Positions 1 to 61,107 of a DNA stretch of 61,107 nucleotides are shown one piece after another. The position numbers were made by a program, and so were the translations under genes. The stretch lies in sequence record SRR20825019_2850. The stretch is one strand, 5' to 3'. Positions within the stretch are counted from its first letter, which is position 1. Each line of letters starts with the position of its first letter. The notes below the pieces were generated by a model that saw only the letters and a program-made list of their open reading frames with translations, did no database searches and was not told the DNA's origin.

Positions 1-1
1 G

Positions 2-1069
2 ATGCACAACATCGCCTATTATTCCGGCTTCCTCTATTGCAGCTTCGGCCGGCCGTTCGGGTGCGTCGTCACCAAGGACGCCTGCACCACCGTCTCGGCG
101 AACATCGACGGCGGGCAGCCCTGGCGGCGCAGCGTTGCCGACAACGTCATCTACACGGACTGGCAGCGGGATAATTTCTGGCGTGCGGTCCGCGAGTTGA
201 TCGGCACGGCTGATCGGTTAGGCATCGAGGGCGATCACCTGACCCTGCAGGCGCGCAGCACCCTGGAAGAGATCGTCGGCATCACGCAGATCGTCGATAT
301 TGCACCCGCCGCCATGCGCAAGCGGATGGTGAAATCAGCCGAGGAAACCGCCCTGATCCGGGAGGGTGCCCGTATTGCCGATATCGGCGGCGCCGCGATC
401 CGGGATGCGATCCGTCCCGGCGCGCGCGAGATCGACGTCGCCATGGCCGGAAGGGACGCCATGGAGATGGCAATTGCCGAGGCTTTTCCCGACAGCGAGA
501 TGCGCGACACATGGGTCTGGTTTCAGGCCGGGCTCAACACCGACGGCGCGCACAATCCGGTCACCATGCGCAAACTCGAAGCCGGTGATCTGCTGAGCCT
601 CAACACTTTCCCCATGATCTCCGGCTATTACACCGCGCTGGAACGCACCCTGACGCTGGGAGACCCTGACACGGAAACACTCCGGCTCTGGGAGGCCAAC
701 GTGGCGGCGCATGAGCTCGGTATCTCGCTGATCAAGCCCGGTGCCCGGTGTGATGAGATCTGTGCCGAAATCAACAGGTTCTTCCATCAGGAAGGTCTGC
801 TCGACTACCGCTCTTTCGGCTACGGCCATTCCTTTGGAATCCTGTCGCACTATTACGGGCGTGAGGCCGGGTTGGAGTTGCGGGAAGATATCGAGACGGT
901 GCTGGAGCCGGGCATGGTCGTCTCCATGGAGCCGATGCTGTGGGTACCGGAAGGCACGCCCGGCGCCGGTGGGTATCGCGAGCATGACATTCTGGTGATC
1001 GGCGAGGATGGCGCTGAAAACATCACCCGATTTCCATATGGGCCAGCAGAGAATACAATAGCAGTCTAA
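2..1069 (+). CDS. Creatinase (creatine amidinohydrolase, M24 fold), 5' end outside window
   Basis: Motifs NTDGAHNP, GYYTALERT, GYGHSFG..SHYYGREAGLELRED, GYREHDIL typical of creatinases. Confidence 0.92.
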   Translation: MHNIAYYSGFLYCSFGRPFGCVVTKDACTTVSANIDGGQPWRRSVADNVIYTDWQRDNFWRAVRELIGTADRLGIEGDHLTLQARSTLEEIVGITQIVDIAPAAMRKRMVKSAEETALIREGARIADIGGAAIRDAIRPGAREIDVAMAGRDAMEMAIAEAFPDSEMRDTWVWFQAGLNTDGAHNPVTMRKLEAGDLLSLNTFPMISGYYTALERTLTLGDPDTETLRLWEANVAAHELGISLIKPGARCDEICAEINRFFHQEGLLDYRSFGYGHSFGILSHYYGREAGLELREDIETVLEPGMVVSMEPMLWVPEGTPGAGGYREHDILVIGEDGAENITRFPYGPAENTIAV

Positions 1070-1233
1070 ATTCCTGCATATGGGCAGGGAACTAGTCCAA
1101 TCGCATCCGACATCTCTGGTCGAAGACATCGAGTAAAGCTTCTACAAAAGTTCGGGAGGGATGCCCATTTCCCTAGCCCGGGTTGGCGCACGCTACGGGC
1201 TCCAGGCACGTGAAACAACGAACCAACCCTCCC

Positions 1234-2625
1234 CTAGAAGCACCGAAGAACCCAGCAATTTCGCCCACCGTCTTTCGCTTCATAGAGGGCTTCGTCGGCA
1301 ACTTTCAAAAAACGCTCCAGGTTGGCTTGGTTGGCTCCTTCCGCGACAGCTAACCCGATACTGGCAGTTATCTGAATCTGTTGATTATCGACAGTAATCG
1401 TCTTCACCGAAATCGCTTCCAACAAGCGCTTGGCAGCTATCTCGGCAGAGGCCGAATCCTTCGTGAGAAGAGCAAAAGCAAACTCCTCTCCTCCAATCCG
1501 GCCATAGACATCTTCATCACGGAACTCCCCCTGTATTAAGTTGGCTACCGACCGTAAGACCTCGTCCCCCGTATTGTGTCCGTACTCGTCATTGATCTTC
1601 TTGAAGTGATCGAGATCGAGAACTCCGATAACAAGGAAAAATGCATGACGACGGGCGAGGCTGCGTACTTTCTGAGCCTGATCCATAAAACTGCGGCGAT
1701 TTGGAATACCGGTCAGATCGTCATAGTGAGCCATCTTGTGAAGCGTATGATTTGCCGCGCTCAGCTCTCTTGTGCGTTGCTCGACCATCTGCTCAAGGCT
1801 TGCTTTCAGAGCCTTCAAGTCCTCGTTTCGTTTCTCCAACTGATCCGCGTAAAACGTCTTTTCCGTCACGTCACGCTCAATCGCGGCAAAATGCGTGACT
1901 TTTCCAAACCTGTTGCTGAGGGGAAATATCTCCAGTTCAAGCCAGTATGGCTTACCCATTTTCGAGTAATTCAGAATTGTCTCGCGGATCGGCGCCTGCC
2001 GAAGCAAAGCTTCACGAATTCTGTCTAGGCTTCCCCGGTCGGTCCCCTTGCCTTGAAGCATTCGTGGGGTTTCGCCAATCGCTTCCTCGGCGCTATATCC
2101 GGTGAGTTCTTCGAACGCGCGATTCACAAACACAATCTGCGGTCCGAGCGGGTGCGTCGTTTGCTCCGCGTCGGTCACGATTATCACGTCCCGGGCATTC
2201 TCGACTATGTCTCGATATGAAAACAGATGCCTCTGATCGGAAATCTCGTTGAATGTAACGACGATGAACCGGCCTTCAATATCGGATGCAGATTCGGCAT
2301 AAGCATTAACAAGGTACCAAATCACCTCATGTGTCTTGGTATCGAAACGACCGATGACATCGTTGGAAAGCGGGGAATTGGTTGAGAGAACCTTGTTAAC
2401 CGGATAATCGCATACCGCTAACTTGTTCGAAAACTCATCGATAAAATACCAACTAGGATCTTCTGCCTCGCGCCCTAAAATTTGATCATACTCAAGGCCA
2501 AGAAGCCGTAAAGCAGTCGGGTTTGCATAGACGATTGATGTGTCTGAGTTGTGGATTACGACGCCGATATGGGCATGTTCAAGAAGGCTTCGCAGCTTAA
2601 GACCACTGAAGTCGGCGACATTCAT
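1234..2625 (-). CDS. PAS-PAS(LOV-like)-GGDEF diguanylate cyclase
   Basis: DDLTGIPNRR, DLDHFKKINDEYGHNTGD, RDED I-site followed by RIGGEEF; two N-terminal PAS domains; visibly lower GC than neighbours. Confidence 0.9.
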   Translation of the reverse strand: MNVADFSGLKLRSLLEHAHIGVVIHNSDTSIVYANPTALRLLGLEYDQILGREAEDPSWYFIDEFSNKLAVCDYPVNKVLSTNSPLSNDVIGRFDTKTHEVIWYLVNAYAESASDIEGRFIVVTFNEISDQRHLFSYRDIVENARDVIIVTDAEQTTHPLGPQIVFVNRAFEELTGYSAEEAIGETPRMLQGKGTDRGSLDRIREALLRQAPIRETILNYSKMGKPYWLELEIFPLSNRFGKVTHFAAIERDVTEKTFYADQLEKRNEDLKALKASLEQMVEQRTRELSAANHTLHKMAHYDDLTGIPNRRSFMDQAQKVRSLARRHAFFLVIGVLDLDHFKKINDEYGHNTGDEVLRSVANLIQGEFRDEDVYGRIGGEEFAFALLTKDSASAEIAAKRLLEAISVKTITVDNQQIQITASIGLAVAEGANQANLERFLKVADEALYEAKDGGRNCWVLRCF

Positions 2626-2924
2626 AAATGTACTCCCGATGAAAAGATCGGTCGCCCTTGAATTCTCCTGTATTCATATTTTTGTATCATATTACAGTGA
2701 AATTTGAAATTAAATTACCGCCTTTCGTGCAGCAGCCCATTAGTTATGTGCAAAAAAATCGCCCACAAACCATCATCAGCACCCTACATCGCCCCAGTGA
2801 GTTCCGCGGAAATCTCCTGAAACCTGCTCTTCCCGGAGCACCGGGTCATCGGATTCTCATCCGCGGCTCAAATCTGTATGCCTGCCTTGAGTCGGGCCCG
2901 CCTGCCGCCTATAGTCCGGCCTTG

Positions 2925-4205
2925 ATGACATCCATATCCCCCTTCTTTCCGCTGCTTCTCAGCGTCGCGATCCTGCTTATGGGCAACGGCCTGCAGGGTA
3001 CCCTGCTTCCTGTCCGCGCCGGCATGGAGGCGTTCGGCTCGTTCGAGATCGGAATATTGGGCTCGGCCTATTTCTGCGGCTTCATGGCCGGGTGCATTTA
3101 CGGCCCGCGTGTCATTCGCGTTGCCGGGCATATCCGGACCTTCGCCGGTATGGTCGCCGTCGCCTCGTCCGTCGTGCTGATCCATGCGCTGGTGCTTGAG
3201 CCCGCCGTCTGGTGGCTGCTGCGGGCAACAACGGGCTTCTGTTTCGCCGTGCTCTACATGGTGATCGAAAGCTGGCTAAACGAGAAATCGACGAACGAGA
3301 CGCGCGGTCTCGTCTTTTCCGTCTACACAATCATCAATCTGACCGTGATCACCGCCGGCCAGATGCTGCTGATGACGGCGGACCCCGCGAGTTTCCCGCT
3401 CTTCGCCTTCGCCTCGATCCTGGTTTCCATCGCCGCCGTGCCGATTGCGCTGACCCGGATAGAGCAGCCGGCGCCACTCGACATCGTTCAGCTGCGGCTG
3501 AAACGGTTGTTCCTGATTTCCCCGGTCGGCGTTGTCGGCTGTGTCGCGGTTGGCCTCGCCAATGGTGCCTTCTGGTCCCTCGCCCCGGTCTATGCCCTGA
3601 CCTCGATGGGTGCGGCATCGGTGTCGAACGTCGCCTGGTTCATGAGCATCGTGGTGATCGCCGGCGCCGTGGGCCAATGGCCGATCGGCCGGCTCTCCGA
3701 CCGGATGGACCGGCGCAAGGTGATCATCGGGGCCTGCCTCGGGGCGGCGACCGCCGGCCTTTGCATGGTGCTGTTCGCAAACCAGATTCCCTACGGGCTT
3801 TATATCTTTGGGTTTGCCTTCGGGGTTTTCGCCTTCCCGGTCTATTCCCTGAGCGTCGCCCATCTGAACGACTTCATCACCGAGCCGTCGGATTACGTCG
3901 AAGCCGCCAGCGGACTGCTGCTGGTGTTTGCCGTGGGTGCCATCGCCGGGCCGCTCACCGCATCGGCATTGATCGATCTGGTCGGAATCAAATATCTGTT
4001 CGCCTACACGGCGGCCATCCACATCCTAGCCGCCGGTTTTTGCGCCTACCGCATGAGCGTCCGGAATCCCGCCCCCACGGAAGAACACATTCCCTTCAGC
4101 GATGCCGTGGTGCTGGCGCAGACGCTCTCCACCGTGGATCCGTTGCCGCCCATCGACGAAGACGTGGAAGCTGCAGACGACGGGAACGACAAGCCTGCCG
4201 GTTAA
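2925..4205 (+). CDS. MFS transporter (YcaD-like)
   Basis: About 12 hydrophobic segments, MFS motif GRLSDRMDRR, IESWLNE; start placed at ATG 2925. Confidence 0.85.
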   Translation: MTSISPFFPLLLSVAILLMGNGLQGTLLPVRAGMEAFGSFEIGILGSAYFCGFMAGCIYGPRVIRVAGHIRTFAGMVAVASSVVLIHALVLEPAVWWLLRATTGFCFAVLYMVIESWLNEKSTNETRGLVFSVYTIINLTVITAGQMLLMTADPASFPLFAFASILVSIAAVPIALTRIEQPAPLDIVQLRLKRLFLISPVGVVGCVAVGLANGAFWSLAPVYALTSMGAASVSNVAWFMSIVVIAGAVGQWPIGRLSDRMDRRKVIIGACLGAATAGLCMVLFANQIPYGLYIFGFAFGVFAFPVYSLSVAHLNDFITEPSDYVEAASGLLLVFAVGAIAGPLTASALIDLVGIKYLFAYTAAIHILAAGFCAYRMSVRNPAPTEEHIPFSDAVVLAQTLSTVDPLPPIDEDVEAADDGNDKPAG

Positions 4206-4220
4206 TTTCCGGGAGGCTTC

Positions 4221-4835
4221 CTATTCCCGGACGGCAATGGCGATGGCGGCACCACCCATCGCCACAGCACTCGTGCGGTTGGCAATCCGCACCGCACGCG
4301 GGCTATGCATCAGGGTCCGCGCACCTGCCGCCATAATCACGTAGCTCAGATCAATCGCCGCCAGCACAAAGACCAGCGTGACCGAAATCGAGGCCCAGTC
4401 GGCAAAACCCACAGAGCCCAGGTCGATCAGTGTCGGCAGCAGGGCGAGATAGAACAACATGATCTTCGGATTGCCGAGGGTGAGTGACATGCCGGAGAGG
4501 AACATCTTCAGGCCGCTGCGCGGCTCCGGCATGCGCGCACCTGCCGTGTCCACCGGCGCGGTCCACATCTTCCAGGCCAGAAAGGCGAGATAACCGACGC
4601 CGAGCCACTTGATGACAAGGAAGCCCGTGTGAAAGGCCTCCGCGACCGCAGCCAGACCGACAACGGCCATGGTCAGCCAGACAAGCTCACCCAGCCACAT
4701 CGCCACCAGAAACGGCATCACCGCACGCCAGCCACGGGCCAGCACCTGGGCTACCAGCGCCGCCAGACTCGGCCCGGGTGATCCGGCTGCGAGCGCAAGG
4801 GCGACGGCGAAAACCAGAAGCGAAGAGACATCCAT
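4221..4835 (-). CDS. LysE/RhtB family amino acid exporter
   Basis: SPGP near N-terminus, LGNPKIMLFY motif, hydrophobic. Confidence 0.88.
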   Translation of the reverse strand: MDVSSLLVFAVALALAAGSPGPSLAALVAQVLARGWRAVMPFLVAMWLGELVWLTMAVVGLAAVAEAFHTGFLVIKWLGVGYLAFLAWKMWTAPVDTAGARMPEPRSGLKMFLSGMSLTLGNPKIMLFYLALLPTLIDLGSVGFADWASISVTLVFVLAAIDLSYVIMAAGARTLMHSPRAVRIANRTSAVAMGGAAIAIAVRE

Positions 4836-5124
4836 GATCCGTTTCCTCAATAAGCGTTTGCCGCCAGTTTGACGAGCATAACGAACCGCTGCAAGCGGAT
4901 GCCTTTTACGCAATGCTGAGAACCGTTTTTAGCGGGTTCCTGCATACATATCCGCGAGACAGAAACCTCGACTGTCGCTAATGTCCCGCAAGGAATACGG
5001 GAGGCGGCGCGATGCTGGCCAAAGCCCGTTCCCTCGATCAATGACATTTTCGGAGTATGGCGGGGTGGCCTCGTCACTGGGTGGGAAAAAGCGCCTGCAC
5101 AATCCGGCCGCGGAAACGGCGGAA

Positions 5125-6225
5125 ATGCAGATCCGTGCCGCGACATTGTCCGATCTGGATGCCCTTGTCGGCATCGAGACCGCCTGTTTCGACAGCGACC
5201 GGCTCAGCCGCCGCAGCTTCCGCGACTTCATCCATCATGGCCACTGCACTTTGCTGGTATCCGAAGGCGGCGACGGCCTTACAGGATATATCCTGGTGCT
5301 CTACCGGAGAGGCACGGCACTGGCCCGGCTGTATTCCATCGCCCTGATGCCATCCGCGCGCGGTATCGGTCTGTCAGCAGTGCTGATGACCTCCGGCGAG
5401 GATGTCGCCCGCGAGCATGGCTGCCTCTCGCTCCGGCTGGAAGTCCGGCCGGACAATGCGGCGGCCATAGCCCTCTATACAGACCTCGGATACAAGCAGT
5501 TCGGCACCTATCTCGACTATTACGAGGATCACGCGGACGCGCTCCGCTTCGAAAAGCGGCTGGTGCGGCCGATGCCGTCCGCGACGGCGCCGTCCTACTA
5601 TTCCCAGACCTCCGAATTCACCTGCGGTCCCGCCTGCATGATGATGGCACTGAAGGCCTTCGATCCAGCCCTGGAGTTTGGCCGGGTCGAGGAGTTCAGG
5701 CTCTGGCGGGAATCCACAACTGTTTTCATGCAAACGGGGCACGGCGGCTGCGAGCCGGTCGGCATGGCGGTGACACTTGCCCGCAAGGGGCTTTCGGTCG
5801 AAGTCTTCCTCAGCCAGGAGCCGCCGCTCTTCATCGATAGCGTCCGCCTCAAGGACCAGCGCGAGGCGTTGACCCTGATCCAGGAAGATTACCGGCGCGA
5901 GGCGGATGAGCTGAATATCCCGGTTCATATCGAGCCGCTGGATAATATTGCCCTGAGTGCCGCCCTCGGCGAGGGCGCCTACGCCATCGTGCTGGTCAGC
6001 CTCTATCAGATGCTCGGCAGCCGGACGCCACACTGGGTCCTGGTTTACGGAGAAGAGAACGGGCGTTTCCTGATCCATGATCCATGGGTCGAGAAGGATG
6101 CGCTCGAAACCGAAAGCGCGGCAGCGGCTCTGCCCGTCCCCAAGGAAGCCTTCGAGCGGATGGCCCGCTGGGGGCGCGGGCGGCTGCGGGCCGCGATCAT
6201 TGTTCGAAAGGAACAGGCGGAATGA
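5125..6225 (+). CDS. RimI-like GNAT acetyltransferase fused to peptidase C39-like (DUF3335-type) domain
   Basis: N-terminal LEVRPDN..AIALY..LGY; C-terminal YYSQTSEFTCGPAC, PHWV, HDPW (papain-like Cys/His/Asp). Confidence 0.85.
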   Translation: MQIRAATLSDLDALVGIETACFDSDRLSRRSFRDFIHHGHCTLLVSEGGDGLTGYILVLYRRGTALARLYSIALMPSARGIGLSAVLMTSGEDVAREHGCLSLRLEVRPDNAAAIALYTDLGYKQFGTYLDYYEDHADALRFEKRLVRPMPSATAPSYYSQTSEFTCGPACMMMALKAFDPALEFGRVEEFRLWRESTTVFMQTGHGGCEPVGMAVTLARKGLSVEVFLSQEPPLFIDSVRLKDQREALTLIQEDYRREADELNIPVHIEPLDNIALSAALGEGAYAIVLVSLYQMLGSRTPHWVLVYGEENGRFLIHDPWVEKDALETESAAAALPVPKEAFERMARWGRGRLRAAIIVRKEQAE

Positions 6226-7715
6226 CGGATTGGCTGGTTCTTACCGAAGGCCGGAAGGATATCGACCAGGCCGATACGCAGCACAAGGTGATGTCCGTGC
6301 GCGACTATCTCGCCGCACCCGCCCTGTTCGAACGGTCGCGCCCGGTCGTCATCAACATGGCCCGCAGCTATGCCTACCAGAGCGCAGGCTATTACGCCTC
6401 GCTGCTGGCCGAAGCCCGCGGCCACCGGGTCATGCCGAGTGTGCAGACCATGCTCGAGCTGTCACGCAAGAGCCTCTACGCGGCGTCCCTGCCGGAACTT
6501 GAGGAAGCGCTGAACAAGGATCGCGCCCGCGCCGGGGATGCCGGTGCGGAAGGCTTCGAGTTCATCGCCGCCTTCGGCCGCCCGTCCCGGCCCGGTTACG
6601 AGAAATTCGCCCGCCTGCTGTTCGACTGGTATCGCTGCCCCGGCATTACCGTGAAAGTGGATGCCGGAGAATGGACCCACATCCGGCACCTGAAGCCGCT
6701 CTCCCTGAAACGGGTCAATGCGGACAACAAGGCCTTCCTGATCGAGGCCATGGACATTCACTGCCGGCGCGCCTGGTCCGGTCCGAAATCCAAGACCCCG
6801 CTGCGCTGGAGCCTTGCCGTCCTGCATAACCCGAAGGAAGCCTTGCCGCCCTCGCAGCTCAAATCCCTCAAACGCATGGCGGCTGTCGGGGAAAAAATGG
6901 GCATCCAGGTCGAGCCGATCCAGAAGAAAGACCTGCCCCGCCTCGCCGAATTCGACGCGCTGTTCATCCGGGAGACCACCTCGGTCAACGATCATACCTT
7001 CCGCTTTGCCCGCCGGGCCGAGCAGGAAGGCATGCCGGTGATCGACGACACGATGTCGATGATCCGCTGCACCAACAAGGTGTTCCTGAAAGAGAAGCTG
7101 GAAGCCGCAAAGCTGCCAATCCCGAAGACCGTCGTGCTGTCACCGGCGAGCGATCTCTCGAAAGCGACCGATGTGATCGACTTCCCGATGGTGGTGAAGA
7201 TTCCGGACGGCTCCTTCAGCCGGGGCGTGCATAAGGTCACCGATCTGGCGCATCTGAAGGCACTGACGACGGAGCTTTTCCGGGATACGGACCTGCTGCT
7301 GGCACAGGAATTCATGCCGACGGATTTCGACTGGCGCGTCGGCGTTCTGGCTGGACAACCGCTCTTCGTCAGCAAATATCTGATGGCCCGCAAACACTGG
7401 CAGATCGTGCATCACCGCCCGGACGGTCAGGTGCGCGAAGGCGGGTTCGAGACCATGCCGGTCGAACAGGCACCGGCGGAAGTCATCGATATTGCGGTAA
7501 AGGCCGCCGCCCTGATGGGCGACGGCCTCTATGGCGTCGATCTGAAGCAGAATGCGAACGGGGTATTCGTCATCGAAATCAATGACAACCCGAACCTGGA
7601 TACCGGCGTCGAGGGCGCCGTCCTCGGCGATGAGCTGTGGCGCCGCCTGTTGGGCTGGTTCCGGGACCGGCTGGAGCCGAAACCGATCCAGACGGCAGGG
7701 ATTGAAGCCCGCTAG
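6222..7715 (+). CDS. RimK-family ATP-grasp ligase with N-terminal RLAN-type domain
   Basis: [53 protein letters not shown] overlap with upstream gene. Confidence 0.88.
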
Positions 7716-9856
7716 GCGTTGCGAACCTCTTCCAGGAACCGGCGCACCGTATCGTTCAGCGTGTTCGACTGCTGGGCGACCTCGCGCGCCGTCTCCAGCA
7801 CCTGGCTGGCGGCGGCACCGGTATCCTGCGCCCCTTCGGTCATGGACGCGATATTGGCGGAGACCATCTGGGTGCCCTGCGCCGCTTCGTGAACATTGCG
7901 GCTGATTTCGCTGGTTGCGGAGTTCTGCTCCTCCACCGCCGAGGCGATCCCGGTCGCGATCTCGCTGACCCGGGCTACCGTTTCCGAAATCGTCCGGATG
8001 GCGCTCACCGCGCTGGTCGTCTCCGACTGCATGGCGGCGATCTGGGCGGTGATATCCTCGGTCGCCTTGGCCGTCTGGGTCGCCAGATTCTTCACCTCGG
8101 ATGCCACCACGGCGAAGCCCTTGCCCGCCTCACCGGCACGCGCGGCCTCGATGGTCGCATTCAGGGCCAGCAGATTGGTCTGCTCCGCAATGTCATTGAT
8201 CAGCCCGACGATCTCGCCAACCTTCTGGGCCGCCTGATCGAGGCCGACAACGGATTCACGGGTATGTTCCGCCTGCTGGGAGGCTTCCGCGCTGATCCGG
8301 GTGGATTCACTGACCTGCTGGCCGATCTCCCGGATCGAGGAGGCAAGCTGCTCCGCTGCGGAGGCGACCATCTCCACGTTTGAAGACGCCTCGCCGGAGG
8401 CTGCTGCCACCGATCCCGCCTGCGACTGGGTGTTATCCGCGATACTGGCCATGGACTGGGCCGTGGAATCGAGTTCCGTGGTGGCGCTGGCGACACTGCG
8501 CAAAGCCTCGCTCACCGCATTGTCGAACGTCTCGGTGATCTGCTCGATCCGGCGTGCCCGGGCCTCACGCTGCTCGCGGGCCTGCTCCTGCTCAGCCTGC
8601 ATTTCCTCGTTCTTGATCATGTTCGCGCGGAACACTTCGACGGATTCAGCCATCTGGCCGATCTCGTCACCGCGTCCGGTTCCGGGGATCTCGACACCGA
8701 GATCGCCTTCGGAGAGCGAGCGCATGACTCCGGTCATCTGCACCACCGGGCGCAGCTCCTTCCGCGCGATCGTATAACCGATACCGGCAAGCAGCAGGAA
8801 CATCACCACGCCGACCCCGGCGAGAATGTTCCGCATGTCCTGCACGGGGCCAAGAATCTCGGCTTCGCTCACCTCGCCAAGCACTGCCCAGCGCACGCCC
8901 TCGAACTCCAGCGGCTTGAACACCGAATAAACCGGCTCGCCGAGATAATTGAGGTCCTGCACCATGCCTTCCTCACCCGCGAGAGCCTTTTCGGAGGCCT
9001 CGGTGTTCGCCTCGGCTTTCAGAATGGCGTCGGTGCCGGAAATACGGGAGCTGCTGCGCAGCAACTTGTCGGCGCCGACAAGAATGGTCTCCCCGGTATT
9101 GCCCATGCCGGTGGTATCGCGCATCAGCCGGTCGATCATTTCCGCCGGGATATGGATCACCAGACCGCCGGCGAACTCACCCCGGACGAAAAGCGGCGTC
9201 GCAATGAAGGCCGTCGGCGCATCGCCGCGCGGTGCATAGCCGTGGAAATCACTCATCACGACCTGCCCCGGCTCGGGATTTTCGGTCAGCCGGGTGAATA
9301 CCGTCGCCAGCTCCGTGTCCTTCGCCGGGCCTTCAGTCAGGCTGGTTGCATAATCCGCAGCCTTCAGAACGCTGTAGACAATATTGCCGTCGGAATCTAT
9401 CAGCATCACATCCGCATAGCCGCGGCTTTCCTGCAGCCTGCGGAACCAGGGATGGTTCTCGCCGTGATATTTGGAATAACCGGAGCCGTCCTCCGCCAGA
9501 TCCAGAAGCTGCTTGCTGCCATCGGGATTGGGATTGTCGACGATATAGAGCTTCTGCAGCGTCTCCGTCGGATCGCCCTTCCGGGCAAACAACCGGAAGC
9601 CGAACTTGAAGCCGTTCAGCGCTTTGTCCGTACCGCTGTTGGCGGCCACGATCAGCATATCGTCGCGGATGCTATCAAGCAGGGTCTTCAGAGCATCGAC
9701 ACGCGCCACCGACATGGCCTGTAACTGATCGACCGCGCGCTTTTCAAGCTGATGCGCGGACTGAAAATAGCTGAAGGATGCGACCACCAGAATGGAAAGC
9801 GCGGTTGCTATTCCAACGAGCGCTGGAATCTTCGTCGATAGATTGATGTTCTTCAC
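7712..9856 (-). CDS. Methyl-accepting chemotaxis protein (Cache sensor, HAMP, MA domain)
   Basis: [34 protein letters not shown] signature; two TM segments; start uncertain (GTG 9856 or ATG 9910). Confidence 0.93.
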
Positions 9857-10072
9857 GTATCCCGCCCCGTAGACTTTATTTTTTCGATCTAGAAGGCTTT
9901 CGAGAGGCATTTCAACTAAAACATTTAGTTTCCACCTCAGCGAAACAGCCTATGCAGGGAGAAAAGCATCAAAGATTGTAAAAAACGTAAACAAGACGCT
10001 CAATTTATTTCAAAGTTTATTTAATTACTTATACGAAAACCGGCCTATGCGGACAACGCGAGCGGTGTCCCG

Positions 10073-11035
10073 CTAGTCGAGCGCCCGCCGTGCTTCCGAT
10101 GGCGCATGGCCATAAAACCGGCGATAAGCCGTGGCGAAATTTGCGGCCGAGGTATATCCGGCGATATGCGCGGCCTGCTGAATGGGCAAATGCTCTTCTA
10201 TCAGGGCTTTCTGCGCCAGATCGAGGCGGGCGCGTCTGAGATGCTCAACAACGGGAACCCCGTATGCTTCCTTGAAAACCCTCTGCATGGTGCTGACGCT
10301 CATCCCGTTGGCCGCCGCGATTGACGTCAGAGTGAGCGTCCCGCCGAGATTGTCCAATATATAGCGATGCACCAGCGCCGCACGGTCACCGTCCCCGGAA
10401 GATCCTTCCGGCTGCCCGATACTGGCGAAAGCATCCCGTAAAACGCCGAGAGCAAGCATTTCAAGCGAAAGCCGGTTCAGCAAACCGTCGCTGCCAAGGC
10501 ATGCAAGCAGTTTGCGGGCGCCATGCACCGTATCCGCCGAGGGGTGCCAATGGTGTATCTCAAGATGACTTTCAGCGAGTTGCCGGACAGCATGATCCTG
10601 CCCGACATCCGGACCGAGAAATTCCTCGATCCAACTTTTACTGACCGAAACGTTGACCTTCTTCACCGTCTGACCGGTCCGGATGGTGCGCCTCAGAAGC
10701 GCCGGTCTGGCGACGGACCAGATGAGCCCGCCCGCCTGCGCACCATCGGGAACGGACAGATCGAGCTCTATACCGTCAATCGCCGCCAAGGGCGCTCCCG
10801 CGAACACAATGGAAACCGAGACCTGCGGGTCGAGGCGGAGCTCCGTTACCGTATCGCTCTGCTCCACCGCATCCGTTGCATGGATGTGCAATCCGGAGCG
10901 GAAGCTCTCGATAAAAAAGCCGCCCCGCAACACGGCCGGCGCCTCTTCCCCCGTGCTGCCAAGCATCCGGTAAAAGCTTGCATCCGCTTCAACCTGGCGG
11001 GACAGGTCTTCAAAACTGAGCTCTGCATCAAGCAT
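10073..11035 (-). CDS. AraC family regulator (PchR-like)
   Basis: C-terminal double HTH ...AHIAGYTSAANFATAYRRFYG; divergent from a TonB-dependent receptor. Confidence 0.88.
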   Translation of the reverse strand: MLDAELSFEDLSRQVEADASFYRMLGSTGEEAPAVLRGGFFIESFRSGLHIHATDAVEQSDTVTELRLDPQVSVSIVFAGAPLAAIDGIELDLSVPDGAQAGGLIWSVARPALLRRTIRTGQTVKKVNVSVSKSWIEEFLGPDVGQDHAVRQLAESHLEIHHWHPSADTVHGARKLLACLGSDGLLNRLSLEMLALGVLRDAFASIGQPEGSSGDGDRAALVHRYILDNLGGTLTLTSIAAANGMSVSTMQRVFKEAYGVPVVEHLRRARLDLAQKALIEEHLPIQQAAHIAGYTSAANFATAYRRFYGHAPSEARRALD

Positions 11036-11116
11036 TAGAGACAACCTACCCGTGACGAGACAATTGGCTCTGACCAGCGGACAAACGGGATTGACGATCA
11101 CGCAAATGATCGATCA

Positions 11117-11135
11117 ATTGCGAATGATTGTCAAT
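11117..11135. promoter_or_regulatory. Putative Fur (Fur-alpha type) box
   Basis: attgcgaatgattgtcaat, 19-bp imperfect palindrome between araC and the receptor; resembles boxes at 56280 and 59404. Confidence 0.7.
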
Positions 11136-11188
11136 TTCAGATACCGAAAGGTCATAATTTACAAGAGTTTTGGGGGATAGTTCAGACC

Positions 11189-13336
11189 ATGGTTTACGCT
11201 CGGAAAAGCGAAGATTGCAATCGGCACGTCATGCATGCGCTCCTGCTCGGCACTGCCATGGCGAGCGTTGTTGCGCTTTCGGACACGGCACAGGCCCAGC
11301 AAGCAGGCAACGAGCCGGTTGTTCTCGACAGCATCGTGGTCGAAGGCGATCCGGGCGTGGTCACGGAAGATACCGGCTCTTATGCAACCAACCGGTCAAC
11401 GGTCGGCTACAAGCAGCCAACGGATATCCGCAAGATCCCGCAGACCGTCAACATCCTGACCCGGCAACGGCTGGACGACCAGAACGTGACCTCGCTGGAA
11501 GAAGCCGGCTACCTGCTGCCGAACGTGACCACGGCAACCGGCAACGGCTTCGACGGCTCACTCTACTCCCGCGGTCACGAGGTTTTCACCTACAATGTCG
11601 ATGGCGCGCCGCGGCCGTTCCTCAGCCTTTACGGCACAGCCCCTGACCTCGTCTTCTTTGACCGTGTCGAGGTGCTATCCGGGCCCTCCGGCGTGTTCCA
11701 GGGCTCGGGTGAGCCGGTCGGCACCGTCAATCTCGTGCGCAAACGGCCGACCGGCCAGAATGCCGGACGGGTAACCGGCATCACCGGCACGGACGATCAT
11801 TTCCGTGGCGAGGCCGACCTGCAGGCAGCCACCGGCGACAACAAGCAGCTGCGCGGCCGGATCATCGGCTATGGCTACACCAAGGGCTCCTATCTCGACA
11901 TTGCCGAACAGGAAAAAGGCGGCGGATACGGGAGCTTCGAATATGACGTGACGGACCGGCTGACGCTTTCCTTCGGCGGCATCCACGAAAGCGAGGACAC
12001 GGTCTCGATGAGCGGCCAGCCGACCTATTCGGACGGCACCCTGCTGAACGTTCCGGTCGAGACCTTCTTCGGCGCGCCCTGGGGACAGCGCGAGATCAAC
12101 ACCGCCGAGGGCTTTGCCGAAGCCGAATATGCCTTCGACAATGGCGGCGTCTTCAAACTGACGAGCCGGATCTACAATAGGGATACCGACATCAAGAACG
12201 CCCTGGCCTCGACCTCGGTCGACCCGGCCACCGGCAATTTCGACATGTTCGTCTTTGCCCGCCGGTACGACGAGGTGTCTTCCTATGTCGATGCGAACTA
12301 TTCCGCCCCGTTCAGCTTCTTCGGACGGCGCAGCGAGTTCTCGGTTGGCACCGATTACCGGCGCTCCGAGCAGGACATGAAGCAGAATTTCGACTTCTCG
12401 CTCGGCACGCAGAACATCAATACATTCAATCCCTACAGCCTGGTCGAGCCCGACATTACCTATCCGGGCGTCGGCCCCGGCTTCCGCCTGAACACGGAGA
12501 CCGAGAACAACGAATATGGCGGCTACGGTTATACCCGCCTGCAGGTCTATGACGGCCTCAACCTGACGCTTGGCGGCCGCTATGCGAACTATGACAGCGA
12601 TACGCTGGATACCGGCCGCTCCATCAAGACCAGCATCTCCGAGAACGAGTTCGTGCCGATGGTCGGCCTCAGCTACGACATCCTGCCGGAAGCAACGGTC
12701 TATACGAGCTATTCGGAGATCTTCCAGCCGCAGAACGAACAGAGAGCCGACGGCTCCCAGCTTGAGCCGGTACGCGGGCGCCAGATCGAGGTCGGCACGA
12801 AAGTCTCGCTGTTCGACGGCTTCCTGAACGGCCAGGCCTCCGTCTACTGGCTACAGGACGAGAACCGGGCGGTCAGTGACCCGAACAATGCGGGATCCTT
12901 CATCGCCTCCCAGGAAGAAGACACGCACGGCTTCGAGCTGTCGATTGCCGGCAGCCCCTATCCGGGCTTTGAGCTGAGTGCCGGATACAGCTATGTCGAC
13001 ACGGACCTCGAAACCGACCCGACACCGGCCCATAGCGGCGTGGTCTGGGGCCGCTATACCATCCTCGACGGCGCTCTGGAGAATCTCTATATCGGCGCCG
13101 GCGTGCAGGCGGTCGGTGAGTTCGAAGCTGTCAGTAACGGCGTGAAAATCGACGCGCCAGGCTATACGGTCGTGAATGCAGCGGCCGGATATCCGATCAA
13201 CGAGAACTTTGAAGTCGGCCTGTTCGTTAAAAATCTGCTAGATCATGAGTATGTTGAGCGTGTGAATACGACGGAACGCGGCGTCTTTTACGGCGAACCG
13301 CTGACCGCGACGCTCAGGCTTACGGGCAGATTTTAA
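11189..13336 (+). CDS. TonB-dependent siderophore receptor (FptA/FhuE-like)
   Basis: TonB box-like LDSIVV, plug IPQTVNILTRQ, DRVEVLSGP..G..GTVNLVRKRP, C-terminal Phe. Confidence 0.92.
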   Translation: MVYARKSEDCNRHVMHALLLGTAMASVVALSDTAQAQQAGNEPVVLDSIVVEGDPGVVTEDTGSYATNRSTVGYKQPTDIRKIPQTVNILTRQRLDDQNVTSLEEAGYLLPNVTTATGNGFDGSLYSRGHEVFTYNVDGAPRPFLSLYGTAPDLVFFDRVEVLSGPSGVFQGSGEPVGTVNLVRKRPTGQNAGRVTGITGTDDHFRGEADLQAATGDNKQLRGRIIGYGYTKGSYLDIAEQEKGGGYGSFEYDVTDRLTLSFGGIHESEDTVSMSGQPTYSDGTLLNVPVETFFGAPWGQREINTAEGFAEAEYAFDNGGVFKLTSRIYNRDTDIKNALASTSVDPATGNFDMFVFARRYDEVSSYVDANYSAPFSFFGRRSEFSVGTDYRRSEQDMKQNFDFSLGTQNINTFNPYSLVEPDITYPGVGPGFRLNTETENNEYGGYGYTRLQVYDGLNLTLGGRYANYDSDTLDTGRSIKTSISENEFVPMVGLSYDILPEATVYTSYSEIFQPQNEQRADGSQLEPVRGRQIEVGTKVSLFDGFLNGQASVYWLQDENRAVSDPNNAGSFIASQEEDTHGFELSIAGSPYPGFELSAGYSYVDTDLETDPTPAHSGVVWGRYTILDGALENLYIGAGVQAVGEFEAVSNGVKIDAPGYTVVNAAAGYPINENFEVGLFVKNLLDHEYVERVNTTERGVFYGEPLTATLRLTGRF

Positions 13337-13345
13337 GGGCAATGA

Positions 13346-14512
13346 ATGCCGGGAAAAACACGCTCCCTTTTGGGGACACTGGTTATCGCGGCGGCTCTCT
13401 TGGTCGGTGCCGCCGCCCCGGCGGATGCCATACGGATATACGATCTCAAGGGACGGCTTGTCATACTGGACAAACCGGTCGGGAAAGTCCTGCTTGGAAA
13501 GGGGCGTTTTCTCACGGCCCTCGCTCTGCTGACCAAGGACCCGGTCTCCCGCGTTGCTGGCATGTTCCCGGATTTCGCGACCCTGGACCCGGACGGATTT
13601 GCACATTTCGCCGAGGCATACCCCGCCCTGACAGACATTCCGACCTTTGGCGCTCCCGGCGCCGGGAGCCTCACTCTGGAAAGCGCCTTGGCCCTTAAAC
13701 CCGACGCCGCGATCCTCGGCCTTGGCGGGCATGGCCTGAACGCTTCGTCGGAGCAGGCGATTGAAGCGCTCACAGCCGCCGGCGTGCCAGTCATCTTCAT
13801 CGATTTCCGCAACAACCCGATCGTCAACACCCAGCACAGCATGCGCGTTCTGGGTCAGGCCTTCGGCTTGCAGGCGGAAGCGGAAGATTTTGTAAAATTC
13901 TACAGCAGGGAAGTCTCCAGGGTGACCGACCGGATGGTCCTCTATTCCGGCCCGCGGCCGACCGTCTTCCTGGATATCAAGGCCGGCTTGACCCGCGAAT
14001 GCTGTTTCACCGTCGCCAACGGCATGCTCTCCACCCTGATCGACGTGGCCGGCGGACGTAACATCGCGAAATCGGCTCTGCCGGATATAGCGGGCCCGCT
14101 GAAGCCTGAATTCATCATCGCCAACAATCCCGATGTCTATATCGGCACCGCCGTTGGCTCCCGCAGCCGGGGCTGGACACCGGGCGGGCCGATTGTGCTC
14201 GGAGCCGGGATTGACACGGTTCTGGCCCGCCGCTCCCTGATCAGCGCGACGCTGCGCCCGGACATCGCGTCGCTGGGCGCCATCGACACCGGCAGGACCT
14301 ACGGCATCTGGCACCATTTCACCAATTCGCCGATGAACGTCTACGCCCTGCAAAAGTTCGCGACCTGGCTGCATCCGGAATTGTTTCCGGATCTCGATCC
14401 GGAAAAGACCAGGGCCGCGTTGATGAGCCGCCTGCTGCCTGCGAAGATGGACGGCATCTACGCCATCGGCACCCTGCCCTTCACAGAGAACAACTCAGAA
14501 CCAAATCAATAA
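13346..14512 (+). CDS. Iron-siderophore ABC-type periplasmic binding protein
   Basis: Signal peptide, ESALALKPD, EFIIANNPDVYI, FATWLHPELF.DLDP. Confidence 0.8.
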   Translation: MPGKTRSLLGTLVIAAALLVGAAAPADAIRIYDLKGRLVILDKPVGKVLLGKGRFLTALALLTKDPVSRVAGMFPDFATLDPDGFAHFAEAYPALTDIPTFGAPGAGSLTLESALALKPDAAILGLGGHGLNASSEQAIEALTAAGVPVIFIDFRNNPIVNTQHSMRVLGQAFGLQAEAEDFVKFYSREVSRVTDRMVLYSGPRPTVFLDIKAGLTRECCFTVANGMLSTLIDVAGGRNIAKSALPDIAGPLKPEFIIANNPDVYIGTAVGSRSRGWTPGGPIVLGAGIDTVLARRSLISATLRPDIASLGAIDTGRTYGIWHHFTNSPMNVYALQKFATWLHPELFPDLDPEKTRAALMSRLLPAKMDGIYAIGTLPFTENNSEPNQ

Positions 14513-14525
14513 CCTGGAGAGAATA

Positions 14526-14840
14526 ATGCATTCCGCCTATGCCACCGTCCGCTCGGAAAAAGCCGGCCGTTATCTGGTCCAGCTCTGCAAGCATTTCGCC
14601 CACAAGATCCCGGCAACCTGGGACGAGACAGAGGGCGAAGAAACGAAAGGCCATGCCGATTTCGGGATCGGCACCTGCGCCATGACGGCGAAGGACGGCG
14701 CGCTACTGCTTGCCTGCAATGCCCCAGACGCGGAAGGCCTCGGCAAGGTCAAATATGTGGTGGAAGACCACGTGGTCCGGTTTGCCTGGAAGGAAGAGCT
14801 GAAGATCGACTGGCAGGACGGCCCCGCCGCTACCGCCTGA
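14526..14840 (+). CDS. DUF2218 family protein (iron-uptake associated)
   Basis: RYLVQLCKHFAHK and HVVRFA motifs; GGAG RBS. Confidence 0.8.
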   Translation: MHSAYATVRSEKAGRYLVQLCKHFAHKIPATWDETEGEETKGHADFGIGTCAMTAKDGALLLACNAPDAEGLGKVKYVVEDHVVRFAWKEELKIDWQDGPAATA

Positions 14841-14856
14841 ACGGCCCAAACCGGCC

Positions 14857-15495
14857 TCAGGTCAGCTCTTTCACGCCGCCCGGCGTCTCGATTTCCGCCC
14901 GGTAGCGGAAGGTTGGTCCCTGGAGGATTGCGGGCGGCGTGCCAATGGAAAGGTCGCGATACAGCGCCTCGATTCTGGCGGGGTTCGGGTGTTCAAGGGT
15001 GAACGACCGCAGCCGCGCCCCCAAATCCGGAATCTCCGCCATCGATGTGGGATCGCCCCGATGATCGATCAGCGAGGGCACCACGCCGTCGCGCGGCAGC
15101 GATCCATCTCCGGGAATGGAGAAGGCAAAAGCCGGGTCGGCAAACGGCAACGGAACCACGTCGCCGAAGACCGCGCCATGCGCCGCGACAACGGCATCAA
15201 TCCCCTCCACCGCGGCAACCCAGCCGCGCAACCGCCGCCCGTCCCTCCAGTCCGCCCGGACTTTCTCCTGATCATCCAACCCGAACCATCGCGCCCGCTC
15301 CGGCGCAACCCCGTCCGGATCGAGCGCCACGATCTCGAGATAGACATTCCCGCCAAGCTGAAGCCGGTGATTGTGCGTGCCCATATAGCTGTGGCGCGTC
15401 CCGAACGGCACGTCGAGGCCAAGACACGCCCGGACATGCGCCGCCCCTTCAGCAAGCGTCGGGGCGATGAGTGTGAGGTGGTCGAGCTTCAGCAT
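14857..15495 (-). CDS. VOC / glyoxalase-like protein
   Basis: LDHL, HSYMGTHN, YLEIVA motifs; GAGG/GGAG RBS. Confidence 0.8.
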   Translation of the reverse strand: MLKLDHLTLIAPTLAEGAAHVRACLGLDVPFGTRHSYMGTHNHRLQLGGNVYLEIVALDPDGVAPERARWFGLDDQEKVRADWRDGRRLRGWVAAVEGIDAVVAAHGAVFGDVVPLPFADPAFAFSIPGDGSLPRDGVVPSLIDHRGDPTSMAEIPDLGARLRSFTLEHPNPARIEALYRDLSIGTPPAILQGPTFRYRAEIETPGGVKELT

Positions 15496-15523
15496 ATGCC
15501 TGGGCTCCTCTCGATAAGATGTC

Positions 15524-15940
15524 CTAGATCGGCTTTGCGATCGCGAGAATGGCAATGATCAGCATGGCAAGCACAAGACCAGCGCCGGCGCCGGTCATGC
15601 CTTCCGTCAGCTTTCCGTCCCGCGCGGACCGTCGCAGCCGCCCCGACTGCAGGCCATGAAAGGCCGATACGGCAACGACGACGGCGAGCTTGACCATCAG
15701 CCAGGTCGACGGAAACCATTCCGCCCACACCGCCAGGGTAATACCGAATATCCAGGCCAGCAGCAAAGCCGGTGTCACGACCTGCCGGTCGAACCGGGCC
15801 AGAGCCGTGAGTGTTCCGGCCTGCTGATCCTGCGGTGAGCGCGCCACGGCAACCACCATACGATCCAGCGCCAGCATACCGCCGACAAGGAACACCACCG
15901 CAGTGACATGCGCGGCAACGAGAAACGGATAAAACTCCAT
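15524..15940 (-). CDS. CopD/HemJ-like (UPF0093) small membrane protein
   Basis: Four TM segments with H near N-terminus, WLMVKL, HG motif, C-terminal KP. Confidence 0.65.
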   Translation of the reverse strand: MEFYPFLVAAHVTAVVFLVGGMLALDRMVVAVARSPQDQQAGTLTALARFDRQVVTPALLLAWIFGITLAVWAEWFPSTWLMVKLAVVVAVSAFHGLQSGRLRRSARDGKLTEGMTGAGAGLVLAMLIIAILAIAKPI

Positions 15941-16302
15941 CAGCGCGACTCGGACTGCCCGCCGCTGAAGGTTCCGGCCCTGCGACGGAGCCAGGAAATG
16001 TTGAAATATCCAGCGAACGGCAGGAAGGCGACGAGGAACAGCCGGGCCGTGTCGCGCTTGCTCCATCCGCCGCCCGACGCGGTTTGCAGCGCCGTCCAGA
16101 TATAAGCCAGAAAGGCGAGGCCATGCACGGGGCCAAGGATCCGGGTTCCGAGCGGCCAGCCGTACAGATGCTTGGCAGGTACGGCGACACATACCAGAAC
16201 AACCAGTGTCGTCGCCTCGATGATCGACAGAATCTCCAGTCGCTTCAGCTGGCCCTGCTCAAGCGTGTCGGCCGAACGCGGGGGGATTGGCTGGTCAGTC
16301 AT
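15940..16302 (-). CDS. DUF3817 family membrane protein
   Basis: LGPVHGLAFLAY, AFLPF motifs; TGATG coupling to next gene. Confidence 0.75.
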   Translation of the reverse strand: MTDQPIPPRSADTLEQGQLKRLEILSIIEATTLVVLVCVAVPAKHLYGWPLGTRILGPVHGLAFLAYIWTALQTASGGGWSKRDTARLFLVAFLPFAGYFNISWLRRRAGTFSGGQSESR

Positions 16303-16402
16303 CGGCGTCCCTCCGGAAGCCGGGGCTGACGCAGATCGCGGGAGATCTTCCGGCCATTTCGAGAAAAGCCGGGGCAACGGGAGTAAACGACAGGGACATG
16401 GA

Positions 16403-17023
16403 TCACGTTTCCGGTTGTGTTTCGCCCGGCGCGGGCGCGGCCCGGTATCGCCAGATCAGGGCATCGACGGCATGGGCCGCGCGAGCATCCGCACTCTCGT
16501 CACGGATGAAACGGCTTGATGCATGGTGGCTGAGATAAATCCCGCAGAGCTCCCAGATGAATTGCTCCACATCGGTATCGGCCGACAGATGTCCCGCCGC
16601 CACCGCCTCGCGCACGAGCCGGCCCAGCACTGCCCGCCATTCCGCTTCGAGCCGCAGGGCATGATCGCGCACGTCGCTTTCGATATCGTCCAGCTCGAAC
16701 ACTGCTGCCGCCACGGGACAGCCGCCGCTGAGCCCGGCCCGGCGCGACCAGCCGAACCACAGCCCGGCAAGGGCCAGCAGACGCGGCAACCCAGCCGGTG
16801 CCAGCATCGCGGGCTGAAGCACCACACGCTCGGCCGCCCGCACGGTTTCGTCGAGCAGGTCGATCTGCAACTGCTCTTTCGAGCTGAAATGCGCAAAAAG
16901 CCCGCTTTTCGACAAACCCGACACCTCGGCAAGCCGCCCGATCGTCACGCCGGAAAGACCAAGCGCACTGACCTGATCGATTCCAGCTTTCAGAAGTTTC
17001 TGTTTGGTTTCATGCCTCTTCAT
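16403..17023 (-). CDS. TetR family regulator
   Basis: HTH GVTIGRLAEVSGLSKSGLFAHFSSKEQL; GGC motif. Confidence 0.9.
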   Translation of the reverse strand: MKRHETKQKLLKAGIDQVSALGLSGVTIGRLAEVSGLSKSGLFAHFSSKEQLQIDLLDETVRAAERVVLQPAMLAPAGLPRLLALAGLWFGWSRRAGLSGGCPVAAAVFELDDIESDVRDHALRLEAEWRAVLGRLVREAVAAGHLSADTDVEQFIWELCGIYLSHHASSRFIRDESADARAAHAVDALIWRYRAAPAPGETQPET

Positions 17024-17030
17024 GAAAAAT

Positions 17031-17051
17031 AAATACGAACGGTCGTTCTTT
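17031..17051. promoter_or_regulatory. Putative TetR operator
   Basis: Near-palindrome acgaacggtcgt in AT-rich flanks, 8 bp upstream of the tetR start. Confidence 0.5.
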
Positions 17052-17139
17052 TTTTCAAGAAAATTCGACGGGGACGACCGGATCGATGTTCCGCGTTTAA
17101 TTCGGCATGGCCTTCAGTGGGCTCGTTCAGCAGGCCAGG

Positions 17140-17760
17140 TCAGCGGGTCAGGGGACGGAGAGCATCCTTGCTTGGAAGGCTGTCGGCGACAGAGGCAATG
17201 GTGCCATAGGCATCCGACCAGGCAGCAAGCGCCGGATAACTCTCCCGCCAGTCCGGCACCAGCCCGTAGAACTGCATCATGCCGAGCGCCGCCACGACGC
17301 AGAGCGCATCGAAACTGATCGGCGGCGCGCCCGCCGGGGCTTTCAATATCGCGTTCAGATGGGCCAGACCACGCCTGACCTGAACATCAGCCACCTCCAA
17401 AAGGGACCGGGAACGCTCCCCCTCCTCGCGCCTCATCTCACGCGACCAGACCGTGACCACATCGAGCAAGGCGAGCGACTGCGCCTCCGCCGCGACGGCC
17501 TGCCAGTCGCCATAGGGCGCGACGGTCCGCCTGCCGGATTTCTCGTCCAGATAGGCGCAGATATGACGCGCTTCAGAGAGCACGAGATCACCGTCCACCA
17601 AGAGCGGAATGCGCCCCAGCGGAGAAACCGGGATGACCGGGCTGTCCGGAGTCCGCAACCCCACCCAATCGAGCTCCAGCGCCTCGCCCAACCCGCTCTC
17701 GATCGCGGTAATCCGGCAAATCCGGGCATAGGGCGAGTTCGGGGTGTAATAGAGCTTCAT
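17140..17760 (-). CDS. Glutathione S-transferase family protein
   Basis: MKLYYTPNSPYAR, SPLGRIPLL, SEARHICAYLD. Confidence 0.88.
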   Translation of the reverse strand: MKLYYTPNSPYARICRITAIESGLGEALELDWVGLRTPDSPVIPVSPLGRIPLLVDGDLVLSEARHICAYLDEKSGRRTVAPYGDWQAVAAEAQSLALLDVVTVWSREMRREEGERSRSLLEVADVQVRRGLAHLNAILKAPAGAPPISFDALCVVAALGMMQFYGLVPDWRESYPALAAWSDAYGTIASVADSLPSKDALRPLTR

Positions 17761-17879
17761 GGTGGCTGTTTCCTCACGGTTTTATTATTGGGCGCCACCC
17801 TAGCGCAGACCGTCCCCTGTGACAGGGACAAATGAGCGGGGGCGCCGGGTGGGGAGGTTACATGGCCGGGAAATACAAA

Positions 17880-17909
17880 GGCAGCTTTGGGTGGAGAGCG
17901 GTCATTCGC
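17880..17909 (+). repeat. Module-boundary repeat R1 (short form)
   Basis: ggcagctttgggtggagagcggtcattcgc; 23/30 identical by hand to 49595-49624. Confidence 0.65.
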
Positions 17910-18010
17910 ACGATGGTCGCAAAAGATTGGCTGCGCGACCCGAAACTACTATTCGTCGTCAGGCATATGTGTTCACTTTGAGTACACGGCATTGTTTGCT
18001 CCCTTGCGAC

Positions 18011-19053
18011 TAGACCGGTCCCCTGATTGATGGAGTCGATTTGAGATTCCCAAGTCAGTTTGTTTCTGATTCAACATGTAGGCTTGGATCGGAGGCCAGC
18101 ATCTCATGGTTCGAGCTTACTCCCTTGATCTACACGAGCGTGTTGTTGCGGCGCTTGGAGTTGACGACAGCTGTCGCGTGGTGGCGTCCCGGTTCAGTGT
18201 TTTGGTTGCGACGGTGGTCCGCCGGGGTCAGCGTCAGCGGGAGACCGGCTCGCCCGCACCGGGCAAGTATGGCGCGCATAAGCGCCATCGTGTTGAGCTG
18301 CACCGGAATCTGGCCCATCGACTGGTTGCCGCGCGGCCGGACCAGCCGGTAGGGGAGTTGCGGGAGGAACTTATGGCACACGGCATTGAGTTGAACCCGG
18401 AGTCGATCCGGCGCTTCCTCCATGCCGAAGCGCTTAGTTTCAAAAAAAAGCGCCTTCGCCACGGAGCAGGACCGGCCTGATATCTCTCGCCGCCGCGCCC
18501 GCTGGTGCCGCCATCAGAAAGGCATCGAGCGGAGCCGTCTGGTCTTCATTGATGAAACCTGGGCCAAGACCAACATGGCGCCCCTCCGGGGATGGGGCGA
18601 GCGCGGGGAGAGGTTGATCGGTAAGGTGCCGCATGACCGCTGACGAACCTATACCTTCATCGCCGCCTTGCGCAGCGACCGCGTGGACGCCCCTTTCCTG
18701 TTCGACGGGCCAATCAATGGTGAGCGTTTCCGCACCTGAGTCGAGCAGGCGCTGGTTCCAACCCTGAAGCCCGGCGATGTGGTGGTCCTGGACAATCTCG
18801 GCAGCCACAAAGGAAAAGCCGTCCGGCAAGCCATCAGGGACGCTGGCGCGCACCTGCTCTTCCTGCCCGCATACAGCCCCGATCAACCCTATCGAGCAGT
18901 TCTTCTCGAAGCTCAAACACTGGCTCAGACGCCAGAACATACGAAGCCCTGTGCAGCGCAATCGCCAATACCCTCGACGCTCTCCCGCCAGAAGAGTGCA
19001 CAAACTACATCCAAAACTCGGGGTATGATCCCATCAAATAGGGGAACGCTCTA
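18011..19053 (+). mobile_element. IS630 family insertion sequence, decayed
   Basis: cTAg at both ends; imperfect terminal IRs (tagaccggtcccctgattgatgg / ccatcaaataggggaacgctcta); transposase motifs present. Confidence 0.9.
18106..19028 (+). pseudogene. IS630 transposase pseudogene
   Basis: AYSLDL, FIDETW, VVLDNL, LPAYSPD..NPIE; slippery A8G at 18442-18450; in-frame TGA at 18641 and 18737; frameshift near 18884. Confidence 0.88.
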
Positions 19054-19270
19054 GAATCAACCATTTCCGTGAAAACTTAGAGCCCAGAACACAAATGCCC
19101 CCTGGGTCGGCATTCTCTTTGTCATTCTATAAGCCAAATCAAAATTCTCGCAATAATAGCTTAACAAAATCAAAACAATCTCTTTGCTTGTGAATAATTC
19201 GAATTTTTATGCATATTAAATTACGACAAATATTACTCACGTTTCAACCCTAACAACGGAGTACCTGACA

Positions 19271-20419
19271 GTGATTTCGAGCAAAAACATCGATAGAGAT
19301 CTGGTCATTTTGATCTTTGGATACGGTGTCCTCTCAGGTGCCGTCTTGGACCACCTCTCAAATCGCGGTTATCCTGCAGAAATCCACATCGCAGGACGAA
19401 GCCTCGAGAAACTTTGCCGGAGAGTGAATCTCGCGAGATATGCATCGGCGAACTTCGGGCATTTTCCAAAAATTTTCGAACATCAAAACGATATCTATGA
19501 CGTGGCCGCGACAGCCGAATTGATTGCGCAGGTCAAACCGGATCTGATCTTTAATGCTACCTCGCCACTCCCATGGTGGGCGATCAGCAAGCTTCCGAGC
19601 GATATAGCCAAGCTGGTAAACGACGCTGGAGGCGGGGCATGGACGCCAACTGATGCGGTTTTGCCCTATAAGCTGGCTCAAGCACTAAAACTTAGTGGCG
19701 AACAGGGGATCTTTGTAAACGGATCGTATGCTGACGTCGTCAACCCTGCCCTAAGGGGCATCGGTTTATCCCCATCGGTTGGTGTCGGTAACGTCGCCAA
19801 CGCGGTCCCTGGGCTACGTTACGCGATCGCGGATTTGTCTGGGCGGCCTGCGGATGAATTGATCGTCCGCTTCGTGGCGCACCATTTCATCAGTTTCTCA
19901 ATGCCAACACTCGGCCACACGAGTGGCGCCCCCTATAACCTTACAGCAGAATATCGCGGGCAGGATATTTCCGCAGAATTCAACCCTGAGGAAGCCTTCA
20001 CCTTGGTGGCCACCAGGTTTCGGCGCATTAAAGGTCTTGAGGGCCAGGCCGTTACAGCTTCCTCGGCCATGCAGGTGCTCGACGCAATAATCACCGACAG
20101 CGGCGCAAATTGTCATGCGCCTGGCCCGCTGGGATTGCCTGGTGGCTACCCAGTCAAATTAAACCGAAATGGCCCCGTACTGGATCTCCCACCCGGACTA
20201 ACCACAGAGGAAGCCGACCGGATCAACCGGGTTGGCCAGAAATGGGATGGGATCGATGAGATCGATCTCAACGGAAAAATCCACTTCACGCAAAAGTGCC
20301 AGGACATTATGCGATCGGTTTTCAAATTCGACTGCTCCGTGATGCCGATAAAAGAGTGCGAACAATGGGCCGCCGAACTTCTGATGAAGTTTGACGAAGT
20401 TCTTGAGAAGGCGGCGTAG
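19271..20419 (+). CDS. Saccharopine-dehydrogenase-like NAD(P)-binding oxidoreductase, substrate unknown
   Basis: N-terminal Rossmann IFGYGVL...IAGR, KPDLIFNA, GVGN, HAPGPLGLPGGYPV; GGAG RBS before GTG. Confidence 0.6.
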   Translation: MISSKNIDRDLVILIFGYGVLSGAVLDHLSNRGYPAEIHIAGRSLEKLCRRVNLARYASANFGHFPKIFEHQNDIYDVAATAELIAQVKPDLIFNATSPLPWWAISKLPSDIAKLVNDAGGGAWTPTDAVLPYKLAQALKLSGEQGIFVNGSYADVVNPALRGIGLSPSVGVGNVANAVPGLRYAIADLSGRPADELIVRFVAHHFISFSMPTLGHTSGAPYNLTAEYRGQDISAEFNPEEAFTLVATRFRRIKGLEGQAVTASSAMQVLDAIITDSGANCHAPGPLGLPGGYPVKLNRNGPVLDLPPGLTTEEADRINRVGQKWDGIDEIDLNGKIHFTQKCQDIMRSVFKFDCSVMPIKECEQWAAELLMKFDEVLEKAA

Positions 20420-20421
20420 CC

Positions 20422-21843
20422 ATGTCTGATCATTTAGAGCGGATTGCTCACGTCCGGTCGGTGCTCTCGGGGCGATCTGGCGATCAGCCATTTGACCGGG
20501 TACATCCGGAAGTTATCTCATTGGCCAACGGCGACGGAACACGGCGACCGCATGAGAACACGATCGAGGCCGCCGTCTGTGCGATCTTGGATTCTGATAG
20601 CTATTCGTTCGACAATTATCATTTCCAAGAAGTCCATCGACTATTTGCACAAGCAGCACGCCACGATTTGACTCAAATAGGAGTATCGTCAAAACAGACT
20701 GGAAACCTGTTGGTCGACTTTGGGTCGTCCAGCATCATTACAGGCATATTCCAATGTCTCCTGAGCCCGCAAGATATCGTGCTCTCTGCACCCGCCTTTT
20801 ATCATGGGCTAATCGAATGGTGCAACGTCAGCGGTGTGGATCTCGCCGTCATAGGCAGGGGCGAGCCTGGTGCGCCGAGACATTCGGCCCACATCATTCG
20901 TGAGTGGTTCGAGACAGCGGATCCAGAAACGCGGCGGCGGACCCGGGCAATCTTCTTCCCCAATCCAACATTCACTGGCCATGTCTATTCACACGAAGAG
21001 TTGCGTGAGATCGCCCAGACCATTGGGGAATTTGGCCTGATCGCTGTTTGCGACATGGTGTTTTCTGGAGTGGAATATGGCGATAGACACGCCCTCTCTC
21101 TAGCGGTGTTCCGCGATATTTCTGACCGTGTGATAACCGTGAGAAGCGTGTCCAAGGCCCACAATCTTGCCAATATCCGCGTCGGCTGGGCAGGTGGAAG
21201 TGCGGATTTCATCACACGACTAGAGGACTACAGGGAAGTCACAAAGGGCTCGGTGCCTTTCCTGTGTCAATCGATCGCTGCTGCAGCTCTGACAGCACCA
21301 GAAACCTATGGAAGAGACAATGCAGAGGAGTGCCAGAGACGCGCTAATTCAATTATTCATTGGGTGGAGGCGTTGAATCTCAGGGTCCGTCGTCACTCTG
21401 GGATCGACACATGCCTCCGCCCACTGGGGATACCCCAAGCGGGCCACTCCATCCTCCTCGACGCGTCACCTTTACAGGGCATGGAGACGCCGGACGGGAT
21501 GCGATTGGAGACAAGCGTAGATCTGTGCGAGTTCTTCCTGCAGCACCATCGCGTCTGCATCTCCCCTGGCTACTCGATGGGGTTCGATGGGATGGAATTT
21601 CGACTAGCTTACGGTTCCGTCGGACTGAACCAGTCATATTCGGCTAGCAGGAAGGCCGAACTAGCCGCAGCTCTCCGAGGAGCGGGACACAAGACAGACC
21701 GTGAGGCCCAGCAGATCACGCCTTTCGTAGGTGGGTCGCGATTGCTCCGGCAAGCATGCAACCGCATGGAGCAAGCGATTGATGCCATTTTGAAACACAA
21801 TCAATTGGCCGAGCAGAGCAACGTCAATGAACTTGCTTCGTAA
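20422..21843 (+). CDS. PLP-dependent fold-type I enzyme (aminotransferase class I/II-like)
   Basis: SVSKAHNLANIRVGW (PLP Lys), FFPNPT, CDMVF, FRLAY. Confidence 0.8.
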   Translation: MSDHLERIAHVRSVLSGRSGDQPFDRVHPEVISLANGDGTRRPHENTIEAAVCAILDSDSYSFDNYHFQEVHRLFAQAARHDLTQIGVSSKQTGNLLVDFGSSSIITGIFQCLLSPQDIVLSAPAFYHGLIEWCNVSGVDLAVIGRGEPGAPRHSAHIIREWFETADPETRRRTRAIFFPNPTFTGHVYSHEELREIAQTIGEFGLIAVCDMVFSGVEYGDRHALSLAVFRDISDRVITVRSVSKAHNLANIRVGWAGGSADFITRLEDYREVTKGSVPFLCQSIAAAALTAPETYGRDNAEECQRRANSIIHWVEALNLRVRRHSGIDTCLRPLGIPQAGHSILLDASPLQGMETPDGMRLETSVDLCEFFLQHHRVCISPGYSMGFDGMEFRLAYGSVGLNQSYSASRKAELAAALRGAGHKTDREAQQITPFVGGSRLLRQACNRMEQAIDAILKHNQLAEQSNVNELAS

Positions 21844-22951
21844 CCCGTCTCACCAGAATACCAGGCGGGCTTCGGCACATGAAGTGCGCGTGGATTATGA
21901 ACGCATCCAGGACAACTGGTCGACGATCAGCCGGATGACCCGACACGGAACAAGTGTGGCCGGCGTACTGAAATGCGACGCCTATGGCTTTGGCGTCAGC
22001 GAGGTCGCCAAAACGCTTTACCGAAGGGGATGCCAAACCTTCTTCGTCAGTTCCGTCGAGGAAGCAGTCATGGTCCGGAAAGAGGTTCCGGACCCGAATG
22101 TGAGAGTCATCGCCCTTTACCCGGATCTTTCGGTGCTAAACGTGAGCAATGTATTGAGGTCTTACTCGATCACGCCCTGCCTAGCATCCCTCGCAGACGC
22201 GAGAATGGTCCTTGATTTTGATCTAACTTCAGATCTTGTCGTTCTCGTTGATACAGGGATGTCACAGCAGGGCATTCCAGCACAAGACGCTCCAGCGCTT
22301 TCGCGCATGCTCGCGAACCGCCGCACTTCAAAGCTTTTGGTGCTCAGCCACCTCGCCAATTCAGAGAACCGATCCGCAATCGAGAACAGACAGCAACTTA
22401 GTTCTTTCCTGTCCATCTGCGCTGAATTGCAGCCGGACGAACGCAGCCTAGCTGCATCCGCCGGTATTATGCTTGGGTCTGACTACCATTTCGATCTTAT
22501 CCGCACTGGCGATGCTCTTTTCGGCATCAATCCTTTAGCCTCGTTTCCGGCTCCTACGCGCCCGGTCTTGTCACTCACCGGGCGCATCGAGTCCATCCGA
22601 ACTGTGCCTGAGGGAAAAGCTATAGGCTATGGCGGCGATTGTACCTTAGCCCGAGATACTCGCCGGATTGCAATGGTTCGGGTCGGCTATGCTGACGGCT
22701 ATCCCCGCCTTACCCGAGGACATCGCCATGCGATTGTTAACGGACGAGCGTTAAGAATCGCCGGGCAAATTTCGATGGAATTCACCTGCATCGATGTCAC
22801 CGATGTACAGCAAAGTCTGATATCGGTCGGGACCGATGTTGAACTAATCGGCGACTATATAACCCTAAACCATATCGCTGAAAGCGCGGGAACCGTCGCT
22901 ACTGAGATCGCACTTCGCATCCTCTTGTCACCTTCGAATATACGAAAATGA
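21827..22951 (+). CDS. Alanine racemase-family PLP enzyme (divergent)
   Basis: VLKCDAYG (catalytic Lys), VDTGM, SHLA, IGYGG (catalytic Tyr), GYADGYPR. Confidence 0.85.
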   Translation: MNLLRNPSHQNTRRASAHEVRVDYERIQDNWSTISRMTRHGTSVAGVLKCDAYGFGVSEVAKTLYRRGCQTFFVSSVEEAVMVRKEVPDPNVRVIALYPDLSVLNVSNVLRSYSITPCLASLADARMVLDFDLTSDLVVLVDTGMSQQGIPAQDAPALSRMLANRRTSKLLVLSHLANSENRSAIENRQQLSSFLSICAELQPDERSLAASAGIMLGSDYHFDLIRTGDALFGINPLASFPAPTRPVLSLTGRIESIRTVPEGKAIGYGGDCTLARDTRRIAMVRVGYADGYPRLTRGHRHAIVNGRALRIAGQISMEFTCIDVTDVQQSLISVGTDVELIGDYITLNHIAESAGTVATEIALRILLSPSNIRK

Positions 22952-23009
22952 CAAACAGCATTTGTTGACACGAGCCCTCATCCGCCAGAGCAACTGCTAG
23001 GGAATTTAC

Positions 23010-23810
23010 ATGTCTAGGGAAATCTCGTCTCTGTCGGAGATCAGTAACCGCTATTCATCCATCATTGTGGATGTGTGGGGCGTTTTGTGCGACGGCGTCA
23101 ACGCGCATGGACCTGCGAAGGATGCCCTGTCAAGATATCGAGAAAATGGGCATGTAATTCTCCTATCCAATACTGCACGATCAGTTAGAGGGCTCGGACA
23201 GTTTCTCGACAGCATAGGAATAACCTCTTCCCTCTACAATGGAATCGTGACCGCAGGGCAGTTGTGTCGCGATTCTATTCAGGCGAGCGGACTGGCCTAT
23301 AAGTCGATCTATCATCTCGGATCAGAGGATGACCTCCAAATATTCGCAGACATCGCAGTCCCATTTTGTAGCACGTTAGCGGATGCGTCGGCCCTCCTAT
23401 GTACGGGCCCCAATAGTAACGACAGCGATCTCTCCAAAGAATTTGAAACGATGGCTCGTGCTATTTCTCTCAATATGCCCATGATTTGCGCGAACCCGGA
23501 TCTCTACGTGCAGGTTGGTAATAAGACGATACCCTGCGCAGGCATTCTCGCAGCACAATATGGGAAAATGGGTGGGGCGGTTCAGTATTTCGGCAAACCG
23601 TATGGAGCAATTTACGATCAATGCTGGCATCATTTACGCCAGGCGGGCATATCGGACGATCCGGGCAATATACTCGCAATCGGTGATACGATCGCAACCG
23701 ACATTTACGGTGCCCAGAAAGTTGGGATTCAATCCTTGTTCATCCGCAACTCTAGCACTCTCGATTGCTGGGATGTGGAGCCGCATTATCACATGACATA
23801 TTTAGCCTGA
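23010..23810 (+). CDS. HAD-superfamily class IIA hydrolase (TIGR01459-like)
   Basis: DVWGVL, LLSN, CANPD, GKPY, IGDTIATDIYGA. Confidence 0.85.
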   Translation: MSREISSLSEISNRYSSIIVDVWGVLCDGVNAHGPAKDALSRYRENGHVILLSNTARSVRGLGQFLDSIGITSSLYNGIVTAGQLCRDSIQASGLAYKSIYHLGSEDDLQIFADIAVPFCSTLADASALLCTGPNSNDSDLSKEFETMARAISLNMPMICANPDLYVQVGNKTIPCAGILAAQYGKMGGAVQYFGKPYGAIYDQCWHHLRQAGISDDPGNILAIGDTIATDIYGAQKVGIQSLFIRNSSTLDCWDVEPHYHMTYLA

Positions 23811-23897
23811 CGACGGAGGCCCCACCTTGATAAGGTTTTGGCATCGGAACAGCTTAATTTCAAATGGAGACGCGCGCCTTCGTGGAAGGGGCGCCGA

Positions 23898-24908
23898 ATG
23901 AATTCCTATCAGACCCGCTCGATAGTTGCGCTGTCCGCATCAGAATTCAGTTGGGCCATGCTCCTGGTCGCTAGTCATTTAGCCATTGCTCGCTATGCTC
24001 TAGAGCCGTTCCTGTTCTCGACTATTCAGTTATTTTCGGGAGGGCTCGTTCTGATCCTGCTGTCCCGGCATCCGCTCGACTGGCGTGATTTCCTTCTCGA
24101 TTACCATACCATCTTATACGGGGTGGCACGTGTCGGAACCGGCGCCTTCTTCACAGCAGCCCTGGTTCACATCGCCGCGTCCAGCGCCGCGATGCTCGGC
24201 ATCTTCAATGTTACCATTGGCATGACACTGCTCTTCATGCTGCACCGGAAACTGCCATCCATGGCCGAATTGCCGGGCCATGGTTTGATCCTGGGCGGGT
24301 TTCTAACTCTCTGCTGGCAGCTGGAGGATGGCTTTTCCAACCCCGCGATTCTGTTCATGCTCGCCTCGGAGGTCTGCGTCGTGATCTCGTCTATCGTCGC
24401 CGAGCGGCACCCTCGGAACCAGGGCGATAACCCGGGACAACGCGCCTATCTCACCGGCGTCCTGCTTACGACAAGTGGTTTCCTGACAGTCTTGGGGGCG
24501 CTCGCCATCAACTTTATCTCTTTGGCGCTAGTCGGAGATAGTGGTTTCACGGACGTCGGCGCGGCGCTTTCGGCAGTCTTCCAGCCTGATGTCTGGATCT
24601 TTGGCGCCCTTATTGGTGTCTTATTACGCGGTCCGGTTGTATATTTCTCGCTCCGGGCCGTTCAACTCGCGGGCGCACAGTCCTATCTCGCTTTCTCCGC
24701 TTTGCTACCCTTCCTATCCTTGGGCCTCGAGCATCTGTTGTCGGCCTCTGGACACCAATTGGCTAGCATCACAAGGCCAGAGCAAGTTGCAACTGGACTG
24801 ATCATGACACTCGGTTCGCTATGGGTTCTGGCTAATCAGCAGAATTGGCCAGTTGTCCATCGCCTTGTCGGACGAACAGCACCCGTTGCCAAAGGTGATG
24901 ACGATTGA
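23898..24908 (+). CDS. EamA/DMT family membrane transporter (probable exporter)
   Basis: About 10 hydrophobic segments in two repeats; last gene of the operon. Confidence 0.65.
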   Translation: MNSYQTRSIVALSASEFSWAMLLVASHLAIARYALEPFLFSTIQLFSGGLVLILLSRHPLDWRDFLLDYHTILYGVARVGTGAFFTAALVHIAASSAAMLGIFNVTIGMTLLFMLHRKLPSMAELPGHGLILGGFLTLCWQLEDGFSNPAILFMLASEVCVVISSIVAERHPRNQGDNPGQRAYLTGVLLTTSGFLTVLGALAINFISLALVGDSGFTDVGAALSAVFQPDVWIFGALIGVLLRGPVVYFSLRAVQLAGAQSYLAFSALLPFLSLGLEHLLSASGHQLASITRPEQVATGLIMTLGSLWVLANQQNWPVVHRLVGRTAPVAKGDDD

Positions 24909-24973
24909 CCAACAGTTTGCCGGCAGCCACGCCATGGCGGCCGGCTGAAAGACCTGATCCCCCGGCAGCTCTT

Positions 24974-25246
24974 TCAAGATCGCCCAACCTGAGACGGGCT
25001 ACCCGACGCCTCGGTAAGCAGTACGTCACCGGCCTTGGGGCCGAACACTTCACGCTCTGTCGGCGTTAGGTTCATCTCCAGAAGATCTGAGAGGTTAATA
25101 CCGCTGGGGGTGATGTTGGCGGCACGAACTTATTGGGTCATATGTGCGCCGAAATCCTGCTCGGGCGAGCGCTGTCGACCAAGCCGCACCTCTCCGGCCT
25201 GATCCACGCGCACTAACGCCCAACCGCGTGGTAAATTGCGTTCAGA
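24974..25246 (-). pseudogene. hsdS: Type I restriction-modification specificity subunit, N-terminal fragment
   Basis: Hand translation SERNLPRGWALVRVDQAGEVRLGRQRSP...Q*VRAANIT...GDVLLTEASGSPSQVGRS*; LPxGW start and TRD-like motifs; internal TAA at 25130-25132; not in ORF track. Confidence 0.72.
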
Positions 25247-25578
25247 ATGGGTGGTCGGTTTGTCCGTGTGCTTTTTTCATCAATTTTCCGGAGGAACTAC
25301 CTAGCGTTAAGCTGGATGATTAACAACGCCGCTCCCCACGTCCCGTTGGCCATCGTACCGTAATCAAGTAGCGAGGGTGAGCGCAATGGAAGGTAGATGT
25401 TAAGTTCCGTCATATGATGTGCAGGACCTTTTCTGAATCGTTTGGGCTGCTCGGTAGAGATTTTGCAGATGCGCTCATAGTGCGGGGGTCCTCCGAGCAC
25501 ATTGAGGCGCTTGACGACGTTACATTCAAGCATGAACAGGTCCCGATGCTACCGCAGCCGGTTTCGGCGACCTCAAGC

Positions 25579-25631
25579 GACCGCTTTGGGTCGCTGCCGG
25601 GCGAATATGCCCATCTGGCTCGGCAGGGTGG
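25579..25631 (+). repeat. Module-boundary repeat R2 (long form)
   Basis: gaccgctttgggtcgctgccgggcgaatatgcccatctggctcggcagggtgg; 45/53 identical by hand to R3. Confidence 0.85.
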
Positions 25632-25834
25632 ACAATTGCCATCGATCATTTGAAATAGGAAATCCTAAACCCCCACAGCCCCTAGTGCCGCAGCTTTTCA
25701 CACCACCGTGGCCTGTCCGGCGCACTTCCCTGTCATGCGCCTGTAGAAGCATGGCGGCACCATGACTTGGTGCCAGCTTTCTGATCGGCTGTCTCTGCTT
25801 TCGCAGCGCCGACCGCCTCTTCGGCATCATCGCG

Positions 25835-26872
25835 CTAACCGTCGCTCCAAGACGGAGCGCCGTCCGCGACGGCGCTCCCCTGCTCATGCCGCCAGTCTCG
25901 ATAGAAGGGCTGCAGCTCCTCCGGAAGACTTGCTTCAAACGCGACATCAAGGGGGAACTGCCGCATGTGAGTGCTGACCGCATCGAGAAGCGCCGCACCC
26001 TGAATAGCGTCCTTTTTCCGTTTCAGGGGATTTCGCTTCTCTTGCGCTGCCATCCAGAGCTTCTGGAGCGCGAACCAGCGGGGATCGGGCGCAACGATGC
26101 GCGCTGGTGAGCCGTCCCGGCCGACAACGACGTGGGAGACCCGCATGCCCGGGAGCAGCCATTCCTGCTCCGGCAACGGGATCGGCTTTGGCTTGTCCAG
26201 CCGGTGCATGGTTTCGATCCTGGATTCCGCGCTCAGCAGCTCGAATTCGTAGGCCGAGGAGTTGCGTGCCTGGAACGGTCGCTCCGAATTTATAGTATAG
26301 GTCCCGTCGACGGCCTTGAGCATGGTCCAGACGGTAGCGGTCTTGTCCGGTAGTGGCGGCTCCGTGCCGTCATAGGACCAAGCCATGTCGAAATCGTCCG
26401 TTTCGTCCGGCACCTGGTCGAAACGTCCGCCGGCCTCGAGCGCGTAAGCGGGCATGGCATTGGTCCCGACCACGATTAGATGCGATCCAAGTAAGCGGCG
26501 GCGATCCGCTTCCCGGAGGATCTTCGCCGCCTCGCTCGCGATCATCGGTAGGCGCAGGGCCCGGTAGAGACGACAGGTTTCCTGCAGCCGTGCCGCGCTG
26601 ACTTTCGCGCGTTCGCTCAGCGAGTCTTTTTCCTCGCGATACCGCTTGTAACGCTCTTCGGTTTCAGGGGAACGGGCACCCAGGCTTTTACCGTTCCCCT
26701 GTCGGTCCGCGGTCTCGTAAAGATAGTCGCGTCCGGACACCGTTTTCCATTTCATCCCATAGGGCAGCGTAAAGAGGGATCGCTGTGTCTTGATCCAGAC
26801 ATCGTAATGCTGTTCAAGATTCGCGGCGACGCGGAGCTGCTCGTCGGAGAAGGTTAAAATGTTTGTCGCCAT
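25835..26872 (-). CDS. GSU2403-family nucleotidyltransferase-fold protein
   Basis: GMKWKTVSGRDYLY N-terminus, VVGTNAMPAY, TDDFD (DxD), PDPRWFALQKLW, RNPLKRKKD. Confidence 0.8.
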   Translation of the reverse strand: MATNILTFSDEQLRVAANLEQHYDVWIKTQRSLFTLPYGMKWKTVSGRDYLYETADRQGNGKSLGARSPETEERYKRYREEKDSLSERAKVSAARLQETCRLYRALRLPMIASEAAKILREADRRRLLGSHLIVVGTNAMPAYALEAGGRFDQVPDETDDFDMAWSYDGTEPPLPDKTATVWTMLKAVDGTYTINSERPFQARNSSAYEFELLSAESRIETMHRLDKPKPIPLPEQEWLLPGMRVSHVVVGRDGSPARIVAPDPRWFALQKLWMAAQEKRNPLKRKKDAIQGAALLDAVSTHMRQFPLDVAFEASLPEELQPFYRDWRHEQGSAVADGAPSWSDG

Positions 26873-26875
26873 GAG

Positions 26876-26921
26876 AATTTATCCCGCAAAATCATGCATT
26901 AGGTATTTTGCGGGATAAATT
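26876..26921. promoter_or_regulatory. Perfect 17-bp inverted repeat directly upstream of the nucleotidyltransferase start
   Basis: aatttatcccgcaaaat-N12-attttgcgggataaatt. Confidence 0.75.
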
Positions 26922-27138
26922 GTTTTTATGCAAATAGTTGAGCTTTGTTGCGGCATCGACGCCCCGTGAACCGCTCCTGCGCACATCTATGAGCCTAAAG
27001 AGGCAAGCCTTCCCCTTGGTCGGAGCCGAAGTCTCCTCCCCACACCCCCTTCTGTGGGGATACCCCGCTCCCCCAATGAGTGAGTGGCCGCTATCCGCAT
27101 AGTCCGTAATACGGCCGGTCGCGTGGCTTCAATTGCCT

Positions 27139-27205
27139 GACCGCTTTGGGTCGCAGCCAGCCGAATGGGCCATCAGGCTCTGCAGGGTGGGGAGCGGACA
27201 CTCGC
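27139..27205 (+). repeat. Module-boundary repeat R3 (long form plus right half of short form)
   Basis: gaccgctttgggtcgcagccagccgaatgggccatcaggctctgcagggtggggagcggacactcgc; last 21 nt are 18/21 identical to the end of R1. Confidence 0.85.
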
Positions 27206-27378
27206 CCACTTAACGTGAGGCTCGCAGTCGTAATTTTGATCCACACGCGCTCCACTTCAGGCGGCGACGTGCCCTTCGCCTAAGCCTGCTCTGCCCCATG
27301 CTGCGCCGCCTATCGGGGGTCTTTTGACACAGCATGAGAAACCCTGCGACCCCGGTTCACCCCATAGGTGGAATCCCG

Positions 27379-27423
27379 TTGACGGCAGAAAAATATATCG
27401 ATATATCCAGAATTATGGATATA
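27379..27423 (+). promoter_or_regulatory. Putative ars promoter and ArsR operator
   Basis: ttgacg -35-like at 27379; palindrome atatatcgatatat (27393-27406); IR tatatcca..tggatata (27402-27423) overlapping the ATG. Confidence 0.6.
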
Positions 27424-28362
27424 AAAACCTCGCTAAAAGCACTCACAGCCCTGGCGCAAGAAAGCCGTCTGGCGGTTTTTCGTCTCCTCGTTCGCGCGGG
27501 CAAGGATGGTATGCCGGCAGGTGAGATCGCCCGATCACTGGGTGTTCCACAGAACACGATGTCGGCTCATCTCTCCATTCTTGCAAATGCAGATCTGGTT
27601 ATGTCGCGCAAGGTTGGCCGGTCAGCGATCTACAGTGTCGATCTGAAAACCACCCACGGTCTCTTGTCGTATTTGCTGGAAGACTGTTGCCGGGGCCGGC
27701 CGGAAGTCTGTGCACCAATTCTGGCCAGCATCTTTTCAGAGGGTGACAATCTTGATCTGAGTCCGGCTGACATTACGGCTGCAACCGAGGTCGTCTCAAG
27801 CGATGTTCGGATCACTCACACTCCAGATGCGGCATTCAACGTCCTGTTCCTCTGCACGGGGAATTCGGCACGTAGCATCATGGCCGAGGCCATCATCAAT
27901 CGCATCGGTGCCGGGAAATTCCGCGGGTTCAGCGCCGGCAGCCATCCCAAAGGCATTGTTAACCCATATGCCCTGGATTTACTGAATCGCCTCGGATACG
28001 CGACGAGCAATGTCCGGTCCAAATCCTGGGACGAGTTCTCCGGTAGCGATGCTCCGCCCATAGACTTTGTTTTCACCCTCTGCGATGCGGCCTCTCGCGA
28101 GGTGTGTCCAGCATGGCCGGGGCAACCGATCACTGCCCATTGGGGCATTTCAATTCCTGATTCCGCGAATAACTCGGAAGCAGAGCGGCACATTGCGTTC
28201 GCGGAAGTCTTTCGGATGATCAGCAACCGCATCAGCGTTTTCACCAGCCTTCCTCTTCACGCGATGGACCGGTTCAGTCTTCAGCGACGCCTGGACGACA
28301 TTGGCGTTCCGTATTCAGCGATGTCGCGACGCATTCCCTCAACCGAATTCAATGCGAGTTGA
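27415..28362 (+). CDS. arsC: ArsR regulator fused to thioredoxin-type (LMWP fold) arsenate reductase
   Basis: ALAQESRLAVFRLLV HTH with C-terminal EDCC..RPEVC; then CTGNSARS, SAGSHPKG, TLCD, EVCP, HWG. Confidence 0.9.
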   Translation: MDIKTSLKALTALAQESRLAVFRLLVRAGKDGMPAGEIARSLGVPQNTMSAHLSILANADLVMSRKVGRSAIYSVDLKTTHGLLSYLLEDCCRGRPEVCAPILASIFSEGDNLDLSPADITAATEVVSSDVRITHTPDAAFNVLFLCTGNSARSIMAEAIINRIGAGKFRGFSAGSHPKGIVNPYALDLLNRLGYATSNVRSKSWDEFSGSDAPPIDFVFTLCDAASREVCPAWPGQPITAHWGISIPDSANNSEAERHIAFAEVFRMISNRISVFTSLPLHAMDRFSLQRRLDDIGVPYSAMSRRIPSTEFNAS

Positions 28363-28651
28363 TCATGCGGACCTGGCGTCGCCGGATTGACAAGATGTTC
28401 CGTTGCGCGCCGACCTTTATTTGTAATGGCGTAAGCTTGGCGGCAGACACGGGACATCCGGAACGCACGCACCGACCCCGCAAGAGTTGCCCCCGTAAGG
28501 TAGGCGCCACTTCGTCAAACCATATTCTGATTGCGCCTCACATCAGACGCGCAACCACGCCCAATCGGCTAACACCGGTTGGGTCCTTCCCTGGTCTTTT
28601 GACCAGTTCGCTTTTTCACGCAGAACCAATCATGCCAGAAATCCGAAAGGG

Positions 28652-29656
28652 ATGACGATGCTTACACTCAGACAAGGTCTGTCCACTATAGCGCTCGCGG
28701 CCAGTGTTGCTGTTGGCTTTACTGTGGACGGCATTGCCCAGGAAGTCGTTCAGGTTGATGGCTCCAGCACGGTTTTCCCTGTGTCGGAAGCATTTGCCGA
28801 AGAATTTCAGATCGCGACCGGCAAGCGCGTCGTGGTCGGCGTTTCCGGCACCGGTGGTGGCTTCAAGAAGTTCTGCCGCGGCGAGACGAGCTTCTCCGGT
28901 GCCTCCCGCCCGATCAAGACCTCCGAAGTAGAGCTTTGCAAGGAAAACGACATCGAGTTCATAGAAATGCCGGTCGCCATGGACGCGCTGGCTGTCATCG
29001 TGAACCCGGGGAACGATTTCGCCAACTGCATGACCATCGATGAGCTCAAGACCATCTACGAGCCGGCCGCCCAGGGTAAGGTCAGCAACTGGAACCAGGT
29101 AAAGTCTGACTACCCCGATCTGGAACTGTCCATCTTCGGCGCCGGCACCGATTCCGGCACCTACGATTACTTCACCTTCGCCGTTGTTGGTGAAGAAGGC
29201 GCATCCCGCGGTGATTTCACCGCCACGGAAGACGACAACATCACCATTCAGGGTGTGTCGACGGACAAGGCCGCGATTGGTTTCCTTGGTCTTGCCTATG
29301 TTGAAGAGAACCGAGGCCGCGTGAAGCCGGTCGAGATCTCCTACAATGGTGGCGCATGCATCGCACCGACCACGGACACAGCTGGTGACGGCTCCTACCA
29401 GCCGCTGACCCGTCCTCTCTTCATCTATGCCAACAAGGCGCATCTCGACGAGAAGCCGGAAGTCCTGGAATACGCGAAGTTCATGTTCGACCCCGCGCAT
29501 GCCCAGAAGCTTGTCGCCGAGACGGGCTACCTCGCGCTGCCGAAGAAGGCCTTCGCACTGGCCGAAAAGAAGATCGACGCACGCAAGACCGGCTCGTTCT
29601 TCGATGGCGGCTCCAAGATTGGCGTGAGCGTCGACGATCTGCTCGCAGCCAACTGA
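28652..29656 (+). CDS. pstS: Phosphate ABC transporter substrate-binding protein
   Basis: [45 protein letters not shown]. Confidence 0.93.
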
Positions 29657-29670
29657 GACTGACACCACAA

Positions 29671-29697
29671 GCGGCGGGCCGATTTCGGCCCGCCGTT
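29671..29697 (+). terminator. Intercistronic stem-loop after pstS
   Basis: cggcgggccga-tt-tcggcccgccg; no U-tract, so more likely an mRNA-stabilising or attenuating hairpin. Confidence 0.55.
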
Positions 29698-29716
29698 CAT
29701 TCTCGATATCGGAGGA

Positions 29717-30652
29717 GTGACGGTGTCAAGCGTCATACCGACAGCCAGTGAGCTTCTGAAAAACGGCTTCGTCGCACGGCGGCGTCTCATCGTCAAAATA
29801 ACGACGATATCCTTGTTTTTGTGTGCAGCCCTCTCGATCTTCATTACCACGGCGATCGTCGTGATCCTCGTGCGTGACTCATGGACGTTCTTCGCAGAGA
29901 TACCGCTGACGGATTTCCTGTTCGGCACCATGTGGACACCGGTCTTCTCGAACCCGCAATTCGGTGTGCTGCCCCTGCTGGCAGCAACGCTGCAGACCGC
30001 CGGACTGGCCATGCTGATCGCGGTTCCATTTGGTCTCATCATGGCGATTTATCTCAGCGAGTATGCCAGACCGGCGGTGCGCGAGACGATCAAGCCCGCG
30101 CTGGAGATGCTCGAAGCGGTACCGACCGTGGTGTACGGGTATTTCGCGCTGCTCGTGATGACACCTTTCCTGCAGACGTTTGTCCCGGGCCTGAAGGGTA
30201 TCAACCTGCTGGTGCCCGGCATCATCCTCGGCATCATGATCCTGCCCTATGTTGTCTCGGTGTCGGAAGATGCCATGCGCGCCGTGCCTAACGGCCTGCG
30301 CGAGGGAGCTTACGCGCTCGGCATGGCGCGATGGCAGGTCGCCATACGGGTGGTCATTCCCGGAGCATTTTCGGGCATTACCGCAGCTTTCATTCTCGGC
30401 ATGTCGCGCGCCGTCGGCGAAACGATGGTGCTGGCCATCGCCGCGGGTCAAAACCCCAATCTCACATGGGATCCGCGCGAAGGCGCCGCCACCATCACCG
30501 CGTACATCGTGCAGATGAGCCTGGGCGACGTGGCCCACGGGTCACTGGCTTACACGACGATCTTCGCGGTCGGCCTGCTGCTCTTCCTGATTACCCTCAC
30601 ATTCAACGTCATCGGCTTCTACCTGCGCCGCAAATTCCGCGAGGCTTACTGA
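29717..30652 (+). CDS. pstC: Phosphate ABC permease
   Basis: AIYLSEYA, VPTVVYG, LREGAYALG, SRAVGETM. Confidence 0.93.
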   Translation: MTVSSVIPTASELLKNGFVARRRLIVKITTISLFLCAALSIFITTAIVVILVRDSWTFFAEIPLTDFLFGTMWTPVFSNPQFGVLPLLAATLQTAGLAMLIAVPFGLIMAIYLSEYARPAVRETIKPALEMLEAVPTVVYGYFALLVMTPFLQTFVPGLKGINLLVPGIILGIMILPYVVSVSEDAMRAVPNGLREGAYALGMARWQVAIRVVIPGAFSGITAAFILGMSRAVGETMVLAIAAGQNPNLTWDPREGAATITAYIVQMSLGDVAHGSLAYTTIFAVGLLLFLITLTFNVIGFYLRRKFREAY

Positions 30653-30653
30653 G

Positions 30654-31607
30654 ATGACTGTCACGACTGAAGGAAATCTCGGTACGCCGATCAGTAACGG
30701 CAAGGCCGCCTTCGATGCCGTACGTTCAGCAAAGCGTAAGGACATCATTTTTGCCGTTGGCGGCCTTGTCGTCATGGCCATCGCCATGACGTTGCTCCTC
30801 ACCCTGATCGGCGACCTTATGCTGCGCGGGCTGATGCGGATCGACTACGATTTCCTGACGAATTTCCCATCCCGCAGAGCCGCGCGAGCCGGCATCCTCT
30901 CCGCCTGGGTCGGCTCCCTTCTTGTCATGCTGGTGACGGCTTTGCTCGCCATTCCGATTGGCGTCGCCGCAGGTCTCTATCTTGAGGAATATGCGAAGAA
31001 GGGAAGGCTCGCGAACATCATCGAGATCAACGTGGCGAACCTTGCCGGCGTGCCCTCGATAATCTACGGCCTGCTCGCGCTCGGCCTTTTCGTCTATGGC
31101 ATGAATCTCGGCAAGACGGTCCTGGTCGCCGGAATGACACTCGCGCTGCTTATTCTGCCGATCATCATCGTCTCCACGCGGGAAGCGGTGCGGTCCATCC
31201 CCCGCATCATCAAGGAAGGTGCCTACGGTCTCGGCGCCGACCGGTGGCAGGTGATGTGGAGCTACATCATTCCAGCCGCCCGGCCCGGCATCCTGACCGG
31301 GGCCATCGTCGGCCTCAGCCGCGCCATCGGCGAGACGGCACCGATCATCACAATCGGTGCGCTGACTTTCATCGCCTTCCTGCCACCAGCGCCGGTATCG
31401 GCTGAATTCCCTTTCATTTCGTTCGAATGGCTGAGCGCGCCCTTCACCGTCCTGCCGATCCAGATGTTCAATTGGGTGTCGCGTCCCCAGGCCGACTTCC
31501 ACACGAACGCGGCGGCAACCGGTGTCGCGCTGATGACTCTCACCCTATCGCTTAACGGTGTTGCGATCTGGATACGCTACCGGCTTCGCAAAGCGCACAG
31601 GAACTGA
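30654..31607 (+). CDS. pstA: Phosphate ABC permease
   Basis: [21 protein letters not shown]. Confidence 0.93.
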
Positions 31608-31623
31608 TCTCAAGGTGAACAAT

Positions 31624-32484
31624 ATGAATATTGGCGATGCCCAGGCTAACAGGGTTTCCGAAACTCCTGCTTCCGCCTCCACAGGAGATCTGCCCCCGAT
31701 CAAGCCCGCGGCCGAACAAGAAGCCCTGCGCGCCCGGATTGAAGGCTTCAACTTCTTTTATTCTGACGGTACGCAGGCGATAAAAGATGTGGATATGCCA
31801 ATCCTCGACCGGAAGGTGACAGCAATCATCGGGCCTTCCGGCTGCGGCAAGTCCACACTGCTTCGCAGCCTCAACCGGATGCACGATCTGTATCCGGGCA
31901 ACCGCTACGAGGGACGGATCATTCTTGAGCCCGAGGGCGAAAATCTGATCGGCCCCGATGCGGATGCGGTTATGGTCCGGCTGCGCATCGGCATGGTGTT
32001 TCAGAAGCCAAACCCTTTTCCGAAATCGATCTACGAGAACGTCGCTGCGGGATTGCGTGTGCGGGGCGTCAAGAACCGCACGGTGATCGATGAGGCCGTG
32101 GAAGGCGCGCTCAAGCGCGCCGCGGTCTGGGATGAAACCAAGGACAAGCTGCACGGCTCCGCCTATGACCTTTCGGGCGGACAACAGCAGCGTCTCTGCA
32201 TCGCTCGCGCCCTCGCCTCTAACCCCGAAATCCTGCTTCTTGACGAGCCGACATCTGCTCTCGACCCGATCGCAACGGCGAAGATCGAGGACCTCGTGCA
32301 AGAGCTTTCGGACAGCGTGACGATCGTGATCGTGACGCACAACATGCAACAGGCGGCGCGCATCTCATACCGCACGGCTTTCATGTATCTGGGCGAATTG
32401 ATCGAGTTTGGCGTGACGGATCAGGTCTTCAAGGCTCCGCAGCACCCGAGAACCGAGAACTACATAACAGGCCGCTACGGTTGA
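31624..32484 (+). CDS. pstB: Phosphate ABC ATPase
   Basis: [34 protein letters not shown]; start may be GTG 31615. Confidence 0.95.
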
Positions 32485-32532
32485 TCCCGTCTGCGGGGCT
32501 GTTTCGGGAACACCTATGTTGAGGGTTGGAAA

Positions 32533-33210
32533 ATGACTGAGAAACACACACTGCGTTCGTTCGATGAAGCCCTGGCGAACCTGTCGTCACAAGTTTGCGC
32601 GATGGGCCAGCAGGTGATCCAGATGGTGGACACTGCCGGCAGGGTTTTCCGCGAACGGGATGTTGCCGGCGCTAAAGATCTGGTTCGGGAAGACCTGCAG
32701 ATCGACCGGCAACATGATGCCATCAATGTCGATGTCGTAAATGTGCTGTCCCGTTTCCATCCCGTCGCGCGTGACCTGCGTGAGGTGCTGGCAATGGAAC
32801 ATATGGCGGCTAATTTCGAACGGGTCGCAGACCACGCAAAAAGTATCGCCAAACGCTCGATCGGCGGCTCGGCTCCACTGGAGTCTGAAGGAGGCGCGGA
32901 GCTCCTTAATCAGCTGCACGAAGCCGTTGTGCGCACCCTTCGCGACGTGGTGCACGCACTGGAGCATCGCGATGTTCCGCTTGCGGATAAGGTACGCCGC
33001 AACGATGGGCAGATGGACCGGATCTATGACGACCTGTTCCATATGATTCTTGCCGATCTCCAGGTTTCGCAAGGAACGGCGGTCAACGAGGTTCAGGCGC
33101 TGTTTGTCGGCAAGAGCCTGGAGCGTATCGGCGATCACGCGACCAACATCGCCGAGGAAATCAGGTTTATGGCCAAAGGAGATCAGCCATCGGCGACCCG
33201 AGATGTCTGA
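32533..33210 (+). CDS. phoU: Phosphate signalling protein
   Basis: PVARDLR, ERVADHA, LERIGDHATNIAE. Confidence 0.92.
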   Translation: MTEKHTLRSFDEALANLSSQVCAMGQQVIQMVDTAGRVFRERDVAGAKDLVREDLQIDRQHDAINVDVVNVLSRFHPVARDLREVLAMEHMAANFERVADHAKSIAKRSIGGSAPLESEGGAELLNQLHEAVVRTLRDVVHALEHRDVPLADKVRRNDGQMDRIYDDLFHMILADLQVSQGTAVNEVQALFVGKSLERIGDHATNIAEEIRFMAKGDQPSATRDV

Positions 33211-33583
33211 GATGTCTCGGCGGGAAACGGCTCACGACTATCTCCATCCGTCCGCTTTCGATGAGTTCGGTGGGCCAAGATATTTGAGGTTCGACGACCT
33301 GCTCATCGACCTCCCGGCGTACCGCGTCAGTCTGGCTGGGCGAGTGATTGATCTGGGCCCCATGGAGTACAAATTGCTGTGCTTCTTGCTTCGACACCCG
33401 TCAAAGGCGTTTACCCGCGAGCAACTGATCGACAACGTTTGGCCCGTCGGCACAATGATTGACGAGCGAACAGTGGATGTTCACATCGCCCGCATACGCA
33501 GGGCCTTGACCCGGCACGGGCATGCCGCCCCGATCCGAACCGTCAGGTCAGTCGGGTATGGGCTGGGACGCAGTCGGCAGTAA
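33203..33583 (+). CDS. phoB: PhoB-type winged-helix DNA-binding protein lacking a receiver domain
   Basis: LGPMEYKLL, FTREQLIDNVW, RTVDVHIARIRRAL, IRTVRSVGY; only about 125 aa between phoU and the stop. Confidence 0.75.
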   Translation: MSEMSRRETAHDYLHPSAFDEFGGPRYLRFDDLLIDLPAYRVSLAGRVIDLGPMEYKLLCFLLRHPSKAFTREQLIDNVWPVGTMIDERTVDVHIARIRRALTRHGHAAPIRTVRSVGYGLGRSRQ

Positions 33584-33826
33584 CGTATAAAACCCGCCCC
33601 GTTAGCGGGCCGTAGCATTTTATCGTCTGACCTCATCAGCATAAGGCTCGATGAAGCCTGGCCCAATCTTGAAATCCCTGAATGGATTTCCCGTCGTCCG
33701 GCAAATATCACAACCATCCGTGCCCATACCGGGTTGCAACGGTGCCGATAGAACGTTTCGATCGCCGCTCGCTGGCGCTATGATCTCGGGAATGCTCGAC
33801 GCAAGATCGGGCTCTGGAGGGATCGC

Positions 33827-34732
33827 ATGCTGAAGAAGGAGCCGGTGGCCGGGCTGCGGCTCGCGCATTGGATGATGAATCGCCGCTCCATGGTTTCCGG
33901 CGCGGTTGCCGGACTTGCGCTGGCGGGCATGCCAAACGCTCTCCACGCTGCAGGTGAAGAAATCCGTTTCGGGCTCACGCCTGTGATGCTGACCTCGGAC
34001 CTTGATCTGCTGTCAACTTTGCGTCTCTATCTGGAGAAAGCCACGGGGCGCAACATTCGGCTCGTGACGAAACGAACCTATCAGGAAATCACCGCCCTCC
34101 TTGTCACCGGCCAACTCGATGCGGCCTGGATCTGCGGCTATCCCTTCATTCGCTATGCGGACCGGTTGTCTCTCGTTGCCGTTCCCGTTTGGCAGAAGCA
34201 ACCTCTCTACCGCTCATATGTTATCGTCGGACAAGACCGGGAGATCGGTGAAGCATCCGAACTTGCCGGTGACATCCACGCATTCTCCGACCCGGACAGC
34301 AATTCCGGCTTCCTCGTCACTGAGGCTCTGATCGCCGCCCTCGGCCATGATCCGCGAACCTTCTTTGACCGCACCTTCTTTACATACGGCCACCGCAACG
34401 TCGTTCGCGCTGTGGCTAGCGGACTGGCGCAGAGTGGAAGCGTCGATGGCTATGTCTGGGAAGTCCTTTCGCAAGTCGATCCCGCCATGACGTCACGCAC
34501 ACGTGTGCTGTGGCAATCAGAGCTGTTGGGCTTTCCGCCGATCGCAACAGCACGGGCTGCAATACATCTGCCCCATATGGAAGCATTGCAGAGTGCCTTC
34601 CTCAAAATGGCGGACGATCCGACCGGTCGGGATGTGCTTCACGCTCTTCGCCTCGACGGTTTTACACAAGGCTCTCCGTCTCTGTTCGACGGCATAGCCC
34701 AGAAATACGCATCGGTAAGGGACTTCGTATGA
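33827..34732 (+). CDS. aioX: Periplasmic arsenite-binding protein
   Basis: PhnD-like fold, AWICGYP with conserved Cys, DPDSNSG; upstream of aioSR; GGAGG RBS. Confidence 0.9.
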   Translation: MLKKEPVAGLRLAHWMMNRRSMVSGAVAGLALAGMPNALHAAGEEIRFGLTPVMLTSDLDLLSTLRLYLEKATGRNIRLVTKRTYQEITALLVTGQLDAAWICGYPFIRYADRLSLVAVPVWQKQPLYRSYVIVGQDREIGEASELAGDIHAFSDPDSNSGFLVTEALIAALGHDPRTFFDRTFFTYGHRNVVRAVASGLAQSGSVDGYVWEVLSQVDPAMTSRTRVLWQSELLGFPPIATARAAIHLPHMEALQSAFLKMADDPTGRDVLHALRLDGFTQGSPSLFDGIAQKYASVRDFV

Positions 34733-36180
34733 AGATATCTGCTCCGGTCTCTCGGCATATTCCTCTTACCGTACGGGTACCCGCACTTGTGGCAGGTTTG
34801 ATGATCATCGTCAGCGCGGTGGTAACGCAGCAGGTGCTGTCGCGGCTGGCCTATACCCAGCGGTCCAATCTCGAAGCCTTGGCCGGAGCATATCTGGATG
34901 GCCTATCAACGGCCGTCACCGTCCCGGTTCTTCGCGACGACATATGGGAAGTGTTCGATCAGCTCGACCGGGCGCGTGATAAATACAGCGGCGTTCGCCC
35001 GGTCATTACCGTCGTGACCACGATCGACGATCACGTTGTCGCGGCGTCCGAGCCAAAGCGCTTTCCCACGCAAGCGCCGTTCCCGCCCCATCTGCTGACG
35101 CTAATGCCCAAGGGCAATGGCGTGACCGTCGACAATGCCCGCGAACGCGCGTTCGTTTCCCGGCTGCTTGACTATCAGGGGAAGACGATCGGGCGCATCT
35201 ATGCCGAGCTCGACATTGCCCATCTGCTGGTCGAACGGCGCGAGGTCTTCATCACGCTGGCATCGACCAACGCCCTGCTCACACTTTTCCTTGCCGGACT
35301 GGGATATCTGGCGATCCGGGGGATGGTCCGGCCGATCGAAGTCCTGACGGAGCGCTTCGGACAAGGATCCGCCGGCACGATGATTCCGATCCCCCTTCAA
35401 CTCATCGGGAGTCCTCCCGGAGCCTTTGACCGGCTTTACAGCAAATACAATGAGATGGTGAGGGCCCTGAACGAGCGTGAAGCCCTCTCTCAGCGTCTGG
35501 CCGAAGAAGAGAAATTGGCCAGCCTCGGCCGGCTCGCATCGGGTCTTGCGCACGAAATCAACAATCCGTTGGGGGGCCTGCTTAACACGGTGGATACCCT
35601 GGATCGTCACGGGGGCGACCCGGACGTGCGCAAAAACGGGATCGATCTGCTCAAGCGTGGCCTCAAGGGGATGAGAGATGTCGTTCGCTCCTCCCTCGTC
35701 ACCTACAAGTCACAGGACGATCAGTCGCCGCTCGCGCCACAGGATATCGATGACCTCAGACATCTGATCGGCCATGAAGTGCGGAGGCGGTCACTCAATC
35801 TCGACTGGAGGAACACGCTACATGGCCCTGTCGGTGTGTCAGCAGGTCTTGTGCGGCAGGCCCTTCTCAACCTGCTCCTGAATGCATGTGCCGCCAGTCC
35901 CGTCGGTGGCCAACTGCGTCTCAAGGTCAGCCATCAAAACTCCGAGTTGACGATTGAAATCGATGATCAGGGCTCGGGGATAGGCCCGGAATTCGAAGCA
36001 ATACTGGAGGCCACCGCTCCCCCGGTGGCGCCGCATGGCACTGGATTGGGATTGTGGGTTGTTCGACGCCTGATCGACAACCTTGGTGGACATGCTGAAG
36101 TGGACAGTGACGATACAGGAACCCGGATCAGGCTTCGGCTCCCCACAACAGGGATTGAAGAGGCCAAAAATGTCGCATGA
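34729..36180 (+). CDS. aioS: Arsenite-sensing histidine kinase
   Basis: LAHEINNPLGG, NLLLNA, DQGSG, GTGLGL; ATGA overlap with aioX. Confidence 0.9.
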   Translation: MKISAPVSRHIPLTVRVPALVAGLMIIVSAVVTQQVLSRLAYTQRSNLEALAGAYLDGLSTAVTVPVLRDDIWEVFDQLDRARDKYSGVRPVITVVTTIDDHVVAASEPKRFPTQAPFPPHLLTLMPKGNGVTVDNARERAFVSRLLDYQGKTIGRIYAELDIAHLLVERREVFITLASTNALLTLFLAGLGYLAIRGMVRPIEVLTERFGQGSAGTMIPIPLQLIGSPPGAFDRLYSKYNEMVRALNEREALSQRLAEEEKLASLGRLASGLAHEINNPLGGLLNTVDTLDRHGGDPDVRKNGIDLLKRGLKGMRDVVRSSLVTYKSQDDQSPLAPQDIDDLRHLIGHEVRRRSLNLDWRNTLHGPVGVSAGLVRQALLNLLLNACAASPVGGQLRLKVSHQNSELTIEIDDQGSGIGPEFEAILEATAPPVAPHGTGLGLWVVRRLIDNLGGHAEVDSDDTGTRIRLRLPTTGIEEAKNVA

Positions 36181-37492
36181 GGCACGAAAGATCGAGTTGA
36201 TCGAGGATGATCCCGTAATGGGAGAATCTCTCGTTCAACGCCTCCGGTTGGAAGGATTTGACGTTTCCTGGACGCAGACGGGAAAGCAGGCGATTGAGCG
36301 CCTCGAACAGAGCACGGCCGATGCAGTCATCTGCGACATGCAGCTGCCGGACATGAGTGGAGAGGACGTATTCCGCTCTTCATGCGGGGTAACCCCCGCA
36401 CCGTTTCTGTTCATCACCGCCTTTGGCGAGATCGATCAGGCCGTGCGGCTCATGCGCATGGGTGCCGTGGATTACGTGACCAAGCCATTCGAGCTGCCGG
36501 AATTTCTGGAACGCTTGCGTAGTCTGGTGCAACCGGCTCTCTCCGGTGATGTGCCATCTGGAACACTCGGGCCTTCGCAGAGCACCCGGAAGCTCGAAGG
36601 ACTGTTGCAGAGGATCGGTCCACTCTCCAGCTCCGTCCTTCTGACCGGCGAAACCGGTTCCGGCAAAGAGGTTTGCGCTCGCTTTCTGCACACGGCCTCT
36701 CAGCGCGCGGACCGCCCGTTCATGGCCGTGAACTGCTCCGCCATTCCAACGGAGCTCATGGAAAGTGAGTTGTTCGGACACGAGCGCGGCGCCTTCACCT
36801 CAGCCAATGCCAGACATCTTGGCGTTGCCGAACGCGCGCGCGATGGGGTTTTGTTCCTTGATGAGATCGGCGCCATGCCGGTCACTCTGCAGGCAAAACT
36901 GCTGCGTCTGATCGAAGACCGGCACTTCTATCGTCTCGGTGGCGAGAAGCCGGTCAAGTTCGAAGCACGCCTGATTTGCGCGACCAATGAAGACCTTGAG
37001 CGGGCCATAAGCGAAGGCCGTTTCCGCGAGGATTTGTTCTATCGCATCAACGTCGTGCCGGTACGTGTCCCGCCGCTGCGCGAGCGCCCGGATGACATCG
37101 CGTGGCTGCTCGAACGGTTTGTCGCCGAATTCTCCGCCCTGCACGGCCGCGAGCATCTCGGGTTCAGCTCCCTCGCAGAGGAAGCGGCCCTGGTCCATGA
37201 CTGGCCCGGCAATGTCCGTGAGTTGCGCAACCGCGTTGAACGGGCGGTTGCCTTATGCCTCGGCGACCGCGTGGGTCCAGCCGATCTCTTCCCCGAGGAA
37301 ATGACGACGGACACTCCGGCGGACGGCTTTGCGCCACTTGCGGCAGTACGTGAGGCTGCGGAACGGCGCCAGATCGCGCGCGCTCTGGGAGAAACCGGTG
37401 GTCAGGTCGGGCAAGCTGCCGCGTTGCTCGGTGTCTCCCGCACCACACTTTGGGAAAAGATGCATCGCTACGGTTTTTCCGAACAACAATAG
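36170..37492 (+). CDS. aioR: Sigma54-dependent response regulator
   Basis: Receiver domain, GETGSGKE, ESELFGHERGAFTSA, WPGNVREL, Fis-type HTH. Confidence 0.92.
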   Translation: MSHEARKIELIEDDPVMGESLVQRLRLEGFDVSWTQTGKQAIERLEQSTADAVICDMQLPDMSGEDVFRSSCGVTPAPFLFITAFGEIDQAVRLMRMGAVDYVTKPFELPEFLERLRSLVQPALSGDVPSGTLGPSQSTRKLEGLLQRIGPLSSSVLLTGETGSGKEVCARFLHTASQRADRPFMAVNCSAIPTELMESELFGHERGAFTSANARHLGVAERARDGVLFLDEIGAMPVTLQAKLLRLIEDRHFYRLGGEKPVKFEARLICATNEDLERAISEGRFREDLFYRINVVPVRVPPLRERPDDIAWLLERFVAEFSALHGREHLGFSSLAEEAALVHDWPGNVRELRNRVERAVALCLGDRVGPADLFPEEMTTDTPADGFAPLAAVREAAERRQIARALGETGGQVGQAAALLGVSRTTLWEKMHRYGFSEQQ

Positions 37493-37495
37493 GAC

Positions 37496-37542
37496 GTTCG
37501 GATTTTCGAACATCTGTCATTAAACCGTTCGAAAACCCAAAC
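37496..37542. promoter_or_regulatory. Two putative AioR upstream activator sites
   Basis: gttcggattttcgaac (37496-37511) and gttcgaaaacccaaac (37527-37542), GTYCG-N6-CGRAC-like. Confidence 0.7.
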
Positions 37543-37562
37543 ACTCGCGGCATCCTGCGGCC

Positions 37563-37575
37563 CATCAACAATTTG
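37563..37575 (+). promoter_or_regulatory. Putative IHF site
   Basis: cATCAAcaatTTG versus consensus WATCAANNNNTTR, between the activator sites and the sigma54 promoter. Confidence 0.5.
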
Positions 37576-37606
37576 ATATATAATAATATTTTACCCCTCT
37601 CCGAAC

Positions 37607-37622
37607 TGGCAGGCCCTTTGCT
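37607..37622 (+). promoter_or_regulatory. Sigma54 (-24/-12) promoter of aioBA
   Basis: TGGCAggccctTTGCT with GG-N10-GC spacing. Confidence 0.85.
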
Positions 37623-37657
37623 TAGTTCTGGGCATAAAGCCCAAAGGGAGGGATCAA

Positions 37658-38179
37658 ATGAAACGTTGCGACAAACTGGTCGATGTTGGCAGACGGCAAT
37701 TCCTGCGCGGTGGCGCGATGGCAACCGTCGGTGCCGCTGCATCCACTGTAATGACCACGCCGGCAAAGGCCGCACCGGGAATGGCCCGGGTTGAGTACCC
37801 ATCCAACAGACTGGCCAACATCTCTGAGCTGACATTGAACGAACCGCTCGATGTCGCCTACCCGGATGACGAGGCAACAGGTGTTCTCATCAAGCTCGGC
37901 CAACCGGTCGAAGGCGGTGTCGGACCGGATGGCGACATCGTCGGCTTCTCCACCACCTGCCCTCACAAAGGGTATCCGCTCAGCTACCGCGGCGATGACC
38001 GCACCCTGAACTGCCCCGGCCACTATTCGCGCTTCGACGTCGAGCGTGGCGGCCAGCAGATCTGGGGACAGGCTACCCAGAACCTTCCGCAATACGCGCT
38101 GAGGATCGAGGAGAACGGCGACATCTATGCCGAAGGTGTCGACGAGTTGCTCTACGGCCGCCTGTCCAACGTGATCTGA
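37658..38179 (+). CDS. aioB: Arsenite oxidase small (Rieske) subunit
   Basis: Tat signal GRRQFL, CPHKG...CPGHYS, GQATQNLPQ. Confidence 0.97.
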   Translation: MKRCDKLVDVGRRQFLRGGAMATVGAAASTVMTTPAKAAPGMARVEYPSNRLANISELTLNEPLDVAYPDDEATGVLIKLGQPVEGGVGPDGDIVGFSTTCPHKGYPLSYRGDDRTLNCPGHYSRFDVERGGQQIWGQATQNLPQYALRIEENGDIYAEGVDELLYGRLSNVI

Positions 38180-38192
38180 GGGAGGATCGACC

Positions 38193-40652
38193 ATGGCTTA
38201 TAAACGACAGATAGACCGCCTGCCGATCGTCCCGGCAGATGCCAAGGAACACAACGTCACCTGCCACTACTGCATCGTCGGGTGCGGCTACAAAGCCTAT
38301 ACGTGGGACGCCAACAAGCAGGGCGGAACGGCCCCGGACCAGAACAAGTTCGGCGTGAACCTGGCCGAGCAGCAATATGCCGACACGGACGCCTGGTATG
38401 CGCCGTCAATGTACAACATTGTCCGCCAGGGTGGTCGCGATGTGCACATCGTCATCAAGCCGGATACCGACTGTGTCGTAAATTCCGGCCTCGGCTCCGT
38501 GCGCGGCGCGCGCATTGCCGAGATGAGCCATTCACTGGCCCGGTCGACGCAGCTTCAGCGCCTCACCGATCCGCTCGTCTGGCGTTATGGCCAGATGCAG
38601 CCCACGAGCTGGGATGATGCGCTTGATCTGGTTGCACGGGTCACGACCCGGGTGATCGAGGAGCAAGGCGAGGACGGCCTGTTTGTCTCTGCCTTCGATC
38701 ATGGCGGCGCCGGTGGCGGCTACGAGAACACCTGGGGTACCGGGAAGCTCTATTTCGGCGCCATGAAGGTGAAGAACATCCGGATCCACAATCGCCCGGC
38801 CTATAATTCCGAGGTGCATGCCACCCGCGACATGGGCGTCGGCGAGTTGAACAATTGCTATGAGGATGCCGCACTTGCGGACACGATCGTCGCCGTTGGC
38901 ACCAACGCACTCGAGACCCAGACAAACTACTTTCTGAACCACTGGGTGCCGAACCTTCGGGGCACATCGCTGTCCGACAAGGAAGAGCAGCTTTCAGGTG
39001 AGCCTCATGCCCCGGCCCGGATCGTGATTGTCGACCCGCGCCGAACCGTGACGGTGAATGCCTGCGAGATGGAAGCCGGCAAGGACAATGTTCTGCACCT
39101 GGCCATCGAGTCCGGGACAGACCTGACCCTGTTCAATGCCTGGCTGACCCATATCGCCGATCAGGGCTGGCTCGACGACGCCTTCATCGACGCCTCCACC
39201 TCTGGTCTCAAGGAAGCGCTGGAGGCCAATCGCACCTCGCTCGAAGAGGCCGCCAAGATCACCGGACTGTCCGTCGACGACATCCGGAAATCAGCAGAAT
39301 GGATCGCCCAGCCGAAGGACGGCAAGCGACGGCGGGCGATGTTCGCCTATGAAAAGGGCCTGATCTGGGGCAACGACAATTACCGCACCAACGCGGCACT
39401 TGTGAACGTGGCGCTGGCAACCGGCAATGTCGGGCGTCCCGGCGGCGGCTGTGTCCGCATGGGCGGTCATCAGGAAGGCTATGCCCGCCCGGCCGACGGC
39501 CATGTTGGACGTCCCGCAGCTTATGTCGATGAGCTCCTGATCTCCGGACAGGGCGGCGTCCACCACATCTGGGGTTGCGACCATTACAAGACCACCTTGA
39601 ACGCTCTGGAGTTCAAGCGGGTCTACAAACGCCGTACAGATATGGTGAAGGATGCCATGAACGCGGTTCCCTACGGCGACCGGGATGCGATGGTCGAGGC
39701 AATCGTGGGAGCGATCCAGCAGGGCGGATTGTTCGCGGTCAATGTCGATATCGTCCCGACCAAGATCGGCGAGGCCTGCCACGTTGTTCTGCCGGCGGCG
39801 ACGTCAGGGGAAATGAACCTGACCTCGATGAACGGTGAACGCCGCATGCGCCTGACCGAGCGTTACATGGACCCTCCTGGTCAGGCGATGCCCGACTGCC
39901 TGATCGCCGCCCGTCTGGCCAACAACATGGAACGGGTTCTGCGGGCTTCGGGCAACGCGGAATATGCGGACCAGTTCAAGGGCTTCGACTGGAAGACAGA
40001 GGAAGACGCCTTTATGGACGGGTATCACGCCACCGCCGGCGGCGGGGAGTTCGTCACCTATGACCGGTTGCGAGCCATGGGCACCAACGGTTTCCAGGAG
40101 CCGGCGACCGGGTTCGAAGGAGGCAAAATCGCCGGAACCAAGCGTCTTTACACAGACGGAAAGTTCGGCACATCCGATGGCAAGGCCAAGTTCATGGCCA
40201 CGCAATGGCGCGGTTTGCAGGCACCGGGCAAGGACGAGCAGAAAGCCGCCCACCGCTTCCTGATCAATAATGGCCGAGCCAACCAAGTCTGGCAGTCGGC
40301 CTATCTCGATGTCGAGAACGAGTTCGTGATGGACCGGTGGCCTTATCCGTTCATCGAGATGAATCCCGAGGACATGGCGGAGATAGGTGTGGCCGAAGGC
40401 GATCTGGTCGAGGTGTATAACGACGCCGGCTCGACACAGGCGATGGCCTGTCCGACTGAAACGGCGAAACGGGGACAGACCTTCATGCTGTTCGGGTATC
40501 CATCGGGGGTTCAGGGCAACGTCGTCAATGCCGGGACGAACGAGCTGATCATCCCGAACTACAAGCAGACTTGGGGCGATATCCGCAAACTCGCGGACGC
40601 GCCCAAATCGGTAGCGCATCTTTCTTTCAAATCGAAAGAATACCGTATCTAA
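38193..40652 (+). CDS. aioA: Arsenite oxidase large molybdopterin subunit
   Basis: CHYCIVGCGY [3Fe-4S] motif, FDHGGAGGG, HNRPAYNSE, YEKGLIWGNDNY. Confidence 0.98.
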   Translation: MAYKRQIDRLPIVPADAKEHNVTCHYCIVGCGYKAYTWDANKQGGTAPDQNKFGVNLAEQQYADTDAWYAPSMYNIVRQGGRDVHIVIKPDTDCVVNSGLGSVRGARIAEMSHSLARSTQLQRLTDPLVWRYGQMQPTSWDDALDLVARVTTRVIEEQGEDGLFVSAFDHGGAGGGYENTWGTGKLYFGAMKVKNIRIHNRPAYNSEVHATRDMGVGELNNCYEDAALADTIVAVGTNALETQTNYFLNHWVPNLRGTSLSDKEEQLSGEPHAPARIVIVDPRRTVTVNACEMEAGKDNVLHLAIESGTDLTLFNAWLTHIADQGWLDDAFIDASTSGLKEALEANRTSLEEAAKITGLSVDDIRKSAEWIAQPKDGKRRRAMFAYEKGLIWGNDNYRTNAALVNVALATGNVGRPGGGCVRMGGHQEGYARPADGHVGRPAAYVDELLISGQGGVHHIWGCDHYKTTLNALEFKRVYKRRTDMVKDAMNAVPYGDRDAMVEAIVGAIQQGGLFAVNVDIVPTKIGEACHVVLPAATSGEMNLTSMNGERRMRLTERYMDPPGQAMPDCLIAARLANNMERVLRASGNAEYADQFKGFDWKTEEDAFMDGYHATAGGGEFVTYDRLRAMGTNGFQEPATGFEGGKIAGTKRLYTDGKFGTSDGKAKFMATQWRGLQAPGKDEQKAAHRFLINNGRANQVWQSAYLDVENEFVMDRWPYPFIEMNPEDMAEIGVAEGDLVEVYNDAGSTQAMACPTETAKRGQTFMLFGYPSGVQGNVVNAGTNELIIPNYKQTWGDIRKLADAPKSVAHLSFKSKEYRI

Positions 40653-40665
40653 AGTCTGCACCTCA

Positions 40666-40698
40666 TCGGACGGACCGTCTTCGAGGCGGCCCGTCCGA
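40666..40698 (+). terminator. Stem-loop after aioA
   Basis: tcggacggaccgtct-tcg-aggcggcccgtccga. Confidence 0.55.
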
Positions 40699-40760
40699 AT
40701 TTCCGAACAGCAGCCATATCCTTCAGTCCGATAAGTTCTTCGGCCGGAAAGGCCCTCTCT

Positions 40761-41993
40761 TTGTCCCAATCGATTCAGCTGAACTCCGACCTCGCACCAT
40801 CTTCTGTGGACGATATCCCGGCCCTCGTTGAGGCATTGGTCGCACCGATCCGCGAGACCGTGTCCCGTCCGGTCGCAGCGGCGACTGGCTGGACACTAGC
40901 ATCCAGCCCAGCCGCCGTAGACAGGCTGCCGCGCTTCGATCAGTCCGCGGTGGACGGCTATGCATGGGCAGGGAGCATTCCGGCCTCGGGCCTCAGACTC
41001 TTGCGGCTTCTCCGCGCCGGCGATCCGGCCGTCGTTTTGCGCCACGGAGAAGCCGTCCATGTGATGACCGGCGCCTCTATCCCCGTCGGCGCTGACCGGG
41101 TCGCCATGCAGGAGCGCTGCAAACTCGTTGGGGACATAGTGACTCCGCCACCAACCAACGCCGGCGCGAACATTCGCCGGGAAGGTGAAGATATCGCCGC
41201 CGGCACTCCGATCGCCCCGGAAGGCACCTGTCTCGATGCTCGCCACGCAGCGTTGCTTGCCGCCACCGGAACGCAGGGTGTGAGCTGTGTTCGACCGCTC
41301 AGGATCCGGCTGATAGCCACCGGAAACGAGCTCTGCGATGGTGCGCCCGGCACGGTTCAAATCCGCGATTCCAACACACCCATGATAAAAGCCTTGCTCT
41401 CCGCGAGTCCCGACATCGACTTGACGGCGGAGCAATGCCCGGACCGCCCGTCCGATCTTCGAGATCTATTCGTCCGCGCCAGAGACACCGCCGACCTGAT
41501 TATCACGACAGGCGGCATGTCCTTCGGACAGGAAGACCATGTCCGGTCGGCGTGCCTTGCTGCCGGCGGCGAGTTCGTCTTGCATTCCCTGCTCATGAAA
41601 CCAGGCAAACCGGTCGGTCTCGCCCGGGTCGGACGATGCATTCATCTGGGCCTGCCGGGAAATCCGTTCGCTGCGCTCGTCGCCTTCCTGCTTGTCGGCC
41701 GCCCGGTTCTGGACCGATTAAGAGGACGGCAGTCAGGTCAGCGCTGGCTCGAAGCACGCGCCGATTTCACGCTGGAACGGCAACCCGGGCGTGTGGAATT
41801 CTTTCCGGCCAAACTGGCCCCCTCCAACCCTGCTGCCGGCCTGGTGCTGCATCGTCTGGGCAAGGGCGGCAGCGCACGCCTGGCACCACTCGTCGCAGCA
41901 GACGCTCTCGGACGGGTCGACGCGCATGCCGATCACATCAAACCCGGCGACCCTCTCCGCTTCATGGATTTTACAAACGTACTTGGAAACTGA
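40761..41993 (+). CDS. moeA: Molybdopterin molybdenumtransferase
   Basis: FDQSAVDGYA, MTGA.IP.GAD, TGNEL, TTGGMS, MKPGKP, GLPGNP; TTG start uncertain. Confidence 0.88.
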   Translation: MSQSIQLNSDLAPSSVDDIPALVEALVAPIRETVSRPVAAATGWTLASSPAAVDRLPRFDQSAVDGYAWAGSIPASGLRLLRLLRAGDPAVVLRHGEAVHVMTGASIPVGADRVAMQERCKLVGDIVTPPPTNAGANIRREGEDIAAGTPIAPEGTCLDARHAALLAATGTQGVSCVRPLRIRLIATGNELCDGAPGTVQIRDSNTPMIKALLSASPDIDLTAEQCPDRPSDLRDLFVRARDTADLIITTGGMSFGQEDHVRSACLAAGGEFVLHSLLMKPGKPVGLARVGRCIHLGLPGNPFAALVAFLLVGRPVLDRLRGRQSGQRWLEARADFTLERQPGRVEFFPAKLAPSNPAAGLVLHRLGKGGSARLAPLVAADALGRVDAHADHIKPGDPLRFMDFTNVLGN

Positions 41994-42047
41994 TCGAATA
42001 GCCCTTGAATTGAACCTGAAATCATATGGACCACCATACTAAAAATT

Positions 42048-42097
42048 GACCGCAATGGATTGCTGCCAGCCTAATAGGCATCAGACTCAGCAGGTGG
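42048..42097 (+). repeat. Module-boundary repeat R4 (long form, degenerate)
   Basis: gaccgcaatggattgctgccagcctaataggcatcagactcagcaggtgg; 41/52 identical by hand to R3. Confidence 0.75.
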
Positions 42098-42158
42098 AAA
42101 TCGTCGCTCGCTGCAAGCCGCCGAAAGTGAAGCCAACGATTATGGAATTAAGCGCGCG

Positions 42159-42176
42159 GTGTCATTCGGAGGTCAT
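42159..42176 (+). promoter_or_regulatory. Putative Pho box
   Basis: gtGTCAT-tcgg-agGTCAT, GTCAT direct repeat at 11-bp pitch. Confidence 0.55.
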
Positions 42177-42241
42177 ACAAAGATGTAAAGAGCTATCGGG
42201 TGTCGAGACCAACTGTCTTGTCATTCGATAGGAGTGCGCAT

Positions 42242-43177
42242 ATGGACAGCATGAAACGCATTGCCGGGATCGGTGCCAGCCTCGGGGCCGTCAATGGCGA
42301 TCTGGACCGGGTCCGGCAGCAAGCCGACGCGTTGGCGGCGCTCGGTGCAGATGTGATGGAGCTTTATGCGTCTTCACTGGGCGTGGTCGCCAACGCCAGA
42401 TTGCTGCCAGCACGCACGACGGAGCTTCGGGCGCTTTGCCAGGAGCGGCCATTGGTGCCGACCTTGCACGCACCCATCCCGATCGACTTCATGGACCGCG
42501 ACAACATCGCTCTGCATCGCTCCGCCGCACGGGTGTCAGTCGATCTGGCTGCCGAGATCGGCGCGCCGATCGTCGTCATCCATGCAGGACGGGCAGATCC
42601 CACCGATTGGGCCTCGGACCCTGACGGCCTGCTTTCATTTGAGCGTGAGGAGTTGTCCGCCCTCGGTGATCACGCGGCACAATGCGGCGTTCGGATCGCC
42701 CTTGAGAACATAAGCCCGAACCTGGCTGTTATTGGTGGCAAAGCCACCAGCTACTCGCTTGATCCGGCAGCACTGGCCCGGCAGCTCGGCGCATTGGATC
42801 ACCCGGCCGTGACCGGTTGTCTCGACTACAGCCACGCCAAGCAGGGTGCCGGTCTTCTTGGTCTGGACCCGGTCGCGGGTGCGGCGGCGATGGCACCCTT
42901 CACCGGTCATATTCATATCAGCGAAGCGTCCGGTATGCCGACAATTCCCTCGATCACCTCTCAGCCGGACTGGATGTATTTTGGTGTGGGCGATATGCAC
43001 GCGCCCTTGGGGATTGGATGCATGGACCTGACGGCGCTCGCAGACGCGTCACCGGTTCTCCCGGGCACGCTCGCCGTGTTGGAGCTTCAGGGCCATGCCC
43101 GCGCGATGCTGGCCGACAGCCTCCGCCATCTGCGTGCCTTCGCCGACAGGGTCAACGCCCATCCGATCGCGGCATGA
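42242..43177 (+). CDS. Sugar phosphate isomerase/epimerase family (xylose-isomerase-like TIM barrel)
   Basis: TLHAP, VVIHAG, IALEN, CLDYSH, HIHIS, DMH, VLE; AGGAG RBS. Confidence 0.8.
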   Translation: MDSMKRIAGIGASLGAVNGDLDRVRQQADALAALGADVMELYASSLGVVANARLLPARTTELRALCQERPLVPTLHAPIPIDFMDRDNIALHRSAARVSVDLAAEIGAPIVVIHAGRADPTDWASDPDGLLSFEREELSALGDHAAQCGVRIALENISPNLAVIGGKATSYSLDPAALARQLGALDHPAVTGCLDYSHAKQGAGLLGLDPVAGAAAMAPFTGHIHISEASGMPTIPSITSQPDWMYFGVGDMHAPLGIGCMDLTALADASPVLPGTLAVLELQGHARAMLADSLRHLRAFADRVNAHPIAA

Positions 43178-43908
43178 GCCACGCACGCCCCTGGGTGATC
43201 GCCCATCGCGGCCATTCCGCCGCAGCAGCAGAGAACAGCGTCTCTGCGTTGGAGCGGGCAATCGCCGCCCGCGCCGATGCGGTGGAAGCAGATGTTCGTA
43301 TCTCATCCGATGGCATCGCAGTGGTATCGCATGATGCACACCTTTTGCGGCTCGCGGGTGATGACGGTGTCGTTGCCGACCTCTCGGCCGAGGAACTTGA
43401 TACCCGTGCCCGCCGCGCCGGGGCCGAAATCCCGCGCCTGTCCACTTTGATGCGGGCAGCGCGAGGGCGCGTTCCGCTGATGCTCGACGTCAAGGCGCGG
43501 GACCCGATCGTGCTCACGCATATCGTTTCTGCTGCAAACGAAGCTGACTTCCCGCCATCTGCGATCATTCTCGGCCTGCGGGATGCGGCATTGGTCCGGC
43601 CGTGCAGAAACCAGCTGCCGGATGCCGGTATTCTGGCCCTGCATGGGGAGAGCGCACCGCTGCTTTCGTTCCGCAATGCCGGCGTTACCCTTGTCCGGCT
43701 GTGGGAGGCGCAGGCCGATCCGGCAACGGTCTCCGGTCTGCGCTCGCAAGGCTGCACACTCTGGGTGACGACCGGCGGACCGGACACCGGCCGTGCTGTC
43801 GGAGACGCAACGCCTGACTCACTGGCTCATCTGATCGCAGCCGGTATCGACGGCATCCTGGTCAATGACCCCGATCTCGGTCGGCATGTGATCGATCATC
43901 ATCTCTGA
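43174..43908 (+). CDS. Glycerophosphodiester phosphodiesterase (GDPD family)
   Basis: IAHRG, ENS, EADV, HD, LDVK, GIDGILVNDP; ATGA overlap with upstream gene. Confidence 0.88.
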   Translation: MSHARPWVIAHRGHSAAAAENSVSALERAIAARADAVEADVRISSDGIAVVSHDAHLLRLAGDDGVVADLSAEELDTRARRAGAEIPRLSTLMRAARGRVPLMLDVKARDPIVLTHIVSAANEADFPPSAIILGLRDAALVRPCRNQLPDAGILALHGESAPLLSFRNAGVTLVRLWEAQADPATVSGLRSQGCTLWVTTGGPDTGRAVGDATPDSLAHLIAAGIDGILVNDPDLGRHVIDHHL

Positions 43909-43913
43909 CGCGT

Positions 43914-44801
43914 TTAACGCTGGGTCGGGTCGAGGCGTGTCCGCAACCAGTCACCGAACAGGCTCATCGACAGCGTGGTGATGAAGATTACAGCCCCCGG
44001 GATCACCGCCAGCCACCATGAAGTCAGCAGGTAATCCCGTCCTTCGCCCAGCATCTGGCCGAGAGAGGTCAGTGGCGGCTGGATGCCAAGCCCCAGAAAA
44101 CTGAGAGAGGTCTCCAGCAGGATGGTTTGGGGAAAATTCAGCGTCAGCTGCACGATCAACGGACCGATCACGTTCGGCAGGATATGGCGGACATAGAGGC
44201 GCCAGGGCCGTGCGCCCAATGCCCGGACCGCGACGGCATATCCCTGCTCCTTCGCCGACAGGACAAGACCTCTGGTGAGCCGGGCATAGGTCTCCCAACC
44301 AGCGAGCCCCATGAGTGCCAGGAACAGATAAAAATTGTTGCCAAAGAATGCCAACACAGCGAGTGCGATGATCAGGAAGGGCATCGCCGCCTGCCAATCG
44401 ACCAGCATCATGACGATCTCGTCGACCAGTCGGCCATAATGTGCGGCAAGGACGCCGAGAACAGTGCCAAGAACCGCACCGATCAAGGTTCCCATCAGGG
44501 CAAGCGCGATGGACACCTGGGTCGCCACCAGCAGGCGCGACAGCAAGTCACGGCCGAGCTTGTCGGTGCCGAGCACATGCCCTTCAATCGAGAGAGACGA
44601 CCAGAATGGCGGTTTCAGCCGATAGAGCAGGTTTGTGTCCTCATAGCCGTAAGGCATCAGCACCTGAGCGAATATTGCGATAACAGCGACCAGGACGAGG
44701 AAACCGGCTGCGAGCCAAACCAGTATCGGCATGCGCCAGAATCTCTCGCCGCGCGGGGCGGATGCCTCAGGCTTCGCCGAAGCAGCGGTTTCGGCGCTCA
44801 T
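43914..44801 (-). CDS. ABC permease, DppC/AccE-like
   Basis: LGTDKLGRD, RHILPN, LSFLGLGIQPP. Confidence 0.9.
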   Translation of the reverse strand: MSAETAASAKPEASAPRGERFWRMPILVWLAAGFLVLVAVIAIFAQVLMPYGYEDTNLLYRLKPPFWSSLSIEGHVLGTDKLGRDLLSRLLVATQVSIALALMGTLIGAVLGTVLGVLAAHYGRLVDEIVMMLVDWQAAMPFLIIALAVLAFFGNNFYLFLALMGLAGWETYARLTRGLVLSAKEQGYAVAVRALGARPWRLYVRHILPNVIGPLIVQLTLNFPQTILLETSLSFLGLGIQPPLTSLGQMLGEGRDYLLTSWWLAVIPGAVIFITTLSMSLFGDWLRTRLDPTQR

Positions 44802-45736
44802 CGTGATTGCCCTCCACTACCCAGCCGGATTCGGGGGTCGAGCCAGCCATAGGCGAGATCAACCAGAAAATTGGCCGTCACCATGGTGATCGCCACCAGA
44901 ACCACGATGCCTTGCACGATCGCGAGGTCGCGATCGGCAACAGAACTTGTCAGCAGGCGTCCGACCCCCGGCCAGGCGAACACGTTTTCGGTGACCACGG
45001 CACCACCGATCATCCCGCCCAGGCTGAAACCGACAATGGTCACAACCGGCACGGCTGCATTGGGAAAGGCGTGCAGCCAAACCCGCCGGGACATCGACGC
45101 ACCCTCGGCCTCGGCGGTTCGGATATAGTCCTTCGACAGTACGTCGAGCATGGCGGAGCGGGTAAAGCGGGCAATCGCACCCGCAAAGGCGGTCGCCAGT
45201 GTGAACACCGGCATGACCATATGCTCCCATGTGCCGTAGCCGGAACTGGGCAGCATCCGAAGATTCATCGCAAACAACAGGATCAGCAGGATTCCCAGAA
45301 AGAAGTTTGGCATCGAGAACCCGAACACGGCGAAGGACATGGTCAGCCGGTCGATCCAGCTATCCCTCCAGATCGCCGCCATGACGCCAAGCGGAATACC
45401 AAGTGCGAGTGCCGTGACGAACGTCGCCAGACCCAGCTCGACAGTCTTCGGAACCCGTTGCCAGATGAGGTCGAGGGCCGGCTGGCTGTTGCGGAAGGAG
45501 ACGCCAAAGTCGCCCTGGAATGCGGCCTTGAAATAGAGCAGATACTGCTCCCAGACAGGCCGGTCGAGGCCCCAGAGGATGCGGTAATACTCCCGTATTT
45601 CCTCGCCGACATCGTCGGGCAAGAGCTGCTCGGTCGGATCGCCTGTGATCCGTAACACGATAAAGACGAAGCTTACCACCAGCCAGAGGGTGAAGATCGC
45701 CCGCAGAAGCTTGATCGAGACATAACGAAGGTTCAC
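44798..45736 (-). CDS. ABC permease, DppB/AccD-like
   Basis: GLDRP, GDFGVSFR, GAVVTENVFAWPGVG; GTG start inferred. Confidence 0.9.
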   Translation of the reverse strand: MNLRYVSIKLLRAIFTLWLVVSFVFIVLRITGDPTEQLLPDDVGEEIREYYRILWGLDRPVWEQYLLYFKAAFQGDFGVSFRNSQPALDLIWQRVPKTVELGLATFVTALALGIPLGVMAAIWRDSWIDRLTMSFAVFGFSMPNFFLGILLILLFAMNLRMLPSSGYGTWEHMVMPVFTLATAFAGAIARFTRSAMLDVLSKDYIRTAEAEGASMSRRVWLHAFPNAAVPVVTIVGFSLGGMIGGAVVTENVFAWPGVGRLLTSSVADRDLAIVQGIVVLVAITMVTANFLVDLAYGWLDPRIRLGSGGQSR

Positions 45737-46734
45737 AGGAGATTCTCCGCGTGGTGGCATGCCACGAAGCCGCCGCCGGGAAGTGGGCGCAGGTCCGGGC
45801 GCTCCTGCCGGCATTGATCGGTAGCGAACGGACAGCGTGGGTTCAGCGCACACCCCTCTGGGGGAAACAGCGGGCTCGGCGGCTCACCGTGCAGGGCGAC
45901 CGGCTGCACCCGGCGGCCATGCCGCGACCGGGCTGCCGGCACCGCTCCGATCAGCGCGCGGCTATATGGATGGGCGGCCCGCGAGAACAGGGCATCACGG
46001 CTTGCGATCTCGACAAACCGGCCGAGATACATGACCGCGACCCGGTCGGCGACGTGGCGCACCACGCTGAGATCGTGGGAGATGAACAAATAGGTCAAGC
46101 CGTAGGTGCCCTGAAGATCTTGCAGCAGGTTGACGACCTGAGCCTGGACCGACACGTCGAGTGCGGCCACCGGCTCGTCGCAGACCACCAATTTAGGCTC
46201 CAACACCAACGCGCGGGCGATCACTGCCCGTTGCTGCTGGCCGCCGGACAGCTCGTGCGGGTAGCGCCCCATCAGATGACCGGCAAGCCCGACAGAATCC
46301 AGCATCTGACGGGCCTTCTCCAACCGGTCCGAAGGCGCACCGATATCGTGGATCTCAAGACCTTCGGCCACTTGCCGGTCTATGGTCAGTCTGGGGTCGA
46401 GTGCCCCCCGGCTGTCCTGGAAGATGAGCTGCAGATCCCGTCGCCGGGAGCGCCAGCGGGCTGCATCGGCACGTGATAGATCCTCGCCCTCGAACGCGAT
46501 GACACCGGCACTGGGCGTCAGGAGATTGAGGACCAGATTGCCCACCGTCGACTTGCCGCATCCGCTCTCGCCGACCACCGCCAGTGTTTCTCCGGCGGTA
46601 AGATCGAATGATACATCGGCCACGGCCGTCAGCATCGGTCTCGGTCCGAATAGCCGCTCACGCGGCATCGGGAACCGCTTGGCCAATCCCTGAACCCTCA
46701 GGATCGGTGCCGGTTCATGCGACGTTCCGTTCAT
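45733..46734 (-). CDS. ABC ATPase, DppF/AccC-like
   Basis: [22 protein letters not shown]-terminal Cys cluster. Confidence 0.9.
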   Translation of the reverse strand: MNGTSHEPAPILRVQGLAKRFPMPRERLFGPRPMLTAVADVSFDLTAGETLAVVGESGCGKSTVGNLVLNLLTPSAGVIAFEGEDLSRADAARWRSRRRDLQLIFQDSRGALDPRLTIDRQVAEGLEIHDIGAPSDRLEKARQMLDSVGLAGHLMGRYPHELSGGQQQRAVIARALVLEPKLVVCDEPVAALDVSVQAQVVNLLQDLQGTYGLTYLFISHDLSVVRHVADRVAVMYLGRFVEIASRDALFSRAAHPYSRALIGAVPAARSRHGRRVQPVALHGEPPSPLFPPEGCALNPRCPFATDQCRQERPDLRPLPGGGFVACHHAENLL

Positions 46735-47705
46735 GCAGCTACGGTGTCCGTTTTCAAGCCGTGATGACAGGCAATCAAACCATCAGCTGACGCCCGCAAG
46801 TCGGGCAGGGTGCTGCAGACCGGCGATGCCTGCGAACAGCGTGGGGCAAAAGCGCAGCCCGGCGGCATCGCATGCAGCGGCGGCACCGTTCCCTCTATCG
46901 GTGTCAAACGATCAATATCATCGTCGAGGAAAGGCAGGGAGGTCAGGAGCCCGCGCGTGTAAGGATGACGCGGCTGGGCAAAAAGGGCATCGGCAGGCGC
47001 CAGTTCAACAACCCGCCCCGCATACATGACTGCCATCCGGTCGGCGACCTCTGCCACGAGACCCAAATCGTGGGTCACGAACAGGATGCCCATGCCGATC
47101 TCCCGCTGCAGGCGTGCCAAGAGATCGAGAATTTGCGCCTGAACAGTGACGTCCAGTGCCGTCGTCGGCTCATCGGCGATGAGAAGGGCGGGCCCTCCGG
47201 CGATCGCCATTGCGATCATCGCGCGCTGCTGTTGTCCGCCGGAGACTTGATGGGGATAATCAGCGCCTCGGCGCTTCGGCTCAGGAATGCCGACCAGGTC
47301 AAGCAACTCTATCGCTCGCCTCTGTGCAACGCGACGGCTCTCGCCGGTGCGGATCTGATAGGCCTCGGCAACCTGCCACCCGAGGGTGCGGACCGGGTTC
47401 AGACAGGTCATCGGATTTTGGAAGATTATGCCCATGCCGCGTGATCGTCTGCGCTTGTCATCCGGGTCTTCAGGATCGATTTCGACACCCTGAAAGACCA
47501 CGCTGCCGCTCTCGATCGAGGCGCGACGGCCGAGCAAACCGATCACCGACAAGCATGTCAGCGTTTTGCCGCACCCGCTCTCGCCCACAAGGCCGACGGT
47601 TTCGCCTTCCTCAAGGCTTAGAGAGACATTGCGTACAGGGAAGACCGGCCCATCAGGAAGGTCGATGCGGACCGTCAGGTCGCGGATATCAATAAGGGTA
47701 CTCAA
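46731..47705 (-). CDS. ABC ATPase, DppD/AccB-like
   Basis: GESGCGKT, YPHQVSGGQ, ADEPTTALD; TTG start inferred. Confidence 0.88.
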   Translation of the reverse strand: MSTLIDIRDLTVRIDLPDGPVFPVRNVSLSLEEGETVGLVGESGCGKTLTCLSVIGLLGRRASIESGSVVFQGVEIDPEDPDDKRRRSRGMGIIFQNPMTCLNPVRTLGWQVAEAYQIRTGESRRVAQRRAIELLDLVGIPEPKRRGADYPHQVSGGQQQRAMIAMAIAGGPALLIADEPTTALDVTVQAQILDLLARLQREIGMGILFVTHDLGLVAEVADRMAVMYAGRVVELAPADALFAQPRHPYTRGLLTSLPFLDDDIDRLTPIEGTVPPLHAMPPGCAFAPRCSQASPVCSTLPDLRASADGLIACHHGLKTDTVAA

Positions 47706-47770
47706 TTCAGCAAAGACATCAGCCGGCGCTGCGGCGGGGAACGATCCCCACCGCAGCGCACAAGCCGATG

Positions 47771-49333
47771 TCAGTCTCCGAAGGTCAGGTTGTAAGGGCG
47801 GAAGTCCATGTAGTAGAGCGCGTAGGGCTTCCAATGGACGCTCGACTTCATGGCATAGGTTTCCAGCGGATTGTACAGCATGGTCCCCGGAGCCTCGTCC
47901 ATCCAGATATCAAGTGCCTCGCGATATGCCGCTTTCCGCGCGATCATATCGGTTTCAGACTCGATTTGACGATGCAGCTCGTTGAAGCGTGCCGGCGCCT
48001 TCCAGGCCCGGTCCGGGAACTTCTTGTTGTTCTGCACCGGGCTGAGATTGCCCCACTGCGGGACGAAGGATCCCAGCGGGTCCGGCATGCGGTGGGTGTT
48101 CGACCAAGGACGGATATGCGTGCCTTCCTGACCGGTCACCTGAGAGAAGGTTTCCACCGGCTCGACCTTCACGTTGAGGCCGACATCCTTCCACATCTGC
48201 TGCATCGCCTGGGCAGCTTCAAGGCTGTTCAGGTAGTAGTTCAGCGGCAGGCGATACACGATCTCCTCACCCTTGTAGGACGATGCCTCGACCAGCGCGC
48301 GGGCCTTCTCGGGATTGAACTCGAAGCCCGGATAGTCCGGCATGTACATCACGTAGGACGGCAACTGGTGGCCGTTGGGTGTGTAGTTCTTGTCGTCCCA
48401 AAGTGCCTTGCGCAGCAGATCCCGGTCGATCGCCATGGACAGGGCCTGACGGACGTTCTTGTCCTTCATGAACGGAGCGTCCTGGTAGAAAACCAGCATA
48501 TGGGTGTTATCAAGGACGATCTGCTCGACCTGGATATCATCGTAGCCCGCCAGAACCGGAACCTGGTCCGGCGGCACGTTGACGATGATATCGAACTCAC
48601 CGCTGACCAGACCGGCGATCCGCGCCGAGGTCTCCGGAACCACCCGATAGGTAATCGACTTGGCTGTCGGCTTGCCTCCGAAATAATCGTCATTGGCGTC
48701 CAGCTTGACGTATTCGCCATCGACGAACTCGGCCAGCTTGTAGGGTCCGGTTCCAACCGGCGCACGCTTGAAGGACTCGTTGCCCTTCAGCACGTATTCG
48801 CGCGCATTGACGATCCAGCTGGCGTAGCCGGCCATCCGCTGCTCGAGCATGACATCGGGCACCTTGCTGACCACGCGAACGGTATAGCGGTCGATCTTCT
48901 CGGCATGGCTGATGGTGTCCATGAACCGTTTGCCGGTTGCGACCACCGGTTCTTCACCGATCATCCGCCCCATCGTGAAGGTGAACACCACATCATCGGC
49001 AGTCAATTCGTCGCCATTGTGGAACTTGACGCCCTTGCGCAGCTTGAACTCAATGGTCTTGTCGTCGATCACCGTCCAGCTCTCGGCGAGGCCCGGCACC
49101 AGCTTGGAGCCTCCACCCTGACCGTCGGACAGGAAGTCACGGCGGATCAGCGAGTCAAACATCGAATAGATGAGACGGACATGGATATTCCCCATCCCAT
49201 CTGCTGGCTCGAGCGTATCGGGAATATCGTTGACGGCAACGACGAGATCGGGTCGGTCGTCTGCAATTGCGGTACCTGCCGATAGCCCAAGAGCCATCAG
49301 TCCAGCCGCAGCAAGACGGGTCAAAACTTTCAT
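47771..49333 (-). CDS. Family 5 ABC substrate-binding protein, AccA-like (sugar-phosphate or phosphodiester binding)
   Basis: FDSLIRRDF, NYY, WSN, WKAPARFNEL, VHWKP..MDFR.NLTFG resemble Agrobacterium AccA as recalled; AGGAG RBS. Confidence 0.78.
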   Translation of the reverse strand: MKVLTRLAAAGLMALGLSAGTAIADDRPDLVVAVNDIPDTLEPADGMGNIHVRLIYSMFDSLIRRDFLSDGQGGGSKLVPGLAESWTVIDDKTIEFKLRKGVKFHNGDELTADDVVFTFTMGRMIGEEPVVATGKRFMDTISHAEKIDRYTVRVVSKVPDVMLEQRMAGYASWIVNAREYVLKGNESFKRAPVGTGPYKLAEFVDGEYVKLDANDDYFGGKPTAKSITYRVVPETSARIAGLVSGEFDIIVNVPPDQVPVLAGYDDIQVEQIVLDNTHMLVFYQDAPFMKDKNVRQALSMAIDRDLLRKALWDDKNYTPNGHQLPSYVMYMPDYPGFEFNPEKARALVEASSYKGEEIVYRLPLNYYLNSLEAAQAMQQMWKDVGLNVKVEPVETFSQVTGQEGTHIRPWSNTHRMPDPLGSFVPQWGNLSPVQNNKKFPDRAWKAPARFNELHRQIESETDMIARKAAYREALDIWMDEAPGTMLYNPLETYAMKSSVHWKPYALYYMDFRPYNLTFGD

Positions 49334-49445
49334 GGATCACGCTCCTGTATGACGAGAGGGCGTAAGATCCTTGGTAAGCGTTTAGTATTTATGATCGAAT
49401 AAAGGTGTATTTACTGTGGTGTTGCGTCAAATTCGCTGCGGAAAC

Positions 49446-49463
49446 ATTACAGATTAATGGCGC
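49446..49463 (-). promoter_or_regulatory. Putative Pho box upstream of the ABC operon
   Basis: Minus strand gcgcCAT-taat-CTGTAAT versus consensus CTGTCAT-AWAW-CTGTMAY. Confidence 0.55.
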
Positions 49464-49588
49464 TATTTTTTGGCGCCGTGAAGATTGATGCATGGCGATA
49501 CCCCTGAGCTCGAACCTGGATACCAGCCCGGTGTGAATGCGAAAATCACTCACGGTCTCGGAAGCAAAAGAGTAATGCCGCATTTTGG

Positions 49589-49624
49589 GCGAATGTCCGC
49601 TTTGGGTCGGAAGCAGTCATCCGC
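49589..49624 (+). repeat. Module-boundary repeat R5 (short form, hairpin)
   Basis: gcgaatgtccgctt-tgggtcgg-aagcagtcatccgc; arms 11/14 complementary; shares ccgctttgggtcg exactly with R2 and R3. Confidence 0.75.
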
Positions 49625-49661
49625 AACATTTCCCGTCTCACCGCATTCAATCCCCCCACAT

Positions 49662-49692
49662 AAAAGCGCCGGCCCCATTCGGGACCGGCGCT
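49662..49692 (-). terminator. Rho-independent terminator of the hmu operon
   Basis: agcgccgg..ccggcgct stem followed by TTTT on the minus strand. Confidence 0.7.
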
Positions 49693-49722
49693 CCATGCAT
49701 CTCACATCCGGATCTAAGCTTC

Positions 49723-50037
49723 TCAGAGCTTCTGCACCGTCTCAAAGCCCTCAAACTGCGGGTGGCCCTGATAGAGCGGTTTCCGGTCGGCGTTGCCTGC
49801 GTTGGAGTGAGCCTTGCGGAAATGGTCGGACTTGGTCCAGGCGACGAAGGCGTCGTGGTCCTTCCAGAGCGTGTGCGAGGCGTAGAGCGTGTGGTCTTCG
49901 GCTTCGGGGCCCTTGAGCAGACGGAACTCGACGAAGCCCGGCACCTGATCGAGCTGGGAATCCCGGGTCTTCCAGACAGTCTCGAAATCCTCTTCGGAGC
50001 CCTTGGTGACCTTGAAGCGGTTCATGGCGATGTACAT
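49723..50037 (-). CDS. IsdG/HmuQ-like heme-degrading monooxygenase (ABM fold)
   Basis: MYIAMNRF (Asn), WTKS.HFRKAH (Trp/His); last gene of the hmu operon. Confidence 0.82.
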   Translation of the reverse strand: MYIAMNRFKVTKGSEEDFETVWKTRDSQLDQVPGFVEFRLLKGPEAEDHTLYASHTLWKDHDAFVAWTKSDHFRKAHSNAGNADRKPLYQGHPQFEGFETVQKL

Positions 50038-50073
50038 TCACTCTCTCCTGGTTTTTTTAAACGTATCGGGTTT

Positions 50074-50874
50074 CTAAGCTTCCGGCCCGGCATGTGCGTC
50101 CGGGCCATAGACGGGGAGGATGCGCGGCGTCTGGCCGTCCTCCCGTTCGACGGCAATCTCGGTTTCATAGATGGCACTCAGCCGGTCGGCTGTGAAGACC
50201 TCGGCTCCCGCGCCGTCCGCGATCATGCGCCCGGCATGCATCAGCGCCACCCGGTCGGCGAAGGCGGCGGCGAGGTTGAGGTCGTGCAGCACCACCAGCA
50301 CCCCCGCCCCCTCGCGGGCCGCCCTTCGGGCAATGCGCATGGTGGTGATCTGGTGGGCGATGTCGAGGCTCGATGTCGGCTCATCCAGCATCAGGTAGCC
50401 GGTATCGGCGCTGTCCGAGGCGGCGAGCTGCACCAGAACCCGGGCCAGATGGGCCCGGTGGCGCTGGCCGCCGGACAGGATCTGGCAATTGTCGCCGATC
50501 CGGTCGGCCAGGCCGACGGAGTGCAGTTTCCTGGCGATCAGCGCGTCGGCCCGCTCCGGCGGTACGTCGCGCGGAATGGACAGGGACAGCAGCTCACCAA
50601 CACTGAATCCGGCGGAGAGCGACGGCGATTGCTCAAGCACCGCGCGGCGCCGGGCCAGCTCCGCCGGCGGCAGGCCGGTGATGATGGCGCCTTCGATAAA
50701 AACCTGGCCGCGCTCGGGCTGAAAGTCTCCGGCCATGGCGGCGAGCAACGTCGACTTACCGGCGCCGTTCGGGCCGCACAAAGCGACCATCTCGCCCGGC
50801 CGGACCCGCAGGCTCACATCGCGCAGAACGGTCGTCTTGCCGAAGCTGACGGTAATTCCCTGGGCTTCAAGCAT
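50074..50874 (-). CDS. hmuV: Heme ABC ATPase
   Basis: GPNGAGKST, LSGGQ..R.HLARVLVQL, LDEPTSSLD.AHQ. Confidence 0.9.
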   Translation of the reverse strand: MLEAQGITVSFGKTTVLRDVSLRVRPGEMVALCGPNGAGKSTLLAAMAGDFQPERGQVFIEGAIITGLPPAELARRRAVLEQSPSLSAGFSVGELLSLSIPRDVPPERADALIARKLHSVGLADRIGDNCQILSGGQRHRAHLARVLVQLAASDSADTGYLMLDEPTSSLDIAHQITTMRIARRAAREGAGVLVVLHDLNLAAAFADRVALMHAGRMIADGAGAEVFTADRLSAIYETEIAVEREDGQTPRILPVYGPDAHAGPEA

Positions 50875-51931
50875 TGCCGCCTCCCCTGTTCATGCGGCGC
50901 ATCAGCAGCCAGAGGAAGAACGGACCGCCGATCATGCTGGTGGCGAGCCCGATGGGCGGCTCGGTCGGCGGGACGGCGAGCCGGACCATGAGGTCGGCGC
51001 CGAGAATGAGGGCGCCGCCGATCAGGGCCGCTGCCGGAAGCACATGCCGGTGTGCCGGGCCAACGATCAGCCGGGCCATATGCGGCGCCACCAGCCCGAT
51101 AAAGCCGATCGGCCCCGCCGCCGCCGTGACGGCACCGACCGAGAGCGCGGTCAGCAGCGCAATCCGGCGCTTTTGCCGCTCGATATCGACCCCGGCATGG
51201 AAGGCCGCCCGCTCACCAAGCTGGAACAGGTCGAGGGTTCGTCCCATGCGGAGCAGAAACAGCCCGGAGGCCACCGCCGCCACCGAGGTAACGGCAACCG
51301 ACATCCAGTTGCCCGACGCGATGGAGCCCATCGACCAGAAGGTCAGGTCCCGGAGCTGCTGGTCGTCGCTGATATAGACCATGGCGCCGATCAGGGCGAC
51401 GGCAATGGCGTTCACCGCCACCCCGGCCAGGATCAGCATGGCGACGTTCGTGCCGCCGCTCCGGCTGGCGAAGGTGAAGACGAAGCCTGTGACGAGAATA
51501 CTGCCGACAAAGGCACCGAGCGGCAGGGCATAGGGCCGCACGAAGGCCGGCAGATCGCCGATGAAGAAGTTGCCGAGAACGATGACGGTAACGGCGCCGA
51601 CCGCCGCGCCCGCCGTCACGCCGATCAACCCCGGATCGGCCAGCGGATTGCGCAGCACGCCCTGCAGCGCGCAACCGGACAGCGCCAGCCCCATGCCGAC
51701 GGCAAGGCCGAGCACCATGCGGGGCAGCCGGATCTGCAACAGGATCGCCGTCGGGCCGCGCTCCCCCTCACCGATCAGAACGGAAAACAGATCGGACGGC
51801 CCGAGCCGCACCGGGCCGAGGGCGACTTCGGCAAAAGCCATAAGCACAACCAGCGCGACAAGCGCGCTGAAAAGCGGTCGGCGCCCGAAGACTCCCGCCG
51901 CCCGTCTCTGCTGGGCCGTCGTCACAGCCAC
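50867..51931 (-). CDS. hmuU: Heme ABC permease (FecCD family)
   Basis: IRLPR, RNPLADPGLIG, IGFIGLVAPH. Confidence 0.9.
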   Translation of the reverse strand: MAVTTAQQRRAAGVFGRRPLFSALVALVVLMAFAEVALGPVRLGPSDLFSVLIGEGERGPTAILLQIRLPRMVLGLAVGMGLALSGCALQGVLRNPLADPGLIGVTAGAAVGAVTVIVLGNFFIGDLPAFVRPYALPLGAFVGSILVTGFVFTFASRSGGTNVAMLILAGVAVNAIAVALIGAMVYISDDQQLRDLTFWSMGSIASGNWMSVAVTSVAAVASGLFLLRMGRTLDLFQLGERAAFHAGVDIERQKRRIALLTALSVGAVTAAAGPIGFIGLVAPHMARLIVGPAHRHVLPAAALIGGALILGADLMVRLAVPPTEPPIGLATSMIGGPFFLWLLMRRMNRGGGNA

Positions 51932-51934
51932 CCG

Positions 51935-52783
51935 TCAGCCGTCCTTCTGCTGCAATGCCATCGCCAGCTCCCGGACTGCCTGAGGCAGGCGCGGACCAAA
52001 GCTGAACAGCAGGATACCTTCCATGGCAACATAACGCCGGTTCTCACCGGCCGGCGTGAGCTGGAATTCCGGACGCGAGAGCATGACGTCGATATTGCCC
52101 ATCCGGGTCACCGTCTGGCTCATCATCAGCAGCACATCTGGCGCGGCGGAGATGATTGCTTCCTGGGACATCGGCTTGTAGCCCTCGAAGCCCGAGGCCG
52201 CGTTCACGCCTCCGGCCAGCGCGATGATCGCGTCCGCGGACGTCTCCGTCCCGCCGACAAGCGGCGCTCCGTCAGCCGTATTCAGCACGAAAATAACGCG
52301 CGGGCGCTCCTTGTTTGCATTCGCGATTTCGAGGGAAGTCTTCATTTCGTCCGCGAGCTTGAGCGCGAGCGCTTCTGCCTCTTCCGGCATTTCCAGAACC
52401 TTGCCGACGAAGCGGATCTTCTCCTGCACCCCGGCGACGGAATCGCCTTTCGGGGCGAGTTCAACCCGCAGACCGGCGGCCCGGAGCTGCTCAAGCGCGG
52501 GTGGCGGCCCGGCATCATGCGCGGCAATCAGCAGATCGGGCTGCAGCGAGAGAATGCCCTCGGCCGCCAGTCCCCGGATATAGCCGATCTGTGCTTTTTC
52601 GGACGCGTCAGCCGGGAAATTCGACGTGCTATCGAGCCCGATCACCCGGTCGCCGGCACCAAGCTGATAGATGATCTCGGTGATGTCCCCGCCGGCGGAG
52701 ACGATACGCTGCGGTTCCGCCGCGTGCGCGCCGCCGGATGCGAGCAGAAAAACCGAAAGCAGTATTCCCCTCAGAAACCTCAT
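51935..52783 (-). CDS. hmuT: Heme ABC periplasmic binding protein
   Basis: GGDITEIIY, DSTS, GYIR.L.AEGILSL (Tyr ligand), FGPR. Confidence 0.9.
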   Translation of the reverse strand: MRFLRGILLSVFLLASGGAHAAEPQRIVSAGGDITEIIYQLGAGDRVIGLDSTSNFPADASEKAQIGYIRGLAAEGILSLQPDLLIAAHDAGPPPALEQLRAAGLRVELAPKGDSVAGVQEKIRFVGKVLEMPEEAEALALKLADEMKTSLEIANANKERPRVIFVLNTADGAPLVGGTETSADAIIALAGGVNAASGFEGYKPMSQEAIISAAPDVLLMMSQTVTRMGNIDVMLSRPEFQLTPAGENRRYVAMEGILLFSFGPRLPQAVRELAMALQQKDG

Positions 52784-53847
52784 GCCGCCACTCCCTCGAC
52801 AAAACCATTGATCAGAGAGAGCCAGGCTTCCGGCTCTTCCTCGCCTTCACCCCGGACCGGGAAGAACTGGCAAATCACCGTGCCGTCGGCCGCGAAACAG
52901 TCGAGAGAGGTGATGTTCAGGCCCTTTTCGGTCGAGGTCTTACAGACCGCGTAGCAGGCGTCGATCGCCTCGTCTTTCAGATGCAGGTTAAAGCGCGGGT
53001 CGAGGATATTGAGCCAGCCGCCCGCGCGCTTGATCCGATGGATCGGGCCGGAATGAACCTGGATGCAGCCGGGACCGCGCACGAAGCACATGATCGGCAG
53101 CCCGCTCTCGGCAACATTGTTCAGCATGTTTTCAACGGCACTGGCCGGAACGGGATTGGCAAAATCGCTGCCCGCCAGCCGCAAGGCCTGACGGCGCCCT
53201 ATGCCGAGCTCGGCCAACATACGGGTGAACTGGTGCCCGTTGCCGAGACGGCTCCAGCGGCCCCGCAAGTCCTCGACATCGATCTGATCGTCGGGACGTT
53301 CCGCCTTAACGGCGTCGGGTGCCTCGAATTGCAGAGCCTCTGGCGTCAGGTTCGTGAAGTCGCGCGCCAGTGCGACGAACGCGTCCATGTCGGTGCCGGC
53401 AACCGCATAGATCTTGAAAGCGGCGGCGCCGGTCTTGTCGAAGAATTGCAGGGAATGACGCGTGAGCTTCGGTGATGGGTCGGTGACGTAGAAACCCGTC
53501 TTCCACTGCCCAAGGAACATCCTGAGATCGATTTCCTTGCCGAAGGCCGAGCCCATATGGGTGTTGAACCGCATGTTCTCGAAGGTGCCGGTCTTCTCGT
53601 GCACGCAATGCTCGTTGCGTGTGAGGACCATGACGTCGCCGACCTCGGGCATGCGCTCGATAAGGCCGGCGACGTCCATGCCGGAGACCGACAACCGGCG
53701 GACACTGCCATCGCGCTCTCTCGCCTCCAGAAGGGCTGCTTCGGGAACGCCGAGCTGTTCGGCTGCTGCCCGAGCCCGGACAAATCCCTGCTCTTCCTTC
53801 ATACGATTGAGTTCAACCAGCAGTTCTTCCGCCGATCTGGCCGTCAT
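52780..53847 (-). CDS. hmuS: Hemin-degrading / trafficking protein HemS family
   Basis: TRNEHCVHEK, IDLRMF, SLQFFD, IQVHSG, FNLHL. Confidence 0.9.
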   Translation of the reverse strand: MTARSAEELLVELNRMKEEQGFVRARAAAEQLGVPEAALLEARERDGSVRRLSVSGMDVAGLIERMPEVGDVMVLTRNEHCVHEKTGTFENMRFNTHMGSAFGKEIDLRMFLGQWKTGFYVTDPSPKLTRHSLQFFDKTGAAAFKIYAVAGTDMDAFVALARDFTNLTPEALQFEAPDAVKAERPDDQIDVEDLRGRWSRLGNGHQFTRMLAELGIGRRQALRLAGSDFANPVPASAVENMLNNVAESGLPIMCFVRGPGCIQVHSGPIHRIKRAGGWLNILDPRFNLHLKDEAIDACYAVCKTSTEKGLNITSLDCFAADGTVICQFFPVRGEGEEEPEAWLSLINGFVEGVAA

Positions 53848-53882
53848 TGTCGTCTCCCGTTTTTATGCGCTGGAGTTCAGCC

Positions 53883-55898
53883 TCAGAACTGATGAGCCAG
53901 CGTGATCCGGAACGTACGGCCCATGCCGTTGTCGCCGGACAGATGCTCGCGATAGGTTTTGTCGAGAATGTTTTCGATGCCGAAGCGGAACTCGGAATCC
54001 TGCAGGACGCCTTCGTCCGGCTTCCAGCTGGCAAAGAGATTGTGCACCGTATAGCCGGAGGTCGGCAGCGTGGTACCGGACACCTTGTCCTGGCCCGCCG
54101 CCATGACACCGCGCCAACCGAAATCGACGTTGTATTCCGGCACCCGGCCACCGACGGTCAGGACGAGTTCGTCCGCCGGGATGGAGTTGAGGTCTGTATC
54201 ATCCTCCTTATTCTCGCCCCGGATCGCTGTGTACGCGGCCCGGGTGAAGAAATAGGTGGACTGGTAGGATGCCTCGAACTCGACACCGACAATTTCCGCC
54301 TCGCCTACATTGTAGTAGGTGGATCTGGTATCCGCTCTTTCGATCAGATCCTTGATCTCGTTATGGAAGATCGTCGCTTTCGCGGTGAAGGCGTCATTCG
54401 CAAGAGCGACATCGCGGAACGAAGCTGCGACACCACCTTCAACGTTGAAGGACTTTTCAGGATCGAGATTGAGATTGCCGCTTGTCGCGTCAAAGACCTC
54501 ATCGAGGACCGGCATACGCTCCGTATAGGATGCGGAACCGAAAACACCCCAGTTCGGCGTCAGCTGATAGTGAGCCGCGAGTTTCGGCGAGAAAGCCGTA
54601 TTTTCGACACCCTCGTTTACGCTCAGATTACCCGCCGGAGTGAGCTCGGTGTAATCGACGCGCATCCCCGGAATCAGGGTCAGCTTGTCCCAGAGAACGA
54701 GTTCGTTCTGGACATAGGCGCCGTATTGCGCGCTTTCGCCGCCCGGATGGAACGATATGCTACCGGACGCGTTCGTGCTGGATGTTGGCTGATCCGCTGT
54801 CCGGGTCTGGAACGCGTAACTGACACCGGTGATGAGGTAATTCTCGTAATTGTCACCAGTGAATGCAGCAGTGTTCTCAGCCCGCGCTTGCCATGTCTCA
54901 TAGGCGTAGAACGTGTCCTGGAAAAGCGCGGAAGTGCTAGTATCCTTGAGTGTGGAATTATACTGATCGACTTCGGTATTCGAGTAGGAACCGAAGAGTT
55001 CCAGATCGATCAACGGATTGCCGCTCGGCTGATAATTATAACTCAGCACACCTGTCTGATCTGTAACATCACGATCGATATTGCCGAATTGGACTGATGT
55101 ATTGGTCTGCGCGTAATTGTCGTTCTTGTCCTCGGTCATCCAGTGCTGGTAGGACGCACGGAGCTTGTGCTCCATAGCGGGACCAAACTGATAAGTACCT
55201 TTGAGCAGACCGGACGGTGCCTCGAAATCGGAGCCGGTCACCGCATTGCCGTCTCCATCCTCATATTCACCCGCACGTCGATAGTTAAAGGCGCCGAGCA
55301 GATCGAGGCCTTCAACAGGCCGCGCGGCGGCAATACTGGATGTGAGAAATCCGGACTCATTACTCTGAAACTCGAGCTTCTCGCGAAAACCGAATTTGTC
55401 ATCGCCTTTCAGATAATCAGCCGCGTCCTTGGTGGTCACATCGATGACCCCGCCAAGCGCACCCGCACCATAGAGTGTCGAGGATGCCGGTCCACGCAGC
55501 ACCTCGATGCCCTTGAAGAGCTCAGGATCGGCAAAGAAAGAGCCCATCCGATACTGTTCATGAAATTTGGTCGCACCATCGACCCGGACAATCAGCCGGT
55601 TCTCGTCCGAAGCCCCAAGTGCGCCAATGCCGCGGATATTGAAGCTTTCACCGAGCACGCGCTCCGATCCGATTGCCTTGACGCCAGGCAGATCCGTCAG
55701 CACATCACCGATTGTCGTCGGCTGCGCTGCATCCAGATCTTCCTGGTCCACGACGGACACGGATTGCGGCGTTTCGATGGCCACTTTCTCTTTACCCGCT
55801 GAAATTACGATACGGTCAAGTTGAGTGGCCTCGCCGGCATGAGCGGACGACACCACAGCGGTGGCGATAGTCGCCGCCGCAGCAATAGCTAAACGCAT
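53883..55898 (-). CDS. hmuR: TonB-dependent heme/hemoglobin receptor
   Basis: IEVLRGPASSTLYGAGALGGV, FHEQYR, NLNLDPE, YREHL, C-terminal Phe; heads hmuSTUV. Confidence 0.85.
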   Translation of the reverse strand: MRLAIAAAATIATAVVSSAHAGEATQLDRIVISAGKEKVAIETPQSVSVVDQEDLDAAQPTTIGDVLTDLPGVKAIGSERVLGESFNIRGIGALGASDENRLIVRVDGATKFHEQYRMGSFFADPELFKGIEVLRGPASSTLYGAGALGGVIDVTTKDAADYLKGDDKFGFREKLEFQSNESGFLTSSIAAARPVEGLDLLGAFNYRRAGEYEDGDGNAVTGSDFEAPSGLLKGTYQFGPAMEHKLRASYQHWMTEDKNDNYAQTNTSVQFGNIDRDVTDQTGVLSYNYQPSGNPLIDLELFGSYSNTEVDQYNSTLKDTSTSALFQDTFYAYETWQARAENTAAFTGDNYENYLITGVSYAFQTRTADQPTSSTNASGSISFHPGGESAQYGAYVQNELVLWDKLTLIPGMRVDYTELTPAGNLSVNEGVENTAFSPKLAAHYQLTPNWGVFGSASYTERMPVLDEVFDATSGNLNLDPEKSFNVEGGVAASFRDVALANDAFTAKATIFHNEIKDLIERADTRSTYYNVGEAEIVGVEFEASYQSTYFFTRAAYTAIRGENKEDDTDLNSIPADELVLTVGGRVPEYNVDFGWRGVMAAGQDKVSGTTLPTSGYTVHNLFASWKPDEGVLQDSEFRFGIENILDKTYREHLSGDNGMGRTFRITLAHQF

Positions 55899-55994
55899 TC
55901 CAAAGCCTCTTCGTCAGGTCGCTGCTTAGCTGCCTAGCGAAGGGCTGGGTGGCTATTCTATGTCTGAGCCGGAGAAACCCTCCGGCGGGTTAAC

Positions 55995-56204
55995 TCATTT
56001 CGTGAGGATCAACTTGTTGTTGTTCGTCACACGAAGTCTGTATTCGGAACCGTTGAACAGCAGGAAAACCTCCCGGTCATCCCCCATCAGGTCACTGACG
56101 AGAATGCGGTTCTTTTCATCCGAATGATGTGTTTCAGCGCCGGTCGATGATGCTCTGTCCGGCTCGTCCGAGGGTGTCCCCGCCAACAACTCGGCTCCTC
56201 CCAT
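55995..56204 (-). CDS. hmuP: Hemin uptake protein HemP/HmuP
   Basis: C-terminal YRLRVTNNNKLILTK signature. Confidence 0.88.
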   Translation of the reverse strand: MGGAELLAGTPSDEPDRASSTGAETHHSDEKNRILVSDLMGDDREVFLLFNGSEYRLRVTNNNKLILTK

Positions 56205-56279
56205 AAGAATGTCACGAACGTATAGCGGCCACCGCCAGACGTTATGATGCTGTAATAAACGAAGCTTCCTGCAAATACA

Positions 56280-56298
56280 AATGCAAATCATTCGCATT
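56280..56298. promoter_or_regulatory. Fur (Fur-alpha type) box upstream of hmuP
   Basis: aatgcaaatcattcgcatt, near-perfect 9-1-9 palindrome. Confidence 0.8.
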
Positions 56299-56343
56299 AG
56301 TAAAAACGTATGACGCTCAACCGGTCAGACGGCGCGCCTCTTC

Positions 56344-57393
56344 TTATCTAAGATTATATTCGATGGAGGTGGTGAAATCGAAGGAGGCCCCGCTGATTTC
56401 CGGTGGCATCGGCGGCATCGGATCGGCCCGTTTCAAAAGATCGAGAAGCGCCTCGTCCAGGATCTTCCTGCCGGAACTCTGCACGATGGAGCGCTTCATG
56501 ATTTGGCCCGCCCGATTGATCTGGAAACTGAACGCGACCGTGCCTTCATAGCGCCGCAGCCGGGCCGCGCGCGGGTATTTCTTGTGTTGCTCAAGCCAGC
56601 TCTGGATCGACGCAAAATAGGATTTCCGTGCAGCGGCAACGCCGCCGCCACCGGAAGACGCCTGGGTCTGACCCGGTCCCGCCGCGCGATTGGGGGCCGA
56701 GGAAGCGAGGTCGAACGTCCCGCTGCCGCGTTTTTTCTGGGCTTCCAGAACCTTGTCCGCCAGCACAGCATCCGCGTTCGGCTGCTTCGGCGCCTCTTCC
56801 ACCGGCTTTGCCTCGGCAACTTCGGTTTCAACGGGTTTAACCTGTTCAACCGGGCGCGGCGGCTTGACCGTCTCGACCGGTTTCGGCGGTTCCGGCCGTG
56901 TTACCGGCAAGGGGGGCGGCTGAACAGCCGCTGTCACGGTCTCCACCGGAACAATTTCGGAGGCTTCAGCCACATCGGCTTCCTGCGGAACAGGCTCCAC
57001 CACCGGCTCGGTTGTTTCCACGGGCTCGGGCTCTACAGGCTCGGCCTCGACCATCTCGACGGGCTCAACCGGCGTTGTTTCCGTAACTTCCGCGACCTCT
57101 GTTTGCGGCGGCGGGGGGGCAACGGTCTGCTCAACCACCTCTTCCACAGAATCTCCGTCCGGCACTCCGCTGGCTTCGGCGGCCTGAATGTTTTCGGCCA
57201 CGGTCTGGGCGGTGACTCCGCCGGCGTCTCCCATCATCACGACGAGACCGCCATCCCCCGTATCCACACTGCTCGTCGCTGGCGACTCGAACGTCACAAA
57301 AGACAACAAAGCGAGACCATGCAGCGCAAGAGCGGCGGCGAAACCGGCGATCATGGAGGGAGCGGTGCCGCGCCGTTCGACGATCGCGTTCAT
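56344..57393 (-). CDS. tonB: TonB energy transducer
   Basis: N-terminal TM with His, Glu/Pro-rich linker, YPRAAR...EG, SSG..LD. Confidence 0.88.
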   Translation of the reverse strand: MNAIVERRGTAPSMIAGFAAALALHGLALLSFVTFESPATSSVDTGDGGLVVMMGDAGGVTAQTVAENIQAAEASGVPDGDSVEEVVEQTVAPPPPQTEVAEVTETTPVEPVEMVEAEPVEPEPVETTEPVVEPVPQEADVAEASEIVPVETVTAAVQPPPLPVTRPEPPKPVETVKPPRPVEQVKPVETEVAEAKPVEEAPKQPNADAVLADKVLEAQKKRGSGTFDLASSAPNRAAGPGQTQASSGGGGVAAARKSYFASIQSWLEQHKKYPRAARLRRYEGTVAFSFQINRAGQIMKRSIVQSSGRKILDEALLDLLKRADPMPPMPPEISGASFDFTTSIEYNLR

Positions 57394-57791
57394 GACGCCC
57401 CCGTCGCCAGCAGGCCAAGTTCCTTGAGACCAACCGCGCGCAACTCCTCGATCAGGGCGATGACCATCGCCGCGTCGCTCTGCGCATCGGCCTTCAGCTT
57501 AAGACGCCCGTCCGGATGCTCCGCGAAGTAAGCTTTCAGACTCCCGACGACATCGGCCCGTTCAAGAATCTCATCCCGGAAGGAAAGCCGTCCGTCCGCC
57601 GCGATCAGCAAGATCGCCGTGGTGTCGTTCGGCTGACCGGAATTCGCGGTCTCCGGCGGCGTGATGTCCAGCAGCTCGGCCTTTTCGAGTGCGCCTGCCA
57701 GCATGAAGAAAATCAGCAGCAGGAAAACGACGTTGATCAACGGCAGGACATTTTCCGCCGCCGACTTTTTCTTGGGTTTGACAAGCCGCAT
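57390..57791 (-). CDS. exbD: ExbD/TolR protein
   Basis: LPLINVVFLLLIFFML, KADA. Confidence 0.85.
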   Translation of the reverse strand: MRLVKPKKKSAAENVLPLINVVFLLLIFFMLAGALEKAELLDITPPETANSGQPNDTTAILLIAADGRLSFRDEILERADVVGSLKAYFAEHPDGRLKLKADAQSDAAMVIALIEELRAVGLKELGLLATGAS

Positions 57792-57795
57792 TGCC

Positions 57796-58203
57796 CTAGC
57801 GCTCCGACCGGCTCGCAAGGGTCACGTCGGTCAACCCTCTCTCGGCCGCCATATCCACGGTCTTCACCACGGCCTGAACCGGCACGCCGGTCTCGGCTTC
57901 GACCACGATGCGGGGCTTGGGCTCTCGCCCGGCCAGGGTTTTCAGACGCTCGGAGAAATCCGCCAGGCTCATCCGCTCGCCGGAGACCTGATAATCCCCG
58001 TCGGCACGCAATTTAACCAGCACGGAACCTTCGGACGCGGCACCGGCCGCATTCCCGAGCTTGGCGGTTTTCAGACCGATGGCCCGCCAGTCAAGAAAAC
58101 TCGAAGCCAGCATGAAGAAGATGAGAAGAATAAAGACGACGTCGATCAGCGGCGTGAGACTGATCTCCGCCGTGGGGCGTCTGCGCCCGGCACTGAGCCG
58201 CAT
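57796..58203 (-). CDS. exbD: ExbD/TolR protein
   Basis: LTPLIDVVFILLIFFML. Confidence 0.88.
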   Translation of the reverse strand: MRLSAGRRRPTAEISLTPLIDVVFILLIFFMLASSFLDWRAIGLKTAKLGNAAGAASEGSVLVKLRADGDYQVSGERMSLADFSERLKTLAGREPKPRIVVEAETGVPVQAVVKTVDMAAERGLTDVTLASRSER

Positions 58204-58210
58204 GATGGCC

Positions 58211-58903
58211 TCACTCCGCGCCTTGAAGCGCGGCTTCCGAAATGGACTCTGCCACAGCCCTGCGACGGACCGGAGCCGGAGCGGCGGTGAAGACCTGCGT
58301 TGCCGCGTCTTCCATCGCCCGTCCAGCCCGCTCGACAATGCCGTCAACCAGCTGGTGCGCCGCCGTCGCCGGGATAGCAACCACCAGGCCCGCGGCCGTA
58401 GTCAGCAGCGCCACCCAGATACCGCCGGAAAGAATCGAGGGATCGACCTTGCTCCCCGCTCCCTCAAGCGCCTTGAAGGCGTCAATCATGCCGATGACGG
58501 TGCCGAGCAAACCGATCAACGGACTGAGCATGGCGATGGCCGCCAGCAGGCGCAGGCCCGAGGAGAGCCGGTCCATGAACAGTCCGGCGACCCGTTCCAC
58601 CTCTTCCCGCGCCTCGGCTTCGGAAATATCCCGGTTATGCCGCAACTGCATGGCGTAGCGGGCAATCGCCGCTGCCGGATGCGAGCCGTCCTCAAGCAGA
58701 TCGAGCGCAGCCTTGCCATGGCCGGAACGCCACATCGCCAGAGCCTCGTCCCGCTCCCGGCCGTTCCACAGGCGCAGCATCAGGAATTGTACCATCTTGG
58801 AGGCAAAAACGGTCGTCGCCACCACGGACATGATCGCGAGCAGATACATGATCGGCCCGCCCGCATCCATGAAGCCCATGATCTCTTCGATCGCTGCCGT
58901 CAT
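58211..58903 (-). CDS. exbB: ExbB/TolQ proton channel
   Basis: PLIGLLGTVIGMI.AF, GI..ALLTTAAGL.VAIP. Confidence 0.9.
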   Translation of the reverse strand: MTAAIEEIMGFMDAGGPIMYLLAIMSVVATTVFASKMVQFLMLRLWNGRERDEALAMWRSGHGKAALDLLEDGSHPAAAIARYAMQLRHNRDISEAEAREEVERVAGLFMDRLSSGLRLLAAIAMLSPLIGLLGTVIGMIDAFKALEGAGSKVDPSILSGGIWVALLTTAAGLVVAIPATAAHQLVDGIVERAGRAMEDAATQVFTAAPAPVRRRAVAESISEAALQGAE

Positions 58904-58933
58904 TGACTTTCTCCTACCGCTGGAGCGGTCCGG

Positions 58934-59377
58934 TTATTGCGTAAAGGGCACTGCGGCCCGGGATGCCGTCTGCAGGCTGTCCGCGCAGAGCCCCGGTGCA
59001 ACTGCCGCACCTCCGCCCTCGCATGTCCGCACGCCATTCATCAGGACGCGCCCGACATTGCCGCAGTCGATTTCCTTCAGATCGAACAGCTTCACCCGTG
59101 TGTGCCCGGTATGGATCGGTCCCATATCGGCGATCACGCGCCTGACGACGATGCCGTCCGTATCAAACGCGACAAAATCGAGTTTCACTTCTTCGAGGCT
59201 CGCCTCGGTCGTGTTGTTCACAACCCACGTGGTGCGGCAGTCCCCGCCCACGCTCTCGAGTTTGTTCAGCTCAAGAAGCAGGCGCTTTTCCGCCATATCC
59301 GCCGCGAGTGCGGGTACGGAAATCGCCACCACCGCAAGCGCGGAGAGCCCCGTTTTGAAAAGACGCGCCAACCCCAT
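58934..59377 (-). CDS. Small exported hypothetical protein with four Cys, first gene of exbBD-tonB operon
   Basis: Signal peptide, LELNK...C, FD.DG, KLFDL...C, C...C. Confidence 0.65.
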   Translation of the reverse strand: MGLARLFKTGLSALAVVAISVPALAADMAEKRLLLELNKLESVGGDCRTTWVVNNTTEASLEEVKLDFVAFDTDGIVVRRVIADMGPIHTGHTRVKLFDLKEIDCGNVGRVLMNGVRTCEGGGAAVAPGLCADSLQTASRAAVPFTQ

Positions 59378-59403
59378 GAGCCTACCTTCACGGACGAAAG
59401 ATT

Positions 59404-59422
59404 ATTGCGAGTCATTCGCATT
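59404..59422. promoter_or_regulatory. Fur (Fur-alpha type) box upstream of exbBD-tonB operon
   Basis: attgcgagtcattcgcatt. Confidence 0.8.
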
Positions 59423-59511
59423 ACTGACTTGAGGATTAGGTACAGGAACGACATGCCTATTGCAACCACTGTCGTGGTGCTTTTTGGCGACAAAAGCTGC
59501 CGTTTTTTGCC

Positions 59512-60093
59512 TTAATTCGACTCTGCAGCTCGGCAAGCGCGCAGTTGCGGCGGAAGATCGCGCTCCATACCGCCATTTCCAAGCACAAGAGCACATCGCC
59601 AGATTTCTCGCGCTCGCAGCATCGGCAGCTCCCGCAACCGGATGGCGTTGCCCTCAAGCGTCCTGACAACGGCGCCCCACTGCGCATCTTCAAGATCGCG
59701 CCACACCACATTCAGATGCACGGCGGAATGGGTAAAAAGGTGCCGCAAGGCCTGGGCCGGGAGTGTCGCGCCAAGATCGATCTCGGCGTCACGTTCCTCT
59801 GCCGACGCATGCATCGGCGTCTCGACACCCGTCCGCCCCCACTCGGCAAGCCGGGTCAATGCCCGGGCGTGATAGCCGACATGCGCGATAAGGTGCCGCC
59901 GGGTCCAGCCCGGCACCAATGATGGCGCGTCAAGCTCCCGGTCGGCCAGCTCGTTCAGCTTGCGGGCGAAATAGGCCGTTCCCCGGCGGGCAAGGACAAG
60001 ATCCTCCGCCGGGGCAGACGGCGCGTCATACCGGGCACCGGCCCCGAGCCGGGCCCGCAACGCGGCGCGTTCCGCCTCCAGAGAGTCGCTCAT
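59512..60093 (-). CDS. Maleylpyruvate isomerase family protein (MDMPI/DinB fold)
   Basis: PSLVPGWTRRHLIAHV, RAREIW; downstream of gentisate dioxygenase. Confidence 0.8.
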   Translation of the reverse strand: MSDSLEAERAALRARLGAGARYDAPSAPAEDLVLARRGTAYFARKLNELADRELDAPSLVPGWTRRHLIAHVGYHARALTRLAEWGRTGVETPMHASAEERDAEIDLGATLPAQALRHLFTHSAVHLNVVWRDLEDAQWGAVVRTLEGNAIRLRELPMLRAREIWRCALVLGNGGMERDLPPQLRACRAAESN

Positions 60094-60111
60094 TCCCGCC
60101 CCCGGACTCTA

Positions 60112-61107
60112 TCAGTCCTGCACGCCTTCGATCTTGGTGCGGGCGAAATTCAGCCGCTCCATGATCGGAGCATCGGAGAAGCGGAACAGATCAAAGCGGG
60201 TTTCCGCCTGCAAGGACCACTGGATCCAGGACGGCACCACGAACATGTCGCCCTTCTCCAGCTTATGCTCCACACCGTTCAGCACCACCGCGCCGGCGCC
60301 CTCGAATACCTGGAAGACGGAGGAGCCGACCTCGCGACGCGGCCGCGTCTCGGTCCCTTCACGCAAGCGGTGAAACTGGGTACGGATAGTCGGCATCACG
60401 TCGCCACCCGTGGTCGGGTTGACGTAGCGGATGGCCGCATGGCCCGGTTCGACCGTCGCCGGCTGGCCCTCGTCCTCCAGCAAAAGCTGCTCTGTCAGGG
60501 CCCGGTCGGTGAATTCCCAGCGATAGGCACCGATCGGCGTGCTCACCGTGTCCTGCAGGCCGGAGAGCGGACGCAACCCCGGATGGCACCACAGCCGCTC
60601 ACCTTGCGAGAAATCAGGCGTCGCGTAATCCGTCACCGTGTCGGAGCCGAACTCGAAAAAGCCGACATCGTTATGCTGGGAGAACGGGATATCCAGCCCG
60701 TCGATCCAGGTCATCGGCTTGTCGGTGACATTGTGATGCCCATGGAAATGCCAGCCCGGCGTCATCAGCAAATCGCCCCGGCTCATCCGCACAGGGTCGC
60801 CATTCACCACCGTCCACACCCCCTCGCCCTCTACGACGAAGCGGAAAGCGTTCTGGGCATGCCGGTGCTCCGGCGCGGTTTCTTTCGGGCCGAGATACTG
60901 GATCGCGGCCCACAGGGTCGGGCTGACATAGGCGTTGCCGCCGAGCCCCGGATTGGCGAGACCAATGGCCCGGCGCTCCCCGCCCCGTCCGACCGGCACC
61001 AGCTCGCCGGACTTCTCCGCCAACGGCAGCAGCTTCGACCATTTCCAGACATGCGGCACAGCCTTCGGCTTCGGATGCATCGGCATCAGATCGCCAAGCT
61101 GGGTCCA
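60112..61107 (-). CDS. Gentisate 1,2-dioxygenase (bicupin), 5' end outside window
   Basis: GERRAIGLANPGL, EHRHAQNAFRF, TPGWHFHGH, DGLDIP, DLFRFSDAP; frame open to window edge (WTQLGDLMP). Confidence 0.92.
   Translation of the reverse strand, partial: WTQLGDLMPMHPKPKAVPHVWKWSKLLPLAEKSGELVPVGRGGERRAIGLANPGLGGNAYVSPTLWAAIQYLGPKETAPEHRHAQNAFRFVVEGEGVWTVVNGDPVRMSRGDLLMTPGWHFHGHHNVTDKPMTWIDGLDIPFSQHNDVGFFEFGSDTVTDYATPDFSQGERLWCHPGLRPLSGLQDTVSTPIGAYRWEFTDRALTEQLLLEDEGQPATVEPGHAAIRYVNPTTGGDVMPTIRTQFHRLREGTETRPRREVGSSVFQVFEGAGAVVLNGVEHKLEKGDMFVVPSWIQWSLQAETRFDLFRFSDAPIMERLNFARTKIEGVQD

Follow-up and report, generated by a model that had tools for sequence, protein, structure and literature searches.

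The window analysed here is the whole 61,107-nt stretch of sequence record SRR20825019_2850, and the region between its GST and hmu genes is a 31.7 kb variable hotspot of a Nisaea-like bacterium. The left anchor is the GST gene (17140..17760, − strand; Pfam GST_N_3/GST_C_2), which is conserved beside the variable region in G001, G003, G044, G050 and G056. An overlapping open reading frame on the + strand (17107-17835) was rejected as an antisense artefact of this gene. The conserved right anchor comprises an ABM monooxygenase gene and hmuV (49723..50874, − strand; Pfam ABM); the hmu proteins of the window share 76-96% identity with those of N. denitrificans.

Four modules, with contents assigned by Pfam, lie between the anchors. 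Module 1 (17909..25577) carries aminotransferase, alanine-racemase-like and HAD hydrolase genes together with unknown ORFs. Its GC content is 52-55% compared with ~62% in the flanks, its end is a stretch of ~670 nt without a gene (24908-25579), and it is absent from G001 and G002. Module 2 (25646..27137) consists of a single nucleotidyltransferase gene (PF12281; 25835-26872, − strand). Module 3 (27205..42046) contains an arsR-phosphatase fusion, pstSCAB-phoU, the genes for a response regulator, a phosphonate-type binding protein, a sensor kinase and a sigma-54 activator, those for the small and large subunits of arsenite oxidase, and moeA. Its aio genes show 74-78% DNA identity to plasmid aio genes of other alphaproteobacteria; the module is absent from G001 and G002 save for paralog-level matches. 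Module 4 (42111..49593) includes sugar-phosphate isomerase-like and GDPD genes and a five-gene oligopeptide-type ABC importer. An earlier note on this DNA had divided the region into four functionally unrelated blocks, and Pfam confirms the contents it named.

Exactly five copies of one repeat occur in the window, all on the + strand and all at block borders. R3 (27138..27204; 87.1 bits, E 1.9e-23) is the best long-form copy, followed by R2 (25578..25645; long form whose right arm has decayed; 66.1 bits, E 3.4e-17) and R4 (42047..42110; a decaying long form; 49.8 bits, E 2.4e-12). The short-form copies R5 (49594..49623; two inverted arms around GGGTCG; 23.7 bits, E 1.4e-4) and R1 (17879..17908; left arm, GGGTGG spacer, right arm; 19.0 bits, E 3.4e-3) are individually weak matches. 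The covariance model was built from 38 copies of nine genomes, including R2-R4 of the window and excluding R1 and R5. Scanning the full 61 kb with filters off gave 30 matches at E<=5, the top five being R3, R2, R4, R5 and R1; the sixth was R5 on the reverse strand (E 0.055), and all remaining matches had E>=0.47. No copy was found by this model in 1-17878 or 49624-61107, which agrees with the earlier note on the flanking DNA. Its positions for the five copies were borne out at each place, as was their intergenic location, the frame at the GST gene being spurious. The identities it gave also held: 23/30 between R1 and R5 (77% in the repeat search), 45/53 between R2 and R3 (84.9% over 53 by BLAST) and 18/21 between the tails of R3 and R1 (by reading both sequences). 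The exact motif ascribed to R2, R3 and R5 is the 13-mer CCGCTTTGGGTCG, whose three exact occurrences in the 61 kb are in these copies only; at <=3 mismatches the motif is not enriched in the window (40 matches vs 31.3 expected).

A site runs from a left arm (..GNCCGCTT) through a short centre, TGGGTCG, to a right arm (GGGTGG GAAGCGGAC..) that is an imperfect inverse of the left one. The long form holds a conserved 37-nt inner palindrome (GC.GCCGGCCGAATAGGCCATC.GGCTC.GCA) between the centre and the right arm, absent in the short form. In the 38-copy alignment no part of the repeat is better conserved across genomes than these inner 37 nt, which suggests recognition by a protein. The repeat had been described as a hairpin, and the symmetry itself stands: the hand-drawn nested dyad pairs 77.6% of cells as against 27-46% when slid, with modest covariation (observed values reached by 2-28 of 500 shuffles). 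The fold fared worse, as RNAalifold predicted no conserved base pair over the 38 copies and single-copy folds were no better than those of shuffled sequences. The intergenic position and the conserved dyad would suit a functional RNA or a regulatory element, such as a small RNA, terminator or operator, standing between operons by chance, but such an origin is highly improbable in view of the fold results. Furthermore, no Rfam match was found over the window at the gathering threshold or over R2-R3 at E<=1, the neighbouring genes are inconsistently convergent, divergent or tandem, and the link to synteny breaks would be left unexplained.

In a sample of 61 related genomes, 11 carry the repeat, with at least 1-11 copies per genome (lower bounds; 35 matches at E<=1e-4), and the copies form co-oriented clusters in accessory DNA. 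All examined clusters are co-oriented: the window (5/5), G044:C18 at 154.9-186.5 kb (5/5), G001:C10 and G044:C9 (3/3 each), and the G050:C1 hotspot, G050:C4 and G056:C40 (2/2 each). Two co-oriented copies in N. denitrificans precisely bracket a 14.9-kb nos (N2O reductase) cluster, on a conjugative-plasmid-like contig that also has RPA, ParA/B, ArdC, T4SS, TraG and relaxase genes. REP-like scatter was looked for and not seen. REP, BIME and REPIN sequences are likewise short intergenic palindromic repeats, but they number hundreds per genome, whereas the present copies are few, limited to accessory DNA and co-oriented. No RAYT gene came up in the general Pfam and repeat scans. The strict co-orientation, the low copy number without spread through core intergenic DNA and the conservation of the inner 37 nt argue against a passive low-copy dispersed element (a REP/MITE-like relic or terminator-like palindrome), at which modules would be exchanged by RecA-type homologous recombination after conjugative transfer and which recombinase units would only use as a target. 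This explanation is considered unlikely, although a conserved sequence of 30-70 nt suffices for occasional RecA exchange and the breakpoints are not resolvable inside the repeat.

In comparisons with six relatives, R1, R2, R3, R4 and R5 all coincide with breaks in synteny and with the presence or absence of modules, the outcome that the proposal of the earlier note called for. The GST-hmu interval holds 2.8 kb of other DNA with one AAA_13 gene in G001, 4.5 kb in G003, 12 kb in G050, ~11 kb plus module 4 in G056, ~57 kb in G044 and 31.7 kb in the window. The R1 ortholog of G050 (C1:47786-47852) is of the long form; the left flank is common (92% identity over 412 nt), the right side differs, and homology stops ~11 nt into the repeat. 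The left flank shared by G001:C10:38706 and the recombinase site of G003:C4 (97% over 411 nt) also ends ~11 nt into the repeat. When G001:C10:23573 is compared with G003:C4 and G056:C49, the right flank is common from the repeat start and the left side differs. Homology with G056:C22 (copy at C22:12650-12712) runs rightwards from 42044 at R4, the left side being different, and on the right side of R5 it resumes at ~49619 with G001 and at 49591 with G050. A second copy of R5 and the following 360-390 nt ends an integrase-mer element in G003:C4, again with differing left sides. A contig of near-identical DNA from another public run, X2, carries an insertion of 1186 nt within R3, flanked at either end by 27138-27166. 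The contig from X7 departs from the window at 27166, and an X1 contig is colinear at R3; X1 also has two extra bases in R4 that, by reading, bring it nearer the consensus.

Homology of G050 to module 2 starts at GGGTGG within R2. The module recurs elsewhere in that genome (C1:225634-227145; 1.5 kb, 94% identity), flanked on one side by the right half of R2 and on the other by the left half of R3, and a decayed recombinase gene follows it; borders made of half-sites and not of whole repeats are a further point against the passive element. Module 4 adjoins hmu in G056, and in G003 it lies on another contig (C69:8288-15729, 94% identity) without a repeat at either end. Modules thus also move, or sit natively, without sites, as a passive element would allow. 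Three left-flank indels relative to G001 (~1067-2885, 13418-14425 and 14866-17114) have no repeat. The empty site anticipated by the earlier note, joining GST to hmu across a single copy, was not borne out: no relative shows a clean one, and G001 and G002 have only relics below significance (10.7 bits, E 0.75, and 9.8 bits, E 1.4, respectively). Neither an excision product nor a circle junction turned up. Within a conserved 70-nt repeat, site-specific and homologous exchange look alike.

The window has no recombinase gene (tblastn, E<=1e-3) and no tRNA, as previously claimed. A co-occurring tyrosine recombinase was looked for in the relatives and found adjoining a half-site. This protein of 211 aa consists of the tyrosine recombinase catalytic domain only (PF00589, E 2e-23), with readable R, HxxR and H..Y motifs. 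A left half-site lies ~90 nt upstream of its gene in 6/6 loci with readable upstream DNA and an N-terminus match (G002, G003, G044, G036, G055 and G050); the seventh locus, a decayed second copy in G036, has no upstream half-site. The recombinase units are either the recombinase alone (~1 kb) or recombinase-WGR-merRTPA (4.3 kb), and end in a full repeat. Nine of the 61 genomes have the recombinase, and six of these also belong to the 11 repeat carriers (Fisher p=5e-4, ignoring relatedness); three recombinase genomes have no repeat. The passive element is favoured by the five of 11 repeat-bearing genomes without a match to the one recombinase query, and by the resemblance of the recombinase-only unit to a small insertion element within the repeat. 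It is disfavoured by the presence of the core motif upstream of the gene in three proteobacterial classes: among 75 recombinase loci of Alpha-, Beta- and Gammaproteobacteria, the 13-mer with <=2 mismatches occurs 87-156 nt upstream in 12, compared with 0/73 and 0/72 upstream control windows. That no more than 12 of these distant loci keep it tells against the site-specific reading. The small recombinase is apparently widespread and undescribed, no description of it or of the repeat system being found in the literature searched.

The repeats could also be att remnants from larger integrative or conjugative elements, placed in tandem by a conventional large integrase, with the small recombinase as unrelated cargo. 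Copies in G001:C10 do flank a conjugative backbone, 27 nt past the relaxase stop and ~350 nt upstream of ardC, and a serine-recombinase fragment is near one copy. In G050:C4, a variant copy following a conserved 571-aa gene occurs twice, each time with ~90 nt of flank and at a spacing of 15.6 kb, as expected of island attL and attR. Nevertheless, this origin is quite improbable: no full-length large integrase stands beside any examined copy, module size goes down to 1.5 kb and one gene, and the half-site consistently adjoins the small recombinase gene.

The sequence evidence suggests that the repeats are docking sites of a small recombinase that swaps whole operons. R1-R5 would be att-type sites, and the 31.7 kb a series of four modules, each the size of an operon, arrayed in tandem and in one orientation and inserted or exchanged at these sites, the recombinase no longer being in the array; a probability of roughly 60% is given to this reading. 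The earlier note had proposed recombination or insertion sites stacking multi-gene cassettes by means of a recombinase encoded elsewhere, and the low-copy clusters, the breakpoints and the half-site-linked recombinase support it. The likely enzyme is the ~210-residue catalytic-domain-only tyrosine recombinase, whose gene in the relatives follows a left arm and centre at a distance of ~90 nt. It would cut sites of the R1-R5 type, possibly through a circular module intermediate. Each module of an array carries the right part of the preceding site and the left arm of the following one, the outcome expected of a crossover near the site centre. The recombinase may act in trans on integrase-less modules and presumably shuttles them from chromosomal hotspots to conjugative plasmids or the other way.

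Site-specific module arrays as a general kind are already known, and the present system is unrecognised within the literature searched. Tycheposons, with tRNA genes as targets and recombinases of larger size, would on both counts differ from the present array. As described for Prochlorococcus (10.1101/2020.12.28.424599), tyrosine-recombinase elements and cargo-only relatives accumulate at hotspots and shape the genomic islands of marine bacteria, much as proposed here. In the tandem accretion of integrative elements and cis-mobilizable elements (CIMEs), covered by the IME review PMC5704250, direct att repeats similarly delimit elements in a stack; certain of these no longer have an integrase and could be moved in trans, and there is a link to conjugative elements. 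Here, by contrast, neither a tRNA nor the end of a gene serves as target, the units are plain operons that carry no mobility genes, and the recombinase is minimal.

Recombinases of the FimB/FimE type are of similar size and also have the catalytic domain only. Against the tyrosine-type DNA invertase model NF007371 the match is weak (E 1.6e-10, 40.8 bits, with a cut-off of 222), and Fim recombinases act on inverted repeats around a promoter, whereas here the sites are direct repeats with kilobases of cargo between them. The pdif (XerC/XerD) modules of Acinetobacter plasmids share the inverted arms and 6-7-nt centre, bracket accessory modules and mostly have no internal recombinase. The pdif sites, which are similar to chromosomal dif, occur in alternating orientations, whereas R1-R5-type copies are all direct. 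Their long form, moreover, has the 37-nt inner palindrome, and a dedicated small recombinase travels with R1-R5-type copies.

In integrons and CALINs (attC clusters without an integron integrase), co-oriented imperfect palindromic sites likewise part unrelated cargo, the recombinase works on sites and not on cargo, arrays persist without the integrase, and every unit carries parts of two sites. Unlike attC, R1-R5 have no RYYYAAC/GTTRRRY cores, as the earlier note stated and reading of the copies confirms, and the repeat sequence itself is conserved, not merely its structure. Integron cassettes are promoterless single genes, whereas the units here are operons of 1.5-15 kb that bring their own regulators. 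The ~210-aa recombinase scores only 26 and 22 bits against integron-integrase models with cut-offs of 265 and 435, and its gene, unlike that of integrons, can itself move as a unit of the array.

The window holds five copies of the repeat, R1 (17879..17908), R2 (25578..25645), R3 (27138..27204), R4 (42047..42110) and R5 (49594..49623), at the positions given in the earlier note. The identities stated there, 23/30 between R1 and R5 (a 77% family in the repeat search) and 45/53 between R2 and R3 (BLAST), were reproduced. Reading the R3 tail against R1 likewise returned 18 of 21 positions alike, and the exact 13-mer CCGCTTTGGGTCG occurs across the 61 kb only in R2, R3 and R5, as claimed. A first, sequence-only model was built from R2-R4 and two Nisaea denitrificans copies; the 38 copies from nine genomes gathered with it led to a second model with a nested dyad, R1 and R5 being outside the training set. 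An unfiltered scan of the whole window with the second model gave 30 matches at E<=5. The top five, all on the + strand, were R3 (87.1 bits), R2 (66.1), R4 (49.8), R5 (23.7, E 1.4e-4) and R1 (19.0, E 3.4e-3). The sixth was R5 on the reverse strand (E 0.055) and the remainder all had E>=0.47; the window thus contains exactly five copies. The same unfiltered scan found no copy in the flanks, where the earlier reading had seen none either.

The short forms R1 and R5 lack a 37-nt inner segment, enclosed in the long form by two GGGT(C/G)G motifs, but otherwise correspond to that form, and in them paired inverted arms flank GGGTCG (R5) or GGGTGG (R1). The related genome G050 has a long form as the ortholog of R1, in the corresponding position. 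The best-conserved part in the 38-copy alignment is the inner segment GC.GCCGGCCGAATAGGCCATC.GGCTC.GCA plus GGGTGGGAAGCGG. The repeat had been described as a hairpin, and its dyad symmetry is real: in a hand-drawn nested dyad of outer arms and two inner stems, 77.6% of cells were paired versus 27-46% when the dyad was slid. The covariation of this dyad is modest, the observed measures being reached by 2-28 of 500 shuffles. A functional RNA would account for the symmetry, but RNAalifold on the 38 copies gave 0 consensus pairs, single copies folded no better than shuffled sequences, and Rfam covariance models had no match in the window. The hairpin is therefore only partly supported, with no convincing folded structure, and neither a curated Rfam match nor strong helix covariation places the repeat in a structured RNA family. 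A protein-binding palindrome fits the dyad as well as a folded strand does. The window has no tRNA or tmRNA, which also rejects the repeat as part of one.

The window flanks are closest to Nisaea, with hmu proteins 76-96% identical to those of N. denitrificans DSM 18348 (G001 in the sample of family genomes) and DNA identity of 86-92%. At E<=1e-4, the repeat is present in 11 of the 61 family genomes and in 7 of the 10 genomes of the genus, with 1-11 matches per genome; these counts are lower bounds, being based on part of the first-look candidates. Copies are co-oriented in every cluster examined: 5/5 in the window, 3/3 on contig 10 of G001, 5/5 in G044:C18 (154.9-186.5 kb), 3/3 in G044:C9, and 2/2 each in the G050:C1 hotspot, G050:C4 and G056:C40. 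REP/REPIN sequences have a high copy number across core intergenic DNA, whereas here the count is low, the window flanks are empty and the clusters are co-oriented, which is unlike REP behaviour. A collection scan with a 17-base degenerate core returned chance matches, 0 of the 120 loci listed carrying the full motif. The exact long-form core was found in the genome contig collection at a single locus, a Nisaea MAG. Searching metagenomes with the junction of module 2 (the R2-R3 block) and R3 gave no match, and the plasmid collection held no close plasmid and no repeat, only pst and aio genes at 60-80% identity.

The interval between the GST gene and the hmu operon is a hotspot in which the intervening DNA varies among genomes. 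It measures 2.8 kb with one AT-rich AAA_13 gene in G001, 4.5 kb in G003, 12 kb in G050, about 11 kb plus module 4 (the R4-R5 block) in G056, about 57 kb with five co-oriented repeats in G044 and 31.7 kb in the window; in G002, window position 10038 is directly joined to 49668. The + strand ORF 17107-17835 is rejected as a gene, being an artefact antisense to the - strand GST gene (17140-17760); its 242-aa frame is arginine-rich, and tblastn matches with it reflect GST DNA. The contents of the four blocks between successive repeats (PLP/racemase operon, nucleotidyltransferase, ars-pst-aio, GDPD plus ABC importer) were confirmed by Pfam. The modules measure 7.7, 1.5, 14.8 and 7.5 kb and contain regulators and whole operons.

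The earlier proposal that synteny breaks and module presence would follow the repeats held against relatives at R1-R5, at a resolution that stops at the edges of the conserved repeat. At R1, G050 shares the left flank to about 11 nt inside the repeat and then diverges. Homology with G056 begins at 42044, by R4, and extends rightwards. At R5, homology with G001 resumes at about 49619 and homology with G050 at 49591. Module 2 lies at a different location in G050 at 94% identity, and its homology runs from GGGTGG inside R2 to GACCGCTTTGG of R3; a module thus bears the right part of the preceding site together with the left arm of the following one. Such breaks may also stem from a passive repeat whose modules are exchanged by homologous recombination, since breakpoints inside a conserved repeat look alike for homologous and site-specific exchange. 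Two observations count against a simple cassette picture. Module 4 is found in G003:C69 at 94% identity with a repeat at neither end, and the left flank has three more indels relative to G001 (1067-2885, 13418-14425 and 14866-17114), all without a repeat. The clean empty site looked for at the suggestion of the earlier note did not emerge, G001 and G002 having only sub-threshold relics of the repeat.

Several other features were seen in and around the hotspot. The filler between the relics in G001 (L001 11068-13395) is a single AT-rich AAA_13 gene whose 775-aa product may be a defence-type ATPase. The indel at 14866-17114 contains a glyoxalase-like gene, an ORF of unknown function and a TetR gene, and G056 has an additional 4.9 kb at window position ~15490. 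Between the last gene of module 1 (the R1-R2 block) and R2, about 670 nt (24908-25579) have no ORF of 90 aa and look like decayed DNA; positions 24931-24984 of this stretch are 93% identical to G002:C8:312621-312674. The ABM monooxygenase segment to the right of R5 (49628-50249) is duplicated in G044 (C18:185824-186420 and within 125084-128252) and partly copied in G003:C4 (6995-7360), where it adjoins a recombinase-mer unit.

One repeat variant, in which the left arm differs, is found after a conserved gene of unknown family that codes for 571 aa. Its copies are located at G001:C3:100375, G002:C4:162342, G003:C57:172233, G050:C4:118111 and 102492, and G056:C40:14568. The DNA to the right of it varies by genome, with DarT/DarG and a UvrD-like helicase in G002 and serine proteases in G001. 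In G050, the variant together with about 90 nt of its left flank is duplicated 15.6 kb apart. These sites look like a second hotspot of the same system.

Polymorphism at R3 was observed in near-identical DNA from public sequencing runs. Window positions 24500-28500 were found in 19 runs of 9 studies, and contigs from four of the 19 runs were aligned to 24000-43999. One contig of run X2, 15.4 kb long, matches window positions 24000-27166 and 27138-32028, and 1186 other bases separate the two matches. Since the match resumes at 27138 after 27166, the insertion lies within R3 and has 29 nt of the repeat on each side. A second X2 contig carries a 57-nt stretch identical to R3; one contig of run X7 departs from the window at 27166, and run X1 is colinear with it. 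Contigs of the four runs contained no repeat-to-repeat joint indicating excision, rare forms and circles being invisible in contigs; the joints listed fall within conserved domains (ABC, sigma-54) and stem from other organisms. Contig depth is several-fold higher at 31337-32670 and 36673-37339 in all four runs, with many loose ends. As a copy-number signal this rise was rejected, because the conserved pstB ABC ATPase and sigma-54 AAA domains attract contigs of other organisms.

Pfam and tblastn over the 61 kb found no integrase or recombinase gene in the window. A co-occurring tyrosine recombinase, which the earlier note had advised looking for, was found in relatives beside a left half-site. 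In G050, a decayed small tyrosine recombinase gene adjoins module 2 on the right and begins after the left half of the repeat. The intact candidate is a 211-aa protein of G003:C4 that matches Pfam Phage_integrase (PF00589) at E 2e-23 and 83.5 bits versus a cut-off of 27.1; the R..HxxR..H..Y motifs are readable, which assigns it to the tyrosine recombinase superfamily. It scored below every curated NCBIfam cut-off, the best models being XerA, XerC and XerD, far under threshold, and its nearest solved relatives are Xer proteins (E ~1e-6). Its scores with the XerC and XerD models, 68 and 50 bits, fall short of the cut-offs (335 and 330), so that it is neither XerC nor XerD.

All six loci with readable upstream DNA and an N-terminus match (G002, G003, G044, G036, G055 and G050) have a left arm with the centre (..CCGC[TT/AA]TGGGTCG) about 90 nt upstream of the recombinase start; no half-site precedes a seventh, decayed recombinase gene, the second copy in G036. 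The G003:C4 unit (recombinase-WGR protein-merRTPA, 4.3 kb) is closed by a short-form repeat, beyond which comes a copy of the DNA found after R5 in the window. Its left flank is 97% identical to that of the short copy on contig 10 of G001, homology breaking off about 11 nt inside the repeat. The G044:C9 unit consists of the recombinase only (~1 kb) and a terminal degenerate long form; the R3 insertion of X2 matches it in size and may be its kin. The repeats could alternatively, though less probably, be left-over att sites of larger elements.

The recombinase gene was detected in 9 of the 61 family genomes; six of these belong to the 11 repeat-bearing genomes (Fisher p=5e-4, without correction for relatedness). 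At E<=1e-10 the family has no fewer than 8000 members among database proteins, and identity is 64-97% in the 120 best. In species-representative genomes, 570 of 602 pattern-matched stretches encode a relative; the 80 relatives kept come from Alpha-, Beta- and Gammaproteobacteria and are 63-80% identical. The 13-mer at <=2 mismatches was located 87-156 nt upstream in 12 of the 75 loci with enough upstream DNA, against 0/73 and 0/72 in upstream and 1/74 and 3/70 in downstream control windows. The downstream matches look like right-end sites.

Contig 10 of G001 (93.8 kb) is plasmid- or ICE-like and carries nos (N2O reductase), two copper-resistance clusters, mer genes and a T4SS; its genes include RPA, ParA/ParB, ArdC, VirB8-11, TraG, NikA and a relaxase. 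The 14.9-kb nos cluster lies exactly between one short and one long repeat copy, and in G003 the DNA flanking it on both sides meets different partners at those repeat positions. Given that nos lies on such a contig, N2O reduction may be transferable in Nisaea. About 110 nt of non-coding window DNA upstream of the nucleotidyltransferase gene (27002-27114) is 81% identical to G001:C10:62698-62809, beside ParB, and the overlapping stretch 26997-27084 is 88% identical to G044:C24:39433-39520. This stretch may be a small, conserved element of mobile DNA with a regulatory or RNA role. The module 2 nucleotidyltransferase itself has no homology with the ORF beside ParB, only the upstream DNA being alike.

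The most likely reading is that R1-R5 are att-type sites and that the region is a tandem, integrase-less array of operon-sized modules. The array would have arisen through site-specific recombination at these repeats, with a small tyrosine recombinase supplied in trans. More broadly, we give a chance of about two in five to the reading that a family of ~210-aa, catalytic-domain-only tyrosine recombinases, present in Alpha-, Beta- and Gammaproteobacteria, operates a second system of gene capture similar to integrons. Its palindromic sites of 30-70 bp would allow whole operons to be stacked and excised, and to move between chromosomal hotspots and conjugative plasmids; integrase-less arrays like the one in the window would be the system's CALIN equivalent. 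The cargo would then comprise arsenite oxidation, N2O reduction, mercury and copper resistance, and transporters. If the sites are recombinase substrates, operon-sized traits of marine Alphaproteobacteria (arsenite oxidation with phosphate uptake, nitrous-oxide reduction, mercury and copper resistance) would plug in and out of hotspots and plasmids by a mechanism that is integron-like without being an integron. As the recombinase family is very large, a defined site-enzyme pair would open a common but unannotated layer of gene exchange to testing and help to delimit accessory modules in genome annotation.

The literature searched contained no description of the repeat site or the small recombinase. 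The system works like integrons/CALINs, pdif modules and tandem accretion, but it departs from the first two in defining features: core motifs, integrase type and site orientation. Reading all five copies bore out the earlier statement that the attC cores of integrons (RYYYAAC ... GTTRRRY) are absent: R1-R5 have no GTT, and their sole AAC, in ...CCGCAAC of R5, belongs to a motif that begins with C and not a purine. The candidate recombinase reaches only 26.1 and 22.2 bits against the IntI-type integrase models TIGR02249 and NF011946, with cut-offs of 265 and 435, respectively. Integron cassettes are mostly single promoterless genes, whereas the modules here are operon-sized and include regulators; to our knowledge, integrons have not been reported in Alphaproteobacteria. 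A pdif site is a dif-like sequence of 28 nt with two 11-nt arms and a 6-nt centre. Such sites alternate in orientation around Xer modules, in contrast to the co-oriented clusters found here. Tandem accretion of integrative elements and CIMEs, in which direct att repeats bound elements stacked at one locus, agrees with the present case: in G050, G044 and the window, 2-5 co-oriented copies are arrayed at the GST|hmu locus. Candidate integrase-bearing elements are the small recombinase units of G003:C4 and G044:C9, with a half-site at one end and a full repeat at the other.
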